Assembly: GCA_965240465.1 (NCBI GenBank)
Contig: OZ251219.1
Span: 1,206,681-1,270,680, forward strand
DNA: 64,000 nucleotides
From: a bacterium
Lineage (GTDB): Bacteria > SAR324 > JACQKK01
Direction of reading: 5' to 3'
Shown here: positions 1 through 64,000 of the stretch, one piece after another
How positions within the stretch are numbered: position 1 is the stretch's first letter
Layout: every line of letters starts with the position of its first letter
Position numbers and translations under genes: made by a program
Notes under the pieces: generated by a model
The model's input: the letters and a program-made list of their open reading frames with translations, nothing else
Told to the model about the DNA's origin: nothing
Databases searched by the model: none

Positions 1-104
1 GAGATTTGTTTTTTCAGGTCGCGCTGAGCGAGCCAGCCGTATCGCCCTAATATCAGGATGGCGAGTAGCCCTCCTAGTAGTGCCAGGGCGGAGTATTTCA
101 GCAT
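1..104 (-). CDS. 5' part of a CDS running off the left edge; hydrophobic N-terminus (membrane anchor or signal peptide)
   Basis: ATG at 104-102 (minus strand), then an open frame to base 1: MLKYSALALLGGLLAILILGRYGWLAQRDLKKQI. Truncated, so absent from the ORF track. Confidence 0.3.
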   Translation of the reverse strand, partial: MLKYSALALLGGLLAILILGRYGWLAQRDLKKQI

Positions 105-167
105 CCTAGCTGTTAATAAAGCGAGGGGTTTTTTTTTCCAAGCCTTAAAAATATTGGGTAGCATTGG

Positions 168-395
168 TTAGTTTTTTTTACCTTGCAAGAAGGACTCTTG
201 TTCTTTGGGGGAGAGAGTAGCTACAAATCTTTTACAGGCGTTGCTGATTCTTTGAGCAGCTCGCTTTGAGTTTCCAAATGATTCCCACTCACCGAGGGCG
301 TGGTCTACGCTTTGCCTTAGTTTGTGATGGGCGGGGTAATTGTAGAACGGATTATTATTTGATATTTGGTACGAGATGTCAGAGTTGATTTCCAT
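168..395 (-). CDS. hypothetical small protein (75 aa)
   Basis: ORF track only; no motif recognised. Confidence 0.3.
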   Translation of the reverse strand: MEINSDISYQISNNNPFYNYPAHHKLRQSVDHALGEWESFGNSKRAAQRISNACKRFVATLSPKEQESFLQGKKN

Positions 396-449
396 AAGCT
401 TTCCCTTTCTTGATGATGGATGTTTTTAGTTGAATAAATTAAAGCACTA

Positions 450-514
450 AAATAAATCTCGCAAATAAATCTCGCAAATAAATCTCGCAAAGAAATCCCG
501 CAAATAAATCCCGC
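450..514. repeat. tandem repeat, 13-bp unit aaataaatctcgc x5
   Basis: ctcgc/cccgc recurs at 458, 471, 484, 497 and 510 (period 13). Intergenic. Confidence 0.9.
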
Positions 515-548
515 AGAGTAATTCTCAGCGGGATGACTTCATATTTTT

Positions 549-1157
549 TTAGTAATTCCCTCCACTTCTTCCTCTTCTCTCTCCATCCTGTTCACCCTCA
601 AGGCCGCCTTTTTCGCTTAACACTTTGTCTAGCTCCTGTTGTTTTTCTGGAGGCAGGAGGATGTATAGATCTTTTAGGGCTAGAGTACTCTCGTTGAATT
701 TTTGTAATCGGGATTGTAATACTTGGAGTTTCAGGGAGAATTTTTCAGGGGCATCAGTCGTGGTTCTCATTCGTTGACAGAGAGACTCATTTGGTTGAAA
801 TGCCAAGCTCAATTTTTCGCTAAAATTGCGAAAGGCTTTTTCTTGATCTTTGCCCTCAACTTGGAGTAGCTCTGACAATTTCCTTATTTTATTTTGACCT
901 CTGACGGTAAACGCTACAGAACAGGTTCCATAAGGAAATACTAAGAAATCCTTCTTGTAATTGTTACCATCAAGACGCTTATCAAAGCTGCGTTTCTTAT
1001 CAAAGCTGCGTTTCTTATCAAAGCTGTGTTTCTTATCATCGCCACGATTTGCAAATGCAGAGGTCAGAAAAAAGGTGATAAATACCGCAATGATAATTTG
1101 AACATAACCTTTAGAAAAGAATTTACGGATGCTATCCGATAAAGATGAACTAGCCAT
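549..1157 (-). CDS. hypothetical secreted or membrane-anchored protein with KKRSFD repeats
   Basis: 202-aa ORF with an N-terminal hydrophobic segment (VQIIIAVFITFFLTSAFA). An 18-bp unit cttatcaaagctgcgttt x3 at 978-1031 encodes the KKRSFD repeats. The C-terminal LPPEKQQEL is faintly Spy/CpxP-like. Confidence 0.5.
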   Translation of the reverse strand: MASSSLSDSIRKFFSKGYVQIIIAVFITFFLTSAFANRGDDKKHSFDKKRSFDKKRSFDKRLDGNNYKKDFLVFPYGTCSVAFTVRGQNKIRKLSELLQVEGKDQEKAFRNFSEKLSLAFQPNESLCQRMRTTTDAPEKFSLKLQVLQSRLQKFNESTLALKDLYILLPPEKQQELDKVLSEKGGLEGEQDGERRGRSGGNY

Positions 1158-1220
1158 GATGGATTCCTTTTATTGATATTACTAAAAAACAAACATATAA
1201 ACTGCGATTACACGCAACAG

Positions 1221-1293
1221 TGGAGACGAGGAGAATCGAACTCCCGACCTCGGCATTGCGAACGCCGTGCTCTCCCAACTGAGCTACGTCCCC
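1221..1293 (-). tRNA. tRNA-Ala (anticodon CGC)
   Basis: The reverse complement folds as a cloverleaf: GGGGACG/TA/GCTC-AGTTGGGA-GAGC/A/CGGCG-TTCGCAA-TGCCG/AGGTC/GGGAG-TTCGATT-CTCCT/CGTCTCC/A. The G3:U70 alanine identity pair is present. CCA is not encoded. Confidence 0.93.
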
Positions 1294-1319
1294 AGTATGT
1301 CCCTAGGTCTGAATGCGAG

Positions 1320-1346
1320 GCTATACCAATAAATAATAAAAAGCAA
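1320..1346 (-). promoter_or_regulatory. possible extended -10 promoter for tRNA-Ala
   Basis: Minus strand reads TTGCTT (1346-1341), a 15-nt spacer ending in TGG, then TATAGC (1325-1320), about 27 nt upstream of the tRNA 5' end. Confidence 0.25.
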
Positions 1347-1527
1347 GGGGGGTAGGAAATTTTATTAGGTAGTTATCAGGTGGTGGTGGGGGGGGTATTA
1401 AGTGTGGATTAAGGAGGTAAGGGTTTAGAGTACCTAATGTATCTTAAATATAGTATGGTGGATGCCTTAATTACCTCAAGACGGTTTATTGGGGAGGTGA
1501 TTTAGATATTTTGTTTTGGGTATTTTT

Positions 1528-3915
1528 ATGAATATCGCCAGGGCGTGTTTTGATGGACGCGTTTCAGAGATAGATAAGCAGATTATTGAGGAGGAATTGC
1601 AGATTCTGGAGAGTATGCGTGGTTTTTTTCATTCAGCTGAGGGTCATTCTGAGCGGATGCTAGATGATGAGATGCTATGGTTGCGTGATTCCATGGCTGA
1701 GTCGAGTAAGGATGACCAAGCTCAGTTGATGGCACAGCTGATATCGGTTTCTGAGTTAGCCAAGCAGAGAGTTACTCCGATGGAGAGTGTTCAGGAAGGC
1801 ACGCCTTATTTTGGGCATTTACGCCTGAAGCAGGAGGGTAGGACTCGTGATGTGCTGATAGGCAATGCTAATTTGATGAGGAGTGAAGCCCCCATGCCGA
1901 TAGTGAATTGGCATAGTTCCCCAGTGAGTAGGGTATTTTATTGTTATCAGGAGGGGGATTTATTTGAGGAGAGTTTTGGTGGTCGTTTGGTGGATGGCGA
2001 GGTACTGGTACATAGGCGGTTGGTGATTGAGGGTGGTTTGCTATTGAGGGTGGAGTGTTTGCGGGGTCGTTTTCAGTTTATGGATGGTTGTTGGCGTCGG
2101 GTGAAGGAGCATCCTCTTAGTTTGACGGGTGGAGAGTATTCAGCTCTTCGTCCGAGCAAGGACAAGCCTAGTTTGGGGATTCAAGCCAGTGTTTCAGGAT
2201 TGAGTGATCGTCGGCTGGCGAATATAACGGGTCTGCTGGATGAGTCTCAGTACGAGTTAATCACCGATGCTGATAGTCAGGTGATGGTAGTGGATGGCGG
2301 GGCGGGTTCTGGCAAGACGACGGTAGCTTTGCATCGGCTAGCATTTTTATCTCAGCACGACCCTAAGCGATTTGTTCCTAGGCGGATGATGGTAGTGGTT
2401 TTCAGTGCTGCGATGGCATCCTATATTGAGCATTTTCTGCCTGCTCTGGAGGTACACAAATGTCGGATAGAGGTATATGAGAAGCTGGTAGAAAATTTAA
2501 GAAAGCGTCATTTTCCTAAGTTGCCAGCCGAGTATCACAGTACTACTACGGGTTTGGTTTGGCGTTTTAAGCATAGTTTTGTTTGTCAGGAGTTATTGCT
2601 TCGGGCTGCAAGCGAGCGGGCTGCCGAATGGGAAGCCGACCTGAGAGAAGCACTAGGTGAAGCTCCGCAGACTGAAATCTTGCTGGAGGGCTGGCGTAGA
2701 TCGTCTTTTGAGTTCATTGCTCTGAGACCGCGAATGTTTGTTCGGTGGCTGGAAAATAAGGATCCAGAGCGTCCTTCGCCGCCAGAGCTGGATTATCTTT
2801 CCAAGCAGAGATTGCAAAAAGCACTGCAGCCCTTTGAACGGCTAGTCACAAAACCAGAGCACTTCGTACTGGATATCTGGTCGGAAAGCTTTCTTAGCCA
2901 TGTCAAACTAACCGAACTGCTTAACAAAATCGCCCCCGATGCCTATACTCCCCAGCAAATCAGGGAACTACACCAAAAACTGTTCTCTGGATATAGCACC
3001 TTGCAAGATTGGCTAGAATGGAAATCGGAAACACCGACCGATGATCAATTATCAGGCAGCTTTAAGCTGGGTAAGGGAACTGCTCCCATTAAACCGCAAT
3101 TCTACCGAGAAGACGATACCATATTGCTATCATTATATCAGTCGCTTGTGGGACCACTACAAGAACACCGACAACCACTTAAACTCGCACATATCACCAT
3201 AGATGAAGCTCAAGACTTCAGCCCGCCAGAATTGAAAATGCTCCTAAATATAGCGGAAAAACCCTTCTCCCTCACCCTGGCTGGCGATACCGAACAACGC
3301 GTTATCCTCCATCAAGAACCCAAGGGGTGGATACCCATGCTACGCGAAATAGGACTGGAAAATCATGCCAACCTCCGACGACTAGAAGTCGGATACCGCG
3401 GCACTGAACCGATTATCAATTTCTCCCGCAAAATACTCGGACACCTCCACCAAGGACATCCTTGGCGTGCCATTCGGGGCGGACCTCCTGTTCTATTGCT
3501 GCAGTCCAAGCAAACAGGATTCGGACCTGCCATCTCCTTTATTGCTCCTATCCTTAAAAGCCTCCAACAACGAGAACCACATGCTACCATCGCCCTCATC
3601 GCCAGAGAAGAACAAGAAGCTCAAGATTATCATCAGGGCTTACTCAATGCCGATGTCCCCAAACTTAGGCTCGTGCTGGATTACAATTTCTCCTTCCAAG
3701 CAGGCACCGACATCACCACCATCACCCAAGTTAAAGGACTGGAATTTGATTATGTACTCATCCTCAACGTAAATCAGCAAAACTGGCACGATGATGACCA
3801 CTCCCGATTTCTCCTCCATGTCGCCGCTACCAGAGCAGCTCATCAACTCTGGCTCATCTGCTGTGGAACTCCCTCAAAACTGCTGCCTGATAACTTACAC
3901 ACTTATTTATTCTAA
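1528..3915 (+). CDS. UvrD/Rep-family ATP-dependent helicase, HelD (helicase IV)-like
   Basis: Walker A VVDGGAGSGKTTVALHRL, Walker B ITIDEAQDFSP, C-terminal VKGLEFDYVLI and VAATRAAHQLWL. A ~250-aa N-terminal domain contains PYFGHLRL...IVNWHSSPVSRVFY, resembling HelD. The ORF track starts at TTG 1516; the first ATG is at 1528. Confidence 0.8.
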   Translation: MNIARACFDGRVSEIDKQIIEEELQILESMRGFFHSAEGHSERMLDDEMLWLRDSMAESSKDDQAQLMAQLISVSELAKQRVTPMESVQEGTPYFGHLRLKQEGRTRDVLIGNANLMRSEAPMPIVNWHSSPVSRVFYCYQEGDLFEESFGGRLVDGEVLVHRRLVIEGGLLLRVECLRGRFQFMDGCWRRVKEHPLSLTGGEYSALRPSKDKPSLGIQASVSGLSDRRLANITGLLDESQYELITDADSQVMVVDGGAGSGKTTVALHRLAFLSQHDPKRFVPRRMMVVVFSAAMASYIEHFLPALEVHKCRIEVYEKLVENLRKRHFPKLPAEYHSTTTGLVWRFKHSFVCQELLLRAASERAAEWEADLREALGEAPQTEILLEGWRRSSFEFIALRPRMFVRWLENKDPERPSPPELDYLSKQRLQKALQPFERLVTKPEHFVLDIWSESFLSHVKLTELLNKIAPDAYTPQQIRELHQKLFSGYSTLQDWLEWKSETPTDDQLSGSFKLGKGTAPIKPQFYREDDTILLSLYQSLVGPLQEHRQPLKLAHITIDEAQDFSPPELKMLLNIAEKPFSLTLAGDTEQRVILHQEPKGWIPMLREIGLENHANLRRLEVGYRGTEPIINFSRKILGHLHQGHPWRAIRGGPPVLLLQSKQTGFGPAISFIAPILKSLQQREPHATIALIAREEQEAQDYHQGLLNADVPKLRLVLDYNFSFQAGTDITTITQVKGLEFDYVLILNVNQQNWHDDDHSRFLLHVAATRAAHQLWLICCGTPSKLLPDNLHTYLF

Positions 3916-3970
3916 AAAACAACCCATCCCTCACCTCACCCTCACCTCACCCCCCATCCCCCCTGAGAAC

Positions 3971-3999
3971 TTGACAAACCGATTGCCATTCCCTATACT
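3971..3999 (+). promoter_or_regulatory. sigma70-type promoter (TTGACA-17-TATACT)
   Basis: TTGACA at 3971-3976, a 17-nt spacer, TATACT at 3994-3999. It lies 56 nt after the helicase stop, and no protein-coding ORF follows it. Confidence 0.55.
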
Positions 4000-4005
4000 C
4001 GCCTT

Positions 4006-4684
4006 ATCGGGACATTTTTTACTCAAACTGCAGTCTTGCCAGACTAGTAGGCAAGCATGGATTAAAAAATGCTCTGAATACTGAATGAAAGGGAATGGGA
4101 AGTGACCACCTGAGGTTCCGTCAATACCGAAGGGTGGATCATACATGCCTTATGATGAGCTATGATCTTAATCGGTTACTTTGCTTTAATTGCAATTTGG
4201 CATGTGCAATGACGAGGAAGATGAGGAGGTGGACTGCACCGTAATCTCTTCTCCCCTCCGCTAATGAGCAGAGTTTCTGCCATTAAGGGAAACGCGGATT
4301 AAGCAGTCGGCAGAAACAATGGGGAGTGAAAACTCCGAAGGTCGTGAAACGCGGTTTCTGTTTTCTGGTGAGTACCTAGTCTGGTAGATTTTGGGTGCTT
4401 ATCCGATGAATATATTTCACGCCTAAGACCGAGCTGGGACTGGCATTGTCAGTCCTGATATCATCAGTCCGCTAGCTGCCAGAGCAAGTGCGAGATTGTA
4501 AGTCTCGGTCTACTGATTAGCAGTACCGTTTGGGTATTTGCTAGCGGAGCGGAGGTTGTCATTGCACACCGTAAGCTACCGTGGGGGGCTGGGAGGAAAT
4601 GCCATCATCTCCGTGGAAAGAGAATAATGGAGCAAGCAATGACATTCCCCATCTCTTTTATTCTGCTCCTTTAGTTTTTTTATT
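4006..4684 (+). ncRNA. candidate large structured RNA (~680 nt), family not recognised
   Basis: No + strand ORF of 60 aa or more. Nested helices: 4203-4213/4558-4568 (11 bp), 4255-4262/4548-4555 (8 bp), 4469-4476/4540-4547 (8 bp), 4273-4281/4309-4317 (9 bp), a GAAA-tetraloop hairpin at 4323-4336, 4437-4442/4450-4455, 4106-4111/4132-4137 and 4035-4040/4050-4055. There is a promoter upstream and a T-rich tail at 4670-4684. Confidence 0.45.
4621..4684 (+). terminator. possible intrinsic (perhaps bidirectional) terminator between the RNA candidate and the OLD gene
   Basis: Stem 4621-4627/4658-4664 plus 4629-4632/4653-4656 (alternative ggagca 4629-4634/tgctcc 4664-4669), followed by tttagtttttttatt. 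The loop is large, so the call is weak. Confidence 0.3.
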
Positions 4685-4690
4685 ACCGCC

Positions 4691-6580
4691 CTACACTTCA
4701 TCAACCTGCTCAGATCCATTAGCACCCGAGACATCAGTTTTTTTATAAGTTTCAATATTTGTTTTAGGCGGTAGTTTTTCCTTAGCTGCTGGTTTATTTT
4801 TTGTTTCACCAAATATTATTTTAATTTCTCTAATAATATTTTCTTTGCTTTTAGCCAACCCTTCAGGATCAGACATTAATGTTTCTATATCTGGATAAGA
4901 TGCTAATTCTATAATAAAACTATTAACGACACCTATATCAATATTTTTACTACAACCTTGAAGATTACTAAAATGAGGATCATTTTTTATTAGGTATGTA
5001 ACCTCATCTTTATCAAATATCTGTTCTATTTTTTTCCCATGTTTCAAATGATTAACTTGAACATTACATTCAGGATCCTTTGAGATATTATCACCAGAAT
5101 CATTCCCTGCGTTGTCGTCATCTAGCAAGCAATATACTTTTTCTTTAGGACAAAAAAATGAAGATATGAAAGATTCCATACTTGTAGTACCAGTCATGGG
5201 TATTATCCCAAAATCTTCTCCACTATCAACAGTGGATAAAGCATAATAATCTGTTATTCCCTCAACAACAACTATCTTATCTTTTGTAAAAGCCTCTTCA
5301 AGTAAAGAAGGTACAGAACCTAAAGCATCTCTTATTGGCTGAAAAGCCTCATCTTTCCCTTTTTTATGTTCTAGCGAGTGAGTTAATTTTATATTACTAT
5401 CATCTTTTATGTCTCTATGACATGTCATTGTTCTTGATAGAAATGCTTTTTGTAATAAATGTTGATAGTGAGTGGTATATACTACAAAATTTTTCTTTGC
5501 TAATTCTTTTAGAATCTTACCTAAGGCTACTTGCGAAGAAGCATGTAAATAACAACCTGGTTCATCTAATAAATAAATAACACCATTCTTATTTTTCCTA
5601 TAAGAGAAGGTTTTGATAATGAGGTTAAAGAACCATAAAAAACCTCTACTTCTTTGATCAAGATCAAAATCACTACTTTTTTTATTAATAATCTCTTTTT
5701 TATTAACAGTCTTTTTTTCCTCAACAGTCTCTACAATTCCAATATTAATCTCACCATTTTCACGAGATAATTCAATTTCTAATTTACTTTTAGACGAAAC
5801 ATCCTCAATCTTTTGTAAGTGATCCCATTCTTCTCTTAATTCATTGTTAAAATTAGTAGCTATGGTACGTAGTTGTTTCTTACCTATATTCATAATATTA
5901 CTACCAAAACTTTCAAGTATTCTCTTAAATGTCTGGAATGAATAATCGTTATAACCTTTATTGTTCTCTTTAGGAATTCCTATAGGACTACTTATCTTAT
6001 CTACATGATAATCGTAATAAACCATACGAGGAAGTCTTCTGATAACACTTTTATAGAAATTTATATCAAGATCATTTTCACTGAATGATTTAAATTCACC
6101 TATTTTAAATTTATATTCAGGTTTTTTATCATTTCCAATAGTTCTTGTAATTTCAATGGTATTATTTTTAGGTATCGCTTCACGGAAATTATCTACTGCA
6201 TCTGTCCAGCTACTATTAAAGCTACCAATATCATTATCAACATCTTCAAAAGTATATTCATGATCTTCATCATCTGGTACTTTATAGTTTAATCTTAAAA
6301 AAACATCCTTTAAATCTTCTTTTGTGCAAGAAATCTCTGCACATATGATTGCTTCCTCCCTCTCATCATAGTTATAGCGGTTAATAATATTTGTGAGGTG
6401 TTTATACCTTACATCATCATCATCATTTCTATAATCAAAAGCCAACATAGCTTGCAGTATGGTCGTTTTACCGCATTCATTTATGCCGATGATGGGAACA
6501 GCACCATTTTCACCTAATTTAACTTCTAAATCTTCAGATATTGCTTTGTATTTTCTAATGATGAATTTTTTGTAATGCAT
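4691..6580 (-). CDS. OLD-family nuclease (ABC/AAA-type ATPase + Toprim domain)
   Basis: 629 aa. Walker A IIGINECGKTTILQAM, Walker B/signature region VIYLLDEPGCYLHASSQ, Toprim IVVVEGITDYYAL plus the DxD-like CLLDDDNAGN. The gene is visibly AT-rich: spot counts give about 28-30% G+C against about 50% in the flanks. Confidence 0.85.
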   Translation of the reverse strand: MHYKKFIIRKYKAISEDLEVKLGENGAVPIIGINECGKTTILQAMLAFDYRNDDDDVRYKHLTNIINRYNYDEREEAIICAEISCTKEDLKDVFLRLNYKVPDDEDHEYTFEDVDNDIGSFNSSWTDAVDNFREAIPKNNTIEITRTIGNDKKPEYKFKIGEFKSFSENDLDINFYKSVIRRLPRMVYYDYHVDKISSPIGIPKENNKGYNDYSFQTFKRILESFGSNIMNIGKKQLRTIATNFNNELREEWDHLQKIEDVSSKSKLEIELSRENGEINIGIVETVEEKKTVNKKEIINKKSSDFDLDQRSRGFLWFFNLIIKTFSYRKNKNGVIYLLDEPGCYLHASSQVALGKILKELAKKNFVVYTTHYQHLLQKAFLSRTMTCHRDIKDDSNIKLTHSLEHKKGKDEAFQPIRDALGSVPSLLEEAFTKDKIVVVEGITDYYALSTVDSGEDFGIIPMTGTTSMESFISSFFCPKEKVYCLLDDDNAGNDSGDNISKDPECNVQVNHLKHGKKIEQIFDKDEVTYLIKNDPHFSNLQGCSKNIDIGVVNSFIIELASYPDIETLMSDPEGLAKSKENIIREIKIIFGETKNKPAAKEKLPPKTNIETYKKTDVSGANGSEQVDEV

Positions 6581-6614
6581 AGCTTAGACCTCTATTAATG
6601 AGCTGTTTTATGTA

Positions 6615-6643
6615 AGTATAGGACTAGATACTTTTATTGTAAA
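6615..6643 (-). promoter_or_regulatory. sigma70-type promoter for the OLD gene (TTTACA-17-TATACT)
   Basis: Minus strand reads TTTACA (6643-6638), a 17-nt spacer, TATACT (6620-6615). AGAGG lies ~9 nt upstream of the ATG at 6580. The promoter sits in the 79-bp gap after the ispG stop. Confidence 0.45.
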
Positions 6644-6659
6644 GCTATGCATTACTTAC

Positions 6660-8519
6660 TTATTTAGGTTCTTTCCAAGCCCCGTGCGTTTTAATTAGTT
6701 CTACTAGACGAGTTACAGCTTGCTCTGCGGGTACGCCTTTTTCCACGCATTGCTGCCCCTTATAGAGATTGATTTTCCCAGGGGCACCGCCTACATAACC
6801 GAAGTCGGCATCAGCCATTTCGCCTGGTCCGTTGACGATACATCCCATGATTCCTATTTTCAATCCTTTGAGATGTGCGGTTTTGGCTTTGATGCTGGCG
6901 GTGGTTAGTTGGAGGTCAAAGAGGGTTCTGCCGCAGGAGGGGCAAGAGATGTAATCGGTTTGGAAGGTTTTTAGTCTGGCGGCTTGCATGAGGGTTTGAC
7001 AGAATACGGATTCGGGGCTTTGGGGATTATCGTTGGGACAGATGATTGCGTCCAAGTAGCCGTCAACGGCGAGGGCACCGACTTCCACTGCGGTTTGGAT
7101 GGAGGTATCTTTGGGGGCGAGTTGAGGCAATCGGGCTGCGATGAGCCAATCTAGCCCGAGTTCTTGGAGGTAGAGGATGAGACGGCGAGCGGGTTGTAGG
7201 CAGTAGGGAGCATCCAGTACGAGCATACCTCTGTGGGGTTGATGTTTTAGGTTTTCTAGTAGGTAGGGGAGGTTTTGCCAGTCATCGGGTGAGATGAGCA
7301 GACAGAGGGGGTAGTTGAGAGAGGCGAGTTCGGGTGCGAGGGAGAAGGGGTATAGTCGCGGTAGTGGTGGTTTGGCGAGGAGTGGGGAGGGAGATTGTAA
7401 GCTAGTGCAGTTTGCGATGTGTGCGTCAAAGACCTCTTGTTTGTGGAAGGAAGGGAGTGAGAAGTGGGTTGGCGAGGCGGATGTTTGTGAGGCGGATGTT
7501 TGTGAGGAGGATGTTTGTGAGGAGGATGTTTGTGCGAGCAATGCGACTGGGTTTTGGTAGCCGAGGGATAGTTTTCCTAGTTGTATGGAGCGAGTTTTTC
7601 GTCTTTGGAAGGTTGTTGGTGGGAGCCATGGTACATTTTTCCAGTGGGGTCCTTGTGAGACGCTGTGGACGGCTTGGATGATGGCATTAGCGACGGGGAT
7701 TTCGTTTTCAGAGGGTTCGGTGAGTGATACTCGGATGGTGTCTCCGAGTCCATCGGCTAGGAGGGTTCCGATACCTAGTGCGGATTTACATCGTGCTTGG
7801 AGTCCGTCTCCGGCTTCTGTTACGCCGAGGTGTAGTGGGAAGTCCATATTTTTGGCGATCATATCTTTTGCGAGTAGTCGGTATGCGGCCACGGCGACCA
7901 AGGGATTGGAGGATTTCATTGAGACGATGACGGATTTGAAGTTATTTTTTTGGCAGATGAGGAGGTATTCCATAGCACATTGTACCATTCCCTTTGGAGT
8001 GTCTCCCCAGCGGTTGAGGATGCGGTCAGAGAGCGAGCCGTGGTTGACTCCGATTCTCAAGGCGCGTTGGGATTGTTGTAGTTTTTCTAGGAGAGGTTGG
8101 AAGGTTATTTGGACGCGTTGGAGTTCTTCTTTATATTGGGAGTTGGTATATTCTCGCAGTTGGAAGCGTTTTTGGTCTACGAAGTTCCCTGGGTTGATAC
8201 GTACTTTTTCCACCCATTGGGTGCAGTTTAGTGCTAGTGCGGGGTTGAAGTGAATATCGGCAGCTATGGGCATGGTTATGCCGTTCATTTTTTTGCGAAT
8301 GAGGGGCAATGCTTTTAGGTCTCGCCTAGTGGGAATTGTAATTCGCACCAGTTGACAGCCCGCGGTTTGTAGCCGTTGCATTTCCGCGATGACTTGGGAG
8401 ACATCGGTAGTGGGGCTGGTCAGCATGGATTGCACGCAGATAGGAGCGTTTCCTCCGATGACCAGATCTCCTACCTTAACCTCTCTGGATGCCCGACGAC
8501 ATACCGCCAAAGAACGCAT
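6660..8519 (-). CDS. ispG: 4-hydroxy-3-methylbut-2-en-1-yl diphosphate synthase, long form with inserted domain
   Basis: GGNAPICVQSM, ADIHF, INPGN, SCPSCGRT, MGCIVNGPGE. A large insertion separates the TIM-barrel and 4Fe-4S domains. The ORF extends to ATG 8579, but ATG 8519 has AGGA 7 nt upstream and aligns better with the E. coli N-terminus. Confidence 0.9.
   Translation of the reverse strand: MRSLAVCRRASREVKVGDLVIGGNAPICVQSMLTSPTTDVSQVIAEMQRLQTAGCQLVRITIPTRRDLKALPLIRKKMNGITMPIAADIHFNPALALNCTQWVEKVRINPGNFVDQKRFQLREYTNSQYKEELQRVQITFQPLLEKLQQSQRALRIGVNHGSLSDRILNRWGDTPKGMVQCAMEYLLICQKNNFKSVIVSMKSSNPLVAVAAYRLLAKDMIAKNMDFPLHLGVTEAGDGLQARCKSALGIGTLLADGLGDTIRVSLTEPSENEIPVANAIIQAVHSVSQGPHWKNVPWLPPTTFQRRKTRSIQLGKLSLGYQNPVALLAQTSSSQTSSSQTSASQTSASPTHFSLPSFHKQEVFDAHIANCTSLQSPSPLLAKPPLPRLYPFSLAPELASLNYPLCLLISPDDWQNLPYLLENLKHQPHRGMLVLDAPYCLQPARRLILYLQELGLDWLIAARLPQLAPKDTSIQTAVEVGALAVDGYLDAIICPNDNPQSPESVFCQTLMQAARLKTFQTDYISCPSCGRTLFDLQLTTASIKAKTAHLKGLKIGIMGCIVNGPGEMADADFGYVGGAPGKINLYKGQQCVEKGVPAEQAVTRLVELIKTHGAWKEPK
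7474..7533. repeat. in-frame tandem repeat inside ispG, 15-bp unit gaggcggatgtttgt x4
   Basis: Copies at 7474, 7489, 7504 and 7519. They encode SSQTS/SASQT repeats within the IspG insertion domain. Confidence 0.9.
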
Positions 8520-8619
8520 AAATAATCCTAAGTGTGTCAAGTTTGTGTTGAAGAGTACTAGTTTATCTTGTAATGCCATTTTATAGCTAGCAGATGCAAG
8601 TTTATGGTTCAGCGGTTTT

Positions 8620-8667
8620 GCGAATCTTTTGGCGAATCTTTTTGCGAATCTTTTTGCAGATCTTTTT
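8620..8667. repeat. tandem repeat, 12-bp unit gcgaatcttttt x4
   Basis: Lies in the divergent intergenic region between ispG and the LolA-like gene. Confidence 0.85.
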
Positions 8668-8760
8668 GTGATGTTTCAGCTGGTTTAGTATTAGATTTAG
8701 GACTACATATTGCATTACAAACGAGCGTTAACTGCCTTTAATAGTAGAGAGTTTGAGGTT

Positions 8761-9546
8761 ATGAATACTAAACGAGTAGCGATAATTTTGGGAAGTTGGT
8801 ATTGTTTGGGGTTGCTGCTGGGAGTAGGAAATGCGGCCGCGAAAACGGATAAAGCAGCCTATCGGATGATGCAGATAGTCTATGCAGAGGAGAAGAAGCA
8901 TAGAACTCGGGACGTGGTGATGGAAATGGTGGTTCGGGATGTAAAGAAGCGTGAGCGTCGCTATTATTTTCGTAGTCGCAAGTTGCAGGAGTTGCCTACT
9001 TTGAGCAAGACCATGGTTCGTTTTTTTCGTCCTACCAGCATCAGTGGCACTTCTCTTTTGAGTTGGAGGAATGATAGGAAAAACAAGATCAGTCAGTGGC
9101 TTTATCTACCTGTGAGCAAGAGTGTTCGGCAGCTAAGTTCTCGGGATGGCAATGGTAGCTTTATCGGCTCCGAGTTCAGCTATGCCGATATGGCAGGACG
9201 CCAGCTAGATCAGGATAAACACACCGCTTTACAAAGAACGGGCAAGCTTTTTTTTATTCAGAGCGTTCCCAAAAGCAAGGCCGATGCCTACTCCAAGATT
9301 GTTCATGTGATAGATATTCAGCTCAGGATTACTAGGCGGATGGTATTTTATGATCGGCAAGGTAGGAAGTTAAAAACTCTGGATAACACCGATATAACTA
9401 ATGTGAAGGGTGCAAACATAATTACCAAGGCGGTAATGACTAATCATCAGAGTGGTGGATACTCCGAGGTGAACGTCAATGACATCAGTGTGGGGGTGGA
9501 GATTTCTCCTGATGAGGTAGGGCTTCAATATTTTAGTTCTAATTAA
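8761..9546 (+). CDS. LolA-like outer-membrane lipoprotein-sorting family protein (periplasmic)
   Basis: Signal peptide MNTKRVAIILGSWYCLGLLLGVGNAAA. The central FFRPTSISGTSLLSW...WLYLPVSKSVRQLSS...GSFIGSEFSYADM resembles the LolA-like/DUF1329-type family. GAGG lies upstream of ATG 8761; the ORF track starts at TTG 8710. Confidence 0.6.
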   Translation: MNTKRVAIILGSWYCLGLLLGVGNAAAKTDKAAYRMMQIVYAEEKKHRTRDVVMEMVVRDVKKRERRYYFRSRKLQELPTLSKTMVRFFRPTSISGTSLLSWRNDRKNKISQWLYLPVSKSVRQLSSRDGNGSFIGSEFSYADMAGRQLDQDKHTALQRTGKLFFIQSVPKSKADAYSKIVHVIDIQLRITRRMVFYDRQGRKLKTLDNTDITNVKGANIITKAVMTNHQSGGYSEVNVNDISVGVEISPDEVGLQYFSSN

Positions 9547-9572
9547 ATGTTTTTTGGTTATATGTTTTGAGC

Positions 9573-11693
9573 ATGAAGAATCTTTGTTTGAGTTTGTGGA
9601 TGGCAGTGGTACTGGCTGTTGTAGTGGGCAGTGCGATGCCTATTTACGCTCAGCCATTGCCTAAACCGCCAGAGGATGAAGAAGACGAATTGCTGGAAGA
9701 TAAGGCATCAAAACCAGCTGAGGAGCCAAAGCCCGTAGAGCTTGAGCCAGAGGTTGAGTTTCCCGTAGAGCCAGACGATAAATTAGATAAAGCTGGGTTA
9801 GGCTCTGAAGTTGAATTGGAGCCTGAGATTGAATTGGAGCCTGAGATTGAATTTGATCCTGAAGCTGGGTTAGGTCCTGAGATTGAGTTGGAGTCTGAGA
9901 TTGAATTGGATTTAGAATATGAGTTAGGTCCCGAGGTTGAATTGAAGCCTCCTTTGCTACCTGAAGAAATAGAGGCACTGATTGATGAGAGTGAGAAGGA
10001 GTACGAGGATAAGAGTAAAGGTTCTAAAGATAAGGTTGAGGTTAAGAAAGGTGAAGATACTGAGGATGAGAGTGAGGAAGATAAAGATGCTGATGGGTTA
10101 GATTTTTCGGTTCAACCAGAGGTTTTATTTATTGAGCCGCCGGGTTCTGGTTTTCTTGATAGTCCTAATCAGGAGGGATTTATTGGTAACGAGTTAGAAT
10201 CTTATTCATTGTTTGAGCAGGAATTTTTTCAAGATACTAGGGTTGAGATTGAGCCACTAGGTAATAAAGCGATAAAGAAAGCAGAGAAGAAGTTGTTTAA
10301 GAGGCTTGCCTTTTATGGAGGGAGTGGCAAGAAGAATTATTTTATCAATGGCAGATTTGGGGTTAGTTCTGTGTCTGGGGAGGCTACTCGGAGATTGCTT
10401 TACGCTAAGCTTGGAGGGGATTATAGGGCAGGGATTTTTCGGTTTGGCTTAGGGGGTAGTTATACCCTCCAGCACATTGAGTACATAGAAGAATTAAGAC
10501 CGATTTTTACCGAGAACGATGTTTATAGTGGTTATGCAGGCAGTAAGCGGGTTTTGGATAAGGAAACAGCTGTTCCAGAGGGTACGTATTTTGGAATTTA
10601 TTTGGATAAGTTAAGCCTCAGCGGCGGAGTGCAGACCATTGTTTGGGGGCAACTTGAAGGTTATTCTCCAGTAGATTCATTACTGCCAGAACGCAGTGAT
10701 GCCATCAACCCTAGCTTTAGGAAGGAAAATAACCGCCTGCCGCAGACGGTTTATCGCCTTTCCTTGTTGATGCCCCTAAAGATAAGATTTGATTTGTATC
10801 AATTTCCCAAATACGAGGTGGATGGTATCACCGAGAAAGCCTTTACCCAAGCGCGAGAGTTCAATAGCTACAATGGAGGGAAACTTGCCAGAAAAGAGGC
10901 GACTTTACCAATCAAGCCCAGTGTTCCTAGCAGGGCGGTGCGTTTGATGCTCAATCCTGTTTGGGGTAAAGTGGGATATACTTACTATCGGGGGCAAGAT
11001 AGTGCGGTGGAGGATTTCTCCAGCTTGGAGGTTGTCGCTAGGAGGGATGTATATCAAGCAGAGCCTCATCCTGGGGTTTCTGCTTTTGTGGGTCGGGGGA
11101 TTGAGGTTTCTATTAGTCGTGACAACTATGTTTTCTACCTAGAGAGAATGCAACGCAATGGTCTTTTTACTAACATTTACTGGCCTTATCCTGATTCTTC
11201 CACAGTTGAGCTAAGTGAACTGGCATTGCAACTAAGAGATTGGGTGCTAGAAAACAATGAAAAAAAGTTGTACTTGGAGCATAGCCAAGTAATCAATGCT
11301 GTCGGTATGAAGGTAAAAACAGCAGTCCAAGAGGCATCATTTGCGGTGTATACGCTGAAAGAAGAATTCCTAGCTCCCCAAGCCCAAACAGGATTTGAAA
11401 TATACAAACAACTTGATGAACAAAAACCAGTCAGTACTACTACGGTCTACTTCAAATATCAGGGATATATTGATCCCGACCGAAAAACGCTGGCTGGACT
11501 GGCAACGGGCTTGTTAGGCCCGGCTTTCGGTAATCGGGTATATGTTTCTCACAACTTCGGTGGTTTGCGTGCCGTGCTTTCCTATGAGGATCTGGAATAC
11601 ATCAACGATAGAAACATCAGCAGCTCCATTGAGTACCAGCAAAAGCAAAATACCTTCCGAGGTTCTCGCCTCACCTTGATCTACGATCTGTGA
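9573..11693 (+). CDS. secreted protein with an acidic EPEIEL repeat region; possible outer-membrane beta-barrel partner of the upstream LolA-like protein
   Basis: Signal peptide MKNLCLSLWMAVVLAVVVGSAMPIYAQP, then ~170 aa of E/D/P-rich tandem repeats (DNA ~9790-9950), then a long beta-rich region. The partner role is inferred from DUF1329/DUF1302-type pairing. Confidence 0.55.
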   Translation: MKNLCLSLWMAVVLAVVVGSAMPIYAQPLPKPPEDEEDELLEDKASKPAEEPKPVELEPEVEFPVEPDDKLDKAGLGSEVELEPEIELEPEIEFDPEAGLGPEIELESEIELDLEYELGPEVELKPPLLPEEIEALIDESEKEYEDKSKGSKDKVEVKKGEDTEDESEEDKDADGLDFSVQPEVLFIEPPGSGFLDSPNQEGFIGNELESYSLFEQEFFQDTRVEIEPLGNKAIKKAEKKLFKRLAFYGGSGKKNYFINGRFGVSSVSGEATRRLLYAKLGGDYRAGIFRFGLGGSYTLQHIEYIEELRPIFTENDVYSGYAGSKRVLDKETAVPEGTYFGIYLDKLSLSGGVQTIVWGQLEGYSPVDSLLPERSDAINPSFRKENNRLPQTVYRLSLLMPLKIRFDLYQFPKYEVDGITEKAFTQAREFNSYNGGKLARKEATLPIKPSVPSRAVRLMLNPVWGKVGYTYYRGQDSAVEDFSSLEVVARRDVYQAEPHPGVSAFVGRGIEVSISRDNYVFYLERMQRNGLFTNIYWPYPDSSTVELSELALQLRDWVLENNEKKLYLEHSQVINAVGMKVKTAVQEASFAVYTLKEEFLAPQAQTGFEIYKQLDEQKPVSTTTVYFKYQGYIDPDRKTLAGLATGLLGPAFGNRVYVSHNFGGLRAVLSYEDLEYINDRNISSSIEYQQKQNTFRGSRLTLIYDL

Positions 11694-11726
11694 TGTTCCA
11701 ACAGCTAGAGGCTACGTGCTTAGGCT

Positions 11727-11786
11727 CTACTAGACACGCTGCTACTAGACACGCTGCTACTAGACACGCTGCTACTAGACACGCTG
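11727..11786. repeat. tandem repeat, 15-bp unit ctactagacacgctg x4
   Basis: Perfect copies at 11727, 11742, 11757 and 11772. Intergenic. Confidence 0.9.
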
Positions 11787-11912
11787 CTAAACGCTACTGG
11801 GCTTGTCCCCCCCGAGCTATCCTGCCCCACCTGCTCCCCTCCTTTGCTGCTCTCCTCCTTTGCTCCTCCCCTCGCCATGCCCCTCCTGCCCTTAGCAGAA
11901 AGCTGCTGTTTA

Positions 11913-11962
11913 GCAATCACAATGAGACCGCAATGAGACCGCAATGAGATCGCAATGAGACT
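11913..11962. repeat. tandem repeat, 11-bp unit gcaatgagacc x~4.5
   Basis: aatgaga recurs at 11921, 11932, 11943 and 11954. Confidence 0.85.
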
Positions 11963-11966
11963 AGGT

Positions 11967-12416
11967 TTAGAAGTGGGTGCGTTTGAGGTCAGACGCCAAT
12001 TTTTGCCATTCGGCGACTGCTTCTTCAGGCAAGTCCCGATAGCTAGACACTCGGCGATTAAATTTGGCACCTTCGTCTTGGTTCAATCTCAGCAAACGGA
12101 AGGCTTCTTCCACATCGCCTATGCGTAGCGAGTTAATAGCGGTCAGCCGATCTTTCACTTTGGGTGTAAAATCGCAGAGTTCAACATTGACTTCTCTGTT
12201 ACAAGAGAGGGAAAAGGACAGCACTGCCCCAGCCAAGCAAACGAAGCATTTATCATTTTTATGATTGTATTCATGCCAGAATTCCATTCTCAGTTCATAC
12301 TCATTATCTTCTTGTACCAGCTGGAGGTCTCCAATGGCTATATCAAGCAGATCTGAAGGTTTGGCATCTAGGAATCTTTTTGATTTTTCGGTTGAGAAAT
12401 CTAATTCAATATCCAT
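11967..12416 (-). CDS. hypothetical protein (149 aa)
   Basis: ORF track only; no motif recognised. Confidence 0.45.
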   Translation of the reverse strand: MDIELDFSTEKSKRFLDAKPSDLLDIAIGDLQLVQEDNEYELRMEFWHEYNHKNDKCFVCLAGAVLSFSLSCNREVNVELCDFTPKVKDRLTAINSLRIGDVEEAFRLLRLNQDEGAKFNRRVSSYRDLPEEAVAEWQKLASDLKRTHF

Positions 12417-12526
12417 GGTTTCCTAAAAATAAAATAAATCGCTTAAATTAAACTATAGCAAGCTAACAGTAAAGAGTCAGACTATACAATACATTTTTCT
12501 ACTGCCCCAGACAATTTATTTGGCAT

Positions 12527-12637
12527 GCAAGCTGATAAGCCCGCAAGCTGATAGCCCGCAAGCTGATAAGCCCGCAAGCTGATAAGCCCGCAAGCTGATA
12601 AGCCCGCAAGCTGATAAGCCCGCAAGCTGATAAGCCG
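12527..12637. repeat. tandem repeat, 16-bp unit gcaagctgataagccc x7
   Basis: Copies start at 12527; one copy carries a 1-nt deletion. Intergenic. Confidence 0.9.
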
Positions 12638-12678
12638 ACAGGCTGACGATCCGATTTGGTGCAGGCAGTGTGCCATAT

Positions 12679-13623
12679 TTAACGCATCCAGGGAGTTGCC
12701 AACAAAGGATGAAAATAGCTGAGGAATTTTCTACAGCTATTTTCCGAAACGAAAGCTAGGTTAAGAGTTAGCATCAGCAGGTTAAAGAGTAGTGTATGCA
12801 AGATGATTCCCACTCCCAAATGTACCACTACCGCCAGTAGTAAGGAAAAAACGCGGAGCTTGGGTAACCAAACAAAAATCGGATGTAGTATTTGAAACAA
12901 TATGATCCCGATACTAAATACCATCAATTTGGGTGCATTTATTATCCAGGATACTTGATCGGCGTTCAGCCAGTTTATTTGTTCAATTCGCCCCATTTTT
13001 TGTGATTGCAAGGGGCTCCAGAAGATTTCACCGAAGGCGAAATCGGTGGTAAGCAGTATCAGAAAGGAATGGAAATAGATGATGCAAAGATGGATTTGTA
13101 GGGCTCTCATCATCATGTTGCCCCAGATGAGGGGGTGATTTTTTGGGGGGTGAGGGATAGTCTGCTTGAGGGTGACTTTTGCGATTCCTCTGCGGGGTAT
13201 AAAGGAAAGATATTTGGCACAGGGCATTAGGCTCAGGTAGAACAAGGACACGGTAAGCAAGCCATCTAGGTTGGTCACCATAGCGGATTGGTAGTGCATG
13301 TAGACGAGGTGGAAAAATAAAGCCAAAGGACCAGTGAGCCAAGTAGCTAATCCTAGTAGAAATAAGATTGCGATCAATAGTGCTAGTGAGTAGAGGCTCC
13401 AGACCCAGAAAGGACTAGTGCTGGCTCCTAGCAAGCCGATGTTCCAGCTCAGCCCAGATACATCGGCGATTTCTTTGGGGAGGGCAATATATCCCAGCTG
13501 AAGGTCCATTCCCAGTATCAGCCAGCGATAAAGGAAAATGCTTCCAACACATACTCTCATCAAGGCGGAGGTGGCCTCGGCAGTGGGTTTGTTCCATATT
13601 TTCGTTAAGCGATAGGTGAACAT
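12679..13623 (-). CDS. polytopic membrane protein, possibly HTTM (vitamin K-dependent carboxylase-like) domain
   Basis: 314 aa with multiple hydrophobic spans. The N-terminal SALMRVCVGSIFLYRW resembles the SLAxFRIxxG start of HTTM domains. The family assignment comes from memory only. Confidence 0.55.
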   Translation of the reverse strand: MFTYRLTKIWNKPTAEATSALMRVCVGSIFLYRWLILGMDLQLGYIALPKEIADVSGLSWNIGLLGASTSPFWVWSLYSLALLIAILFLLGLATWLTGPLALFFHLVYMHYQSAMVTNLDGLLTVSLFYLSLMPCAKYLSFIPRRGIAKVTLKQTIPHPPKNHPLIWGNMMMRALQIHLCIIYFHSFLILLTTDFAFGEIFWSPLQSQKMGRIEQINWLNADQVSWIINAPKLMVFSIGIILFQILHPIFVWLPKLRVFSLLLAVVVHLGVGIILHTLLFNLLMLTLNLAFVSENSCRKFLSYFHPLLATPWMR

Positions 13624-13650
13624 GGTTAGAACGTATTCGGGTTTAGAAAG

Positions 13651-14241
13651 TTAGCGTTTTTTGGGACTCCAATGCCCCGAAAAAGTGTTGTACGTTCCTA
13701 TAGAATTGAGCTTAAGCCTAGCATCCAGCTGATATGGTTTAGTGCTTGAGCGGATATTATTTCTATTCCATTGCCAGCGAGCCGAATATATTTTCACGCT
13801 CAGAGGGACCTTCTCCTGATGTGCCGATAACTGATATGCAAACTTGGGAGATAAATTCGGATTATCCAACAGCACATTGCTAAAAGCAGCCCAGCGTTCA
13901 AAACGCAGCGAGGGCGAAGTCTGATGGCTGGGGAAATATCCATTACTGGTGGTGTTGTCCTGATGATACACTTTGTACACCAAAAAACGATCATAATCCC
14001 CAAATTGCTCTATCCCCAAGGCGTTCTTGGTGCTCATCCAGGTCAGCCAGCCAGCGGGCGATTTGGATACCTTAAAAACATGATTACGTCCACTGGGTAG
14101 AATAAACAAAATCCCTAAATGAATTAATATCAAGATGGTAGGCAGTACCCGAAAAATAGGAGGCTGGCTCGGTAGACGCAAGAACCGCAATATCAAGGGC
14201 TGAGGACCATGCAAAACCCAAACTTGTAAAAACTTCAACAC
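13651..14241 (-). CDS. hypothetical membrane-anchored protein, likely co-transcribed with the downstream membrane protein
   Basis: 196-aa ORF on the same strand, 27 bp upstream of the 12679-13623 gene. One hydrophobic segment (VLPTILILIHLGILFIL). Confidence 0.45.
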   Translation of the reverse strand: MLKFLQVWVLHGPQPLILRFLRLPSQPPIFRVLPTILILIHLGILFILPSGRNHVFKVSKSPAGWLTWMSTKNALGIEQFGDYDRFLVYKVYHQDNTTSNGYFPSHQTSPSLRFERWAAFSNVLLDNPNLSPKFAYQLSAHQEKVPLSVKIYSARWQWNRNNIRSSTKPYQLDARLKLNSIGTYNTFSGHWSPKKR

Positions 14242-14388
14242 CAGACCTTATCCTTGCTAATCCTTGTCCTTGCTAATTGATGATAAATAGCTCGCCGCAA
14301 CATCACACACCCCAGCGATGCTTACACATATTAGCCACTCAATTCTAGTGAAAGCACTCCTTAGCTGGCAAGTAGACCCGAACTTGTT

Positions 14389-15846
14389 CTACTCAGGAGA
14401 ACCAGAGGAAGCACGAGGCACGATCTTCCATATCTGCCCCCTTTGATGTGCCAGCAAATAGAGCTCCCCAAGGCTGTCTTCTGCAAAGGAAGAAATATGT
14501 AGCTCGGTCTCCAACAGCAACAATGGAGTACGCAATGGAGTACGCAATGGAGTACGCAATGGAGTACGCAATCCCAACGACCTAGCAGGAATACCACGAA
14601 TACGACCCGAAACATAATCGGCAAATAAATAGTACCCAGCCATCCCAACCAGCTCTCCCCCCCGATATACATACCCGCCCGTAATAGAAGCATCAGGTCC
14701 GTGAGGGTACTCAGCGATCGGCAGGCGTAAGTTCGCCCGAGAGCACTTCCTTGGCGGACGATAGCAAAGACTACCCTCCATTCTAGACCAACCATAATTT
14801 CCCCCGCCCTCTATCAAATTGACCTCCTCCCGATGACTTTGTCCGACATCAGCAGCCCAAAGATTCCCGTTCTGGCGATCAAAAGCCATCCGCCATGGAT
14901 TGCGTAGCCCAAAGGCCCAAATCTCAGGACGAGCCGAGCGATGCCGAACAAAGGGATTGTCCGCAGGAATGGCATAGGGCTTTCCCTTTTGCGATTTGTC
15001 AATGTCTAACCGTAAAATACTGCCCAGCAAACTAGATAAATTCTGACCATGACCAAAAGGATCGCCCTTATAACCACCATCGCCTAAACCCAAATACAAT
15101 TTGCCATCAGGACCAAACAACAATTGCCCGCCATTGTGATTATCATAAGGCTGCTTGATTTCCAATAAAACCTCCACAGCACCACGAGGACGCAAAGTCC
15201 TAGGATGCAACCTAATACGCGATAATTCAGTACGACTAGGATTAGACCGACTGCCATACAAAAATAACCATCCGTTACTGGCAAACTTAGGATGCAAAGC
15301 CAACGAAAGTAATCCCCGCTCTCCCCCATAACTGATGCGTGATCGCCAATCCAAGATCACCCGACCAGCACGATCTCCCCCCCCCAGCCGAACCCTTCGG
15401 ACTAGACCCGCTTGCTCGCTGATTAACCACTGCTTATCAGGGAGGGGTCGCATATCGGTAGGCAAGCTCAAGGGCGGAGCGACCATCTGCTTGATGCCTA
15501 TCTCTGAGGGAGTAGTCTTTTTAGTTTTTGAGGAAGTAGTCTTTTTAGTCTTTGAGGGACTGGTCTTACTTGTCTTGGTGGAAATTGCGGGAGCTGCGGG
15601 CTTGGTGGAGATTGCGGGAGTAATTGCGGGAGCTGCGGGCTTGGTGGAGATTGCGGGAGTAATTGCGGGGGGCTTGGTGGAGATTGCGGGAGTAATTGCG
15701 GGCTTGGTGGAGATTGCGGGAGTAATTGCGGGCTTGGTGGAGATTGCGGGAGTAATTGCGGGGCTGGGGGGGGAGTGGGCTGATAACAACATTGCAGCAC
15801 CGACTACGATCAAGTTAGGCATCAAGTTAGGCATCAAGTTAGGCAT
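14389..15846 (-). CDS. PQQ-dependent sugar (glucose/sorbosone) dehydrogenase family protein with a repeat-rich N-terminal linker
   Basis: NHNGGQLLFGPDGKLYLGLGDGG, GGGNYGW, WAFGLRNPWR. The N-terminus carries MPNL x3 (12-bp unit at 15805-15845) and PAITPAISTK repeats (~15585-15770). LRTP x4 is encoded by a 12-bp unit at ~14515-14575. Confidence 0.8.
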   Translation of the reverse strand: MPNLMPNLMPNLIVVGAAMLLSAHSPPSPAITPAISTKPAITPAISTKPAITPAISTKPPAITPAISTKPAAPAITPAISTKPAAPAISTKTSKTSPSKTKKTTSSKTKKTTPSEIGIKQMVAPPLSLPTDMRPLPDKQWLISEQAGLVRRVRLGGGDRAGRVILDWRSRISYGGERGLLSLALHPKFASNGWLFLYGSRSNPSRTELSRIRLHPRTLRPRGAVEVLLEIKQPYDNHNGGQLLFGPDGKLYLGLGDGGYKGDPFGHGQNLSSLLGSILRLDIDKSQKGKPYAIPADNPFVRHRSARPEIWAFGLRNPWRMAFDRQNGNLWAADVGQSHREEVNLIEGGGNYGWSRMEGSLCYRPPRKCSRANLRLPIAEYPHGPDASITGGYVYRGGELVGMAGYYLFADYVSGRIRGIPARSLGLRTPLRTPLRTPLRTPLLLLETELHISSFAEDSLGELYLLAHQRGQIWKIVPRASSGSPE

Positions 15847-15916
15847 GCGGAGTTGTTGGTGTTAGGCAGTCCAGTTGATGTTTTTTCTAATCCTAGCATT
15901 ATGGTATGGATGGGGG

Positions 15917-16981
15917 TTATTCAAGCAAGCGGCGTAGCAGGGTTGGTCCTTGGTAGACGAAGGCGGTGTATATTTGTACCGCTTGGGCACCATGGGAGAG
16001 CATTTTTTGCAGGTCTGCTTTGGTGGAGATTCCTCCACAGCCGATGACGCTCAGTTGCGGGGCGAGCTTTTTAATGGAGCTAAGCAGTTCCAAAGCCCGA
16101 GGAAATAAGCAGGGTCCGCTCAGTCCACCGATTTGCTGAGCCAGATGGGCGGGGCAATTAGGAGGTCTGGCAGTGGAGGTGTTGGAGGCTATCAGTCCCT
16201 GCCAGTCGTTTTCTGAGATGGTGTTGATGAGCGGCTTTAGGTCGGAGTTTTTCAGGTCGGGTGATATTTTCAGTAGCAGGGGAACGGAGTACCCATGTTT
16301 ATCAGCTAGGCGGATACGCTCCTGACTACAGGCTTTGGCCAGCTGGGGAAGGTTTTGAGGTTTTAGCAGATCACGGAGGTCGGGGGTATTGGGACAACTC
16401 AGGTTGATGGCAATATAGTCGGCATAAGGATAAATTTCTTTCAGGCAGGTAATATAATCTTGGCTTGCCGACTTGGGATTGGAAGGGGTACGGGGATCTT
16501 TGCTGATGTTGACTCCCAAGATGCCAGAGAGGGGTTTTTGTCGGAGTTTCTTCAATCGGGGTAGCATGCGTGCTAGTCCTTGGTTATTAAAGTTCATCCG
16601 ATTGACAAGTAGCTGTTGTTCGGGGCTGTGGAATAATCGTGGAGTGGGGTTGCCGAATTGGGGCTGGGGGGTGACGGTGCCTACTTCTACCATCCCGAAG
16701 CCCAGTGCAAACAGGGCTTTTACGAAGTTGGCATCTTTGTCTAGACCAGCGGCTACTCCTAGGGGATTGGGGGCGATCTTGCCAAATAGCTTGATAGGCT
16801 GGGGAGGCGGTAGCCGATGGAGTTTACCTAATAGCTGGCAGAGAGGCTCAGCCGAGGCTATTCTAAGTCCAGTCCCGACTAGCTGATGAGCTGTTTCTGG
16901 TGGGAGGGTATGTAATAGTTTAAGCCACCATGGCGGTGGTGTTAAGGGAGGAGGGGAAGGAAGGGGAGAAAGGGAAGACAC
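15917..16981 (-). CDS. pyrD: dihydroorotate dehydrogenase (quinone), class 2
   Basis: AAGLDKDA, GFGMVEVGTVTPQPQFGNPTPRLF, LGVNISKD, IGCGGI. Confidence 0.9.
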   Translation of the reverse strand: MSSLSPLPSPPPLTPPPWWLKLLHTLPPETAHQLVGTGLRIASAEPLCQLLGKLHRLPPPQPIKLFGKIAPNPLGVAAGLDKDANFVKALFALGFGMVEVGTVTPQPQFGNPTPRLFHSPEQQLLVNRMNFNNQGLARMLPRLKKLRQKPLSGILGVNISKDPRTPSNPKSASQDYITCLKEIYPYADYIAINLSCPNTPDLRDLLKPQNLPQLAKACSQERIRLADKHGYSVPLLLKISPDLKNSDLKPLINTISENDWQGLIASNTSTARPPNCPAHLAQQIGGLSGPCLFPRALELLSSIKKLAPQLSVIGCGGISTKADLQKMLSHGAQAVQIYTAFVYQGPTLLRRLLE

Positions 16982-17013
16982 TAGGGGGCTACTTTACTTT
17001 CTTTATGGTTGTC

Positions 17014-17415
17014 TTAATTTTTTGTTTGCTTGCGGCGGGAAATGGCTTTCTTCTTGAGGTAGGCTGCTTGTAGGATATTATTTTCGGTTTGGAAGTCCTT
17101 TTGAGTGAGTTTGCCTATTAGGTGATCGTTTTTCAAGTAATTTAATTCTTCCAGCAGGAGATTGGCATCGGAGGTGGCATCAGGGTCGGCATCGGGGTCG
17201 GCATCGGGGTCGGCATCGGAGGTGGCATCGGGGAAGGCATCGGGATCGGGGTTGGAGGTGGCATCGGCATCGGAGAAGGCATCAGGGTCGGCATCAGGGT
17301 CGGCATCAGGAGAGGAAATACCCTTTTGCCAAGGATGATTAGGTCTTAGCAAGGGACGACTAATCCAAAAGGTACACAAGACTAAGAATGTCATTCCAAA
17401 CCACAGCATTGGCAC
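17014..17415 (-). CDS. CcmI-like cytochrome c biogenesis protein (N-terminal TM module) with a DADP repeat
   Basis: Immediately downstream of ccmH. N-terminal TM then RPLLR, as in the CcmI N-terminus. 12-bp repeats at ~17165-17320 encode DADPDA. Confidence 0.4.
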   Translation of the reverse strand: MPMLWFGMTFLVLCTFWISRPLLRPNHPWQKGISSPDADPDADPDAFSDADATSNPDPDAFPDATSDADPDADPDADPDATSDANLLLEELNYLKNDHLIGKLTQKDFQTENNILQAAYLKKKAISRRKQTKN

Positions 17416-17422
17416 TCCTTAG

Positions 17423-17887
17423 CTAAAAAAGCTTCTCCCAGTGTTGTAAATCCGCTTGCACCTGACGCTTCTGGGCTGCCGTCAACTTTGGGGAACGAGG
17501 CTTCCTATCCACACGAAGCACGCTGGCTAAAATCCAAAATCCGCCCAAGGCTATAAATAATATCGGCAACAACCAAACTACCCATCCCCGAGGAGATCGC
17601 AATACCCACTCCCCATAACGAGAAACAAAATAGGCTCTAATCTGCTCCTCACTCTGTCCCTCACGAACCATCCGCTCCACCTGACCGCGAATCTGCAACG
17701 CAAAAGGAGCATTGGACTCCCATACCGAAATCGCCTGACAAGTAGGACAACGCAATGATCGCGAAATCCGCTTCACCTTATCCCCAACAACATCGCCTCC
17801 CCAAGCCACGGGGGATGCCAAACTTAACCATCCGCTCCCCAAAAGGATCGCTAGCAATCTGGCTGATCGATAACATGAAACGCTCAT
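17423..17887 (-). CDS. ccmH: cytochrome c-type biogenesis protein CcmH
   Basis: LRCPTCQAISVWESNAP (CXXC motif) and a C-terminal TM. Overlaps ccmG by 4 nt. Confidence 0.8.
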   Translation of the reverse strand: MSVSCYRSARLLAILLGSGWLSLASPVAWGGDVVGDKVKRISRSLRCPTCQAISVWESNAPFALQIRGQVERMVREGQSEEQIRAYFVSRYGEWVLRSPRGWVVWLLPILFIALGGFWILASVLRVDRKPRSPKLTAAQKRQVQADLQHWEKLF

Positions 17888-18543
17888 TTTAATGCTCCTA
17901 TTTGTCTGAATAGTAAATGAGGGATGCTGGGCGAGGGAGGGTGAGCGAGGGCAAGGGCAAGGGAGGGAGAGGGCGAGGGGGCAGCGAGGGGCAGCTCAGG
18001 GGGTGCTATGGTGAATAATACTTGGAAGTATTTATCCAGAATTTTTCTATCTAGCGGTCCAGTATGTTTTCCCACCACGATGCCCTTAGAATTGATGAAA
18101 AAGGTTTCTGGGATTCCAAAGAGGCCGTATTTAAGTGCCATATATCCTTTTGCTCCATCCATAGCTAGGAAGTACTTTTTGTTGAATTCATTAGCAAAAT
18201 CTCGGGCTGCCTTAGGAGTATCCTGCACGGCTACTCCGATCATCTTCACACGCAAGCCATACACCTCATAGGCTTGGGAAAGCACTAGGGCTTCTTGACG
18301 ACAAGGCTTACACCAGCTAGCCCAAAAGTTCATCATGTAGGGCTTGCCTAACAGGGATTGAGAAGAAATCTTCTCTTGGGTGCGAAATTCACGTAATTCA
18401 AAGCTCGGGGCGGTTTTTCCCATCAGTGGCGAGGATGGCTGGGCAGTAGGTTTTACCAAGGAGAAGGCGAGTAGGGCTATAAAGCCCAAGAGGGGAATGC
18501 TGATCAGCCAGAAGGGGAGGATGGCTAGGGGATCTTTTTTCAT
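17884..18543 (-). CDS. ccmG: thiol:disulfide interchange protein DsbE/CcmG
   Basis: Thioredoxin fold with NFWASWCKPC and GIPETFFI. Has a P/S/A-rich C-terminal tail. Confidence 0.85.
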   Translation of the reverse strand: MKKDPLAILPFWLISIPLLGFIALLAFSLVKPTAQPSSPLMGKTAPSFELREFRTQEKISSQSLLGKPYMMNFWASWCKPCRQEALVLSQAYEVYGLRVKMIGVAVQDTPKAARDFANEFNKKYFLAMDGAKGYMALKYGLFGIPETFFINSKGIVVGKHTGPLDRKILDKYFQVLFTIAPPELPLAAPSPSPSLALALAHPPSPSIPHLLFRQIGALK

Positions 18544-18563
18544 AAGACAAGTTATGGTGTGTG

Positions 18564-20558
18564 TTATAGGGCTGTTTTAATGGGAGGGAGGGGGAGGGGG
18601 GGGCTGCGAGGGGCATGTAGCAGTGCCAACAGGGTACCTAGTGCCAGAAATGGAAAGGAGAGCCAGATCATCAGTACCAGTGGATTTAACAATACTCTCA
18701 AGGTTATGGAGTTGTCATCGTTTTCTGAAGTTAGCACGATGTAGAGGTCTTGTGTAAGGGTGCGGTGGATGGCGACTTCGGTGAGTGGTTCGGGTTGGGT
18801 GGAATAGAAGCTACGGGCGGGTTTAAGAGTTTTGATTTTTTTTCCATTGCGAAAGATTTCCAATTCGGCATAGCGGAGGCGTACATTTTGCTGCTTTTCT
18901 TCGTTGAGTTGGCGGAAGTTTAGTTGATAAGCACCAGCCTCGGCTACCTGACCTGGGAGCATGGTAAAGAAGAATTCCTGCTTAAAGAAATTCCCAGCTA
19001 GTCCGATGAATAACACTACCACTCCCAGATGAACCAAAGCACTGCCCGATTTTTGGCGATCGCGTTTGATGACATCCCTTAAGGCACGCGATAGGCTTAA
19101 GGAGCGTTGGCGAGCGAGGAGACGCACATGCTTGAAATAATCCGATAACAAGATGCTGGCAGTAAATCCTGCAATGGCGAATATCAGCAAGGCTGCCGCC
19201 GAACGTACTCCGCTGGCGAAGCCACTAGCTCCTACTAGAATGGCTACCAGAAAAGGTATTCGTGCATTGTGTAGTAATAGTTCTCCGCTGGAGCGATGCC
19301 AAGCTGCGAGATGTCCTAAGCCCATTAGCAACAGCAAGCCAATTCCTAGGGGAGCGGTTATCGTGTTAAAGAAGGGTGCCTGAATGGAGATCCTGACTCC
19401 CACTAGGGCTTCTGCCAGCAACGGAAATATGGTACCCAGCAATACCGTGAAGGCTAATCCCATCAAAAGAAGGTTGTTTAACAGGAAGGCACTTTCGCGG
19501 CTGAGTAGATGATCTGCGGTATGCTGAGATTCCAGCTGCTTAATTCTCCAACATAGCAACCAGAAGCTGCCAATCAGTATCACTGCTAAGAAGCCCAAAA
19601 ACAGGGGGCCAATCTCGGATTCTGCAAATGAATGTACCGAATTCAGTACTCCAGAGCGAACGATGAAGGTCCCCAAAATGCTGAGTGAAAAGGTGATAAT
19701 AATTAAGGCGAGGTTCCACACTTTCATCATGTGGCGTCGCTGTTGCAAAATCACGGAATGCAAAAACGCGGTGCTAGTGAACCAGGGTAATAAAGCCGAA
19801 TTCTCTACGGGATCCCAACCCCAGTAGCCTCCCCAGCCAAGTTCTTCATAAGCCCATTGCCCGCCTAGCATCAAACCGCAGGTCAGGGAAAACCAAGCTA
19901 CCAGCGTCCAACGGCGGGTACTATTTACCCAGTCATTGTTGAGTTTGCCACTGATGAGGCTGGCAATCGCAAATGCAAAGGGTACGCTAAATCCAATATA
20001 ACCCAAATACAGCATAGGAGGATGAATAGCCATAGCTGGATGTTGTAACAAGGGATTTAAACCACGACCATCGGTGGGAACGGGATGTTGCCAAACAATA
20101 GGATTGTTCCAAGTAAGCAACAACAATAACAAAAATAACTGAATGGCATTCAAACAAACCAAAATCCAAGGATAAGTCTCATCATGCTTATCACGATGCA
20201 AATAAGCGGTCGCCGCCGCAAACCCCGATAGTATCAACTCCCAAAAGAGCAAAGAACCCTCCCGACCACCCCAAAAGGCAGCAAACTTGTAAAATAAGGG
20301 CAAATCTAAACTGGAATTCTCCCACACAAATCGCAGTGAAAAATCATCGGTGATCAAGGCACGCCACAAAACTAGGCTGGATAACAACACCAAACCAAAA
20401 TTTAAATAAGTCGCCCGCCTAGCCGCTAAAACCAAATTCCCACTGTTACGATGTACCCCTAAAACTGGCATCCAAGTGCCACAAAAACTCACTCCCCACG
20501 CGGCTACCAAACTAAAATACCCCACCTGATTCCAAAACTCGGTGCTTAATAATATCAA
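18564..20558 (-). CDS. ccmF: cytochrome c heme lyase subunit CcmF
   Basis: 664-aa polytopic protein with the WWD motif WGGYWGWDPVENS. Confidence 0.9.
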   Translation of the reverse strand: MILLSTEFWNQVGYFSLVAAWGVSFCGTWMPVLGVHRNSGNLVLAARRATYLNFGLVLLSSLVLWRALITDDFSLRFVWENSSLDLPLFYKFAAFWGGREGSLLFWELILSGFAAATAYLHRDKHDETYPWILVCLNAIQLFLLLLLLTWNNPIVWQHPVPTDGRGLNPLLQHPAMAIHPPMLYLGYIGFSVPFAFAIASLISGKLNNDWVNSTRRWTLVAWFSLTCGLMLGGQWAYEELGWGGYWGWDPVENSALLPWFTSTAFLHSVILQQRRHMMKVWNLALIIITFSLSILGTFIVRSGVLNSVHSFAESEIGPLFLGFLAVILIGSFWLLCWRIKQLESQHTADHLLSRESAFLLNNLLLMGLAFTVLLGTIFPLLAEALVGVRISIQAPFFNTITAPLGIGLLLLMGLGHLAAWHRSSGELLLHNARIPFLVAILVGASGFASGVRSAAALLIFAIAGFTASILLSDYFKHVRLLARQRSLSLSRALRDVIKRDRQKSGSALVHLGVVVLFIGLAGNFFKQEFFFTMLPGQVAEAGAYQLNFRQLNEEKQQNVRLRYAELEIFRNGKKIKTLKPARSFYSTQPEPLTEVAIHRTLTQDLYIVLTSENDDNSITLRVLLNPLVLMIWLSFPFLALGTLLALLHAPRSPPLPLPPIKTAL

Positions 20559-20587
20559 TTCTGATGCCCTTGCTTTCTCATGCTCAA

Positions 20588-20652
20588 CTAACGGATTCTG
20601 CTAATGGATTCTGCTAACGGATTTCGCTAATGGATTCTGCTAATGGATTTCG
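20588..20652. repeat. tandem repeat, 13-bp unit ctaayggattyyg x5
   Basis: Lies between ccmE and ccmF. Copies at 20588, 20601, 20614, 20627 and 20640. Confidence 0.9.
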
Positions 20653-20659
20653 CTAATAA

Positions 20660-21109
20660 TTATTTGGATAACAAACTTTTATAGAGCAGTTTCTTATCGG
20701 CATGCCAAGTTTCGTCTGCTTGGTATTCCTCGCTATGCTTGACTAGTAGGCGTTCGGCCCGTAGCGTGCCATCTGCTTGCAGCCGACCTTCGGCTACCAC
20801 TCCCTGTCCTTCCCTGAATAAATCGGGACGAGCCCCGACAAAATGTACCCGCAGCTCTTGCTGACCATCGGTCACCACGAATCTCAGGAGAACCTGCTGG
20901 GGATCCCAACTCACGCTACGCGGACGCACCAATCCGCCTATCCTCAGGCGACGACCAAGAAAACTGGCTGGCTCGGCTTGAACTTCGGCTGGAGTATGAA
21001 AAAATACCGCATTGTTCCATCCTTGCCAAACTACGATCGCAAATATCGCCAGAGCCAGCAGACCATAAATGGCATATTGCAGCTGGTTCTTGCTCATTGC
21101 AATGCCCAT
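20660..21109 (-). CDS. ccmE: cytochrome c-type biogenesis heme chaperone CcmE
   Basis: N-terminal TM, an OB-fold region (RLRIGGLV) and LVKHSEEY containing the heme-binding His. An alternative ATG lies at 21097. Confidence 0.85.
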   Translation of the reverse strand: MGIAMSKNQLQYAIYGLLALAIFAIVVWQGWNNAVFFHTPAEVQAEPASFLGRRLRIGGLVRPRSVSWDPQQVLLRFVVTDGQQELRVHFVGARPDLFREGQGVVAEGRLQADGTLRAERLLVKHSEEYQADETWHADKKLLYKSLLSK

Positions 21110-21153
21110 TTATTTTTATAAAGGTTCAGTTAGTACCTATCTCTAGTTTTAGA

Positions 21154-21891
21154 CTAAACTTCTAAAGTTTGCTCGTCTAGGATTTCTTGTTCCCGAAGGA
21201 CTTGCAAACGCAATCTAAGCAGAAACAAGTACCAAATGGTGAACACAAACATTGATGCCAATAAAGGCCAAAGCAATGATGGAGACATAGCAATACGCGG
21301 ACCACCACTACCAATCTTAAACAAGCTGGAAGGCTGATGCAACGTACGCCACCAGCTCACCGAAATATGCACTAAGGGAATGTTTAAAAACCCCACAATG
21401 CCTATGATGGCTGCCAATCGACTCCGAACATCGCTATTTTCTCCAGCCAGCCGCAGTAAAACATAGGAGCAGTAAATCAACAGCAAGACCAGGGTAGTGG
21501 TCAAGCGGGCATCCCAGACCCAATATACGCCCCAAGTGGAGCGTCCCCAGATGGCACCGCTCGCCAAACCCAAAAAGCAGAACAATACTCCCACCTCGGC
21601 TGAAGATTTAGCTAAGCTATCGGCTCTCTCGCTATCCTGCCACAAATACACAATGCTACTGACAAACACCACCGTAAAAGCCAAATAAGCCGTATAAATA
21701 GAAGGCACATGCACATACATTATCTTTTGCAGAACACCCATTTCCACTGCAGGAGGAGTAAATAAAAATATCCACCCCCACACCAGAAACAAAAGCAATA
21801 AGCTGGCCACTCCCAGCAAAACCGTGACTGCCCCCCCAACATTCATCCGTGCATCATCAAGTTTCTTATTCATTCGTCCAACACATCTCAC
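21154..21891 (-). CDS. ccmC: heme exporter protein CcmC
   Basis: Polytopic protein with the WWD motif WGVYWVWDARLT. Confidence 0.85.
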   Translation of the reverse strand: MRCVGRMNKKLDDARMNVGGAVTVLLGVASLLLLFLVWGWIFLFTPPAVEMGVLQKIMYVHVPSIYTAYLAFTVVFVSSIVYLWQDSERADSLAKSSAEVGVLFCFLGLASGAIWGRSTWGVYWVWDARLTTTLVLLLIYCSYVLLRLAGENSDVRSRLAAIIGIVGFLNIPLVHISVSWWRTLHQPSSLFKIGSGGPRIAMSPSLLWPLLASMFVFTIWYLFLLRLRLQVLREQEILDEQTLEV

Positions 21892-22169
21892 ATCTCTAAC
21901 AAATCTCTAACACATCTCTAACAAATCCCCGCCCAGATCGCCCTGAAAAACCTGACATATTCTAGTCTGAAACCATCATAAAAGATATGCTAGACCTCAA
22001 TTGGATAAAAAACCTATCAAATGCTTGACTAATGGCTTGACTAATGGCTTGACTAATGCCATCTGAGTATGTACTATGGGTCAGTGCTAACCGATGCATA
22101 CCTTCACTGGGTGCATATTTGTATGCAATATGCTCGCTATTGACCGCCCGCGTCGTCAGAGGAGAACTA

Positions 22170-22637
22170 ATGAAAAATTATCTTTTAGGGGCATTCGTGG
22201 TGCTTTTGTTGACATCCTGCGTTGATGTGAGCGGCTCTGCATCTGCTACAAAAAGAGAAGAAGTGGTTCCGTCATATGAATACAAAGAGTGTAAATTAGA
22301 AAGGGTTGATTATAGTATTACACTAATGAATTCTACCGGTACCGATAGAAAGTTGAGAATTGGTGATTCTACATCATCAAGTGGCTCTGTACGTAGCTCT
22401 GTTAGGTCCAGTGGTTTTTATGTAGCCCAAATTTCCATCCGCGAAAGAGGTATATTGAGTATAACTGTCAAAAGTGATAACGGTAGATGGGAATTAATTT
22501 CAGCGAGCGACTGTTCTGATTTTCACCCCTCTAGCACAACCGTAGCACCACTTGGAGCTTATTACTTAGTGGTGTATTCTCTGGCCGGTGGTGAACAAGT
22601 GCGATATTACTTTGAAGCTACTCTAAGTAGTCCGTAG
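22170..22637 (+). CDS. hypothetical lipoprotein
   Basis: The internal start gives MKNYLLGAFVVLLLTSC (lipobox LTSC). The ORF track starts further upstream at 22056. It lies on the opposite strand, inside the ccm cluster. Confidence 0.5.
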   Translation: MKNYLLGAFVVLLLTSCVDVSGSASATKREEVVPSYEYKECKLERVDYSITLMNSTGTDRKLRIGDSTSSSGSVRSSVRSSGFYVAQISIRERGILSITVKSDNGRWELISASDCSDFHPSSTTVAPLGAYYLVVYSLAGGEQVRYYFEATLSSP

Positions 22638-22690
22638 TCATAGGTCACAGCCAGCCCTTCTTCGCAATGAGAGGGGGGTGGGTGAGGCTA

Positions 22691-23503
22691 TCAAGGTTTC
22701 GCGTGGCAGATGCGTCCATCTTGTAGCACTATCGTTTGACTAGCCAGTGGCTGGATAATTTCGGGCTGGTGGGAAGTTATCAGCACCGAGCCACCTATTT
22801 GCAAGTGATGGCGAATAATATCCCTGAATTGAGTGCGGGCAGCGAGGTCTAGGTTGCTGAAGGGTTCATCCAGAAGCCAAATGCGGGGCTGATGTAAAAA
22901 CAGTCGTGCCAAAGCTAAGCGTTGTATCATTCCCCGACTGAAATTGGCGACTGGCTCGGTAGCTACTGCTTGCAGTCTCAGGAGCTTGAGGGATTTCGCG
23001 ACTACAGCTGGTGGCAAACCATATAGGCCAGCCAGCAGTGATAGATTCTCCTTGGCACTAAGCTCCAAATAAAACCGATGCTCATGGGCAATCCAGCCGA
23101 TATCTTGCCTCGCCCGAGCTGCTGCCTGTGACAGTAGTTCTCCTCGCCAGCGGATCTGCCCGAGGGCTAGTTTCTGTAGTCCACAGCAAGCTTGCAGCAG
23201 AGTGGTTTTACCAGCTCCATTGGCACCCAATAGCAGACATAGTTGACCTTCCTTCAGGGTCATTGAAATGTTTTCAAGACCCCAGCCGCGGTTCCAGCGA
23301 ACACCTATCTGGCTCAGCTGCAAGGGAGGGGCGTTCGAGTTTGGGGCAGTTGAGTTTGGGGCAGTTGAGTTTGGGGCGTTTGAGTTTGTATTGCAATCTG
23401 CAGTATTTTGGTACTCGGTACTGCGAGAGCTGGTACTTTGCAAAGCAGTAGGCATGTTTTTTTGGTTTAGGCTGTGATAGTCTTGAATGGTTGTTGCTAC
23501 CAT
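22691..23503 (-). CDS. ccmA: ABC transporter ATP-binding protein, CcmA-like heme exporter subunit
   Basis: Walker A GANGAGKTTLL, LSAKENL, signature FSRGMIQRLALARL, Walker B IWLLDEP. The N-terminal extension contains NSNAPNSTAP repeats (15-bp unit at ~23330-23395). Confidence 0.75.
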   Translation of the reverse strand: MVATTIQDYHSLNQKNMPTALQSTSSRSTEYQNTADCNTNSNAPNSTAPNSTAPNSNAPPLQLSQIGVRWNRGWGLENISMTLKEGQLCLLLGANGAGKTTLLQACCGLQKLALGQIRWRGELLSQAAARARQDIGWIAHEHRFYLELSAKENLSLLAGLYGLPPAVVAKSLKLLRLQAVATEPVANFSRGMIQRLALARLFLHQPRIWLLDEPFSNLDLAARTQFRDIIRHHLQIGGSVLITSHQPEIIQPLASQTIVLQDGRICHAKP

Positions 23504-23581
23504 TTCAGATTAACATGGAGCAGCAGATAAGTGCCTTACTATCTTTTATGAGCGGCTGGCAATATCTCATAGGCGATTTTC

Positions 23582-25081
23582 TTGAACGTTGACAACCCTC
23601 AGCTCAGTTCTTTGCGGTCCCGTTCCCCAGAGGGATTACCTGCGAGTGTCCATTTGATTGGAATTTGTGGCACGGGGATGGCAGCCCTAGCCGCGGGATT
23701 ACAAGCCCAAGGGGTGCGAGTTTCGGGTTCGGATGCTCGTAGGCAGCCTCCCATCAGTGAGTACTTGGACGCTCTCAAGATAAGCTTTAATCAGGGATAT
23801 TGCCCTCAAAATTTGCCTGCTGAGGTGGATAGTATCGTGATCGGCAATGCGATTGTGAGCGATAATTCCGAAGCTCAAGCAGCCTTGAACAGCGGAAAGC
23901 CGTGCCTTTCCATGCCGCATGCGGTGCGAGAATGGCTAATTCAGTCCCGCGATGCCTTGGTAGTGGTGGGTACCCATGGCAAGACTACCATCACTTCGTT
24001 AATGGCTCATGTGCTATCTGGTTTGGGAGAAGACCCTGGCTACTTGGTGGGGGGGATTTCTCGTGATTTACAAGGGGCAGGAGAGGGTCGTTGGTTCGTG
24101 GTGGAGGGCGATGAATATGATAGTGCCTTTTTTGATAAGACCCCCAAGTTTTTTAAGTACCTACCTCATTGGTTGATATTCACTCAGCTGGAGTTTGACC
24201 ATGCTGATATTTATTCTGATCTGAGTGCCATCCGCGAGCAGTTTAGATTATTGTTACAGGGTCTCCCCGCCGATGGATTGCTAGTTGCCTGTTATGATGT
24301 TCCTGAGGTGCGTGCTTTGCTATCGGCATCCAACTGCGAGGTGGTGACCTATGGATTTGACCCTCAGGCTGATTTTCGTTTGCTGGATTGGCAAGCCGAT
24401 GGCTGGTGGGGAACCTTTGGTACTAAAGGGGAGGGCGGTACTAAAGGGGAGGGCGGTACTAAAGGGGAGGGCAGTACTAAAGGGGAGGGCAGTACTAAAG
24501 GGGAGGGGCAAAATCGCTGGCGAATTCCCTTGGTCGGCAAGCACAATGCTCTGAATGCAGCCGCAACGATATTGGTAGCGCGGAGATTAGGATATTCAGC
24601 TGAGGATATTCAGTCGGTGCTAGCTAAGTTTTCAGGGGTGCGGCGGAGGATGGAGTTGCGTGGCGAAAAAAGAGGAATCTTGGTTCTGGATGATTTTGCT
24701 CATCATCCTACCGCAGTAGCTGTTGCCATTGAGGCGGCTTTGAAAGCTTGGCCTGAGCGTCGTTTATGGGCGGTATTTGAGCCTCGTAGTTGGACGGCTA
24801 GCAGTTCGTATTTCCAGCAGGAGTTTATCAAGGCATTTGAGGGAGCTCCACACGTAGTGATTGCTCCCGCATTTCGCTCAGCCGTGGGCGACAAACCTTT
24901 ATTGGATGTTCAGGCCCTGGCGGATGCTCTAATTGCTCAGGGTCAAGATGCCCACAGCCCTACCGATACTAATGGCATTCTTAGCCTGCTTACCAAGCAA
25001 CTACAAGCAGGAGACGCAGTACTGATAATGTCCAATGGCGACTTTGAACAATTACATTCCCGCTTACTAGAAGCTCTTTAG
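23582..25081 (+). CDS. mpl: UDP-N-acetylmuramate:L-alanyl-gamma-D-glutamyl-meso-diaminopimelate ligase
   Basis: IGICGTGMAALA, GTHGKTT, EGDEYDSAFFDK, DDFAHHPTA. Uses a TTG start because no upstream ATG precedes the GICGTGM motif. Confidence 0.85.
   Translation: MNVDNPQLSSLRSRSPEGLPASVHLIGICGTGMAALAAGLQAQGVRVSGSDARRQPPISEYLDALKISFNQGYCPQNLPAEVDSIVIGNAIVSDNSEAQAALNSGKPCLSMPHAVREWLIQSRDALVVVGTHGKTTITSLMAHVLSGLGEDPGYLVGGISRDLQGAGEGRWFVVEGDEYDSAFFDKTPKFFKYLPHWLIFTQLEFDHADIYSDLSAIREQFRLLLQGLPADGLLVACYDVPEVRALLSASNCEVVTYGFDPQADFRLLDWQADGWWGTFGTKGEGGTKGEGGTKGEGSTKGEGSTKGEGQNRWRIPLVGKHNALNAAATILVARRLGYSAEDIQSVLAKFSGVRRRMELRGEKRGILVLDDFAHHPTAVAVAIEAALKAWPERRLWAVFEPRSWTASSSYFQQEFIKAFEGAPHVVIAPAFRSAVGDKPLLDVQALADALIAQGQDAHSPTDTNGILSLLTKQLQAGDAVLIMSNGDFEQLHSRLLEAL
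24419..24508. repeat. in-frame tandem repeat inside mpl, 18-bp unit ggtactaaaggggagggc x5
   Basis: Copies at 24419, 24437, 24455, 24473 and 24491. They encode GTKGEG x5. Confidence 0.92.
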
Positions 25082-25174
25082 CTATTTAGCTCCTTAGCTC
25101 TTTAGCTCCTTAGCTCTTTAGCTCTTTAGCTATTTAGCTCTTTAGCTATTTAGCTATTTAGCTCTTTAGCTATT
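25079..25174. repeat. tandem repeat, 8-bp unit tagctNtt x12
   Basis: Begins exactly at the mpl stop codon TAG (25079-25081). Confidence 0.9.
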
Positions 25175-25259
25175 TAGGAAGAAATGAGGGCGGGATGAGA
25201 TGGGGGGAGATGGGCAGGGCAGGGCGGGGCGGGGGGGGTTAACAGGCAGGGCGGGGGGG

Positions 25260-26021
25260 TTAACAGGCGGTCCAGTGTACTCGCATGCCTTGACCAGAAA
25301 AAATTAGCTCGTCTATTCGGACTCGCAATTTTTGCTGAAGGGGAATAACTAGCAAAATGCCCGGTCTAAAAGCAGGAATATAAGGCATTTCCATTATCCC
25401 TCGGCGGAGGTCAACATCGTTGATCAGCTCAGATTTTAGCTGTAAAGGCTGACCCACAAAGGGAGCACGCATCCAAGGTCCCCAATAAACACTACCATCT
25501 GGCAACTGACTCCAAACTGCCCCTGGCACCCCCCAAGCCTTCCCCACCAAAGATAATGCCTCCGAACCTAAATTACTCAGGTCAAACCTAGGACGCCTAT
25601 TATTCAATAAGGACATCTCCTTAGGCATCACAAAGGTTAAACCACATTGCAAACCTATCTCAGCCACTACCTCGCGAGCATTGCAATCATCCATCTGCAA
25701 GTGTACCCGATTCCTCAGGGTATGCACCGCTTCTCGCACGTGGAGAATCCAATCGCTACTTCCTTTGCGTACCTGCCATACCACTCCTCTGATAACCTGA
25801 TACCCCGCAGATCTCCCCGCATCTCTCTCCCCCGCAGCTCCTCCTACTCCCACAAATAACTCCGCCAAAGCTCCCACTGGAGAACGACCCACCATGGGTA
25901 CTCGCAATAGCCCCTCCCCCACTCGTCCTAGACCCAAGCGAACTTGGTCTCCGCGTAGTTGGGCAATGCGACCATCTAGCAGCAGTCTTTTTTGTAATCT
26001 AAAAAGATTCTTTTTTTCCAT
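25260..26021 (-). CDS. hypothetical protein (253 aa)
   Basis: ORF track only; no motif recognised. Confidence 0.45.
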   Translation of the reverse strand: MEKKNLFRLQKRLLLDGRIAQLRGDQVRLGLGRVGEGLLRVPMVGRSPVGALAELFVGVGGAAGERDAGRSAGYQVIRGVVWQVRKGSSDWILHVREAVHTLRNRVHLQMDDCNAREVVAEIGLQCGLTFVMPKEMSLLNNRRPRFDLSNLGSEALSLVGKAWGVPGAVWSQLPDGSVYWGPWMRAPFVGQPLQLKSELINDVDLRRGIMEMPYIPAFRPGILLVIPLQQKLRVRIDELIFSGQGMRVHWTAC

Positions 26022-26054
26022 TTGCCATCAGATATTTTTATCCTTCATTTTTGC

Positions 26055-26132
26055 GATGTGTTTTTACGACGTATTTTTGTGATGTATTTTTATGCTGTGT
26101 TTCTATAATGTATTTCTATAATGTATCTTTAT
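26055..26132. repeat. degenerate tandem repeat, 13-bp unit (gatgtatttttat-like) x6
   Basis: Copies at 26055, 26068, 26081, 26094, 26107 and 26120. Lies in a divergent intergenic region. Confidence 0.8.
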
Positions 26133-26236
26133 GACTTGCACCTATTTGATTATTATCTTAAAACAAGAGCAGGTCTTAGTAGTCCTATTTTTATTGATAA
26201 ACACTTTTTTTGGTAATTAGTGTAGTCTTCGGTGTC

Positions 26237-26731
26237 ATGTCTCAAGAATTACTTAGCAAACTGGAAAGCAAAATCTCCCTAGCGGTGGATGCCATCAGAG
26301 AACTGCGTCAAGAGAACCAAATCCTACGACAAGAAAGAACCACTCTGGAACAAAAATTACAAAGCCTGCTTGATAAAACCAGTGACCTCCAAAACACTGC
26401 TGAGGACATCAAAGAAAGCACTCGCGACCAATCGGCTTTTAATTCCTCCAGCACAGAACAAGCTAATTCATTTACTCCAAATGATTTCAGCACTCCCTCC
26501 GATGATCAATCCCCTTCCAATACTCCCGATAGATCCGCTGACGAACTACGCTCCAGCTTTGATTCAAACCTTCAAACACAGCTGGAAACACAACAAATAG
26601 CAGAAGCACCCGATAGTTCCATTCTTACCGAAGACCCCGAACTGTCCGACCGACCGTCAGCCGATCTGCCGCCAGCCGATCTGCCGCCAGCCGATCTGCC
26701 AACCAGCTGGAGAAGTGGGGAGCAAGAGTAG
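26237..26731 (+). CDS. ZapB-like coiled-coil protein with a disordered acidic tail
   Basis: MSQELLSKLESKISLAVDAIRELRQENQILRQE parallels the E. coli ZapB N-terminus (LEKLEAKVQQAIDTI...). The tail carries ADLPP x3 (15-bp unit at ~26655-26700). Confidence 0.5.
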   Translation: MSQELLSKLESKISLAVDAIRELRQENQILRQERTTLEQKLQSLLDKTSDLQNTAEDIKESTRDQSAFNSSSTEQANSFTPNDFSTPSDDQSPSNTPDRSADELRSSFDSNLQTQLETQQIAEAPDSSILTEDPELSDRPSADLPPADLPPADLPTSWRSGEQE

Positions 26732-26838
26732 GACGCGGGAACAAGCGGGGAAAATCACAGGCACGGGAGGGTTGAGGGCGAAAAAGGGGATGCGAGAGGG
26801 TGGGGGGTGGGGGGTTGCGAGGGTGCGGGGAATAACAG

Positions 26839-26907
26839 GCGGGAATAAGGGAAAATCAGGTGCGGGAATAAGGGAAAATCAGGTGCGGGGATAAGGGAAA
26901 ATCAGGC
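26839..26907. repeat. tandem repeat, 23-bp unit gcgggaataagggaaaatcaggt x3
   Basis: Copies at 26839, 26862 and 26885. Confidence 0.88.
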
Positions 26908-26915
26908 ACGGGAGG

Positions 26916-27005
26916 GGCAGCCACTGATGCCTTGGCAGCCACTGATGCCTTGGCAGCCACTGCTGCCTTGGTAGCCACTGCTACCTCGGTAGCCACTACC
27001 TTGGA
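26916..27005. repeat. tandem repeat, 18-bp unit ggcagccactgatgcctt x5 (decaying)
   Basis: Copies at 26916, 26934, 26952, 26970 and 26988. Directly abuts the 23-bp array. Confidence 0.85.
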
Positions 27006-27034
27006 CTGCTCCATACATACTCTTTTCTGCCGTG

Positions 27035-29422
27035 CTAGCCTGCTTTATCGGCTTCTAGTAGTTCTTTGCGTATGGTGGGGAATATATTGGGACGGACGAC
27101 TAGGGCACTAGCTAGTTGCAGTGGTCTCCAGTGTGCGAAGAAGCTGAGATTACCAGCGGAGATATTGCTAACGACGGCTGGCAAGTTAAGTTCTCTGGCT
27201 CTGCGGATGCCGTGTTCAAGCATGCTTAGTACGGCTGGATGTTTTTCGTCATAGAAGTCTCGTGCGAGTATATTGTTGGCGTCGGTGCCTTGTGCGAGTT
27301 GTGCGATATCGGCTACGCTGAATATGATTCCGTCCACCAAGTTTTTCAGTTCTTCTAGGATGTATATTTGGCATGGGGTTCGGATGAGTAGGTGTATATT
27401 CAGATTATCTTTGCTGGCTCTGAGTTTATTATTTGATAGAATATCCAGCAGTTTTTGGGTTTCTTTAGGGCTTTGTGTTGCGGGCAGGATGAGTTCTATT
27501 TGATTTTGCCCTAGTTCATTGCGAGCCCGAACGATGGCTTGAAGTTCCAGTTGGAAGGCTTTTTCGTAATCTAGGTCTTGGTAGCGGGAAACTCCTCTTG
27601 CTCCTAGGAGGGGGTTTTTTTCTATTTCGGTGAATTTAGTGCCTCCGATGAGCCGTGACATTTGGTCGCTGGTGGCATCAGAGAGCAGTACTCGGGTAGG
27701 TTTGGGGTATACTGAGGCGGCAATTTGGGCGATCATTTGAGAGAGTTTACGCAGGAAGAAATCTTTTTTATCGGGAAAGCCCACGCTGATTTCGTCCAGC
27801 TTATTTTTGTCATCAATGTAGGGGTAGTTGATAATTGCTAGCGGATGGACGGGCATTTCATGGGAGAGCAGTTCATCTACCCGCAGCAGACCGACCCCTT
27901 CATTAGGATAGCGAGCATCGGAGAAGCTTTGGTCGGGTTTAGCTTGGTGGAACATCAGTGATAGGGAGGGCATTTTCAGTTCGGAGAGTTTAACTGTTTC
28001 TTCTTTGAAGGGCAGCAAGCCATCATAGACTACTCCCTTGCTACCACCTGCACAGGATACGGTTATTTCCTGCCGATCATTTATGCTATTAGTTGCTCCT
28101 TCGGCTCCCACTATGCAGGGAATACCCAACTCGCGAGATATTATGGCAGCATGACTGGTGCGTCCACCCAGTTCGGTGACGATTGCAGAGGCGATGTTCA
28201 TGATTGGTACCCAGTCGGGATCGGTAATTTCTGTTACCAGCACCATGCCCTTCTTAAACATGTTGATGTCTCTGGCAGTCCTTAGTACGCAAGCTTGTCC
28301 ACTGCCGACATAATCACCTACAGCCATACCTGAACAGAGTATTCGGCTAGTTTTTTCCAGTTTTACTTGATGGATCAGGTCGGTATCGCGTCGGGAGATT
28401 ACGGTTTCTGGTCGGGCTTGAACGATGAACAATTCCCCTGTTTTACCATCTTTAGCCCATTCTATGTCCATGGGTTTTCGGTAGCCGGCTTCTTGAGAAT
28501 AGTGGTCTTCAATGATTTTCGCCCACTTAGCTAGTGTATAGACATCATCATCGCTGAGGCAAAATTGATCGCGTTCTGCTTGGGGGACGTCTTTATTTTC
28601 TATTCCCCTAGATCTCAGATAGACCATCCGCTTTTGTTTTGCTCCCAGCAATGAGTAGATAATCGCCTTTTTGTTTAGGCTCAGGCTGGGCTTGTGAACG
28701 TACCATTCATCGGGATTGATGGCTCCTTGTACGACATTTTCTCCTAGTCCATAACCGCCAGTGATGTAAATAGCGTCCTTAAAACCGCTTTCGGTATCAA
28801 TGGAGAACATTACTCCTGCCGAGGCTAGGTCGCTACGCACCATTTTTTGTACTGCAATGGAAAGCGATACGGAGAAATGATCGAATTTCTTTTCCTGACG
28901 GTAAGCGATGGCTCTATTGGTGAACAAGGAGGCAAAGCAATTGCGGCATGATGTCAGTAGACATTTGTTTCCCTTTACGTTTAGGTAGCTTTCCTGTTGT
29001 CCTGCGAAGGAGGCATCGGGGAGGTCTTCTGCGGTAGCGGAGGATCTGATGGCAACATCTACATTTTTAGTTTTGTATTCATCACCCAGCTGCTCGTAAG
29101 CATCGGTGATGGAGTTGGCAAGCTCCTTAGACATGGATACCGAGCGAATTAAATCTCGGATATTCTTACCACGTTTAGCTAAATCCTTGATGTTTTTACC
29201 ATCCAGACCTTTTAGGATGTCTACAATTTTTTCCTTAATGCCAGTACTTTCAACAAAATGATTGTAAGCATGTGCCGAAATAGCAAATCCACTGGGAATT
29301 CGTATGCCCCTGATGGTCAAATTAGAGAACATTTCTCCTAAGGAAGCATTTTTGCCTCCCACGATGGGGACATCGCGGATGTCTAGATCTGCGAACCAAT
29401 AAATGAAGTTGTTTCTTGCCAT
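27035..29422 (-). CDS. ppsA: phosphoenolpyruvate synthase (pyruvate, water dikinase)
   Basis: 795 aa. VGGKNASLGEM, IRSSATAEDLPDASFAGQ, and the phospho-His region GGRTSHAAIISRELGIPCIVG. Confidence 0.92.
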   Translation of the reverse strand: MARNNFIYWFADLDIRDVPIVGGKNASLGEMFSNLTIRGIRIPSGFAISAHAYNHFVESTGIKEKIVDILKGLDGKNIKDLAKRGKNIRDLIRSVSMSKELANSITDAYEQLGDEYKTKNVDVAIRSSATAEDLPDASFAGQQESYLNVKGNKCLLTSCRNCFASLFTNRAIAYRQEKKFDHFSVSLSIAVQKMVRSDLASAGVMFSIDTESGFKDAIYITGGYGLGENVVQGAINPDEWYVHKPSLSLNKKAIIYSLLGAKQKRMVYLRSRGIENKDVPQAERDQFCLSDDDVYTLAKWAKIIEDHYSQEAGYRKPMDIEWAKDGKTGELFIVQARPETVISRRDTDLIHQVKLEKTSRILCSGMAVGDYVGSGQACVLRTARDINMFKKGMVLVTEITDPDWVPIMNIASAIVTELGGRTSHAAIISRELGIPCIVGAEGATNSINDRQEITVSCAGGSKGVVYDGLLPFKEETVKLSELKMPSLSLMFHQAKPDQSFSDARYPNEGVGLLRVDELLSHEMPVHPLAIINYPYIDDKNKLDEISVGFPDKKDFFLRKLSQMIAQIAASVYPKPTRVLLSDATSDQMSRLIGGTKFTEIEKNPLLGARGVSRYQDLDYEKAFQLELQAIVRARNELGQNQIELILPATQSPKETQKLLDILSNNKLRASKDNLNIHLLIRTPCQIYILEELKNLVDGIIFSVADIAQLAQGTDANNILARDFYDEKHPAVLSMLEHGIRRARELNLPAVVSNISAGNLSFFAHWRPLQLASALVVRPNIFPTIRKELLEADKAG

Positions 29423-29565
29423 GTTGCGTCAATCTCTGAGGGTGATAGGTACAATCTCTAAGGGTAATAGGTACAATCAGGGAACAAATATAATAATAGA
29501 CAGATCTAATCAGGGATAAATGCCATCTCTCTGTGAGAAATTTTCTTAAAGAACTTTAAGAAGCC

Positions 29566-29976
29566 TTAAGAAATAACGCCATCTGTAGTTAATTTGTCAA
29601 TTATGGACTCCATTTCTTCTACATCTTCCACATAGGGTATATCAAAGGTATCAGAAATCTTTTTATGTACGCTCCAGAGTTGTGAATGTACCGAATCGGG
29701 CTTGGTGGATAACAAAATCTCCTCATTTTTGCTTTCTTGAAACCTAGCCAGACCCTCAGCGATGTTGGTAAAGTAAGGGCGAAATTCCTTTTCGCCAAGT
29801 CCTGCTAGGGTTTTGGCGGTCTTAAATGCCATGTTAAAGTAGTTGGTCGCTGATTCCTGATCCTTATTCTGCAAGTCAGTGATGCCCTGCTTGACACACT
29901 TATTAAGGCGATTGAATAATTTTAAGTTGCGTACCGTTTTAAGTGTATCGCTCATATGACAAAATTCCTTAAACAA
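29566..29976 (-). CDS. hypothetical protein (136 aa)
   Basis: ORF track only; an alternative ATG lies at 29955. Confidence 0.4.
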   Translation of the reverse strand: MFKEFCHMSDTLKTVRNLKLFNRLNKCVKQGITDLQNKDQESATNYFNMAFKTAKTLAGLGEKEFRPYFTNIAEGLARFQESKNEEILLSTKPDSVHSQLWSVHKKISDTFDIPYVEDVEEMESIIDKLTTDGVIS

Positions 29977-30251
29977 CTATTAAAAAAATCCAAATATGGA
30001 CCAAATATAAAGCACCTTGACCCAAAGCCAGCTACCTTGTCATTAAGCCACCAGCTACCTAAGCCACCAGCCACCTCTCGAGAAGCTACCAGCTACCTTT
30101 AAGGTCTTCATGTACTATGTAAGCATGATACTAATTTATTTACAAGCATTCTAGCTGGTAAGTATTAGAATGCCATAAGCAAGTACTCGTGCTAGATTTG
30201 GCATGGGAGCATGAATTCTCTCAGTAGCAGACCGAGAATAACACCTAAAAA

Positions 30252-30300
30252 GAACATCCGAACAGAACATCCGAACAGAACATCCAAAAATAACATCTAA
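30252..30300. repeat. tandem repeat, 13-bp unit gaacatccgaaca x~3.5
   Basis: Ends 2 nt before the guaA ATG. Confidence 0.8.
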
Positions 30301-30302
30301 GC

Positions 30303-32183
30303 ATGGACAAAAAAAGCAAGCAGCCAGTAAATAAGAGGGTTAAGAAAAATAAGATTGATGGGGGAATTCTGGTAATCAATTTTGGGGGTCAATATGCTCA
30401 TTTGATTGCCAAGCAAATTCGTAGTTTGGGGGCAAGTGCAATCATGGATTCTCCTGAAGTGCTACCACATGATTATAGGGCGGAGGGATTAAAGGGTATC
30501 ATTTTATCGGGTGGTCCGCGTTCGGTATGGGAGGGGGGATCGCCAGAATTAAATCCCTTTTTGTGGAGGACCAAGTTGCCGATCTTAGGGTTGTGTTATG
30601 GACATCAGTTAATTGCGAGGATCTATGGTGGCGGAGTGAATACTCAGCAACAGGGAGAATATGGCAAGACCCGCTTGGAATCAGTAGATACTAGCCATCC
30701 GCTATTTAAGGGATTGGAAAATGCCGTAAAGTCTAGGGGAAGCAGAATGCGGGAGGTCTGGATGAGCCATCAAGATACCGTCCGCGAGGCTCCCCCAGGA
30801 TTTGAGGTTTTGGCAAGTACCAGGGAATGCCCTGTGATAGCGATGGCTGATGATGAGCGAAAACGATATGGTTTGCAGTTTCATCCAGAGGTAAAGGACA
30901 CTCCCTTTGGCAGGGATATCTTGGCTAATTTTTTAGAATTAGCAGAGGTAAAGATTGATCGGAGTATGAGGGATGTACAGGCTGATTTAGAAAAGCAATG
31001 CAAGATTCAAGTGGGTGAACGCAAGGTGCTGATGTTCTTAAGTGGTGGGGTGGATAGCACGGTAGCATTTGCCTTATTGAATAATGCCTTGGGTGTGGAT
31101 CGGGTACGGGGAATCTTTGTGGATAATGGCTTCTTGCGTTTGGGTGAGGTGGAGCAGGTACGGAAATCTTATGCTGCTTTGGGATGGAAGAATATCAAGT
31201 ATGTAGATGCCTCAGCCTATTTTTTGCGGGCTTTGAAGGGTTTGACTGATCCTCAGGAGAAGCGGATCGCGGTAGGGGAGGCATTTTTAAGAGTACGGGA
31301 TATTCAGTTAAAGGAGATGGGATTAAATCCTGAGGAGTGGATGTTGGGGCAGGGGACTTTGTATCCTGATATTATTGAATCTGGCGGAGAGGAGCATGCG
31401 GCGGTAATCAAGTGGCATCATAATCGGGTGCCTGCGATAGCTGACATGATTAAGGCTGGTTTGGTGATTGAACCCTTAAAGGATTTATACAAGGATGAGG
31501 TGCGTGAATTGGGGACGGAGCTGGGTTTGCCAAAGGAGTTGGTATGGCGACATCCTTTCCCGGGCCCGGGGTTATCCATCAATGTGATTTGCTCGCATTG
31601 GGGGGAACACTCAATCGTAGATCCTGTTAAGGGATCGCAGATGGATGAGTTGCCAAGTGGCTGTGGCTATAAGGGGATGGTATTGCCAGTGTTTTCGGTG
31701 GGGGTACAGGGGGATGCCCGCACTTATGTTAATCCAGCGTGCTTGAGCGGTCTACCAGACTGGGAGGCTTTGGAGGATTTATCTACCAATATAACCAATG
31801 AGGTGAGTGAGGTTAATCGGGTGGTGTATTTATTGGGTGGGCAGTTGTCGGATTTGTCCTTGCAGGTGGGATTTTGCGACAAGGGGCGTTTGGATGTGCT
31901 TCGCGATGCGGATTGGCTAGCGACCACTGCTTTTGAAAAAGCTGGCTGGATGGAGAAGATTTTTCAGTTGTTGGTGATCTTGCTTCCATTTGGTAAGTCT
32001 GCTAAATCAGGTTCTGTGGTGTTGCGACCAGTCATTTCGGAGGATGTAATGACGGCTAGATTCGCCCAGCCTCCTTGGGAGTTATTGGAGGAATTAACTC
32101 CTCAGTTGTTGGAATTGCCAGCTATTGATGCGGTATTCTATGATATAACGCATAAGCCACCAGCTACTTTTGGCTGGGAATAG
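30303..32183 (+). CDS. guaA: GMP synthase (glutamine-hydrolysing), long form
   Basis: GATase motifs GLCYGHQLIA and LQFHPEV, ATP-PPase FLSGGVDSTV, KWHHNRVP, and C-terminal HKPPATFGWE. Confidence 0.9.
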   Translation: MDKKSKQPVNKRVKKNKIDGGILVINFGGQYAHLIAKQIRSLGASAIMDSPEVLPHDYRAEGLKGIILSGGPRSVWEGGSPELNPFLWRTKLPILGLCYGHQLIARIYGGGVNTQQQGEYGKTRLESVDTSHPLFKGLENAVKSRGSRMREVWMSHQDTVREAPPGFEVLASTRECPVIAMADDERKRYGLQFHPEVKDTPFGRDILANFLELAEVKIDRSMRDVQADLEKQCKIQVGERKVLMFLSGGVDSTVAFALLNNALGVDRVRGIFVDNGFLRLGEVEQVRKSYAALGWKNIKYVDASAYFLRALKGLTDPQEKRIAVGEAFLRVRDIQLKEMGLNPEEWMLGQGTLYPDIIESGGEEHAAVIKWHHNRVPAIADMIKAGLVIEPLKDLYKDEVRELGTELGLPKELVWRHPFPGPGLSINVICSHWGEHSIVDPVKGSQMDELPSGCGYKGMVLPVFSVGVQGDARTYVNPACLSGLPDWEALEDLSTNITNEVSEVNRVVYLLGGQLSDLSLQVGFCDKGRLDVLRDADWLATTAFEKAGWMEKIFQLLVILLPFGKSAKSGSVVLRPVISEDVMTARFAQPPWELLEELTPQLLELPAIDAVFYDITHKPPATFGWE

Positions 32184-32237
32184 CCTCCCCAGTGATTATA
32201 CTCAGTGATTATACTCGGTTAGCATTGTCTAGTTTCA

Positions 32238-33428
32238 ATGAAAAAGAATTCTGATGGAGTAGTAGGGGTAGCAACAGAAAAGAGATTATTTGCTGCGAGG
32301 GTTATTGTAGATGCTAGGTTTTTGGGGAGTGGTTCTGGGTTAGACGCTTATGTGAGGCATTTATTGCCTGAGGTGGCTAGATTATTACCTAAGGTGGAAT
32401 TCATATTATTAGCTGATCCTGAGGTTAGATTGCGATTTTCGTGGTTAGATGGCGAGCAGTTTTCTATTTATCCCATGTTGAGTAAGGCTTATTCTTGGGG
32501 GGAGCAGTGGAGATTTTTTGGTGTTCCTAGGGGTGATTTGTTTTGGTCTTGCAATTTCAACGTTCCTATTTTTTTTACTAGTCCTTTTTTTCCTACTAGG
32601 ACTTTGCTAGTGACAATCCATGATTTAATGCTTGATAATTTTTATGCTACCAAGTTGCCGTGGTACAAGCTCAGAATGTTGCGAGTTTATATGCGGACGA
32701 TCATCAAGAAGGCGGCGGGGATTATTTGTATTTCGGGATTTAGTAGAAATGAGATTGTATGGAGATATGGTTTACCTGCTGGTCGGCTAAAAGTAATTAG
32801 GTTGGGAGTAGCTGATAGTTGGTTTAGGCTACGGGCGGACAAGAGAACAGTCCATGCCCGCCCATTTTTTTTGTTTGTGGGTAATTTGAGGCAACACAAA
32901 AACTTAGTTAATCTTATTTATGCTTTTCGTCAGGTGCGAGAAAAAACGAAACATGATTTGGTTATCATAGGCAGTGCAAAGGGAAAATTCGGCACTGATA
33001 GCGAGGTCTTGAAATTGATGCATTCTGAAACGAGGGTTTATTATAAGGGGTCTTTATCGCAAGAGCAGACGGAGCAGTTTTTTATTCAGTGCGATGCCTT
33101 TGTGTTTCCATCTTTGTACGAGGGGTTTGGTCTACCTCCCTTAGAGGCGATGGCTTGTGGAAAGCCCGTGGTAGCTTCTTATAGCACGGCAATTCCCGAG
33201 GTCTGTAATAAGGCGGTGCTGTACTTTGACCCTCTGGATGTTGATGACATCGCTGAAAAAATGTTGCGGGTAACGAAAGATAAAAATTTACGCCAACAGC
33301 TAGTGCATGATGGTCATTTGCGGGCGAGGCAGTTCACTTGGAAAAATTGTGCTAAGGAAACCAGTGAGCTATTGTTGGATGTCCTGCAAAAAACAAAAAA
33401 AGGTAGGCTAAGCCTAGCTAAACACTAA
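32238..33428 (+). CDS. glycosyltransferase family 4
   Basis: C-terminal EGFGLPPLEAMACGKPVV (GT4 E-x7-E region). Confidence 0.8.
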   Translation: MKKNSDGVVGVATEKRLFAARVIVDARFLGSGSGLDAYVRHLLPEVARLLPKVEFILLADPEVRLRFSWLDGEQFSIYPMLSKAYSWGEQWRFFGVPRGDLFWSCNFNVPIFFTSPFFPTRTLLVTIHDLMLDNFYATKLPWYKLRMLRVYMRTIIKKAAGIICISGFSRNEIVWRYGLPAGRLKVIRLGVADSWFRLRADKRTVHARPFFLFVGNLRQHKNLVNLIYAFRQVREKTKHDLVIIGSAKGKFGTDSEVLKLMHSETRVYYKGSLSQEQTEQFFIQCDAFVFPSLYEGFGLPPLEAMACGKPVVASYSTAIPEVCNKAVLYFDPLDVDDIAEKMLRVTKDKNLRQQLVHDGHLRARQFTWKNCAKETSELLLDVLQKTKKGRLSLAKH

Positions 33429-33443
33429 GAATGAGTCAGGGCA

Positions 33444-34565
33444 GTGAAAATTGCGGTTGTTTGTGATTGGCTGGATAGCTATTCGGGTGCAGAGCGGGTT
33501 CTAGAACAGATATTATATTTGTTCCCTGAGGCTACCTTGTATTCGCTGGTGGATTTTGTTCAAGAGAGAGAATTCTTACAGGGACATAAACCGCGAACTA
33601 GTCTTTTACAGCATTTTCCTTGGGCACGGAGGCATTTTCGGGCTTTTCTGCCTCTGATGCCCAGGATGATAGAAAGCCTCAATCTGCGAGATTATGACGT
33701 AATAATATCTAGTTCTCATGCGGTAGCAAAGGGAGTACGGGTTCGGGCTAATCAATTACATTTGTGTTACTGCCATACTCCGATGCGATATGCGTGGATA
33801 TTTGAGTCGCAGTACTTAGCCAGCCTAGGCGGAGCAATGAATCCTGCGGTATGGGCTGCTCGGCTGCTGATGAGGCAGATCAGGCGTTGGGATGCGGGCT
33901 GTTGTGATAGGGTATCCAAATTCGTAGCCAATTCTCACTATGTAGCGGCTCGGATTAAGACTGTTTATGGTCGCGTGGCGGAAGTGATTTATCCTCCGGT
34001 GGATGTGTCTCGCTTTCGGGTAGGAAAGTGGCCGCGACGAGGACCTTATTGCACGGCGTCGCGCTTGGTACCCTACAAAAGAATTGATCTGCTGAGTGAA
34101 GCTTTTTCGCAAATGCCAGCGCGTCAATTGGTGGTCATCGGAGGAGGAAAAGCTCTGCCTCATTTGCGTGCTAGGGCACCTGCCAATGTGAAATTTCTGG
34201 GTCACCTTCCTCCAGAGGAAATGCAGCAGCACTTGCGTGAAGCCCGAGCCTTCTTATTTGCAGCCGAAGAAGATTTTGGTATTCTTCCCGTAGAAGCCCA
34301 AGCCAGCGGAACTCCAGTGCTTGCCTACGGCAAAGGAGGAGTGTTAGAGTCGGTCAGGGGCTTGGATAATCGGCATCCAACAGGGATATTCTTTCCTGAG
34401 CAAAGTGTTTCGTCAGTAATCCAAGCAGTGGAAAAATTTGAACAACTGGAAGCCAACTTTTCGCCTGCTGCCTGTCGTAAAAATGCCGAACGCTTCTCTA
34501 ATGAAATTTTCAGGCGTGCTTTCTTCAGAACTTTCTCTAAACTTGTCAATGATGCTCGCGGTTAA
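33444..34565 (+). CDS. glycosyltransferase family 4
   Basis: EDFGILPVEAQASGTPVLA. GTG start. Confidence 0.8.
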   Translation: MKIAVVCDWLDSYSGAERVLEQILYLFPEATLYSLVDFVQEREFLQGHKPRTSLLQHFPWARRHFRAFLPLMPRMIESLNLRDYDVIISSSHAVAKGVRVRANQLHLCYCHTPMRYAWIFESQYLASLGGAMNPAVWAARLLMRQIRRWDAGCCDRVSKFVANSHYVAARIKTVYGRVAEVIYPPVDVSRFRVGKWPRRGPYCTASRLVPYKRIDLLSEAFSQMPARQLVVIGGGKALPHLRARAPANVKFLGHLPPEEMQQHLREARAFLFAAEEDFGILPVEAQASGTPVLAYGKGGVLESVRGLDNRHPTGIFFPEQSVSSVIQAVEKFEQLEANFSPAACRKNAERFSNEIFRRAFFRTFSKLVNDARG

Positions 34566-34639
34566 TCGCTGAAGCTCATTAAAAACAAAACGTAAGGCAG
34601 AACGTAAAGCAGAACATATCACTTCGGATAATTGAAACA

Positions 34640-35392
34640 ATGAGAGCCTTAAAAAAGCAAACAGTAATGCCTATCGGTACCCAACCTAACAAGGTGATTG
34701 CGTCTGTATTTTCATCTATCAGGGAGGTTATACAACCAAGACTGGAATTGCCAAAGGGGATGCAATACAACCAGCGTCTAAAAATGGAGGGTCTCCATTT
34801 TCTTGGCAAAATACCAGATAAACAAATATCCGTTGCCTTTCTAGACCCTCAATATAGAGGGGTGCTAGACCATTTGAACTATGGCAATGAGGGAGAAAAA
34901 CGCGGTAAATCACGAAGTTCATTGCCACAAATGACCGACAACATACCCAAATTTGTGCAAGAAATAGATCGCGTCTTAATCCCCAGTGGTCACTTGTTTC
35001 TCTGGATGGATAAATTCCATTTGTGTACTGGGTTTCAGGATTGGTTGGATGGCACCTCTTTAGATGTGGTTGACATGGTCACTTGGGATAAGGGCAGGAT
35101 CGGCATGGGATACAGAACACGCCGTACTGGGGAATATCTCATTGTGCTGCAAAAAGAGCCACGCAAGGCAAAGGGAGTATGGAAGGTCCATAATATCCCC
35201 GATGTTTATAAAGAAAAAGTACCCAATGGAAATGGAGTACATCCAAAACCAGTAGGGCTACAGGGAGAACTCATAGAAGCCGTTTCAAACTCGGGAGATG
35301 TGGTGATAGACCCCGCGGCAGGGTCTTTTTCCGTGTTAAGGGCTTGCGAAAAACTGAGGCGTAATTTCTTGGGTTGTGATATTAACGGATAA
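34640..35392 (+). CDS. DNA methyltransferase (N6-adenine/N4-cytosine type, beta-class motif order)
   Basis: The catalytic motif IV variant FLDPQY precedes HPKPVGL and the SAM-binding motif I VIDPAAGSFS. Confidence 0.8.
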   Translation: MRALKKQTVMPIGTQPNKVIASVFSSIREVIQPRLELPKGMQYNQRLKMEGLHFLGKIPDKQISVAFLDPQYRGVLDHLNYGNEGEKRGKSRSSLPQMTDNIPKFVQEIDRVLIPSGHLFLWMDKFHLCTGFQDWLDGTSLDVVDMVTWDKGRIGMGYRTRRTGEYLIVLQKEPRKAKGVWKVHNIPDVYKEKVPNGNGVHPKPVGLQGELIEAVSNSGDVVIDPAAGSFSVLRACEKLRRNFLGCDING

Positions 35393-35854
35393 TGGCTCTT
35401 TTAAAAAATGCCCGTGGGAGAAAAAACGGGGAGAGTAGCAACTATTCTAGGCTGCTAGGCAATCCCGACTTAGGTAAGCTGATAAGTCGCGTACACGCAT
35501 CAACTATCACAGCTGGATTGGAATTGGAGAAGATAATAGCTGCTCGTGTGAAATCCATTTCAGATCTAGACGATTTTCTGAGCCAAGAACTGATGCCTGA
35601 TGGTGTGTTCTTAGTTACAAAGGAACAACAAGGAAGAAATACATAAAGGATTTAAGAAAAAAATATCTCTGGCTGAGTGCATGACTGGACGCGAGTTTTG
35701 CAAACTGTTAGAAATTGACTATGATGATATTGTGGCGAATAGAAAGAAAGAAGACGCGAGTAAAAACTTTTTGTACTTCATCCAAGAATTACTAAAAATT
35801 GATGAGGTAAGGGAAGTCATGAGAAAACATTTTGCAGACTTAAAAAATGAGTAA
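35392..35854 (+). pseudogene. possible frameshifted partner gene of the methyltransferase (restriction-endonuclease remnant?)
   Basis: The 84-aa ORF 35392-35646 overlaps the MTase stop (ATAATG). A second frame opens at 35615 and runs to TAA 35852-35854 (…ECMTGREFCKLLEIDYDD…LKNE). The two frames overlap around an A-rich stretch at 35615-35665. Confidence 0.3.
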
Positions 35855-35887
35855 GCTTGTCCATAAGCCCTCAATTATTCATTAACA

Positions 35888-36805
35888 ATGGAATTTTATA
35901 TGCCTTCTAAGCGTAAAAAAACAAAAACTGCTCCCAAAATAGCCAAAAAGATCACTCCGATCCCAGCAGCTAGCCCTCCTGAATCCCAAGGGCCACGCGG
36001 ATACTGGCTGGGACTGAAAATTCTGGCTGGAACGGGTATCTTGCTGACCGCCTACTTGACAATCTTAGCTTGGCTGAATGTTTCACCATTGGCTTGTGTT
36101 GAAGGCTCCGCCTGCGAGGCAGTACAATCCAGCCGCTGGGGAAGCTTGTTGGGATTACCTACATCCCTGTTTGGATTTCTATTTTATGCCGCGATACTCG
36201 GAGTGCTATTGCGAGTTCCTAATCTGGAACGCCGTTGGCGTTTGTTGTGGCGTTTTTCCTTATCAGCCTTGGCGATAAGCCTATATCTGATGACAATATC
36301 GCTATTTGTTATCAAGGCTACCTGCTTGTATTGTCTGGCTTCTTTGTTATTGGTGATTGCCATCTTGGTACTGGTGATCTTATCTCGCCCGCCTCAAGTG
36401 ATTATTGGAAGGTGGTTAAAGTACTCTGGGGCTGGTTTTGTAGCGATATTGATAGCCGTTCATTCGGTATATGCGTTGCCAAACTTTCTGCCAGACTTTC
36501 TGCCAGGGAAGGAAGATCCCTATCTTAAGGGCTTAGCCGAGCATTTAAGTAAGAATGCCGTAATGTACGGTGCTTCTTGGTGTTCTGCCTGTAAGAAACA
36601 AAAATCTTACTTCAAGCGTTCTGCTAAACGCTTGAAATATGTGGAATGTAGCGAGAGGGGAATTAGAGGACCTCAATCACCACGCTGTATTATTAAGGGT
36701 ATTAACAGCTACCCTACTTGGTTTATCAATGGAAAAAGGCATGCCCCTGGTATTATCAAGATAAAAGAGCTAGCTGAATTAACAGGGTATGAGCCTCCCC
36801 AGTAA
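35888..36805 (+). CDS. vitamin K epoxide reductase (VKOR) family protein fused to a thioredoxin-like domain
   Basis: Cys pair CVEGSAC in the loop, CLYC in a TM helix, and a C-terminal Trx-like GASWCSACKKQK. Confidence 0.8.
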   Translation: MEFYMPSKRKKTKTAPKIAKKITPIPAASPPESQGPRGYWLGLKILAGTGILLTAYLTILAWLNVSPLACVEGSACEAVQSSRWGSLLGLPTSLFGFLFYAAILGVLLRVPNLERRWRLLWRFSLSALAISLYLMTISLFVIKATCLYCLASLLLVIAILVLVILSRPPQVIIGRWLKYSGAGFVAILIAVHSVYALPNFLPDFLPGKEDPYLKGLAEHLSKNAVMYGASWCSACKKQKSYFKRSAKRLKYVECSERGIRGPQSPRCIIKGINSYPTWFINGKRHAPGIIKIKELAELTGYEPPQ

Positions 36806-38446
36806 TCATTTTCTTTGCTTCTGGCTGGCTTGGTTAAATTGATTCGGGTGTTGTTGCGACAAATGTTTCTGCGACAAATGTTTTTGCAGCAAGTTTTGTT
36901 TTATCAGCTGTCGTTGTAGCTTGCCATTGCTTGTTCGGGGGAGGGCATTTTCTTTTTTAATCCAGATAAATCTCTTGGGATGCTTCCAAGCCGCCAATCT
37001 TGCCTGACAATGAACTTTGAGAGCTTCATCATCGGGCTTGACTTGGGAGTCGTCTGCCACCAAAACAGCCGTGATGGACTCTCCCCAGCGAGGATCGGGC
37101 ATGCCTATTATGGCAGCATCGCGGATGGCAGCATGCTCTGTTAGGGCTTGCTCCAACTCAGCTGGATGAATGTTCACTCCGCCACTGATGAGCATATCGC
37201 CCAAGCGTCCCAAATAAAAATAAAACCCATCGGGGTCTTGACGGAGTATGTCGTCACTGCGTCCGTACCTGTTGCCATCGCTGTCTACCGAAAAGAATGA
37301 AGTGCTGGGGTCGTTGAGATAGCCATCCATCATGCAGGGGGTACGCATGGTGAGCTGCCCAGGCTGACCTTGAGAAACTGGATGATTAAGGTCATCGGTT
37401 AGCTGTAGCTGGCAATAAGGGCTGGCTCTTCCTAGGCTGTTAGGGTGACTTTGATGCCCATCTTCGTCTAAGCCTAAGCAAAAGCCAGCTTCTGTTTGTC
37501 CGAAGCCTTGGAACCATTTAACGCCAGGGAGCAGGCGGCGTAATTGCAGGACGATATCCGTCTGGGTGGGAGCAGCACCATAAACGATGTACTCTAAAGC
37601 TAGGGCGGGAACTTTCTCGGGCAAGCAGCTAAGCAACTTGAAAAGCATGGTAGGTACCGCAGGCAGATGAGTAATCCCTTGCTGGGCTAAGTCCTCCCAA
37701 CACTGAAAAGCATTAAAACGAGTACGAAAAAATAAAGCCGCCCCCGATAACACAGCTGCCCAAATCAACCACTGACCAAATTGATGATGCAAAGGCAAGG
37801 CACACCAAATGATATGGCTATCATTCAACTGGAGATTCTCTACGTGCATAAATGCATGCGATAACTTGGCGCGTTGACTAATCACCACCCCCTTGGGCTG
37901 ACCGCTGGCACTGCTGGTACCGCTGGTAAATAAAACCTGCATGGGAGACTCAGTAGTAACCACAGGGCTCTCTACCCGAATATCATCAGCGCGAAGCCGT
38001 TCACCCAGAAGCAGATCGTCCAGTAGCAGATCGTCCAGTAGCAGCATCTCAATCTTTAGCTTAAGGCTCGCCAGCACCCCCTCAAAGATTGGTTGCTCGG
38101 GTTGCTCCAGCCAGAGCAATCGGGGCTGCAACTTTGTTAGCATGTATTGCAACTCAGGAGGCTTGCTATTGATGGGAATATGACCCAGAACAACCCCCGC
38201 CATGGCAGCTCCAAACTGAACCGCCAATGAGCCAAAACCAGCCCTAGCACAAATGGCTACTCGCGTACCTGCCTCCAAACCCTGCACTCTCAGCTGCTCG
38301 GCTACCCCCAGAGATGCTCGTTCTAGCTCTTGCCAAGTCCAGCTCCTCCCGCCTAAGTAGCAGCAAATCTTCGCTGGTGAACGCTCAGTCCGCTCTTTCA
38401 ATATGCTTTTCAGCGAAATTGTGCTAGAAAGTGGAAGAGATAACAT
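36806..38446 (-). CDS. AMP-dependent synthetase/ligase (acyl-CoA synthetase family)
   Basis: AMP-binding motif LFTSGTSSASGQPKGV, GYGQTE-like FGQTEAG, and the C-terminal SNGKLQR lysine motif. Short in-frame repeats LLLDD x2 and QKHLS x2. Confidence 0.85.
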   Translation of the reverse strand: MLSLPLSSTISLKSILKERTERSPAKICCYLGGRSWTWQELERASLGVAEQLRVQGLEAGTRVAICARAGFGSLAVQFGAAMAGVVLGHIPINSKPPELQYMLTKLQPRLLWLEQPEQPIFEGVLASLKLKIEMLLLDDLLLDDLLLGERLRADDIRVESPVVTTESPMQVLFTSGTSSASGQPKGVVISQRAKLSHAFMHVENLQLNDSHIIWCALPLHHQFGQWLIWAAVLSGAALFFRTRFNAFQCWEDLAQQGITHLPAVPTMLFKLLSCLPEKVPALALEYIVYGAAPTQTDIVLQLRRLLPGVKWFQGFGQTEAGFCLGLDEDGHQSHPNSLGRASPYCQLQLTDDLNHPVSQGQPGQLTMRTPCMMDGYLNDPSTSFFSVDSDGNRYGRSDDILRQDPDGFYFYLGRLGDMLISGGVNIHPAELEQALTEHAAIRDAAIIGMPDPRWGESITAVLVADDSQVKPDDEALKVHCQARLAAWKHPKRFIWIKKENALPRTSNGKLQRQLIKQNLLQKHLSQKHLSQQHPNQFNQASQKQRK

Positions 38447-38583
38447 TATGGCTCTGCAAAAGTCTCAAAATAACAAGTACCCTAGATACCAGCATGCTCT
38501 TTCATCAATATCAATGTGGAGTATTCTTGCTTAGTACATGAATTCCTAGTCGGTAATTCTGTTCGCAATTCTTATAAGGAAAT

Positions 38584-41361
38584 ATGGTATCTCAGCCTCT
38601 TAAGAAGCCTATCATCACGGAAATGTTAGCTGCCGAAGAGCAGATCACTCCCTTATTCAGTGAGGGAGGAAGAGGATGGGGATTAATAGCCCGCCAGCAA
38701 GTCACACTCGCTTCCTGTGGAGCCAATATCCTAGACGGCTTTGTTTTGTCTGCAGATCTGCTTAGCCAAATAACCGAAGAAAAATCAATCCCGCTGGATG
38801 CCAAAGAAAAGATTGCCGAAAGCATAAAGGCACTTGAAAAAAGCAGTGGCAAATCTTTTGGAGCTACCAATTCTCCTGAAAAAAGCAGTGGCAAATCTTT
38901 TGGAGCTACCAATTCTCCCCCACTATTATTAAGTCTGACATTGGAATATCCAAGAGAGCCTATGGATAGGGGACAAGAGGAAGGTTCTCCACTAATCTCT
39001 TATAATGAACGAAGACGACGTTTTGTTAACTTAGGTTTGGTTAACAGCACAATGGAGGCTTGGCTGAAAAGCGGTGCAGAACCGCGTCAGGTTTGGGATG
39101 CCTGCCGTCGGCAAGTGGAACGCTGGGCAATCATTATGGCAGGGGAAAAAGAAGAGAAGTGGGAAGATGAGATGGCACGCCTCAGTCGGAAATATCTTGA
39201 TTATGGCACGAGACACTATGCAGGGCTTTCAGCTACCGAGACGGAAAACTTCACTAAAGAAATTCAAGGGTTGTGTGAAGATTGTGAGATTGCTCAGTTG
39301 AAGGATGATCCGTGGGAGCAGCTATGGCAGGTGATTACCGAATTTTACCGTAAAGCACCAGAGAAGGAGCATTTGAAAAAAAAGGACTATCCAAGCATGT
39401 TGGTGCGGGAAGCACCCCAAGGTTTTAGCCCTACAGGAGGGGCAGGGGTTTTGCAATCGCGTATTCCCATGACAGGTGAGGTGGGTTGGCATGGTTCTTT
39501 TGCACCATTTGCACAATTGGATGATTTATTCTATGGCAATCGGTTGCCTGAAAAAGCAGCCTATTTTTGTGAAAAATTTCCGAAAATATTGCAAGAACTA
39601 TCGGCTTTGTCAAAAAAGCTGGAAGATAAGCAAAAAGAAGTAAAAAAAATATTTTTTGTGTTGGAATCAGAGCAAGGACGGTATCCTGAGTTGCTAGTCT
39701 TAAGTACACGGGAAGCAAGTTTTAGTCCTGAGGTTTCCTTTCATGTGGCTTTAGATATGCAAGCTAAGGGCATATTGGATGAAAAGGAAACCATGGCCCT
39801 AATCCAGCCTGAGTTTATTCGTAGCCACTTGCATTCCAAATTGGATGTCTCTAAGACCGCCTCCCTGTTTTGCCAAGGATTGCCCGCCTCGGCAGGATGC
39901 GCGGTGGGTCAGCTGGTACTATTTGCAGAAAATGCCGAAAAATTGGTGGAGCAAGGCAAACAGGTGATCTTGGTGCGTCATGAAACCACCCCAGAAGATA
40001 TTAATGGGCTGAAATCTGCTGATGGAGTACTGACTTCGGGTGGAGGTTATACTTCGCATGCGGCATTGGTGGCTCGGGGAATGGGTAAGCCCGCAATAGT
40101 AGGGGTGAATACCCTAGTGGTAGATTATCTGCTGAACGAGATCTGCTACCAAGGGATTACATTGCAACAAGGAGACTGGATTAGCATGGACGGAGCAACA
40201 GGTAAGGTATATGCGGGCAAACTAGACACCATACCCCCTGTTATATCCCACGAGGTGCATAAAGTACTCAGGCTGGCTGATAAAACCAGAACCCTGAAAG
40301 TGCGTGCCAATGCAGATAACGTAGCCGATGCCCGTTGTGCCTTAGAAAATGGGGCAGAAGGAATAGGACTATGTCGCACCGAACATATGTTTTTTGACAT
40401 GGAAAGGATCACTACCTTTCGCAAAATGATCCTCTCGGACACCGAAGAAGAATGTGATAAAGCCCTAGCTGAACTGCTGCCTCTACAAAGAGAAGATTTC
40501 TTGGAAATATTTCGGGTGATGAAGGAACTCCCAGTAACTATTAGGCTGCTAGACCCGCCTCTGCACGAATTCCTGCCCAGAGGAGATAGATCCCGATCCC
40601 GAATGTCCAAAGCTATGGGCTTATCGGTACAGGATATCCAAAGGAGAATAGATGTCATGGCAGAGCAAAACCCGATGATGGGTAGACGCGGTTGCCGATT
40701 GGCGTTCACTAATCCAGGTATTTATAAAATGCAAACCCGTGCCATCGTGGAAGCCGTTTCCTTGGCATCTCAGGAGGGCATTAAGGTCAAGGCAGAGATC
40801 ATGATCCCCCTCGTCAGTGATTGTCGTGAACTATGGATGCTGCGTTCGCAGATAGATGAAATTATCTCAGAAGAAAAAAACAAGGAACTAAGCAAGGAAC
40901 TAAACATAGAAATTGGTGCCATGATAGAAACTCCGCGGGCTGCCTTGTGTGCTGGTGAACTGGCAGAACATGCCGATTTTCTCTCCTTTGGAACCAATGA
41001 CCTCACCCAAATGACCTATGGGATTTCTCGTGATGATACGGAAAGTTTCCTCCCAACATACTTTCAAAAAGGAATATTAGATAAAAACCCCTTCGTGAAT
41101 ATTGATGTCCGTGGGGTAGGCGAATTGCTGGACATAGCAGTTCAAAGGGCTCGGTCGGTAAAAGAAAACATAAAACTAGGCATTTGTGGAGAACACGGTG
41201 GAGATGCCTATTCGGTGCGGGAATTTCACAAACTAGGCTTGGATTATGTCAGTTGTTCTCCCTTTCGCTTATTGGAGGCTCGCTTGGCAGCGGGTAATTC
41301 GGTAGCCAGAGGAACTAAAATCAGGTATCAGCCCCCCCCCCCAAGGTCAATCCTTAGCTGA
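38584..41361 (+). CDS. ppdK: pyruvate, phosphate dikinase with a divergent N-terminal domain
   Basis: Phospho-His GGYTSHAALVARGMGKPAIVG, GLCRTEHMFF, LSFGTNDLTQ, GICGEHGGD. Confidence 0.88.
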   Translation: MVSQPLKKPIITEMLAAEEQITPLFSEGGRGWGLIARQQVTLASCGANILDGFVLSADLLSQITEEKSIPLDAKEKIAESIKALEKSSGKSFGATNSPEKSSGKSFGATNSPPLLLSLTLEYPREPMDRGQEEGSPLISYNERRRRFVNLGLVNSTMEAWLKSGAEPRQVWDACRRQVERWAIIMAGEKEEKWEDEMARLSRKYLDYGTRHYAGLSATETENFTKEIQGLCEDCEIAQLKDDPWEQLWQVITEFYRKAPEKEHLKKKDYPSMLVREAPQGFSPTGGAGVLQSRIPMTGEVGWHGSFAPFAQLDDLFYGNRLPEKAAYFCEKFPKILQELSALSKKLEDKQKEVKKIFFVLESEQGRYPELLVLSTREASFSPEVSFHVALDMQAKGILDEKETMALIQPEFIRSHLHSKLDVSKTASLFCQGLPASAGCAVGQLVLFAENAEKLVEQGKQVILVRHETTPEDINGLKSADGVLTSGGGYTSHAALVARGMGKPAIVGVNTLVVDYLLNEICYQGITLQQGDWISMDGATGKVYAGKLDTIPPVISHEVHKVLRLADKTRTLKVRANADNVADARCALENGAEGIGLCRTEHMFFDMERITTFRKMILSDTEEECDKALAELLPLQREDFLEIFRVMKELPVTIRLLDPPLHEFLPRGDRSRSRMSKAMGLSVQDIQRRIDVMAEQNPMMGRRGCRLAFTNPGIYKMQTRAIVEAVSLASQEGIKVKAEIMIPLVSDCRELWMLRSQIDEIISEEKNKELSKELNIEIGAMIETPRAALCAGELAEHADFLSFGTNDLTQMTYGISRDDTESFLPTYFQKGILDKNPFVNIDVRGVGELLDIAVQRARSVKENIKLGICGEHGGDAYSVREFHKLGLDYVSCSPFRLLEARLAAGNSVARGTKIRYQPPPPRSILS
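38836..38919. repeat. in-frame tandem duplication inside ppdK, 42-bp unit x2
   Basis: Encodes EKSSGKSFGATNSP twice. Confidence 0.9.
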
Positions 41362-41422
41362 AATACTGAAGAGAAGCCAAGTAAAGAGCCAAGTAAAGAG
41401 CCATGTAAAGCCAGAGAAATCA

Positions 41423-42073
41423 TTATTGACTAGGATTGATAGTGATGAGTTCCACCTCGGGTGGGGGAGTGAAGGTGAAGTAGTTTTTGGGAAATTTGGT
41501 ACGCCTTTTCATTTTTGTGAGTTTTAGAAGATGGATTTCGCCACCTGCAGTGGGTTGCAGGCGTAAAACCCGTAGCTGACCGTGCTTGAGTACTCCGACC
41601 TCAAATTCGCTAACGAGTGCCAAGGGTTTCAGGGGTTTTAGACGCAGGAAGGCAAGTTTTCCTTTTCGGCGTTGCGAGATACAAGCAAATGTTTCTTGTA
41701 AGTTAGCAAGTTCCAGTAGGAAGGTCAGCGGGGTTCCGCCAGTGAAGTTTGCTAGGGGTTGTGCCAGCACGCTTTTCAGCAAGGGATCGTAGAGCCAGAC
41801 GGTTTTGTTGTCGGTGATTACCAGCTGGCGATGGGGCTTTTGATAATCCCAACGCATGCCTCGTTTTTGCTGATACCATATTCTGCCACTAGCGGTGCTG
41901 GAAGTGCTTTCATGATGCTGTTGTTGTTCAAAGCGGGCTTCAAACCCTGACAGTTGTCGGTAATGACTTTCTATTCGGGCTAGCAAGTCTGTGTTACAGG
42001 GCAGAGCCCAAGCTGAGGTACTCAGGATTGTCATAATGGCGATTAATCCTATTCGGGTAATTAGCATTGGCAT
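41423..42073 (-). CDS. lolA: outer-membrane lipoprotein carrier protein LolA
   Basis: Signal peptide, then ...IESHYRQLSGFEARFEQQ... and ...VWLYDPLL..., typical of LolA. Confidence 0.75.
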   Translation of the reverse strand: MPMLITRIGLIAIMTILSTSAWALPCNTDLLARIESHYRQLSGFEARFEQQQHHESTSSTASGRIWYQQKRGMRWDYQKPHRQLVITDNKTVWLYDPLLKSVLAQPLANFTGGTPLTFLLELANLQETFACISQRRKGKLAFLRLKPLKPLALVSEFEVGVLKHGQLRVLRLQPTAGGEIHLLKLTKMKRRTKFPKNYFTFTPPPEVELITINPSQ

Positions 42074-42141
42074 ATAGTGGTGCGGGTGGGATAGTTTAGG
42101 TATTATCGCTTAACCTATCACTTATTGCAGATCGCGGCTGG

Positions 42142-43119
42142 ATGGTTTTTAATTTTTTAGCCAGTTTTTTTTCGGGCGTGAGAGCGGTTTATCTGATAGC
42201 GGTCCTGTTATTGCTGACACCCTCACTAGCATTTGCTCAGCAGGGGATGATGGATGCTTGGTCTTGGGAGCGATTGGTAATTACTCTGTTGATATTTGCC
42301 TTTTTTTTAGGAGTGCTATCGGTTTTGGCTGGGGTAGGTGGGGCATTGATTTTTGTTCCTTTGATGACTTTATGGGCTCCTTTTTTACATGTGGATTTTA
42401 TTCGGGCGACTGGTTTAATGATGGCTCTGGTGGGAGCTTTGTTTGCGGGACCGCTCTTGATACGCCAGCGATTAGTCAATTTTCGGCTGGCAATTTTGAT
42501 AGGAATGCTAAGTTCTACTGGGGCTATTTTCGGAGCGAAGATAGGATTGAGATTATCGGTACCTTTATTACAGCAGCTATTGGTGATGGTGATGCTAGTG
42601 GTAGTGTGTATGTATTTGGTACGCATTTCTAGAGGAGCTAAGGCAGCTCGTCAGCTGAAAACAGAGGAGAATGTTAGTCGCTGGCAGGGTTGGCTGAGGT
42701 TGGAAGCTCAGCTTTATGATTTTCCCAATCAACGCTGGTTAAGTTGGCAACCACGATTTTTATGGTTTTCGCTGGTGATGGTGGTGGGAGGAGGATTTCT
42801 TTCGGGCATGTTAGGGCTAGGAGGAGGATGGATTTATGTGCCGCTGTTAAATTTGGTGATGGGACTGCCATTGCGTTTTGCGGTAGCGACCAGTGGTTTT
42901 ATCATTGCCATTGTGAACACCGCGGCGGTGCCGATATACTTAAAACATGGGGCTTTGCAGCCATTGCTAAGTATCCCTTGTGTACTAGGAATGGTGTTGG
43001 GTGCGAGATTGGGGTCAAGACTGTTGCGTGTTGCCGACCATTACTGGCTGCAGTGGCTAGTATTATTGGTATTGTGTTTTTCGGGATTTCGGATCTTATT
43101 GAGGAGCTTTGGCTGGTAA
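42142..43119 (+). CDS. TauE/SafE family sulfite/anion exporter-like membrane protein
   Basis: 325 aa, two-fold repeated polytopic architecture with G-rich helices (VLAGVGGALIFVPL and LGLGGGWIYVPLL). Confidence 0.7.
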   Translation: MVFNFLASFFSGVRAVYLIAVLLLLTPSLAFAQQGMMDAWSWERLVITLLIFAFFLGVLSVLAGVGGALIFVPLMTLWAPFLHVDFIRATGLMMALVGALFAGPLLIRQRLVNFRLAILIGMLSSTGAIFGAKIGLRLSVPLLQQLLVMVMLVVVCMYLVRISRGAKAARQLKTEENVSRWQGWLRLEAQLYDFPNQRWLSWQPRFLWFSLVMVVGGGFLSGMLGLGGGWIYVPLLNLVMGLPLRFAVATSGFIIAIVNTAAVPIYLKHGALQPLLSIPCVLGMVLGARLGSRLLRVADHYWLQWLVLLVLCFSGFRILLRSFGW

Positions 43120-43129
43120 GATTACCTTG

Positions 43130-43505
43130 CCTCCTCGGTGCTTTCCATACTTTCTCAATAGCTCCCTCAATACTTTCTCGGTGCTTCCTCAATACTTTCC
43201 AATACTTTCTCAATGTTTCCTCAATGCTTTCTCGGTGCTTAATGCTCCCTCAATATACTTTCTCAATAGCTCCCTCAATGCTTAATGCTCGGTGCTTCCT
43301 CAATACTTTCATACTTTCTCAATAGCTCCCTCAATGCTTAATGCTCGGTGCTTCCTCAATACTTTCATACTTTCTCAATGCTCCCTCAATATACTTTCTC
43401 AATGTTTCCTCAATGCTTAATGCTCGGTGCTTCCTCAATACTTTCATACTTTCTCAATGCTCCCTCAATATACTTTCTCAATGCTTAATGCTCTCGGTGC
43501 TTCCT
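43130..43505. repeat. ~380-bp mosaic satellite built from ctcaat-containing modules, with ~56-bp higher-order units
   Basis: For example, agctccctcaatgcttaatgctcggtgcttcctcaatactttcatactttctcaat occurs at ~43268 and ~43324. Contains tttctcaatgctcc at 43371-43384. Confidence 0.85.
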
Positions 43506-43512
43506 CAAAAGG

Positions 43513-43914
43513 ATGGTTATGAAATCAAGAACTAGCGATGACTCACAACGCCAGCCATTGATAAAGTCCGAAGTGGGTTTGGATGCTTCATTTGCTCGGG
43601 TGTTGCGATTTTCCGTTTGGGGAACCTTGGGTTTTGCGATAATAAGTTTCGGGTTGTACCTAGCGGAATTTTCGGTAGTTCACTTGCCCTTGGAGCAGGT
43701 GATAGAGGGTTTGGCTCATAGGGATGGCGTAAAGCACCTCAATGGTGAGGGCGGCGACGATATTCTTGGTCTAACATCCTTGAGATTATTGAGTATGACC
43801 CTCTGGCTACCATATTTATTATTGGTAGTGTTTTTTTATCGGCGAGGTGATTGGCTGTACTTGTTTTTATCCTTGTTACAGCTGGGAGTATTTGGTTTAT
43901 CTTCTTTTATATAA
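43513..43914 (+). CDS. hypothetical membrane protein (133 aa)
   Basis: ORF track, with 2-3 hydrophobic spans. Confidence 0.45.
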   Translation: MVMKSRTSDDSQRQPLIKSEVGLDASFARVLRFSVWGTLGFAIISFGLYLAEFSVVHLPLEQVIEGLAHRDGVKHLNGEGGDDILGLTSLRLLSMTLWLPYLLLVVFFYRRGDWLYLFLSLLQLGVFGLSSFI

Positions 43915-43974
43915 GCGATAGAAGCGAACGATTATTGAAAAGTAGTCTTGCTCCCCGTGAGATGAACGCCCAAT

Positions 43975-45081
43975 TTAAGAATGTTTCTCATAAGAATGTT
44001 TCTTGGCAAAATGTTCCAAAAATTCAGCCAAAGCATGTACTCCCTCCATGGACATTCCATTGTAAATGGAAGCCCGTAGGCCTCCAACAGCAGGATGCCC
44101 CTTGAGAAAATGTAATCGGTGCTGGCTGGCTGTGGTGATAAATTCCTCACGCAAAGATTCATCACGCAGGTAAAATGTAACATTCATCAAAGAGCGATCA
44201 ATAGGGCGAGCATTAGTCCGATAGCACGACTCGCACCGATCTAATATCTGATAAAGCACCTTGCTTCTCTCAATACTGAGACGCTGCATTTCTTTAACAC
44301 CACCCATTTTTTTCAGCCATTTCAATATCAAGTTTGCTACATAAATGGCAAAAGTATTGGGAGTGTTGAGCAAGGGATTCTCTACAAGATTGGTGTAGTT
44401 CAGAAGCAAGGGAGTCTTAGGAAGGACTTTTCCCAGCAGATCATCGCGGATGATCACAATGGATAAACCCGAAGCTCCCAAGTTCTTTTGAGCTCCCGCG
44501 TAAATCAGCCCAAATTTGCTGACATCAAAGGGATAGCTACAGATGTCTGAGGTCATATCTGCCACTAAGGGCGTTTTAAGGCGAGGAAATTCCTTCCACT
44601 GAGTACCAACTATGGTGTTATTACTAGTTAGGTGAATATAACTAGTTTCACGGTCATCAACCTCCTCCCAATTGACAGTCGGCAGGTGGTCGTACTTAGT
44701 GTCCTTGCTGCTGGCAGGGATGTCCACCTGACCAAACAATCGGGCTTCCTCAATTGCTCTGGTGGAAAACACGCCACTCTCTATGTACTTAGACTTATGC
44801 TGAGGACGATAATCCAGCAAATTCAAAGGAACAGCAGAAAACTGCATCTGTCCGCCTCCATGGACAAAAAGTACTTGGTAATCGGCTGGGATGTTGAGTA
44901 TCTCACGCAACAGAACCGCGGTATCCTCCAGCAATAACTTGAAGTCCTTACCATGGTGGCTAATCTCAATCAAAGATGCCCCTAGCCCCTGATAACTTAA
45001 AAACTCATCTTTTACCTGCTGCATCACAGGCAAAGGAATGGTTGCGGGACCAGCACAAAAATTAAAAAAACGCTCGCTCAT
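43975..45081 (-). CDS. serC: phosphoserine aminotransferase
   Basis: FNFCAGPATIPLPVMQQV...GLGASLIEISHHGKDF...VLFVHGGGQMQFSAVPLNLL is collinear with E. coli SerC. Confidence 0.92.
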   Translation of the reverse strand: MSERFFNFCAGPATIPLPVMQQVKDEFLSYQGLGASLIEISHHGKDFKLLLEDTAVLLREILNIPADYQVLFVHGGGQMQFSAVPLNLLDYRPQHKSKYIESGVFSTRAIEEARLFGQVDIPASSKDTKYDHLPTVNWEEVDDRETSYIHLTSNNTIVGTQWKEFPRLKTPLVADMTSDICSYPFDVSKFGLIYAGAQKNLGASGLSIVIIRDDLLGKVLPKTPLLLNYTNLVENPLLNTPNTFAIYVANLILKWLKKMGGVKEMQRLSIERSKVLYQILDRCESCYRTNARPIDRSLMNVTFYLRDESLREEFITTASQHRLHFLKGHPAVGGLRASIYNGMSMEGVHALAEFLEHFAKKHSYEKHS

Positions 45082-45276
45082 AGAAAGTCAGTTAAAAAAT
45101 TATCACCTCACAAAAACCAAATGAAAAATAGCTCCATTGATGGTAAATGCAACTGCATAAAATGGCAAACATAAGATGGATAGTACGCATGGTAATACAG
45201 TTGCAAATGTTTATCCGCTACACTAAACTGAACATCGGTGGTTGTGGTGAACTTAAGACTGCGGGGTAAAGCAAAA

Positions 45277-46812
45277 ATGACTCTTGAAAAAAATATTTCT
45301 CCACCCGCATCAAGCGATCTTAAGCAGTCTCGTCAGCAAAAACTAACCGCCTTGCGTTCGCTGGGAGTTCAGCCATATGCTCATCGGTTTCAGGTTTCTC
45401 ATAGGGTGGAAGTTCTTCAGCGGGCAGGGGACTTGTTGAAAAGCGGACAAAGCATCACTATTGCGGGTCGTTTGGTTACCTCTCGCGATATGGGCAAAGC
45501 TGCATTTGCACACCTAAAGGATGGTCTCTATCGGATGCAATTTTACATCCGTAGCGATGCTGTCTCGCCCCGTGATTTTCAGGTATTTCAGCTTGCCGAC
45601 CTCGGTGATTACATCGGGCTGGAAGGCAGCCTCATGCGTACTCGGACTGGAGAGATCACCCTGCGAGTCACTCGCTTCACCATGCTGACAAAATCGGTCC
45701 GCCCCTTGCCGATCGCTAAGGTAGAAGAGCGAAAAGGAGAGCAAATAGTGCATGATGCTTTCAGCGATGTGGAACTCCGTTACCGACATCGCACGGCAGA
45801 CCTGGCCACCAATGATTCCTCTGTTAAGGTATTTTTGCAGCGTTCAGAGATTATCCAAATACTACGCGGCTATTTGCTGGAGCAAGGTTTTTTAGAAGTG
45901 GAAACTCCAGTGCTACAAAACATTTATGGCGGAGCAGCCGCGGCACCATTTACCACTCATCACAATAGCCTAGACCTTAAAATGTATCTTAGAATTGCCA
46001 CCGAGCTTTATCTAAAGCGGTTGGTGGCTGGTGGTCTAGATAGAGTATTTGAGATCGGCAAGGTGTTTCGCAATGAAGGAATTGATAGCTCACACAATCC
46101 TGAGTTCACCATGGTGGAATTTTATCAAGCCTACGCCGACTATAAGGACATGATGGAGCATGTGGAAAATATTTTTGTCCGCTGTGCCCAAGCCATTTGC
46201 GGAAAAAAAACTATTCCCTTTAGAGGGCATGAAATAGACTTAACTCCTCCTTGGAAACGCATGACCATGCTGGAGGCGGTCTCTAAATTAGGAAAAATTG
46301 ATTTTGCATCTCTGGACGATAAAGCCGTTGAAGCCTTACTATTAGATCGTGGTTGGAATCTGCCCTTAGGTTATCAGCGTGGCTTAGCTTTGGCGAAGCT
46401 ATTTGAAGAGCTATGCGAATCTCAACTGATTCAGCCTACTTTTATCACCGATTTCCCTGCTGAAACTACTCCATTATGTAAGCGTCATCGTCAGTTTCCC
46501 GAACTGGCGGAACGCTTTGAGCCTTTCATAGGCGGTTGGGAAATGGGTAATTCTTACTCCGAACTAACTGAGCCCGCCCTGCAGCGTCAGTTGTTGGAAG
46601 AACAAGCAAATAGGCTACAGCGTGGCGATGCCGAAGCACATCCCTTAGATGATGACTTCTTGTGTGCTATGGAATATGGCATGCCTCCTATGGGAGGAAC
46701 AGGTCTGGGCGTAGACCGCCTAGTTATGCTGATCACGGGACAGCCATCCATTCGCGATGTGCTTTTTTTCCCCATTATGCGTCCGCAAAAAAAGGGCGAT
46801 ACTTCTCGATAG
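45277..46812 (+). CDS. lysS: lysine--tRNA ligase (class II)
   Basis: FRNEGIDSSHNPEFTMVEFY, MEYGMPPMGGTGLGVDRLVML. ATG at 45277 (MTLEKN); the ORF track starts at 45238. Confidence 0.92.
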   Translation: MTLEKNISPPASSDLKQSRQQKLTALRSLGVQPYAHRFQVSHRVEVLQRAGDLLKSGQSITIAGRLVTSRDMGKAAFAHLKDGLYRMQFYIRSDAVSPRDFQVFQLADLGDYIGLEGSLMRTRTGEITLRVTRFTMLTKSVRPLPIAKVEERKGEQIVHDAFSDVELRYRHRTADLATNDSSVKVFLQRSEIIQILRGYLLEQGFLEVETPVLQNIYGGAAAAPFTTHHNSLDLKMYLRIATELYLKRLVAGGLDRVFEIGKVFRNEGIDSSHNPEFTMVEFYQAYADYKDMMEHVENIFVRCAQAICGKKTIPFRGHEIDLTPPWKRMTMLEAVSKLGKIDFASLDDKAVEALLLDRGWNLPLGYQRGLALAKLFEELCESQLIQPTFITDFPAETTPLCKRHRQFPELAERFEPFIGGWEMGNSYSELTEPALQRQLLEEQANRLQRGDAEAHPLDDDFLCAMEYGMPPMGGTGLGVDRLVMLITGQPSIRDVLFFPIMRPQKKGDTSR

Positions 46813-46833
46813 GACTCCGCTAAGAGAAAGCCC

Positions 46834-47013
46834 TGCTGAGAGTGCTTGCTGAGAGTGCTTGCTGAGAGTGCTTGCTGGGATGCTCTTGCTGAGAGTGCTT
46901 GCTGGGATGCTCTTGCTGAGAGTGCTTGCTGGGATGCTCTTGCTGAGAGTGCTTGCTGGGATGCTCTTGCTGAGAGTGCTTGCTGGGAGCTCTTGCTGGG
47001 ATGCTCTTGCTGA
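46834..47013. repeat. tandem repeat, 13/14-bp subunits (tgctgagagtgct / tgctgggatgctct) forming a 27-bp higher-order unit
   Basis: Starts 22 nt after the lysS stop. About 13 subunits. Confidence 0.9.
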
Positions 47014-47037
47014 GACACCCTGCCTCTCAGATAGTGC

Positions 47038-47658
47038 TTAGTACAAACGATAGACGCCACGGGGGTCTATTTTTTCAAATTGTTCCCAACGACTTTGGCA
47101 GAGCATCAGGTTAAACATTAGCTCCGTGCTGGAATTGGATTGGCGACGCTGGGCTTGAGTGCGTTTTTTTATCAGGGATTCTACTTCTGCTGGGTGGATT
47201 ATCATATAGTTAGAGAAGTACATAATTCCGCGGTGATTTATCAGGCGGGTTTGTAGGACGCTATTTACATCTAGGAAGGCGGTTTGATCAGTAGCCAGTA
47301 CTTTGTATTTATAGCCTTCAACCATGTCTTTCAGCAGTATTTCTTTGGAGCTGTTGCGTATCAGCTGAAACACGGAATGGATATTTTCTGTCAGTTCTTG
47401 ATATCCTGTTTTTTGTTCGGGAGTGAGCTTGTTGCTTTTACGTTCTAGATAACAAGCTATAGGGGTCTGCCCGTTAAAAAGAGAGCGGTCTAAAACAAAC
47501 CAATTGAGAAAAGCATTACAGCGAATCCCAAAAGAAGGTGCTTCTGGACGCATCGTACCTGCGCGTTCAAATTCCTCTCTGGCAGTGCCTACTTCTGCAG
47601 CACAGATGGGTAATTTGGTAACTTCCTCCAGCAAGGGAGCAATGTAAGGGCTTTCCAT
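47038..47658 (-). CDS. hypothetical protein (206 aa)
   Basis: ORF track only; no motif recognised. Confidence 0.5.
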   Translation of the reverse strand: MESPYIAPLLEEVTKLPICAAEVGTAREEFERAGTMRPEAPSFGIRCNAFLNWFVLDRSLFNGQTPIACYLERKSNKLTPEQKTGYQELTENIHSVFQLIRNSSKEILLKDMVEGYKYKVLATDQTAFLDVNSVLQTRLINHRGIMYFSNYMIIHPAEVESLIKKRTQAQRRQSNSSTELMFNLMLCQSRWEQFEKIDPRGVYRLY

Positions 47659-47797
47659 TAAATTAATCCTATCTCATCAATTTTTATCAGTCACCTTCGG
47701 CATCGCTTTTATTCTTAGAACGCCTGCTCCCAGCTGGCATTGTATTCCTCTTGATTGACGCTTGGCAACCAACTTCCGTAGCTATTATAACACTAAC

Positions 47798-47931
47798 AGC
47801 CCCTACTCTCCCCTTTTTCTTCCAGCCCCCTACTCTCCCCTTTTTCTTCCAGCCCCCTACTCTCCCCTTTTTCTTCCAGCCCCCTACTCTCCCCTTTTTC
47901 TTCCAGCCCCTACTCTCCCCCTTTTTCTTCC
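47798..47931. repeat. tandem repeat, 26/27-bp unit agccccctactctcccctttttcttcc x5
   Basis: Lies between the 206-aa gene and the pnp stop. Confidence 0.9.
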
Positions 47932-47938
47932 AGCCAGC

Positions 47939-50011
47939 CTATTCTTGATAGCGAGTAAGTTTCAGCTTGCCCCTTTTATCGGTGCCAGATACGCGTACGC
48001 TGACGATATCTCCTTCCCGCATGAAGTCTTCCACTCGTTCTACTCTTCCTTCTGCCATTTGTGAGATGTGTAGTAGGCCATCGGTACCGGGCAGTAGTTC
48101 TATGAATGCTCCAAAATCGGTCACTTTTTTTACGGGTCCTTTGTAGACGGCCCCGATTTCCACTTCTGCGGTGATATTTTCCACCATTTTCAGTGCTTCT
48201 CTAGCTGCTTCGGGGTTTTCGGAGTGAATTTGAACTGTGCCATCATCTTGTACGTCTACTTTGGCACCTGTTTTTTCAATTATGCTCTTAATGGTTTTTC
48301 CGCTGGGGCCGATAAGTTCTCCGATGCGTCCTGGCTTGATGCGATGTACCAGCATGACGGGGGCATAGGGAGATAGTTCTTTTTTGGATGAAGTGATGGT
48401 TTTTTCCATTTCATCCAGAATGTTAATACGACCGTCAAGGGCTTGTTTCAGTGCTTGAGCGAGAATATTTTTATCAATTCCGCTGACCTTGATATCCATT
48501 TGCAAGGCGGTGATCCCCTCACGGGTGCCTGCGACTTTAAAATCCATGTCGCCCAGATGGTCTTCATCTCCCAAGATATCGGAGAGGATGACGGTGATTG
48601 TTCCTTCTTTAATCAAGCCCATGGCGATACCTGCGGCGTGTTTAGAGATGGGTACTCCAGCATCCATCAGTGCCAGAGAGGCTCCACAGACAGAAGCCAT
48701 AGAGGAAGAGCCATTGGATTCCAGAATTTCGGAAGTAATTCTGATAGTGTAGGGAAATTTTTCCTTACTGGGTAATAGTGGTTTGATGCCTTTTTGAGCC
48801 AGCATGCCATGCCCGATTTCTCTTCGTCCTGGGCCTCGCAAGAAGGAGGCTTCCCCGACACAAAAGGGAGGAAAATTGTAGTGAAAAAGAAAATCTTTGA
48901 AGCTGACACCATGGAGGTTGTCAATCAATTGTTGGTCTGAGCGGGCTCCCAGAGTGACGTTGACCAGGGCTTGTGTTTCTCCGCGGGTGAAAAGGGCAGA
49001 GCCATGGCAACGCGGCAGCAAGCCAATTTCGCTATTAATTTCTCTGATATCGGTCTGTGAGCGTCCATCCACCCGAGTGCCTTGGGAGGTGATTTGCTCT
49101 CTCATCAGGCGTTTTTTCAGGTTGCCAAAGATTTTTTCTACCTCTTTTTTGCGAGGTTCTTCATCGGATTGTGGATCATAAAATTTCTCCAGAGCCTGCT
49201 TTGACAGGGCATTCAAGGAGCCATAGCGAGCAAGTTTCTCTTTTTCGCTTAGGCTCTTAAGCAATGGTTCTGAAAACTGAGCTTCCATATTTTTTGCCAA
49301 AGCTTCATCAGTTTTGACCTCAGGTAAAGCACGCTTAGACAAACCAACTTTCTTTTGCAATTCTTCCTGAAGCTCAATCACTGGCAAAAGCTGTTGCTGA
49401 GCGAACAAAATAGATTCCAAAGCCAAATCCTCAGATATCTCATTAGCTTCCCCTTCCACCATCAATAGGCCTTCCTTGGAGCAAGTGACGAATATATCCA
49501 GCTCACTTTCAGCCAGCTGATCAGGGGTAGGATTAACAATCAGCTTGCCGTCAATTCTGCCTACTCGCATGCCAGCAATGGGTCCTGCAAAAGGGATGTC
49601 AGATATGCTCAAGGCGACTGAAGTACCAATCATGGCTGCTACTCCAGCCTCATTTTTCTTATCGTAGCTAAGCACCGTGGCGATGATTTGGGTCTCATAC
49701 TGAAATTCTGTGGGGAACAGCGGACGAATGGAGCGATCAATAAAGCGTGATATTAGGGTTTCATTATCCGAAAGGCGTCCTTCTCGGCGTAAGAACCCGC
49801 CAGGGATGCGACCAGCAGCATAATGTTTCTCCACATAATGCACCGAAAGCGGAAAGAAGGGTAAGTCTTTAGACTCTTTTTCCGCTACCGCAGTGACAAG
49901 TACTACCGTTTCGCCATAACGCACTAAGGCGGAACCAGATGCCTGACGAGCAATTCGTCCAACTTCAATTTTTAGGGGATTACCACCCAATTCAGTGGAA
50001 ACAATTTCCAT
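47939..50011 (-). CDS. pnp: polyribonucleotide nucleotidyltransferase (PNPase)
   Basis: 690 aa with two RNase PH domains plus KH (IGPSGKTIKSI) and S1 (GAVYKGPVKKVTDFGAFIEL). Confidence 0.95.
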   Translation of the reverse strand: MEIVSTELGGNPLKIEVGRIARQASGSALVRYGETVVLVTAVAEKESKDLPFFPLSVHYVEKHYAAGRIPGGFLRREGRLSDNETLISRFIDRSIRPLFPTEFQYETQIIATVLSYDKKNEAGVAAMIGTSVALSISDIPFAGPIAGMRVGRIDGKLIVNPTPDQLAESELDIFVTCSKEGLLMVEGEANEISEDLALESILFAQQQLLPVIELQEELQKKVGLSKRALPEVKTDEALAKNMEAQFSEPLLKSLSEKEKLARYGSLNALSKQALEKFYDPQSDEEPRKKEVEKIFGNLKKRLMREQITSQGTRVDGRSQTDIREINSEIGLLPRCHGSALFTRGETQALVNVTLGARSDQQLIDNLHGVSFKDFLFHYNFPPFCVGEASFLRGPGRREIGHGMLAQKGIKPLLPSKEKFPYTIRITSEILESNGSSSMASVCGASLALMDAGVPISKHAAGIAMGLIKEGTITVILSDILGDEDHLGDMDFKVAGTREGITALQMDIKVSGIDKNILAQALKQALDGRINILDEMEKTITSSKKELSPYAPVMLVHRIKPGRIGELIGPSGKTIKSIIEKTGAKVDVQDDGTVQIHSENPEAAREALKMVENITAEVEIGAVYKGPVKKVTDFGAFIELLPGTDGLLHISQMAEGRVERVEDFMREGDIVSVRVSGTDKRGKLKLTRYQE

Positions 50012-50017
50012 ATATAG

Positions 50018-50284
50018 CTACCTACGCAACTGCAATTCAGTTATCAACTTTTGGTATCGTTGATAATTCTTGCGACCGAGATAATTCAACAATCGCCGGC
50101 GTTTGCTAACCATCTTAAGTAGCCCTCGTCGTGAATGATGATCCTTTAAATGAGCTTTGAAATGTCCAGTCAGCTCTTTTATCCGAGTAGATAACAAAGC
50201 TACCTGTACCTCCGAAGTGCCAGTATCTCCCGCATTCTTGCCAAATTTCTTAATGATTTCTTTTGTCTTTTCAGGGTCTAACAT
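50018..50284 (-). CDS. rpsO: 30S ribosomal protein S15
   Basis: [14 protein letters not shown]-like [14 protein letters not shown], and [25 protein letters not shown]. Confidence 0.95.
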
Positions 50285-50442
50285 GCAAATCTGCTTAGGG
50301 GGAACATTTCTTCTCTACTCTAGAAGACCACCCTACCTACCTTTTCATGACTTGTCAAGCATATTAAAGTAAAAAAAATGCTAATTCACTTATTATAATA
50401 ATTGTATAACTAATCTAGTTCAAATTCTTTGATATCTGGTGC

Positions 50443-51360
50443 CTAGGATCTCTCAGCAAATTCAGGCTGATAGCACTCAATTCCCACTACTTCATTATCA
50501 CGCGAGCGTACTACTCCTTCGCACTTTTTAGCAGATATACAAATCCTACCAGGGAAATAAAATCTTAACTCACCCGCTGGTGCTGTATCAGGTACGCGAC
50601 ATATCATTGCAGTAGGGGTTAGCATTGGGCAGGTAATAGTTTGTTTCTTAGAATCATAGTGGCTCTTCAGATAATAATCGGGGACCACAATAAACTTAGT
50701 CCCCATAAACTTCTCATCTATATTATCACCAATTATTAGATTGAAGGATGGATAACGCTTGTTGATGGATTTTTGTAGATTGCTACGCTGATGATCAGTA
50801 ATTATCACATACCTCCCATTTATCAAACTTATCTGTGAAATTTGGGAAGTGGCTAGCTCGAGCTTATCAAAATTAAGAGGTTCGGCATCTCCAGTTCCGC
50901 TAGGGTTTGCCGAGGTTGCATTTATGGGAATGATATTTTCCTTTGGAAATGGAATATCCTCATCTATCCCCACACGTGCATCTCCTAAAATTGCAGGTAT
51001 TCTAACTGAAATATCCATCTCCTCTTCTATAGCCTGATTCAGACAATCAACAATCTTGGGATGTTTTTTTGTATCAGGCACACCAGTGGCTAATGAAACG
51101 TTTACGCAACATTGTAGGGTTATGTGACGGTTTATCCGTGTAACAACAATGTTACAATGATCGGTTTTAGATTCCCTTGTATAACTGTAATCATTGATTT
51201 GTTCAAAAACATTCTCCACCACTTCTACATTGCCAAACAACAGCTTGGCAACTGGAGATTTATCCCCACGGGGTAAGCCTTGGAACTTAGCATTAAGGGC
51301 TTGCTCTGCTGCTGCTTTTACTTCTTCATCAGTTAGTTTATTATGATCTATTTCTGTCAT
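50443..51360 (-). CDS. hypothetical protein (305 aa) inserted between truB and rpsO
   Basis: AAGGAGG lies immediately upstream of ATG 51360; the ORF track extends to 51405. No motif recognised. Spot counts suggest lower G+C than the neighbours. Confidence 0.6.
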   Translation of the reverse strand: MTEIDHNKLTDEEVKAAAEQALNAKFQGLPRGDKSPVAKLLFGNVEVVENVFEQINDYSYTRESKTDHCNIVVTRINRHITLQCCVNVSLATGVPDTKKHPKIVDCLNQAIEEEMDISVRIPAILGDARVGIDEDIPFPKENIIPINATSANPSGTGDAEPLNFDKLELATSQISQISLINGRYVIITDHQRSNLQKSINKRYPSFNLIIGDNIDEKFMGTKFIVVPDYYLKSHYDSKKQTITCPMLTPTAMICRVPDTAPAGELRFYFPGRICISAKKCEGVVRSRDNEVVGIECYQPEFAERS

Positions 51361-51510
51361 TTTACCTCCTTGTAAAAATAAAAACATCCGTGTCCGCCCT
51401 CTCAAATAGAGTGGGTTTTCATTATTTGCCAGTTTCCTTTGCCGCGAGGATATAACACACTAAAAGCCCATGTCAACACTTTCTTAAAAAAAATACCCCC
51501 CCCTCCTTCC

Positions 51511-52512
51511 TTACTCCACCAGCACGCAGCGAGGTTGGATTTGCAATCCAGCTGATGTTTGAATGGCAGTTCCGATAGCGAGGAGGCGTCCTTGTTGATT
51601 GAGAGCTTTGAGGGGTTTGTCAATGGTGAGGTTATCAGGGGTTGTAAAGGGTGTCAGCCTGCCTTGTAGTAGGTGCGGGAGGTTTTCGGGGTTAATTTCC
51701 ACTGGGGCGTGGTTGGTGAGGAAGGGGACGGGGTTGAGGATATACTGGCAGGGTGGGGATTTTAGCAGTTCGCTGAGGTTGACGGCTTGTTTGATATTCC
51801 ATGACGGGCTATCGGAGCCTATTGCGGTTCGTTTAAGGGAGGTGAGATGAGCACCTACTTTTAGAGAGGTGCCGATGTCGTTAGCGAGCGAGCGGATGTA
51901 AGTTCCAGCACTACAGAGGACATCCAGATGCAGGTAGGGGAGTTTGATTTTTTGTACTTCTAGGAGATGGAAGCATACTTTTCGGGTGCGGTGATGTGCT
52001 ATTTCTCCTTTTCTGGCGAGTTTATAAGCGGGGATGCCATTTTTTTTCACGGCAGAGAAGTCAGGGGTTTGCTGATTGTGTTCGCCGTGCCAAGCGAGGA
52101 CTGCGTCGTTTATTTGCTGAGGAGTGAGGTGATCAGGCGATTTACAGGAAAGCATGGTGCCTTCAGCGTCTAGGGTATCGGTTTGTTCGCCTAGTTTTAT
52201 GATGGCTTGGTATCGTTTTGGGAGTTTTTCAAACAGGTGGATGAGTCGGGTGGCATTGCCGATAAACATAACTAGGACTCCCGTAGCTAGGGGGTCGAGC
52301 GTGCCTAAGTAGCCGACCCTGAAACGAGTTTTTGTTTGGCGGATTTTTTTATCGTGGTAGAAGTGCCTTTTCACTTTTTGAAGTACCTGATTAGAAGATA
52401 ATCCTGGGGGTTTATCTAGCACCAGTATGCCCGATGGGACATTTGTGGTGGTGTCAGCAGAATTTGCGACATCAGTTTCAGTTGCAGGTGTGGTGAGCAG
52501 AATTTGCGACAT
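51511..52512 (-). CDS. truB: tRNA pseudouridine(55) synthase
   Basis: GILVLDKPPGLSSNQVL, and GYLGTLDPLATGVL containing the catalytic Asp. Confidence 0.88.
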   Translation of the reverse strand: MSQILLTTPATETDVANSADTTTNVPSGILVLDKPPGLSSNQVLQKVKRHFYHDKKIRQTKTRFRVGYLGTLDPLATGVLVMFIGNATRLIHLFEKLPKRYQAIIKLGEQTDTLDAEGTMLSCKSPDHLTPQQINDAVLAWHGEHNQQTPDFSAVKKNGIPAYKLARKGEIAHHRTRKVCFHLLEVQKIKLPYLHLDVLCSAGTYIRSLANDIGTSLKVGAHLTSLKRTAIGSDSPSWNIKQAVNLSELLKSPPCQYILNPVPFLTNHAPVEINPENLPHLLQGRLTPFTTPDNLTIDKPLKALNQQGRLLAIGTAIQTSAGLQIQPRCVLVE

Positions 52513-52535
52513 CAGTTTCAGTTGCAGGTGTGGTG
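52456..52535. repeat. perfect 40-bp tandem duplication spanning the truB start codon
   Basis: agcagaatttgcgacatcagtttcagttgcaggtgtggtg occurs at 52456-52495 and 52496-52535. Confidence 0.95.
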
Positions 52536-52557
52536 GTATGCACTGCAGAGGTAGGGG

Positions 52558-52914
52558 TTAATTTTCTTTGGAGATGGGGGAGGATTTTTTGAGTAGGCGA
52601 TCAATGTTATCGGCATGTGAGAAGCCAAGGTCGGGGATAAATTGCAGTCGAGGAGTATTGCGGGTATGTAGCGAGCGTCCCAATAAACGACTGAAGAACC
52701 CGGCGGCTTGATTAAGGGCTTTGGCGACATTTTGCAAGTTTTGGGGAGGGTAGCAGCTAAAATGGATTTTAGCGGATGAAACATCTGGGGAAGTTTTAAC
52801 TCGGCTGATGGTAACGGAGTTAAAGCGAGGGTCATGGGCTTCCTCTTGCAGCAGCCGTCCCAGTTTATGATGTATCAGCTGAGAAATATGGGCTTGTTTG
52901 CGTGATGGGGTCAT
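52558..52914 (-). CDS. rbfA: ribosome-binding factor A
   Basis: MTPSRKQAHISQLIHHKLGRLLQEE...VTISRVKTSPDVSSAKI, typical of RbfA. The upstream part of the track ORF (to 53103) is translated tandem repeat. Confidence 0.85.
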   Translation of the reverse strand: MTPSRKQAHISQLIHHKLGRLLQEEAHDPRFNSVTISRVKTSPDVSSAKIHFSCYPPQNLQNVAKALNQAAGFFSRLLGRSLHTRNTPRLQFIPDLGFSHADNIDRLLKKSSPISKEN

Positions 52915-52942
52915 TATCAGTCTAGAAAGCGACATTGAAAAA

Positions 52943-53124
52943 GGAGCACTGAGAAAGGAGCACTGAGAAAGGAGCACTGAGAAAGGAGCACTGAGAAAGG
53001 AGCACTGAGAAAGGAGCACTGAGAAAGGAGCACTGAGAAAGGAGCACTGAGAAAGGAGCACTGAGAAAGGAGCACTGAGAAAGGAGCACTGAGAAAGGAG
53101 CACTGAGAAAGGAACACTGAGAAA
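52943..53124. repeat. tandem repeat, 14-bp unit ggagcactgagaaa x13
   Basis: Copies every 14 bp from 52943 to 53111. The last copy reads ggaacactgagaaa. Lies in the infB-rbfA intercistronic region. Confidence 0.95.
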
Positions 53125-53156
53125 GGAATATTTATTGGCTTATGTGGTAGCGAGAA

Positions 53157-55685
53157 CTATACCCGAGCTTCTTCTGGAGTTTCTGCTACGGGTTCTGGTT
53201 CTTCTGTCTTGAGGATTCTACCGCCGCGCTTGAGGGTGGCTTTTTCTTCGGTTTGAATATATGCCTCTAGCATATCGCCGGGTTTAACATCATTTAGTCC
53301 TTTCAGTCGGAAGCCACATTCTACGCCTTGTTTGATGCTGGAAACATCCTCTTTGTTGCGTCTCAAGGAGAGTAAAGAGGCTTCTCCTAGGAGGACATCA
53401 TCTCGGTATAGACGTAATTTGGCATTGCGTTCCAGTTTGCCATCTTCCACATTGCCTCCAGCGATGATACTGTCCTTGGATTTGGCAAAGACCTCACGAA
53501 CCAAGCAACGCCCGACTATTTGCTCTTTAACAATGGGTTTAAGCAATCCCTCTAAGGCTAGGTGTATGTCATTGGTAAGCTCGTAAATGATATTATAAGT
53601 TTTTATGTCTATTTCATCCGCCCTCGCAGCACTAGCCGCCCGAAAATCGGCCCGTACACTAAATCCGATTACCACCGCGTTGGAAACATTTGCTAGGGAT
53701 ATATCGGCTTGAGTAATTCCTCCAACTCCACTGCGGACAATTTGCACCGAAACATTCTCATTGCCCTCTTTTTCCAGAGTACCGATGATTGATTCTAACG
53801 ACCCTTGGGCATCGGCTTTGAGTACTATATTCAAGGTGCGAGCTTGGTTTTCTGCGACTGGAGTTTCCATGAATGTTTCCAAGCTAATGCGATTGCTAGG
53901 TCGCAAGGATGCAGCTCTTTTACGCTGAGTACGCCAAGTTGCCAACCGAGAAGCATCTTGTTCCGAATCTAAGGTTTGGAACATATCCCCTGCTTCAGGC
54001 ATGGAGTTATATCCTATTAGTTTTACTGGAGTGCTAGGTATGGCACGGCTGATTTTTTTTCCTTGGTCGTTATACATGGAACGCACTCTGCCACTGCAAG
54101 AACCAGCGACAAAATAATCGCCAATACTTAGGCATCCTCTTTGTACCAGCACCGAACCTACCACTCCTTTGGTGGAATCCAGATTAGATTCAATCACCAC
54201 CCCGCTACAAGCACCTTTTGAGGTGGATTTTAACTCCAGCAATTCTGCCTGTACGTGGATAGATTCCAATAGATCTTCAATACCTTTTCCTGTTTTGGCT
54301 GAGATAGCTACCAGCATAGTTTCGCCCCCGAGTTCTTCCACCACCAATTTATGCTGCAATAGTTGTTGCTTCACCTTGTCTATATCAGCATTAGGCCTGT
54401 CAATTTTATTCACCACCACCACTATAGGAACCTCAGCAGCTTGTGCATGCTGAATGGCTTCAATGGTTTGAGGCATGATGCCATCATCAGCTGCGACCAA
54501 TAATGCGACGATGTCGGTCACACGGGCGCCTCGCTGACGCAGAGAGGTAAAGGCTTCATGGCCTGGGGTATCCAGAAACACCATGGGACCGAATTTACTT
54601 TTCACCCAATAAGCTCCGATATGCTGGGTGATGCCGCCAGCTTCTTTGGAGGCAATTTGGCTGGTGCGGATTTTATCCAGCAAGGTAGTTTTTCCGTGAT
54701 CCACATGCCCCATGATGGTAATGATCGGAGGGCGATATTCCAGTTGCTCGGTGGGGATGTCTTCCATTTTCAAAATATCTTCCATGCTGGAAGTATCCAC
54801 TTCTACTTGTACTCCGTATTCCGAAGCCACTAATTCGGCAGTTGAGCCATCAATGAAATCGTTCATGGTAGCGGTTATTTCTAGTTCCAGCAGTTTTTTG
54901 ATGATTTGAGCTCCCTTGATGCCTATCAGGCTAGCGAGTTTGGAAACTGTGATGGTATCGCTCAATTTGATAGCTTTTTGTCTGGGTTTGAAGGTATGTT
55001 TTTCTTCTGAGGTTGCGATTCTTTTATGTTTTATGGTGTGCCTAGGACGTCTGGGACGCACCCATCCTTCGTGCTGTAGGAAATCCAAATCGCGGGCATT
55101 ACCGCGTACGTCTCGCCATTCTGGGCTTTCGGTGATTTCGGGTCTTTTGTGATCGCTGCGTTTTTCCCGTCGTCGGGCGGGTTTTTCGTCATCGGGGGTT
55201 ATTTTTTTATCTTCTGGAGTGGTTTCAGTTTGGGCGGTGGATTTATCTGTTTGGTTTGTTTGAGCGGGGCTAGTTTCTGTTTGTGGCGAGGCGGCATCAT
55301 TTTTTATTTGTTCCTCGGGTTGCTCTGGAGGTTCTGTGGTGGGGATAATTTCTTCTTTTTGGGTTTCCACACGATGTACTTCGCCGGTAGAACTTATTGA
55401 GACCAACCTACGCCGTACTTTGGGTTGTTCGGTGTTTGCTATTTCTTCATCGGGTGTGGGCTGGACGGCTTTGGCGGTGGTTTCTGCGGTAGTTTTTATG
55501 GTGGTTTTGGAGGTGATTTTTGTTACTAGTTGGGGGGATTTTTTTAGTTGTTCTCTAATATCTTTGACTGTTTTATCACTTAGTATTTGAAATATACCAG
55601 TAGCTTCCAGTCCCCATTTTTTTGTCAATGCCAGCAAATCATTGCTGTGCATGTTGATATCTCTAGCCAGTTCAAACAGTTTCAT
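53157..55685 (-). CDS. infB: translation initiation factor IF-2
   Basis: G domain GHVDHGKTTLLD, DTPGHEAF, NKID. 842 aa. Confidence 0.95.
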   Translation of the reverse strand: MKLFELARDINMHSNDLLALTKKWGLEATGIFQILSDKTVKDIREQLKKSPQLVTKITSKTTIKTTAETTAKAVQPTPDEEIANTEQPKVRRRLVSISSTGEVHRVETQKEEIIPTTEPPEQPEEQIKNDAASPQTETSPAQTNQTDKSTAQTETTPEDKKITPDDEKPARRREKRSDHKRPEITESPEWRDVRGNARDLDFLQHEGWVRPRRPRHTIKHKRIATSEEKHTFKPRQKAIKLSDTITVSKLASLIGIKGAQIIKKLLELEITATMNDFIDGSTAELVASEYGVQVEVDTSSMEDILKMEDIPTEQLEYRPPIITIMGHVDHGKTTLLDKIRTSQIASKEAGGITQHIGAYWVKSKFGPMVFLDTPGHEAFTSLRQRGARVTDIVALLVAADDGIMPQTIEAIQHAQAAEVPIVVVVNKIDRPNADIDKVKQQLLQHKLVVEELGGETMLVAISAKTGKGIEDLLESIHVQAELLELKSTSKGACSGVVIESNLDSTKGVVGSVLVQRGCLSIGDYFVAGSCSGRVRSMYNDQGKKISRAIPSTPVKLIGYNSMPEAGDMFQTLDSEQDASRLATWRTQRKRAASLRPSNRISLETFMETPVAENQARTLNIVLKADAQGSLESIIGTLEKEGNENVSVQIVRSGVGGITQADISLANVSNAVVIGFSVRADFRAASAARADEIDIKTYNIIYELTNDIHLALEGLLKPIVKEQIVGRCLVREVFAKSKDSIIAGGNVEDGKLERNAKLRLYRDDVLLGEASLLSLRRNKEDVSSIKQGVECGFRLKGLNDVKPGDMLEAYIQTEEKATLKRGGRILKTEEPEPVAETPEEARV

Positions 55686-55760
55686 GGACTTTACAACAAG
55701 GGATAGGGGGGGCTAACAAGAGGAAGAATTATCGCAGGGGAGGGGGGAGGGGGGGGGGGG

Positions 55761-57512
55761 TTAGTCTGTGGCGGGGACTTCTTCAGTTTTTTTTGCGGTG
55801 CCTTCTTCAGTGCCTTCTTTAGAGCTTTGTGCAGGGATTTCTTCAGTGCCTTCTTTAGAGCTTTGTGCAGGGATTTCTTCAGTGCCTTCTTTAGAGCTTT
55901 GTGCAGGGATTTCTTCAGTGCCTTCTTCAGTGCCTTCTTCAGTGCTTTGTGCGGGGATTTCTTCAGTGCCTTCTTTAGAGCTTTGAGCAGGGATTTCTTC
56001 AGTGCCTTCTTTAGAGCTTTGAGCAGGGATTTCTTCAGTGCCTTCTTTAGAGCTTTGTGCAGGGATTTCTTCAGTGCCTTCTTTAGAGCTTTGTGCAGGG
56101 ATTTCTTCAGTGCCTTCTTCAGTGCCTTCTTCAGTGCTTTTTGCAGGGATTTCTTCAGTGCCTTCTTCAGTGCCTTCTTTAGAGCTCTGTGCGGTGCCTT
56201 CTTTAGTGCCTTCTTTAGTGCCTTCTTTAGAGCTTTGTGCAGGGATTTCTTCAGTGCCTTCTTTAGAGCTTTGTGCGGGGATTTCTTCAGTGCCTTCTTT
56301 AGAGCTTTTTGCAGGGATTTCTTCAGTGCCTTTTTTAGAGCTTTGTGCAGTCTGCTCTGGATCCTGGGATTTATTTAGGTTATTTTTATTATCTTTTTGA
56401 TTAAGTTCTGATTGTTTATCCAGTTCGGCTTGTGAAGCGAGCAGGCGTTCTCTGATTTGTGCTTCTATGCTGAGGGTTTGGTCTACGGTGGAGGAGATGT
56501 TTATTTTTTTATTGAGCAGTTTGGAAGCCAAGCGAACATTTTGTCCTTGCCGACCAATGGCGAGCGATAGTTGTTCTGGTTCTACCTGAACATCTATTTC
56601 TTCACTTTCCTCGTTGAATTTCACTCGGCTCAGTTCAGCAGGTGCGAGGGCGTTGGCTAGGTAGATAAGGGGATCTTCGCTGTATTGGACGATGTCTATT
56701 TTTTCGCCTCGCAGTTCATTTACGATTGATTGTACTCGGGAGCCTCTCATACCCACGCAGGCTCCTACGGGATCGACATCGGAGTCATTGGAACGTACGG
56801 CTACTTTGGCACGTTTGCCGGGTTCTCGTGCGGCTAGGACTATTTCCACCACGTTGTCATAGATTTCGGGTACTTCAGTTTCAAACAGCTTCATCAGCAG
56901 ACTGGGATGGGATCGCGAAACCACTAATTGAGCTGGTTCTTTGGGATCGTTGCGTACTTCCAGCAAAATCACGCGGATGTGGTCTCCGCTGGAGTATCTT
57001 TCGGTAGGAATTTGTTCTCTGGGGTATAGAATGGCTTCTGTCTGGTTGAAATTAATATAAGTGCGACCGCGTTCACTACGGCTAATTACCCCATTGATTA
57101 TATCCCCTATCCGATTCTTAAATTTTTCGTAGATGAATTCGCGTTCGGCTTCACGCACCTTTTGAAATACCATGTGACGAGCAGTTTGGGCGATTACTTT
57201 GCGTAGATCTTCGTTATCTATTTCGTATTCCACCACATCTCCCAGTTGAGCGGAGTCGTCTAGGGATTTGGCTTCTTGCAGAGAAAGATTATTATCGGGG
57301 TCATCGGATTCTTCTACTACGGTTTTGTAGTGAAAGACCTCCAAGGAGCCAGTATTTTGGTTAATGCGAGTTTCTAGATCGTTATACTGGGAAAACTTGC
57401 GTTTGGCAGCCAGGGTGATGGCTTCTTGAACGACCTGTATCAGACGATCTTTGTTAATTCCCTTAGCGTAGGAAATATCACTAAGGGCTTTAAGCAGTTC
57501 TTCTTGTTGCAT
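55761..57512 (-). CDS. nusA: transcription termination/antitermination factor NusA with a repeat-built C-terminal tail
   Basis: N-terminal domain, S1 domain and two KH domains (GACVGMRGSRVQ, AIGRQGQNVRLAS). The C-terminal ~190 aa are GTEEIPAQSSKE-type repeats. Confidence 0.93.
   Translation of the reverse strand: MQQEELLKALSDISYAKGINKDRLIQVVQEAITLAAKRKFSQYNDLETRINQNTGSLEVFHYKTVVEESDDPDNNLSLQEAKSLDDSAQLGDVVEYEIDNEDLRKVIAQTARHMVFQKVREAEREFIYEKFKNRIGDIINGVISRSERGRTYINFNQTEAILYPREQIPTERYSSGDHIRVILLEVRNDPKEPAQLVVSRSHPSLLMKLFETEVPEIYDNVVEIVLAAREPGKRAKVAVRSNDSDVDPVGACVGMRGSRVQSIVNELRGEKIDIVQYSEDPLIYLANALAPAELSRVKFNEESEEIDVQVEPEQLSLAIGRQGQNVRLASKLLNKKINISSTVDQTLSIEAQIRERLLASQAELDKQSELNQKDNKNNLNKSQDPEQTAQSSKKGTEEIPAKSSKEGTEEIPAQSSKEGTEEIPAQSSKEGTKEGTKEGTAQSSKEGTEEGTEEIPAKSTEEGTEEGTEEIPAQSSKEGTEEIPAQSSKEGTEEIPAQSSKEGTEEIPAQSSKEGTEEIPAQSTEEGTEEGTEEIPAQSSKEGTEEIPAQSSKEGTEEIPAQSSKEGTEEGTAKKTEEVPATD
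55790..56350. repeat. in-frame tandem repeat, 36-bp unit (with 9-bp sub-repeats) x~15 at the nusA 3' end
   Basis: ttcttcagtgccttctttagagctttgtgcagggat and variants. Boundaries are approximate. Confidence 0.9.
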
Positions 57513-57587
57513 ATGGCGGTGTGTTCCTTAAAAGGAAAAAAACTTGTTGATGATTACATAAATAATTAATAAAAGGCACAAAATCAA

Positions 57588-57653
57588 GGACTAATGACAC
57601 GTCCTAATGATATGTCCTATATTACACGGACTAATGACACGGACTAATGACAC
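57588..57653. repeat. tandem repeat, 13-bp unit ggactaatgacac x5 (two copies degenerate)
   Basis: Lies between the rimP stop and the nusA start. Confidence 0.8.
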
Positions 57654-57654
57654 G

Positions 57655-58233
57655 TTAGTGATAGTCCAACTTGGGTTCTAAGTGGGCAGTATGTACCTTT
57701 TCTAGAGGGATGATTAGGGTTTCTGTGGTTACTCTCAGGTGAAGCAGATTTTCTTGTACATTCTCAATTATTCCTGTTTGGACAGGCTGCATGGTCTTAT
57801 CACAGCCAGAATTGCGAGCCCATTCAGTGTCTAAGAATATCTTGGCTCTCTTGCCGATTGATTGCACAAAATGACCCACTTGACGCAAACGACGAAATAA
57901 TCCAGGTGAAGTGACCTCCAAACGATAACTCCCCTGCACTAAATCCTCCACATCCAAAAAACGACCAACCAGCTCACTCACCTTACTACAATCTTTCAAG
58001 CCGATTCCGTCATCTTTGTCAATCATAACGCGTACTACCGTCCTACGCGTTCTGACAAACTGCACTTCCAGCAATTGATACCCTAATCCAGCTATTGGCT
58101 CAGTCAGCAAGGTTTTGGCGGTTTCCTCCAGCGAAACCGTAGGAGCTGCTTGAGGATCACGACAATCTGAAGCAGACACAGGGGAAGAATCAGGCAGTTT
58201 TTCCATGGCAGAACTGAAAGTACTAGAAGACAT
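57655..58233 (-). CDS. rimP: ribosome maturation factor RimP
   Basis: GYQLLEVQF...RVMIDKDDGIGLKDC...YRLEVTSPGLFRRL. First gene of the nusA operon. Confidence 0.85.
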   Translation of the reverse strand: MSSSTFSSAMEKLPDSSPVSASDCRDPQAAPTVSLEETAKTLLTEPIAGLGYQLLEVQFVRTRRTVVRVMIDKDDGIGLKDCSKVSELVGRFLDVEDLVQGSYRLEVTSPGLFRRLRQVGHFVQSIGKRAKIFLDTEWARNSGCDKTMQPVQTGIIENVQENLLHLRVTTETLIIPLEKVHTAHLEPKLDYH

Positions 58234-58342
58234 CTTTTTGTTTTTATATCAGCGGACAATACAGGGTACCTTAACCCTCAGCAATATGCCCGAACTGGAA
58301 ACAATCTTTATCTTCCACCCATACCTGTAAAAAAAGAATTCT

Positions 58343-58522
58343 GCAAGCCAAAAGAGTTTGGCGAGCCAAAAGAGTTCTGCAAGCCAAAAGAATTCGGCAA
58401 GCCAAAAGAATCTGGCAAGCCAGAAGAATCTGGCAAGCCAAAAGAATCTGGCAAGCCAAAAGAATCTGGCAAGCCAAAAGAATCTGGCAAGCCAAAAGAG
58501 TTCTGCAAGCCAGAAGAATTCG
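58343..58522. repeat. tandem repeat, 18-bp unit gcaagccaaaagaatctg x10
   Basis: Copies every 18 bp from 58343 to 58505. Lies upstream of rimP. Confidence 0.95.
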
Positions 58523-58532
58523 GCAAACCCTC

Positions 58533-59261
58533 CTACTCAGCTATAAATTTATTTACCAGCAAGATCAGAAATGCCAATAAGTTAAATCCCGCATGAAAGA
58601 AAATGGGCGACCAAAGAGATTTATGGCGTTCACGCAAATAGCAAAGAATTAAGCTGGCTACAAAAATAACTATTATCGCAGGCCAATACAGCCCAAAAGA
58701 TAATATATGCAAAATAGCAAATATCAGGCTCACCAGCACCACGGTTAACGGAAAAGAAAACCTGCTGCGAAGTGACCCTTGTAACAAACCTCTAAAAAGA
58801 GTTTCCTCCAGTAAGGGTGCCATCAATACCACTGCCAAAGCAACCAAAATGGTCTCTAATAGCCCTTGCTCCATCAGCTGTTTGATCGGATTGATAGGCG
58901 GCAAAGGCAAGGGTAAAAAATATGTCATCCCAACTAATAGCAAGGATAATAACAAATGTACCGCCATCCCCGCTAATATCAGCCACGCACTGGTACGCCT
59001 AAAATTGATAAATCCCACCCGAACCCTTGCTCCTTTATAAGAAAGAATCTTCCACAGCATCCCCCAAGTGATCAAATGAGTGAACATCAACGGTAACAAG
59101 GTGTTTCTCAGCGATATCAGCTCTCCGTTGGGCAATACAATGGCAACCAACAATGAAGAAAAAACAGTCGCTAATAACCATACCACCAGAACCACGGTAG
59201 TCAGTAACCAATCGGGGCGAGTTATATCTGTGGTGCGGTTAGAGAATCTACGGTTCTGCAA
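58533..59261 (-). CDS. CPBP family intramembrane glutamic endopeptidase (CAAX protease-like)
   Basis: Polytopic protein with LLEETLFRG and FAILH motifs. Confidence 0.75.
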   Translation of the reverse strand: MQNRRFSNRTTDITRPDWLLTTVVLVVWLLATVFSSLLVAIVLPNGELISLRNTLLPLMFTHLITWGMLWKILSYKGARVRVGFINFRRTSAWLILAGMAVHLLLSLLLVGMTYFLPLPLPPINPIKQLMEQGLLETILVALAVVLMAPLLEETLFRGLLQGSLRSRFSFPLTVVLVSLIFAILHILSFGLYWPAIIVIFVASLILCYLRERHKSLWSPIFFHAGFNLLAFLILLVNKFIAE

Positions 59262-59461
59262 TATGATGGCGTCTTAACTAATTGAAACAACGGGTGAAGC
59301 AACTGGCTAATTGAAGCGAAGCAACTGGCTAATTGAAGCAATGGGCTATTGAAGCAATGGGGATGTCAAAGGCGAAATAGAACCAAGCGGAAGATGGCTA
59401 CATCAGTCAACCCTCAGTGGCTTAAGTTATTGCGATGAGCCGATGCACGGTGATATGGATG

Positions 59462-60367
59462 CTAGGAAGTGACTTGTTGGTCATAGATTTTCATATAATC
59501 CTTGCAGACATGTTTTGGGTCCAGCCCTACGGTATCGCAAATGAGTGCCAAAAAGCCTCTGACATAGATTCTGGAAGGCAAAGCACGAAAATCTTCTTTT
59601 TCCAAGCAGTCTAGGTAGGTGTAGCGGATTTTTGTTTCTTCTGCCATGCCAGCCAAGCTGTAGCCACAGGCTTCGCGAGCTCGTTTAAGTGTTTCTCCGT
59701 TAAAGGTTTGTCCTGGTTCTAACAGGTTGCCGAGTTGTTCTTTTTGTTTGATAAGATGGGATTTGCTCCTCAGATTATCAGCTTCGGATCTAGCTGCATG
59801 ATACCGCAAGGAGATACTGCCAGAATCTATGGTACTGGGCTTATGGGCGATATTTTTGGTTGGTTTCTTTTTGGGTTCTGCAAAGAAAACGCGGGGACTA
59901 GGAATAGATTCAGCTTGAGAAAAAGTGCTTGGTACATCGGGAGCAATACTGCGAGAAGCATTGGCAATAGCAACACTGCGAGAAGCATTGGCGTGGAAAG
60001 CATCGGTACGGGAACCGTTAGTACGGGAGCCATTGACATGATGTTTCTCACTGGCAGGGGAAACACTATGATAACCATTAGCAGGGGGTATATGATTTTC
60101 ATCGGGGTTATCGGCGATGCTATTTTGTGACATTTTGGCATCGTACGCTTGGCGTAGTTTGGGGTCGCTCAAGGTATAGAAGGCTTCTGATATCAGGCTA
60201 AAGACCTCGTGGGTTTCTTTGTCATTGAAGAGGGAATAGGTAGCAAGCGAGTGACCTTGGAAGGTTTCTTTAGAAATTTCATAAGCACGTTGGATTTCTT
60301 TCATGCTGGCGTTGCATGGGACACTTAGAAGTTCATAGTAATTTTTTTCTTGCAAACCTGATAGCAT
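59462..60367 (-). CDS. J-domain-like / RodZ-type helix-turn-helix domain protein
   Basis: The N-terminal NYYELLSVPCNASMKEIQRAYEISKE is J-domain-like, though no clear HPD is seen. The C-terminal LKRAREACGYSLAGMAEETKIRYTYLDCLEKEDFRALPSRIYVRGF resembles the RodZ/HTH_25 domain. Confidence 0.55.
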   Translation of the reverse strand: MLSGLQEKNYYELLSVPCNASMKEIQRAYEISKETFQGHSLATYSLFNDKETHEVFSLISEAFYTLSDPKLRQAYDAKMSQNSIADNPDENHIPPANGYHSVSPASEKHHVNGSRTNGSRTDAFHANASRSVAIANASRSIAPDVPSTFSQAESIPSPRVFFAEPKKKPTKNIAHKPSTIDSGSISLRYHAARSEADNLRSKSHLIKQKEQLGNLLEPGQTFNGETLKRAREACGYSLAGMAEETKIRYTYLDCLEKEDFRALPSRIYVRGFLALICDTVGLDPKHVCKDYMKIYDQQVTS

Positions 60368-60491
60368 GGGCGTTTTTGTTCAACTAATATAAAGGAAGAA
60401 GATAAAAGTAAAGGAATCGTATTAAACTCACAATCTCTAATTTATAACATATTAAATATAGATTTTCCAATATAAATAATAATAAAAAAGC

Positions 60492-61463
60492 TTACATTTG
60501 TGGGGATCTGTTATCGTAGCTGGCAGGGGTAGGATCCTGATACTTTGTTAAGGGCGTGTTTTGGATAAGGTTGCGAGCGATTTGTCCAATTAGTTGCGAA
60601 GTACGGCTGTGCTGGTGGGTAGACATAAAGGGCTTGCAACTACGGATGGTTTTCCAGACTAAGTCATCGTTGTATAGGTGACCGATAAAGGTAGCTCTGA
60701 CTCCGAAAAATTTCTCACAAGCCATTTGCATAGAATAGCCGACCCGTAAATCCGATTCTGAACGTACTTGGTTCAGCACAATTAGAGGTTGAAATCTGCG
60801 TATTAGGTTATCCATGGTAGCACTTATGCGATAATCGGTACGCTTGATGTATTCTATTAAATCCAACGGCGAACGAATGCCTAGATCATTTTTCATATCC
60901 ATGGCACGTTCAATGATAGCACGTACTCTGGAATCGGTACTGATCATTTTTAGATGGCGGTATAAGGAGCTTTTAATAAAGCGGTAGGCGTTTTCAATTG
61001 AGGTTGGCTCGGGAAGAACCACTAGTACGCCCTTGTCTGCGATAAGGAAGAAATCCAAAGTATTGTTATTGGTGCCTGCCCCGAGGTCTAGAATAACATA
61101 GTCCACATCAATGGTTTGCAGGGAACGCAACAGACGCATCTTTTGAGTGTACTTTGGGTTAGCGATTCCTAGGAAATCTTGGGCTCCGCTGATAAGCATC
61201 AGATTTGGCTGATGAGTGGGCGTCATTACGTCTTCGAGATTGGCATTGGTGTTGTATAGGAAGTCAGAAAGGGTTTTATCGGGGGTGGGAATGCCTAAAC
61301 AGGTATGTAAATTAGCACCGCCTAGGTCTGCATCCACCAGTACTACTCGGTGATTATTTTGGGCCAAGAAGGTCCCCAAATTACTGGCTATCAGACTTTT
61401 TCCCACCCCACCTTTTCCTCCTCCGATAGCAATAATTTCTTTTGATTTGATTATATTGCCCAA
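60492..61463 (-). CDS. MinD/ParA/FlhG-family P-loop ATPase
   Basis: Deviant Walker A GGGKGGVGKS, and VLVDADLGGANL. TTG start. Confidence 0.8.
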   Translation of the reverse strand: MGNIIKSKEIIAIGGGKGGVGKSLIASNLGTFLAQNNHRVVLVDADLGGANLHTCLGIPTPDKTLSDFLYNTNANLEDVMTPTHQPNLMLISGAQDFLGIANPKYTQKMRLLRSLQTIDVDYVILDLGAGTNNNTLDFFLIADKGVLVVLPEPTSIENAYRFIKSSLYRHLKMISTDSRVRAIIERAMDMKNDLGIRSPLDLIEYIKRTDYRISATMDNLIRRFQPLIVLNQVRSESDLRVGYSMQMACEKFFGVRATFIGHLYNDDLVWKTIRSCKPFMSTHQHSRTSQLIGQIARNLIQNTPLTKYQDPTPASYDNRSPQM

Positions 61464-61639
61464 TATCAGCTCCTCAATTTGTCACACTTCGAGCTTATCG
61501 CATTCTGAGATACTTTGACAGACTAACTTCATTATAAGTTTTCAACTGCAGATTAGCAATAGCAAAGCAATATTCCAGCCATTATAGACCTCAATTTCAT
61601 ATAACAGCCAAAATAAATTAAGGTAAGGCATGCCAACGA

Positions 61640-62752
61640 CTAGTTAATCTTTTTTATGACTAGCCCCAATAAAATGCTCGCCAGCAATACCGCGCCATTT
61701 GTCCCCCAAGCTGCCACTAAGAAATGCAGTTTTTCCAATTTCCCCAACAGAAAAAATATTTCTTGTCCAAAATAAAAAAGGATCCCTATTAACAACACAA
61801 ATAGCATGTCGGTAGTTCGGATTCGCTTAGGTGAAGGGTTAACAATCATCAGTGCTAGCCATCCTAAAAGGAACGGAGCGACCATCAATGCCAATTCCTG
61901 ATGAAACCCCAGCCAGTACAAATTTGAGTTTTTCTCTTGTCGCCTATTTTGACGGATTTCTTGCCACAAACCTATCAACCCTAGGGTTTGCAAGTTGACA
62001 TATGTCTTCTCAAAGATAATGTTTAGTGCTTTTTGAGGTAAAACTATCTCTGCAGCTATCTGGGAGACCTTATCCGTCTGGCGAAGATCTGCATTATCCG
62101 TCTGGCGAAGATCTGCATTGTCGGTCTGGCGAGATATCAAAGGGGTGTAATGTTTTGCCTGCTGGGTTGTTTGCCACAGACCATCCACTTGGTACAATTC
62201 CTTAAAATGCGATATCCTAGGCGTTCTCCCAGAATTGGCGATTCCGTGCAAGACAAAGACACCTTGGGCTAGGGCTTCTTCAAACAAAATCTTGCGAACG
62301 TATATCACATCCGAGTCGTGCAACTGCCAAATATGATGGCGAACCTTATCAACCGAGCCCTGCTGCCGTGAATCCACCCAAGCACTAAGCTGATTCTGAT
62401 TCAGGACTCCTAATAAGCTCACCAATAGCAACACTGGCCACATCAGGGTATACAAACGAAACAAGCTCAACCCCGCACCTTGCATGGGATACCACTCATG
62501 AGTGCGTAAAAAAGCATTGTGCGTTAAACGCACCGCAAATAATAAGGTCAGCGGCAATAATATCTTTAGCGTCGCTGGCATAATGATTAATAAATCTCTA
62601 AGCCACTCTAGTAGCCCTTCCCATCCCGACAAAAACAAATTAAGATTATCAAAACTGTCGCCCAGCAACACCAACCCAAGTGTTACTGACAAACATAATA
62701 GCCAAAACCCAAATAGCCTCAAGGCCACATATCGCGATATTAAACTCATCAC
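61640..62752 (-). CDS. LptF/LptG (YjgP/YjgQ) family LPS export permease
   Basis: 370 aa with N-terminal ISRYVALRLFGFWLL, a central periplasmic domain and C-terminal TMs. An in-frame RQTDNADL x2 repeat is encoded at ~62075-62125. Confidence 0.7.
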   Translation of the reverse strand: MMSLISRYVALRLFGFWLLCLSVTLGLVLLGDSFDNLNLFLSGWEGLLEWLRDLLIIMPATLKILLPLTLLFAVRLTHNAFLRTHEWYPMQGAGLSLFRLYTLMWPVLLLVSLLGVLNQNQLSAWVDSRQQGSVDKVRHHIWQLHDSDVIYVRKILFEEALAQGVFVLHGIANSGRTPRISHFKELYQVDGLWQTTQQAKHYTPLISRQTDNADLRQTDNADLRQTDKVSQIAAEIVLPQKALNIIFEKTYVNLQTLGLIGLWQEIRQNRRQEKNSNLYWLGFHQELALMVAPFLLGWLALMIVNPSPKRIRTTDMLFVLLIGILFYFGQEIFFLLGKLEKLHFLVAAWGTNGAVLLASILLGLVIKKIN

Positions 62753-62920
62753 TGGGTACCTTTACATCTATGAATAATCACTTGCCCTGCCGTACATCTT
62801 CCAGCAATTGCGGTGCTGGGCAATATATTATAAAACCAGTTAGCAAAAGATTATTTTCATTCGTACTGGTATATCAAACAGATGTCCATTTTGTTGCATT
62901 TGCAATTATCATTGTTGGCT

Positions 62921-62974
62921 TGCCAGATTCTTCTGGTTTGCCAGATTCCTCTGGTTTGCCAGATTCTTCTGGCT
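62921..62974. repeat. tandem repeat, 18-bp unit tgccagattcttctggtt x3; reverse complement of the 58343-58522 satellite
   Basis: The reverse complement ggcaaaccagaagaatctggcaagcc differs at 1 of 26 positions from ggcaagccagaagaatctggcaagcc at ~58413-58438. Confidence 0.9.
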
Positions 62975-63054
62975 TGCCTCATTGTTGGCTGGCAGGCTGA
63001 TTGGGTGTATACTCGGCAAAGGTATTTTTTTGCATGAAGACTTGCAATATTGGT

Positions 63055-63153
63055 GTATAATGTCGGTGTGCAATGTCGGTGTGCAATGTCGGTGTGCAAT
63101 GTCGGTGTGCAATGTCGGTGTGCAATGTCGGTGTGCAATGTCGGTGTGCAATG
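63055..63153. repeat. tandem repeat, 13-bp unit gtgcaatgtcggt x~7.5
   Basis: Copies at 63055 (degenerate), 63068, 63081, 63094, 63107, 63120 and 63133, plus a partial copy. Confidence 0.92.
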
Positions 63154-63225
63154 TGAACGCACTTTGCTAATCATTAAATAAGATGTGAACGACATCTGCA
63201 TATATGATCCACCAGATGCTACAAT

Positions 63226-63316
63226 CATCTACCAAAGGCATCTACCAAAGGCATCTACCAAAGGCATCTACCAAAGGCATCTACCAAAGGCATCTACCAA
63301 AGGCATCTACCAAAGG
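63226..63316. repeat. tandem repeat, 13-bp unit catctaccaaagg x7
   Basis: Perfect copies from 63226 to 63304. Ends 6 nt before ATG 63323. Confidence 0.95.
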
Positions 63317-63322
63317 CAAAAA

Positions 63323-64000
63323 ATGGATAAAACAGTACTAGTGCTAGATGAAAATCCCATCGTACACAGGGTGATCGCCACGGCTCTGGAAGGAGGGGCA
63401 GTGGCGGTGCATCATGAATTTAATCCCAGCCGTTTTCTGGAAAAAGCCCAATCCATCTTGCCAAACGTGATACTACTCAGCGCGCTGGATTATGATACCG
63501 AGTTTTCCATGCATTCTCGTTTTGCAAAAGCAGAAAAACTGAAGAACATTCCTCGGGTAGCCCTGCTGAGCCCTAAAACTCCGCTTGATGAAAACTTGAA
63601 AAAAAGCCTGTCCCTATCGGGAATACTCCTAAAACCATTGGAAGTCTCCCAAGTACAACAAGAAATAACCAAACAACTAAAGGTGAACTTTCAAACTCCC
63701 GATGACTTAAGCGAAATACGCCTGCAAGCAGTAGGCGACATCATGGATGAAGAAGTATCCAAAATGCTGGAATCTGTCGGAGCTCCATTGCCAACTGACC
63801 CGCAAGCCCCTCCCCCGCAAGCCCCTCCCCCACAGGTCTCTCAGCTCCCCACCGAGGATGTCTATCAACTGGGAACTGAGGAAATGGAAGTACCACCAAT
63901 TACTACGCCTCCTGATTTCGCACCCGCCAGCACTGCAAACACAGGTAATCTACCCAATAGCGTCATCGTCCCCGAGGGAGTACAAGCACCTGTCATGCCT
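63323..64000 (+). CDS. receiver-domain (response-regulator-like) protein, 3'-truncated by the window edge
   Basis: MDKTVLVLDENPIV...NVILLSALDYD...VALLS...LLKP. Ser sits where the phospho-accepting Asp normally aligns. A P/Q-rich linker follows. Open to base 64000, so absent from the ORF track. Confidence 0.6.
   Translation, partial: MDKTVLVLDENPIVHRVIATALEGGAVAVHHEFNPSRFLEKAQSILPNVILLSALDYDTEFSMHSRFAKAEKLKNIPRVALLSPKTPLDENLKKSLSLSGILLKPLEVSQVQQEITKQLKVNFQTPDDLSEIRLQAVGDIMDEEVSKMLESVGAPLPTDPQAPPPQAPPPQVSQLPTEDVYQLGTEEMEVPPITTPPDFAPASTANTGNLPNSVIVPEGVQAPVMP

Follow-up and report, generated by a model that had tools for sequence, protein, structure and literature searches.

We observed that a 64-kb stretch of a bacterial chromosome, the whole of which was analysed and is hereafter called the window, is densely populated with short tandem arrays, in spacers and genes alike. 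These arrays are probably minisatellite-class VNTRs that arise from a clade-specific, genome-wide mutational process, most of them not being functional elements. The sequence behind this interpretation amounts to 64 kb for this genome and about 94 kb for close relatives, and the genome-wide prevalence of the arrays is an extrapolation.

Tandem Repeats Finder (TRF) was run on the window, overlapping calls were merged and arrays with a score of at least 50 were kept. We obtained 52 merged arrays, i.e. 8.1 per 10 kb and 7.3% of the bases, and each of 20 dinucleotide-preserving shuffles gave only 0-1 arrays. In 80 unrelated bacterial loci (1.19 Mb) we counted 0.98 arrays per 10 kb (0.54% of the bases), and no locus exceeded 3.6 per 10 kb; on average, the density in the window is about eightfold higher. 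With criteria like those of the Borg study (at least 50 nt and at least three units), 29 arrays cover 5.7% of the window versus 0.22% of the background loci. The window has a coding density of 86% and carries housekeeping genes (nusA, infB, pnp, lysS, guaA, ispG, the ccm genes). Arrays occupy 32% of the intergenic bases versus 3.5% of the coding bases, and about one third of the proteins (16 of about 52) carry repeats. A previous sequence-only reading of this DNA had reported that at least 20 spacers each contain their own array; by TRF this is the case for 23 of the 40 spacers of at least 50 bp. Its 21 intergenic arrays were all recovered with the period that it gave and a start within about 20 bp, and TRF added 11 others (including 3928, 11831, 14246, 25223, 29430, 30044, 32190, 43139-43508, 59295, 52456). 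The observation is thus confirmed, and it is stronger than first stated.

Between genes, units of 13 bp were found at 450-515 (5.1 copies of AAATAAATCTCGC), 20588-20657 (5.4 copies with a 26-bp higher-order unit), 26033-26133 (6.5 copies, 39-bp higher-order unit), 57590-57655 (5.0 copies), 63043-63154 (8.6 copies of TGCAATGTCGGTG), 63226-63318 (7.2 perfect copies of CATCTACCAAAGG) and 30232-30300, where 3.6 copies (or a 26-bp unit) end a few bases 5' of the guaA ATG. Alternating 13- and 14-bp units form an array of 6.5 copies of 27 bp at 46834-47015, another 27-bp array lies at 47800-47935 (5.0 copies), and 14.6 copies of a 14-bp unit, 12.4 of them exact, lie at 52924-53127. Units of 11 bp are present at 3928-3952 (2.3 copies, directly 3' of the stop codon of a UvrD-like gene), 11920-11961 (3.8 copies) and 21892-21927 (3.3 copies), and units of 12 bp at 8616-8668 (4.4 copies, in the divergent IspG/LolA-like spacer), 22023-22058 and 41375-41410 (3.0 copies each). 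A perfect 15-bp array (4.2 copies) is located at 11727-11789; 16-bp units occur at 11831-11873 (2.7 copies), 12527-12636 (6.9 copies) and 30044-30076 (2.1 copies), and as a duplication (2.0 copies) at 14246-14277. Longer units were found at 26916-26997 (18 bp, 4.6 copies), 58332-58526 (18 bp, 10.8 copies), 62916-62978 (18 bp, 3.5 copies), 25223-25268 (21 bp, 2.1 copies, G-rich), 29430-29478 (22 bp, 2.2 copies), 59295-59361 (22 bp, 2.0 perfect copies, overlapping 2.6 copies of 16 bp) and 26839-26913 (23 bp, 3.3 copies). The shortest unit, 8 bp, is repeated 13.2 times from the Mpl stop codon on, in a convergent spacer (25072-25177), and a complex hierarchical array of 370 bp (43139-43508), with sub-units of 8-13 bp and higher-order units of 56 and 79 bp, fills 94% of the TauE-hyp133 spacer.

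The reading had also stated that 13/14-bp units dominate outside genes. Indeed 13 bp is the intergenic mode, and the bias towards about 13 bp is real since it concerns 9 of 31 intergenic arrays versus 1 of 117 in the background set, but these arrays are not a majority. The 13-bp unit recurs in two sister species. This speaks against our preferred explanation, as slippage of a generic kind gives no reason to expect a peak at precisely 13 bp in one clade. Higher-order units (26, 27, 39, 54, 56 and 79 bp) were also seen, which is typical of iterative slippage.

We then have to consider that the arrays could be functional cis-elements, i.e. protein-binding platforms, scaffold or regulatory RNAs, or contingency loci tuning the expression of their neighbours. 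Prokaryotic intergenic DNA is generally enriched in tandem repeats, for which a regulatory role was proposed (PMC12418385), and some positions in the window are suggestive. The perfect 13-mer array at 63226-63318 ends 6 nt 5' of the ATG at 63325 and contains AAAGG in every unit; a 12-bp array of 3.2 copies at 15809-15846 (minus strand, peptide MPNL) includes and repeats the start codon of a glucose/sorbosone dehydrogenase (GSDH), with 5.2 copies in another strain; operon spacers bear arrays, including ccmE-ccmF (20588), infB-rbfA (52924) and nusA-rimP (57590). However, convergent (6 of 8), divergent (5 of 10) and tandem (12 of 22) spacers are occupied at similar rates, and most arrays, among them most of the 13/14-mer ones, are predicted to be unstructured as RNA, the quasi-palindromic unit at 12527 having an RNA fold z of -6.05. 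No common motif was found among the array units, and nearly every array has a different unit, so that no common binding factor is possible. Species do not share the unit sequence even where their spacers are orthologous: in the sister species contig L082, the counterpart of the spacer with the 26033 array also contains a 13-bp array, with an unrelated sequence. Taken as a general explanation, function in cis is unlikely; the 13-mer at ATG 63325, the start-codon repeat at 15809 and an 18-mer present at two loci are nevertheless individual candidates.

Arrays inside genes weigh on the same question, because loops of housekeeping enzymes are struck by the same process. On the minus strand, we found them in an LTXXQ-like protein (978-1038, 18 bp x 3.4, peptide DKKRSF), an AAA_15 ATPase (5678-5718, 18 bp x 2.3), IspG (7474-7534, 15 bp x 4.1, QTSSS), GSDH (14521-14572, 12 bp x 4.3, LRTP, absent from L082; 15501-15567 in the N-terminal linker, 24 bp x 2.8; 15574-15770 in the linker, 30/39 bp x 3-4, PAITPAISTK), a 133-aa ORF 3' of ccmH (17163-17310, 12/36 bp), which had been called CcmI-like and has no Pfam match, a 270-aa ORF at 22691-23503 (23328-23388, 15 bp x 4.1, NSTAP), an AMP-binding enzyme (36855-36887, a duplication of 15 bp x 2.2; 38005-38044, 15 bp x 2.7), the C-terminal tail of NusA (55778-56351, 36 bp x 14.9, peptide SSKEGTEEIPAQ) and LptF/G (62070-62132, 24 bp x 2.6). 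The CcmA label of the 270-aa ORF comes from the sequence-only reading, and the ORF at the syntenic position in L082 matches ABC_tran. On the plus strand, arrays are present in a 708-aa protein (9811-9950, 18 bp x 5.6 with a 54-bp higher order, ELEPEI), Mpl (24419-24507, 18 bp x 4.9, TKGEGG, at a position where relatives have a gap), the C-terminus of a ZapB-like protein (26654-26700, 15 bp x 3.1), a glycosyltransferase (32564-32599, a duplication of 18 bp x 2.0), a VKOR protein (36477-36506, 12 bp x 2.5), a 925-aa ORF at 38584-41361 (38835-38918, a perfect 42-bp duplication without junction homology) and an ORF with its start at 63325 that is cut by the end of the window (63799-63831, 15 bp x 2.2). 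The 925-aa ORF had been labelled PPDK from its sequence; its counterpart in contig L089 has PEP-utilizers domains.

The unit length is divisible by 3 in 20 of 20 in-CDS arrays (12, 15, 18, 24, 30, 36 or 42 bp; p = 3e-10 by chance). Among intergenic arrays this holds for 9 of 31, as many as chance would give, and the two classes differ (Fisher p = 1.7e-7), in agreement with the earlier claim that arrays in genes keep the reading frame. Coding sequence is touched by a single unit whose length is not a multiple of 3, that of a perfect 40-bp duplication (2.0 copies, without junction homology) across the rbfA stop and the truB start (52456-52535). Even in-frame units are, per bp, still about threefold rarer in CDSs than in spacers. 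The in-gene arrays lie mainly in loops, linkers and termini, and their peptides are rich in S, E, P, T, A, K, G and D. None of the 20 is able to switch the reading frame, which argues against a contingency role.

Comparison of strains indicated how these arrays evolve. We aligned the window with two contigs of another strain, from another sample, L081 (2.8% mismatches, 30 indels) and L089 (1.6% mismatches). The arrays are at identical sites with conserved flanks and differ in copy number: about 11 of 14 are altered by whole units in L081, and 5 of 8 are changed in L089. The changes in L081 include +44 (4 x 11), -31 (2 x 16), -12, +24 (2 x 12), -11, -12, +93 and -30 bp. Thus, the array at 11920 has 8.1 copies in L081 (+44 bp = 4 units), that at 12527 has 4.9, those at 21892 and 22023 have 2.3 and 2, and the LRTP array at 14521 has 3.3; the array at 11727 is remodelled (-23 bp), that at 11831 is 27 bp longer, the GSDH linker array at 15574 has gained 93 and 12 bp with the frame kept, the array after ccmH has lost 30 bp, and the copy number in the ccmE-ccmF spacer is equal. 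In L089, the array at 43139 is about 106 bp longer (476 versus 370 bp), that at 46834 lacks one 13-bp unit and that at 47800 has gained 78 bp, the array at 41375 is identical, those at 36477 and 38005 are equal, and the sequence duplicated at 36855 is single-copy. The frame is kept in both strains in spite of the indels in arrays.

Assembly artefacts are hardly tenable, given that the same sites carry the arrays in independent contigs of the other sample, between identical flanks and with whole-unit gains and losses; these are true variable-number repeats. The sequence-only reading had proposed the comparison of copy numbers between strains as a check, and this comparison gave whole-unit differences. 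The seeding of arrays appears to be ongoing, since new one-to-two-copy duplications are polymorphic between strains: the strain of the window alone has those of 42 and 15 bp, and others of 36, 15, 12 and 22 bp are specific to the other strain. For instance, L089 lacks the 42-bp duplication at 38835; what it has instead, 60 bp further upstream, is a 36-bp duplication of its own. Isolated two-copy duplications, such as a new perfect intergenic one of 13 bp x 2.1 with 1 bp of junction homology (32190-32216), mostly have 0-1 bp of junction homology, close to chance. As this is unlike slippage at pre-existing microhomologies, the seeding may use another mechanism. A rough estimate puts the turnover at about 1.5 events per array over 2.8% divergence, which would be fast relative to point substitution and far slower than that of classical phase-variable loci.

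A family of dispersed mobile or structured elements (REP/BIME, MITE, STRR-like, degenerate CRISPR) would have to reuse its sequence. We searched the window for a second locus of each unit with up to 1-2 mismatches and found none except for one pair: the arrays at 58332 and 62916 share an 18-mer in inverted orientation (89% complementary, 4.4 kb apart). This 18-mer is quasi-palindromic, GCCA(A/G)A-N4-TCTGGC, is predicted to form a hairpin, and is REP-like with its GCCAGA-N4-TCTGGC form; as an inverted repeat it would also be operator- or hairpin-like, as expected for a cis-element. The earlier statement that units differ from locus to locus therefore holds for almost all arrays, but not for these two. 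Moreover, the copies are arranged head-to-tail without spacers in between, and an Rfam search gave a tRNA as sole match. The explanation by a dispersed family or by artefacts is largely refuted and has a very small residual probability. The units showed no base or purine/pyrimidine bias versus controls and no adenine enrichment.

In related species, the trait is clade-specific. In 17 kb of a second species (L087, IF2 68% identical), 13 arrays reach a score of at least 50. A third one (CcmF 72% identical) has 2.3-3.2 arrays per 10 kb on L082/L083, at the same score, and 1.3 and 0.9 per 10 kb, near background, on its contigs L088 and L090, and is thus patchy. Short-unit arrays are lacking in more distant relatives: all that L084 shows is two large duplications, of 92 and 196 bp, and no array in L085/L086 reaches a score of at least 50. 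In all, the trait is shared by three related species and is not seen in those further away.

Another possible cause would be that a reduced genome has lost mismatch repair (mutS/mutL). The chromosome is indeed small (a 1.6-Mb contig; one relative has a 1.72-Mb circular contig), and there are about five times as many homopolymer runs of 8 bases or more as in the background (24 versus about 5 per 64 kb), the base composition of which differs. However, MutS in E. coli recognises loops of about 4 nt or less, and the loops formed by 8-42-nt units exceed this size. The defect is classically recognised by microsatellites with di- to hexanucleotide units, which are nearly absent here, with a single (CAT)5 in 64 kb. 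We find this cause quite improbable, and the mutS/mutL check suggested by the sequence-only reading is poorly matched to the arrays, because 11-18-nt units exceed the loop size of mismatch repair and microsatellites are essentially absent.

Our preferred explanation, a clade-specific mutational process, would proceed in three steps. Arbitrary local sequence would first be duplicated in tandem, usually over 11-18 bp with a mode at 13 bp and a tail to about 42 bp, mostly without junction homology. From two copies up, whole units are gained and lost, as seen between strains, sometimes several at once or in registers of 26, 27 or 39 bp, presumably through RecA-independent slipped-strand mispairing or through unequal sister exchange, a turnover by which the copies would stay near-identical. 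Lastly, a selection filter, visible in the statistics of unit length, lets only units divisible by 3 persist in genes. Every unit length being tolerated between genes, arrays build up there to one third of the spacer DNA, and for the few arrays on start codons or ribosome-binding regions the copy number may alter expression as a by-product. The interpretation given by the sequence-only reading is therefore partly supported: its first alternative, an active slippage or repeat-seeding process, agrees with the clade-specific trait, the whole-unit changes, the polymorphic new duplications and the frame filter, while its second, binding platforms or contingency loci as a general role, does not agree with the lack of shared motif and of conservation, the presence in all spacer types and the absence of frame switching.

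Several known systems resemble this one in part. VNTR/MLVA loci of Yersinia pestis, Bacillus anthracis, Coxiella and Mycobacterium (MIRU) are also locus-specific arrays: their flanks are conserved, strains differ in them by whole units, and those that lie inside genes have in-frame units. Typed pathogen genomes have tens of VNTR loci per several Mb, whereas here we counted about 8 per 10 kb, in one third of the proteins and more than half of the spacers; we know of no 13-bp preference in these pathogens. The contingency repeats of Neisseria, Haemophilus and Campylobacter share slippage-driven length change, and a few arrays here adjoin start codons; but those tracts, built of 1-8-nt units, act by switching frame or promoter spacing and are concentrated in surface and restriction-modification genes. 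Here, by contrast, units measure 8-42 nt, those in genes never change the frame, the genes hit are housekeeping ones, and short microsatellites are lacking. REP/BIME, ERIC and cyanobacterial STRR heptamers are likewise short and mostly intergenic, and the 58332/62916 18-mer resembles a REP-type hairpin, but they reuse one consensus at hundreds of loci, while each array here has its own unit, except for one pair. Eukaryotic minisatellites have 10-60-bp units, concerted evolution, higher-order units and multi-unit steps, in large recombining genomes and often at meiotic hotspots, unlike this 1.6-Mb bacterial chromosome.

The closest known analogue is the pervasive tandem repeats of Borgs, extrachromosomal elements of Methanoperedens archaea (Schoelmerich et al. 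2023, PMC9879509). As in the window, Borgs have many near-perfect head-to-tail arrays in genes and spacers alike, genic units that are all divisible by 3 (intergenic ones in 14-38%, versus 29% here), locus-unique units, copy numbers varying within and between populations, related genomes without arrays, and peptide repeats rich in disorder-promoting residues and without Cys (PMC9879509). Differences are that units here are not enriched in adenine, that many arrays are imperfect or have higher-order structure, and that repeat proteins are 16 of about 52 versus about 2% in Borgs (PMC9879509). The 13-bp intergenic mode is stated here for the present arrays alone. The carrier here is a bacterial chromosome and not an archaeal extrachromosomal element, and arrays make up 5.7-7.3% of the DNA versus 0.63-0.93% in the Borgs compared, the criteria not being identical. 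A repeat syndrome of the Borg type is thus seen here in a bacterial chromosome, at a density several-fold higher.

We ran TRF on the whole window and merged the resulting 126 rows into separate arrays with a score of at least 50. This gave 52 arrays, at a density of 8.1 per 10 kb and with a share of 7.3% of the window bases, and all eight 8-kb bins of the window hold arrays. The 21 intergenic arrays listed in an earlier sequence-only reading of this DNA were all recovered with the same period, at most about 20 bp from the coordinate given there, and TRF added 11 more intergenic arrays. In shuffled versions of the window with preserved dinucleotides (n = 20), we detected 0 to 1 arrays. As a background we used 80 unrelated bacterial loci (1.19 Mb), namely the loci of relatives found with Mpl (at most 44% identity); in these, arrays number 0.98 per 10 kb and cover 0.54% of bases, the highest value being 3.6 per 10 kb. 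With criteria like those used for Borg elements, the archaeal extrachromosomal elements of Methanoperedens with pervasive tandem repeats (at least 50 nt and at least 3 units), we counted 29 arrays covering 5.7% of the window versus 0.22% of the background. TRF and an exact-run scan showed that the window arrays are made of direct copies placed head to tail, with no spacers between them. CRISPR arrays were rejected, since the copies abut without unique spacers and no CRISPR family match was found in Rfam. The DNA covered amounts to 64 kb of the host genome and about 94 kb from close relatives, with ORF-based gene boundaries.

The window is ordinary chromosomal DNA. It contains ispG, pyrD, ccmC, ccmE, ccmF, ccmG, ccmH, mpl, ppsA, guaA, lysS, pnp, truB, infB, nusA, lptF/G and one tRNA, as well as ORFs at the operon positions of rpsO, rbfA and rimP. 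By searches with CcmF, IF2 and LysS, the CcmF and IF2 of the window were found to be encoded on a contig of 1,599,138 bp. On the basis of a curated gene list, 23 of the 40 spacers of at least 50 bp carry at least one array, and arrays make up 32% of intergenic bases versus 3.5% of coding bases. Array-bearing spacers are convergent (6/8), divergent (5/10) or co-directional (12/22), and no preference for the promoter side or the terminator side was found among the window spacers. Two other features of the gene content can be mentioned here. A gene for a UvrD-like helicase at 1516-3915 (+), with weak GajB and NERD+UvrD matches, is convergent with a gene for an AAA_15 ATPase at 4691-6580 (-), whose best PADLOC matches are AriA (PARIS) and OLD-type proteins; this pair, which may be a defence island, lies where the GC content of the window is lowest (35.5% at 4-6 kb). 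In addition, a type II DNA methyltransferase is encoded at 34640-35392 (+) (PADLOC MTase_II, E = 7e-82); no recognised restriction enzyme was found beside it, and an 84-aa ORF comes directly after.

We then compared the unit lengths inside and outside genes. In coding sequences, all 20 array periods are divisible by 3 (12, 15, 18, 24, 30, 36, 42), with a chance probability of 3e-10, in agreement with the previous proposal that in-gene arrays preserve the reading frame. Between genes, 9/31 periods are divisible by 3, in line with the one third expected by chance (Fisher p = 1.7e-7 versus the in-CDS arrays). The sole non-multiple-of-3 duplication touching coding sequence in the window is a perfect 40-bp duplication at 52456-52535, which covers both the stop codon of rbfA and the apparent start of truB. 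The commonest intergenic period is 13 bp, versus 1/117 arrays in the background (Fisher p = 2e-6). Concerning the dominance of 13/14-bp units between genes suggested from the sequence, 13 bp is indeed the mode, but it accounts for only 9 of the 31 intergenic arrays. Lengths adjoining 13 also occur: the array at 46834 alternates between units of 13 and 14 bp, and the one at 52924 is a 14-mer. In several arrays TRF reported higher-order units of 26, 27 and 39 bp built from diverged 13-mers. No hidden 13-bp periodicity was found in the array-free spacers of the window. Homopolymer runs of at least 8 bases number 24 in the window versus about 5 per 64 kb in the background. Examples are G12 at 55749-55760 and C11 at 41332-41342, the latter near the 3' end of an ORF labelled PPDK.

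Repeats are present in 16 of about 52 proteins, including NusA, Mpl, IspG and the CcmA and PPDK ORFs (both labels are those of the sequence-only reading, these two ORFs being outside the Pfam scan). The in-gene arrays are placed at termini, linkers or loops. The residues S, E, P, T, A, K, G and D represent 78% of the repeat residues, with no C and no W, and in composition the peptide repeats are thus rich in disorder-promoting residues. In Mpl, TKGEGG is present five times where two relatives show a gap. At the C-terminal end of NusA (55778-56351), SSKEGTEEIPAQ is repeated about 15 times, the DNA unit being a 36-mer. The gene at the NusA position in L087, a contig of a sister species, contains an 18-mer in 8.6 copies (9601-9752) whose unit is unrelated to that of the window, and in a third species NusA has 431 aa and no repeat tail (contig L088, 8021-9316). 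The NusA tails of the two species seem to be independent gains at one and the same end of the protein. The glucose/sorbosone dehydrogenase (GSDH) has an N-terminus with MPNL repeated three times, followed by repeated linkers. Its start codon is held by the 12-bp unit ATGCCTAACTTG (gene strand), located at 15809-15846 in the window and at 6927-6988 in L081, a contig of another strain of the same species. Since the start codon lies within the repeat unit, there are three in-frame ATGs in the window and five in the other strain.

The array units look like arbitrary local sequence. Different units have 6-mers in common at chance level only, and within the 64-kb window no second locus or solo copy of a unit was found beyond chance, except for one pair of arrays, at 58332 and 62916. 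The units are therefore locus-specific within 64 kb, as previously claimed, and with the exception of this pair they are not copies of a single dispersed REP/ERIC-type element; the dispersed families REP, ERIC, MITE and STRR were rejected because a unit recurs only in this pair. We observed no adenine enrichment (26.6% A in arrays versus 26.1% in the window), and the base-composition and purine/pyrimidine biases of the units are not significant versus matched controls (p = 0.31 and 0.11). The unit of the pair is an 18-mer with an inverted-repeat core, GCCAGA-N4-TCTGGC, present in 10.8 copies at 58332-58526 and, inverted, in 3.5 copies at 62916-62978. The two arrays flank four genes (Rce1-like, DnaJ-HTH, ParA/Mrp and LptF/G). 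Their opposite orientation is not due to an inversion, because a sister species keeps the same gene order. For both arrays the prediction is a strong stack of hairpins, with RNA folding far beyond that of shuffled sequences (z = -6.7 at 58332 and -4.7 at 62916). Strong structure was otherwise predicted only for the array at 12527, whose 16-mer unit is quasi-palindromic like the 18-mer (z = -6.05); the 13- and 14-mer arrays gave z between -2 and +2.5.

The absence of a common motif bears on a possible function of the arrays. A general regulatory, binding or contingency role, which the sequence-only reading had put forward as protein-binding platforms or contingency loci, is unlikely: no motif is shared among the arrays and every spacer type is occupied, and on the same grounds iterons and other protein-binding repeat platforms were rejected as a known system. 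Single arrays beside start codons could nevertheless have side effects on expression. As for contingency or phase-variation loci, they were rejected since all in-gene units are divisible by 3, so that a change in copy number cannot switch the frame; the hosts are housekeeping genes, not surface or restriction-modification genes, and microsatellites of 2-6 nt are essentially absent from the window.

A comparison of copy numbers between strains, proposed in the same reading, was carried out with L081 and L089, two contigs of another strain of the window species, from one other sample. L081, aligned with MAFFT in fast mode, corresponds to 11.6-22.7 kb of the window with 309 mismatches (2.8%), and L089 to 35.5-50.5 kb with 244 mismatches (1.6%). 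The arrays are found at the same sites with identical flanks and differ by whole units, about 11 of 14 being changed in L081 and 5 of 8 in L089. Between the window and L081, an 11-mer varies from 3.8 to 8.1 copies (+44 bp), a 16-mer from 6.9 to 4.9 (-31 bp), a second 11-mer from 3.3 to 2.3 and an intergenic 12-mer from 3 to 2. A 12-mer inside the GSDH gene has 4.3 copies in the window and 3.3 in L081, and the start-codon 12-mer 3.2 and 5.2. Complex in-frame arrays differ by +93, +12 and -30 bp in L081 relative to the window, and the 13-mer at 20588 has 5.4 copies in both. An assembly artefact, the case considered in advance as refuting, is excluded because the arrays vary in both comparisons at the same sites between identical flanks. 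With head-to-tail copies, whole-unit differences between strains and conserved flanks, the window arrays are of the VNTR/minisatellite type; ordinary VNTRs of bacteria belong to the same class and are orders of magnitude sparser.

We also observed duplications present in one strain only. Two duplications of the window are single-copy in L089, a perfect one of 42 bp in the PPDK ORF and one of 15 bp in an AMP-binding enzyme. L089 in turn carries a 36-bp duplication of its own in the PPDK ORF, at a distance of 60 bp, and a gain of 15 bp in an aminotransferase. Duplications of 12 and 22 bp are present in L081 and missing from the window. Seeding is therefore ongoing. The turnover comes to some 1.5 events per array for every 2.8% of nucleotide divergence, a rough estimate which is fast compared with point substitution and far slower than classical phase variation. 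Three other differences were noted. At 41294, 37 bp are missing in L089 and the C-terminus of the PPDK ORF is altered and longer (963 versus 925 aa). A 193-aa ORF at 22056-22690, on the opposite strand between the CcmA ORF and ccmC, has strain indels of 4, 4, 8 and 5 bp and is split into two ORF calls in L081; a sister species has a mere 86-bp spacer there, and this ORF is probably non-coding or decaying. Finally, L089 contains at about 90-320 a 230-bp insertion relative to the window (at 35628), just upstream of the VKOR gene, which is not a tandem repeat.

Among the named relatives, the nearest share no more than about 60% identity; they are MAGs that bear the labels SAR324 cluster, Candidatus Lambdaproteobacteria or Deltaproteobacteria. 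Closer contigs come from two sister species. One of them (CcmF 72% identical) is represented by L082, L083, L088 and L090 and includes a circular contig of 1.72 Mb (ENA ERZ26167708, ctg196950_20x_c); the other (IF2 68% identical) is represented by L087. In L087 there are 14 arrays in 17 kb, the in-gene periods are divisible by 3 in 8/8 cases, and the intergenic arrays include two 13-mers. In the first species, L082 and L083 contain 3.6-5 arrays per 10 kb (score at least 40), L088 and L090 only about 2 per 10 kb, and 13-mers represent 4/5 of the clearly intergenic arrays. Two of its 13-mer arrays vary between its two strains (3.1 versus 2.1 and 5.4 versus 4.4 copies), and one 13-mer lies in the spacer orthologous to that of the window array at 26047, with an unrelated sequence. 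No short-unit array with a score of at least 50 was found in the more distant L084, L085 and L086 (CcmF 58-60% identical), L084 having two large duplications only (92 and 196 bp). This distribution indicates that the array syndrome and the 13-bp mode are a property of a small clade and not of one window or one species. A separate observation concerns a 320-aa gene at 50443-51405 (-), between rpsO and truB, with a weak match to the HK97-type Phage_capsid_2 family. Its position is empty in both sister species (L087, 14142-14258; L088, 13686-13831), and in L089 unrelated DNA (15389-16109) replaces most of it, synteny with the window ending soon after.

The isolated two-copy exact duplications of the clade loci measure 11, 12, 13, 15, 18, 22, 23, 24, 36, 40 and 42 bp, those of 11-13 bp being the commonest. 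Of about 18 cases, 9 show no homology at the junction, 4 show 1 bp, one shows 2 bp and another 4 show 3 bp, a spectrum near the expectation for random flanks. Classical slippage between pre-existing microhomologies predicts otherwise, and seeding may therefore proceed differently from expansion. The best-supported account, which the sequence-only reading had anticipated as an unusually active slippage or seeding process and which is favoured by the polymorphic new duplications, the whole-unit changes and the clade-limited arrays, would have three parts. A lineage-specific process would make short tandem duplications at a high rate; the arrays would then grow and shrink by slippage-type expansion and contraction; and selection would purge genes of frame-breaking units, and structured protein regions of most in-frame ones as well, whereas units of every kind would pile up in spacers. 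Loss of mismatch repair as the origin of the arrays is a poor fit: recognition by MutS is limited by loop size, and the unit sizes exceed this limit. In E. coli and yeast, tandem repeats become less stable and short duplications more frequent when single-strand exonucleases or 5'-flap processing are defective, and these functions are the first candidates for the duplication and slippage account. More tentatively, and with rather low confidence, we propose that the clade might possess a distinct homology-independent duplication activity that favours lengths of about 13 bp and seeds arrays chromosome-wide, for instance by staggered nicking and fill-in or through a peculiar primase, flap-processing or replisome machinery.

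In the searchable literature on a repeat-rich bacterial lineage or on repeats in SAR324, only the Borg papers and general surveys proved relevant, and no bacterial lineage with this syndrome was found described. Borgs are the closest analogue: in both systems dense near-perfect arrays occupy genic and intergenic DNA and are missing from related genomes, genic units are divisible by 3 with intergenic units close to chance, and units are unique, vary in the population and encode disorder-type peptide repeats (PMC9879509). Borgs, however, are giant linear archaeal extrachromosomal elements with adenine-rich units, whereas the window has no such enrichment and consists of bacterial housekeeping operons (PMC9879509). 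Repeats represent 0.63-0.93% of a Borg and affect about 2% of its proteins (PMC9879509), versus 5.7-7.3% of bases and about 30% of proteins in the window. The question of the mechanism that creates repeats is common to this clade and to Borg elements.

Bacterial chromosomes are commonly held to bear few tandem repeats, and here is a genome of about 1.6 Mb with about 7% arrays in the sampled DNA. Young arrays make up one third of the spacer DNA sampled and peptide repeats are present in about 30% of the sampled proteins; the lineage offers a natural experiment on how presumably disordered segments are born de novo within essential enzymes. The replicated 13-bp mode and the missing junction homology are concrete clues to the mechanism. 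Three array-rich species and array-poor sister lineages are available as long or complete contigs, which makes the repeat-creating mechanism testable by comparative genomics and read-level population analysis. If true, an activity making duplications of about 13 bp would be a bacterial counterpart of the Borg repeat-making mechanism, and it could be traced by comparing array-rich with array-poor sister genomes.

Follow-up and report, generated by a model that had tools for sequence, protein, structure and literature searches.

Organization of the Locus

The window, meaning the whole 64 kb stretch of DNA analysed here, is 87% coding according to our own ORF map. Its longest intergenic gap, of 775 nt against 495 nt for the second longest, lies at 3916-4690 between a UvrD-like helicase gene and a gene for an OLD-family ATPase/nuclease, beyond which a GcpE gene is found (Table 1). 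Each of the three encoded proteins constitutes a protein cluster of its own. The flanks of the gap differ in composition, the GC content being approximately 29% in the OLD gene and approximately 48% in the helicase gene, compared with 46% for the genome. An AT-rich island extends from about 4616 to about 6650; the hairpin that ends the gap lies inside it, while a structured core at 4203-4568 lies outside. GC content is 37% at 4616-4690, and the stem at 4621-4684 is assigned by composition to the OLD island. The core has a GC content of 49.5%, compared with a mean of 42.3% for the other spacers and 41% for the leader that precedes it. The spacers of this genome are in general rich in repeats.

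Table 1. Genes, transcription signals and predicted RNA elements at the locus (positions are those of the window).
Feature	Position	Strand	Remarks
UvrD-like helicase gene	1516-3915	+	Left neighbour; stop at 3915
C-rich, G-poor tract	3916-3966	+	Two copies of CCCTCACCTCA; direct repeat D5 at 3928-3949; directly 3' of the helicase stop
Sigma-70-type promoter	3971-3999	+	TTGACA-17 nt-TATACT; 11/12 consensus match; 56 nt past the helicase stop
5' leader of the presumed primary transcript	4006-4202	+	5'-terminal hairpin 4007-4078; hairpin 4106-4137
Structured core of the candidate ncRNA	4203-4568	+	366 nt; MFE -149.3 kcal/mol
P1 (predicted)	4203-4215/4556-4568	+	13 bp, including 11 bp perfect at 4203-4213/4558-4568
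Hairpin between P1 and P3 on the 5' side	4216-4252	+	MFE model
P3 (predicted)	4255-4262/4548-4555	+	8 bp; 3' strand contiguous with the 3' strand of P1
Junction hairpin	4273-4317	+	Contains the 9-bp helix 4273-4281/4309-4317
GAAA tetraloop hairpin	4323-4336	+	GGAGU-GAAA-ACUCC; in the P3 junction
Junction domain	4339-4424	+	MFE model
Junction domain	4426-4511	+	MFE model; hairpin 4436-4456 confirmed
Junction hairpin	4513-4547	+	MFE model
Alternative helix	4468-4476/4540-4548	+	9 bp; competes with MFE pairing
3' linker, core to terminal hairpin	4569-4620	+	No significant structure (z = +0.13 for 4569-4700)
AT-rich stem	4621-4684		AGAATAATGGAG / CTCTTTTATTCT plus GGAGCA/TGCTCC; inverted repeat I4
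OLD-family ATPase/nuclease gene	4691-6580	-	Right neighbour; 629 aa; convergent with the candidate RNA
GcpE gene	6660-8579	-	Beyond the OLD gene

Within 3916-4690 no ORF exceeds 97 aa, stop codons occur throughout all six frames, and the seven small ORFs of the gap returned nothing from Pfam. As stated in an earlier note on this DNA, no + strand ORF of at least 60 aa is present past the promoter, the longest with an ATG start being one of 49 aa at 4095-4244. Searches by tblastn with the two genes that follow the helicase in the nearest relative (see below), and by tblastx against 44 kb of that relative, produced chance matches only. With the stop-ridden frames, Pfam, the tblastn and tblastx searches and a search with the 49-aa ORF all leaving no remnant, a detectable decayed protein gene was rejected as the content of the gap.

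It may be considered whether the promoter instead serves a small protein gene, for example this 49-aa, Cys-containing ORF, the structured part then being its 3' UTR. The ORF starts 90 nt past the inferred transcription start and AAGGGA stands immediately upstream, with a spacing that is wrong for a ribosome-binding site because the purine tract abuts the ATG. The core's closing helix and first hairpin take in the 3' third of the ORF, whose product matched none of 1.84 billion representative proteins and nothing in Pfam. A gene of this kind is considered very unlikely.

Transcription Signals and Flanks of the Core

The near-consensus promoter claimed previously, with TTGACA and TATACT separated by 17 nt on the + strand, was verified at its position 56 nt after the stop at 3915, with 11 of the 12 consensus positions matched. 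Across both strands of the window (128 kb), matches of at least 11/12 occur twice, against 0.7 expected, and the other site precedes the gene at 30303. At least five sites with 10/12 positions matched likewise precede genes. Since such weaker matches are mostly located upstream of genes, the consensus is seemingly in use in this organism, and the start of transcription is predicted near 4006. Between the helicase transcription unit and the RNA promoter sits the C-rich tract at 3916-3966. The terminator scan called no intrinsic terminator after the helicase, and the tract could conceivably act as a rut-like region for Rho-dependent termination.

The distance from the promoter to the structured part is 200 nt. 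The leader that occupies it folds at the level of shuffled sequences (z = -0.44 for 4000-4202 and -1.15 in the sub-region run), and the U4111.G4132 pair described for the hairpin at 4106-4137 is correct. At the opposite end, the previously described stem plus T-rich run is present at 4621-4684, followed by a T-run when read on the + strand and by a T-rich run when read on the - strand. The stem is probably a bidirectional terminator, though a weak one, shared between the candidate RNA and OLD, which converge on it. It escaped the consensus scan for terminators because its loop is longer than 8 nt.

Predicted Fold of the Core

In the MFE model, P3 encloses a multi-helix junction from which four or five further helical elements emanate. 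The helices listed in the earlier note are all present at the coordinates given there, including the 11-bp closing helix, now part of P1, the 8-bp helix P3, the 9-bp helix and the GAAA hairpin. The helix that had been placed at 4469-4476/4540-4547 does exist, and extends to 9 bp, but it competes with the MFE pairing and is listed as an alternative in Table 1. No loop-loop pseudoknot of at least 5 bp was found among the MFE loops. On the + strand 130 pairs are formed in the MFE structure, 16 of which are G.U, compared with 122 pairs and 6 G.U on the - strand. The fold of the core is a thermodynamic prediction only, because homologues with covariation were not found.

Folding Stability in Comparison with Shuffles and Background

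On the + strand, the core reached z = -6.8 against 100 dinucleotide shuffles and z = -7.05 in a separate run with 60 shuffles, compared with -4.6 on the - strand against dinucleotide shuffles. For the whole 691 nt, stability exceeded that of 20 shuffles per strand only moderately (z = -3.1 for + and -3.4 for -), and the tail at 4569-4700 was at shuffle level, with z = +0.13. Folding beyond chance is limited to the 366-nt core at 4203-4568. Of the helix-rich RNA of approximately 680 nt that had been proposed, the core is thus significant, while the leader and the tail are not distinguishable from shuffles. The proposed assignment of the RNA to the + strand is supported by both the z-scores (-6.8 versus -4.6) and the number of G.U pairs (16 versus 6).

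For the background, 174 fixed windows, each of 366 nt, were taken as a grid from the same 64 kb; their mean z was +0.2, with a standard deviation of 1.3 and a minimum of -3.8. The stability of the core is therefore beyond that of composition-matched shuffles and of the genomic background, with strand asymmetry. Sub-domains each gave z between -2.5 and -4.1 on the + strand, and the - strand was weaker in 11 of the 12 sub-regions tested, so the signal is spread across sub-domains and does not come from a single inverted repeat. The ensemble diversity was below that of the shuffles only mildly, 10 of 80 shuffles being equally well defined.

It should be noted that the boundaries of the core were picked from its closing helix, for which reason both strands of the whole window were also processed by RNALfold with z-scores. 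In this ranking the focal locus came sixth. The five loci ranked above it are short tandem-repeat arrays with self-complementary units and were rejected as RNAs. When the structures of 250 nt or longer that are not repeats were scored anew against dinucleotide shuffles, the focal fold came first, at -6.5 versus -5.9 and -5.4; it is the best non-repeat large fold in the window, with a modest margin over the runners-up. The longest gap, the top promoter aimed into it and the top non-repeat fold on the same strand coincide within 1.2% of the window.

Search for Known Families and Homologues

In a search of 3850-4800 against Rfam 15 with E values up to 10, three chance-level matches of 17-19 bits were obtained, compared with thresholds of 40-70. 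At gathering thresholds, no family matched the candidate, including RNase P, tmRNA, 6S, SRP, group I and II introns, OLE, ROOL, GOLLD, HEARO and retron msr, and ARAGORN detected no tmRNA. The sole gathering-level match in the 64 kb window is the tRNA-Ala at 1221-1293. The earlier note had recognised no family in the candidate, and the Rfam comparison agrees, with no match to any known class.

The lineage is an orphan, and its nearest genome is ENA ERZ25069801, on contig_60 of which the helicase is 55% and GcpE 60% identical. There, a permease and an ABC ATPase come directly after the block of tRNA and helicase, and a hydrolase follows GcpE; in the 44 kb fetched, neither an OLD gene nor a sequence resembling the candidate was present, and no gap reached 366 nt. 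Since the helicase and GcpE of this relative have other neighbours, without OLD, the candidate is placed exactly at a synteny break adjoining the acquired OLD gene. A scan of GTDB genomes with GcpE yielded relatives at 53% identity or less, with no nucleotide match. No homologue of the candidate was detected in more distant helicase contexts, by blastn against plasmids and phages, or by nhmmer over 93 fetched loci. Degenerate-pattern scans, two of JGI metagenomes and three of IMG/VR, in which the three + frames of the core were used as pseudo-proteins, likewise gave no true homologue; their single match, inside a phage gene and without DNA similarity, was rejected as spurious. Because no homologue was found in the collections searched, the helices are without covariation support.

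RNA Gene or Relic DNA

A promoter match, an absence of ORFs, folding stability in excess of chance with a bias to the + strand, and a lack of any known family are found together at this locus. The explanation tentatively favoured, at a little short of an even chance, is an independently transcribed, lineage-restricted gene on the + strand for a structured ncRNA of no known class, occupying the gap at 3916-4690. For such an RNA we infer transcription, processing, an exact fold and a function along the following lines. The strong sigma-70 promoter at 3971-3999 would start a primary transcript of approximately 680 nt near 4006, which would end at the hairpin plus U-tract at 4621-4684. The functional part would be the compact, 366-nt multi-helix domain at 4203-4568. 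The 13-bp helix that is predicted to close this domain would stack on the 8-bp helix and so place the 5' end next to the 3' end, and the resulting stacked helix of approximately 21 bp might permit excision of the domain by a double-strand-specific RNase. The product would most likely work as a stand-alone folded RNA for the host, as a protein-binding scaffold or a catalytic-type fold, and not for the OLD nuclease.

The main rival to an ncRNA gene is relic DNA without function at a rearrangement and insertion junction, left by a long-decayed gene or by a mobile element, for example a miniature inverted-repeat element of 366 bp with TGTGCAATGAC...GTCATTGCACA as its ends. The promoter-like site would then be fortuitous or left over, and the folding excess would come from old inverted repeats. 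Such an origin is unlikely, though it deserves serious weight. The position of the candidate exactly at the break of synteny with its only relative, beside an acquired gene of 29% GC, is one in which relic DNA would be expected, and the repeat-rich spacers of the genome, the modest margin over the top background folds (-6.5 versus -5.9) and the lack of a homologue in the collections searched all fit as well. The ends are also suggestive, since TGTGCAATGAC and GTCATTGCACA match at 11 of 11 positions as perfect terminal inverted repeats, with TG at the start and CA at the end. Ends of the type TG...CA are found in many DDE transposons.

In its size, its perfect 11-bp repeats and its strong folding potential, the candidate thus resembles a miniature inverted-repeat element. 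However, the perfect repeats are not flanked by a target-site duplication (GGCA|...|CCGT), and within the 64 kb window there is no second copy of the 366-bp unit; the only resemblance to its terminal repeats is a 13-nt tandem array at chance level. The structure differs from such an element as well, being branched and not rod-like, with approximately ten separate helices and sub-domains that are each significant. Furthermore, the bias to the + strand, seen in stability and in G.U pairs, is not expected of decaying DNA palindromes. A protein remnant was not found, and the genome is compact, with 87% of the window coding and no other gap of such size.

Relationship to the OLD Nuclease

In the earlier note it was further suggested that the RNA could be a regulator, antitoxin or cofactor of the OLD nuclease. 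In such a case it would act with or against OLD, as a convergent antisense regulator, an RNA antitoxin or a cofactor, and this is judged improbable. The sole physical link between the two is the hairpin at 4621-4684 held in common. Because both transcripts converge on it, their 3' ends would be complementary, and the 3' strand of P1 and the GAAA hairpin's 5' arm both have complements in the terminator loop at 4636-4652 (I9, I10). Convergent genes with a common terminator are commonplace, and the arrangement carries no weight alone. The segment, GC-rich and structured, lies beside an AT-rich acquired gene and could have moved in together with it; however, the composition of the leader and promoter is host-like, and the core lies beyond the boundary of the island. 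For OLD itself there is a separate promoter-like site at 6643 (- strand). By crude duplex scoring, the complementarity of the RNA to the translation start of OLD ranked only 47th among 49 genes.

The synteny check on OLD homologues gave no support either. Three homologue contexts were sampled, and none has a long ORF-free 3' flank comparable to that observed here, the gaps being about 230 nt or less; on the 3' side stands a MazE-like gene, an FtsX gene or a restriction subunit. Since all OLD homologues are at most 34% identical, no shared cassette linked to OLD can be traced.

PARIS is usually taken as a fourth OLD class. Among the published classes, class 1 comprises stand-alone OLD genes, the known ones of which need no partner, class 2 is Gabija, and class 3, that of the retrons, is the only class to use an ncRNA and requires a reverse transcriptase (PMC10568477). 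That the 366-nt fold is the RNA partner (antitoxin, sensor or cofactor) of a stand-alone, class 1-like OLD, and arrived with the AT-rich island, is decidedly improbable; if true, it would constitute an OLD-plus-ncRNA defence module independent of reverse transcriptase. The flanks of the homologues, the island boundary, the OLD gene's own promoter, the 47th rank and the missing reverse transcriptase leave the suggested role for OLD unsupported. The earlier claim can thus be divided: a promoter-driven structured ncRNA of no known class is supported, from one sequence only, while its tie to the nuclease is not.

A retron origin has been considered separately. In class 3A, ncRNA and reverse transcriptase come after the OLD gene (PMC10568477). 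Read on the - strand, the locus would be a remnant of a type I-B2 (class 3A OLD) retron, with OLD followed by an msr-msd ncRNA that the repeats a1/a2 close, the reverse transcriptase having been lost on joining to the helicase block. As in Retron-Eco8 and class 3 OLD systems, the candidate is of ncRNA size and adjoins an OLD-family gene, and its ends are paired by a repeat of 11-13 bp, which would correspond to a1/a2. The OLD protein also has a weak match, limited to residues 17-86 (E = 1.3e-9), to the ATPase-Toprim model of retron I-B, but its fit to the generic AriA and Old models is better. The gap contains neither an ORF nor a remnant of a reverse transcriptase, the neighbours being the helicase and GcpE, and type I-B was rejected on this adjacency. 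The candidate differs further in lacking a match to the Rfam retron msr model, in a promoter that points the opposite way, and in the strand favoured, folding of the - strand being the weaker (z = -4.6 versus -6.8). Nor is a branching G found in context: on the - strand, no G comes directly after the closing helix's 5' arm. Typical retron ncRNAs are far smaller than 366 nt, and the candidate is roughly twice the usual size. A retron remnant is accordingly regarded as extremely unlikely.

Two further OLD- or toxin-associated arrangements were tried and rejected. In Gabija (class 2, GajA and GajB), OLD and a UvrD-like helicase make up a single co-directional cassette and move as a unit; here, the helicase has a host-like GC content, and the helicase and OLD genes are convergent, 775 nt apart and of different GC content (approximately 48% versus 29%), and helicase orthologues that are 55%, 41% and 40% identical occur elsewhere without an adjacent OLD. 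The ToxI-like RNA of type III toxin-antitoxin systems consists of tandem direct repeats of approximately 36 nt upstream of the toxin gene, with which it is co-transcribed. No tandem array is present in 3971-4690, and the candidate is convergent with OLD and not upstream of it.

An antisense pairing of the 3'-overlapping kind known from type I toxin-antitoxin systems such as RatA/txpA and SR4/bsrG of Bacillus subtilis resembles the present arrangement, in which the candidate faces a gene that may be toxic and the two transcripts would have complementary 3' ends at one terminator. In those systems the toxins are small peptides and the functional overlap is 75-120 nt. Here, by comparison, the convergent gene encodes a 629-aa nuclease, the overlap would be that of the terminator hairpin only, and the pairing is without support from conservation.

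Comparison with Large Structured RNAs and Significance

A structured, independently transcribed ncRNA would find its closest counterparts in the orphan large bacterial ncRNAs OLE, ROOL, GOLLD and raiA, with which the candidate shares a length of several hundred nucleotides, a multi-helix fold and a long, relatively GC-rich gap free of ORFs. It is not a cis-regulator of a downstream gene, because the next gene is convergent. The classes OLE, ROOL, GOLLD and raiA are defined by many homologues with covariation. The candidate, in contrast, is a single sequence whose fold has been obtained by thermodynamic prediction, and it has no match to their Rfam models even at E values up to 10.

The analysis provides a useful negative for the OLD family, since nothing supports the candidate as a cofactor of the OLD nuclease. 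Few known RNAs combine this size with a closed multi-helix core, and several of them proved to be ribozymes or large ribonucleoprotein scaffolds. If real, the candidate would add a new class of structured RNA, of intermediate size, from a deep bacterial lineage that has been poorly sampled and that in its proteins resembles SAR324 or Lambdaproteobacteria. The RNA family would then be new but its general kind familiar, that of orphan structured ncRNAs of intermediate size in bacteria, such as are to be expected in lineages that are unexplored.

Synteny around the helicase and the OLD island

A tRNA gene is located shortly upstream of the UvrD-like helicase gene both here (1220-1293, tRNA-Ala) and in the only related genome (9606-9678 of L081, a locus fetched from it), indicating that synteny holds 5' of the helicase. 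Synteny is lost exactly at the 3' end of the helicase gene, which is the start of the RNA candidate. No intrinsic terminator was found 3' of the helicase. Directly after its stop codon lies a C-rich, G-poor tract (3916-3966) containing two copies of CCCTCACCTCA together with C runs; it is rut-like when read on the + strand and prone to G-quadruplexes on the - strand. Within the helicase ORF itself (1516-3915), the sign of the GC skew reverses midway, from approximately +0.4 in the first half to approximately -0.25 in the second, which is unusual for one gene.

Between the RNA candidate and the GcpE gene, the OLD gene makes up a compact insertion, an island of approximately 2 kb (4616-6659) with 29% GC versus 46% for the genome, and this island is missing from the only relative. 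The OLD protein carries a C-terminal extension of approximately 50-65 aa relative to its homologues. The gene has a promoter-like site of its own, and the stable hairpin at this end of the island is probably the GcpE terminator (see table).

Positions of selected tandem repeats and of features of the OLD island
Feature	Position	Strand	Detail
OLD promoter-like site	-35 at 6643	-	TTTACA-17-TATACT
Stable hairpin	6571-6656		SVM z -5.7
Repeat in GcpE	7474-7534		15 nt x 4; encodes SSSQTS-type insert
Repeat in 583-aa ORF 55761-57512	55778-56351		36 nt x 15 copies
Complex array	43139-43508		11/56/79 nt; from 3' end of ORF 42744-43325 over spacer up to 43513
Tandem repeat	450-515
Tandem repeat	978-1038
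Tandem repeat	8616-8668
Tandem repeat	11727-11961
Tandem repeat	12527-12636
Tandem repeat	20588-20657
Tandem repeat	25072-25177
Tandem repeat	26839-26997
Tandem repeat	46834-47015
Tandem repeat	47800-47935
Tandem repeat	52924-53127
Tandem repeat	58332-58526		18-nt unit, ~11 copies
Tandem repeat	62916-62978		18-nt unit, 3.5 copies
Tandem repeat	63043-63318

Tandem repeats and folding scores

Short tandem repeats saturate the window, with 72 TRF rows in 64 kb and periods of 8-84 nt, and nearly all of its intergenic spacers carry a tandem array of their own, the unit of which is often self-complementary. One 18-nt unit, GGCTTGCCAGATTCTTTT, recurs with variants in two arrays separated by 4.5 kb. 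Long repeats are also situated within ORFs or cross their 3' ends, as in GcpE, the 583-aa ORF and the complex array, where the ORF concerned is one member of an overlapping pair.

Among non-repeat large folds, the second best in the window is that at 49774-50098 (+ strand; dinucleotide-shuffle z -5.9), which extends over the 431-nt spacer 50012-50442 and the 3' end of a - strand ORF (47939-50011), and for which no Rfam match was obtained. The most extreme RNA-folding z-scores of the window, as low as -12.5, come from the tandem arrays, by which any structure scan will therefore be misled in this genome.
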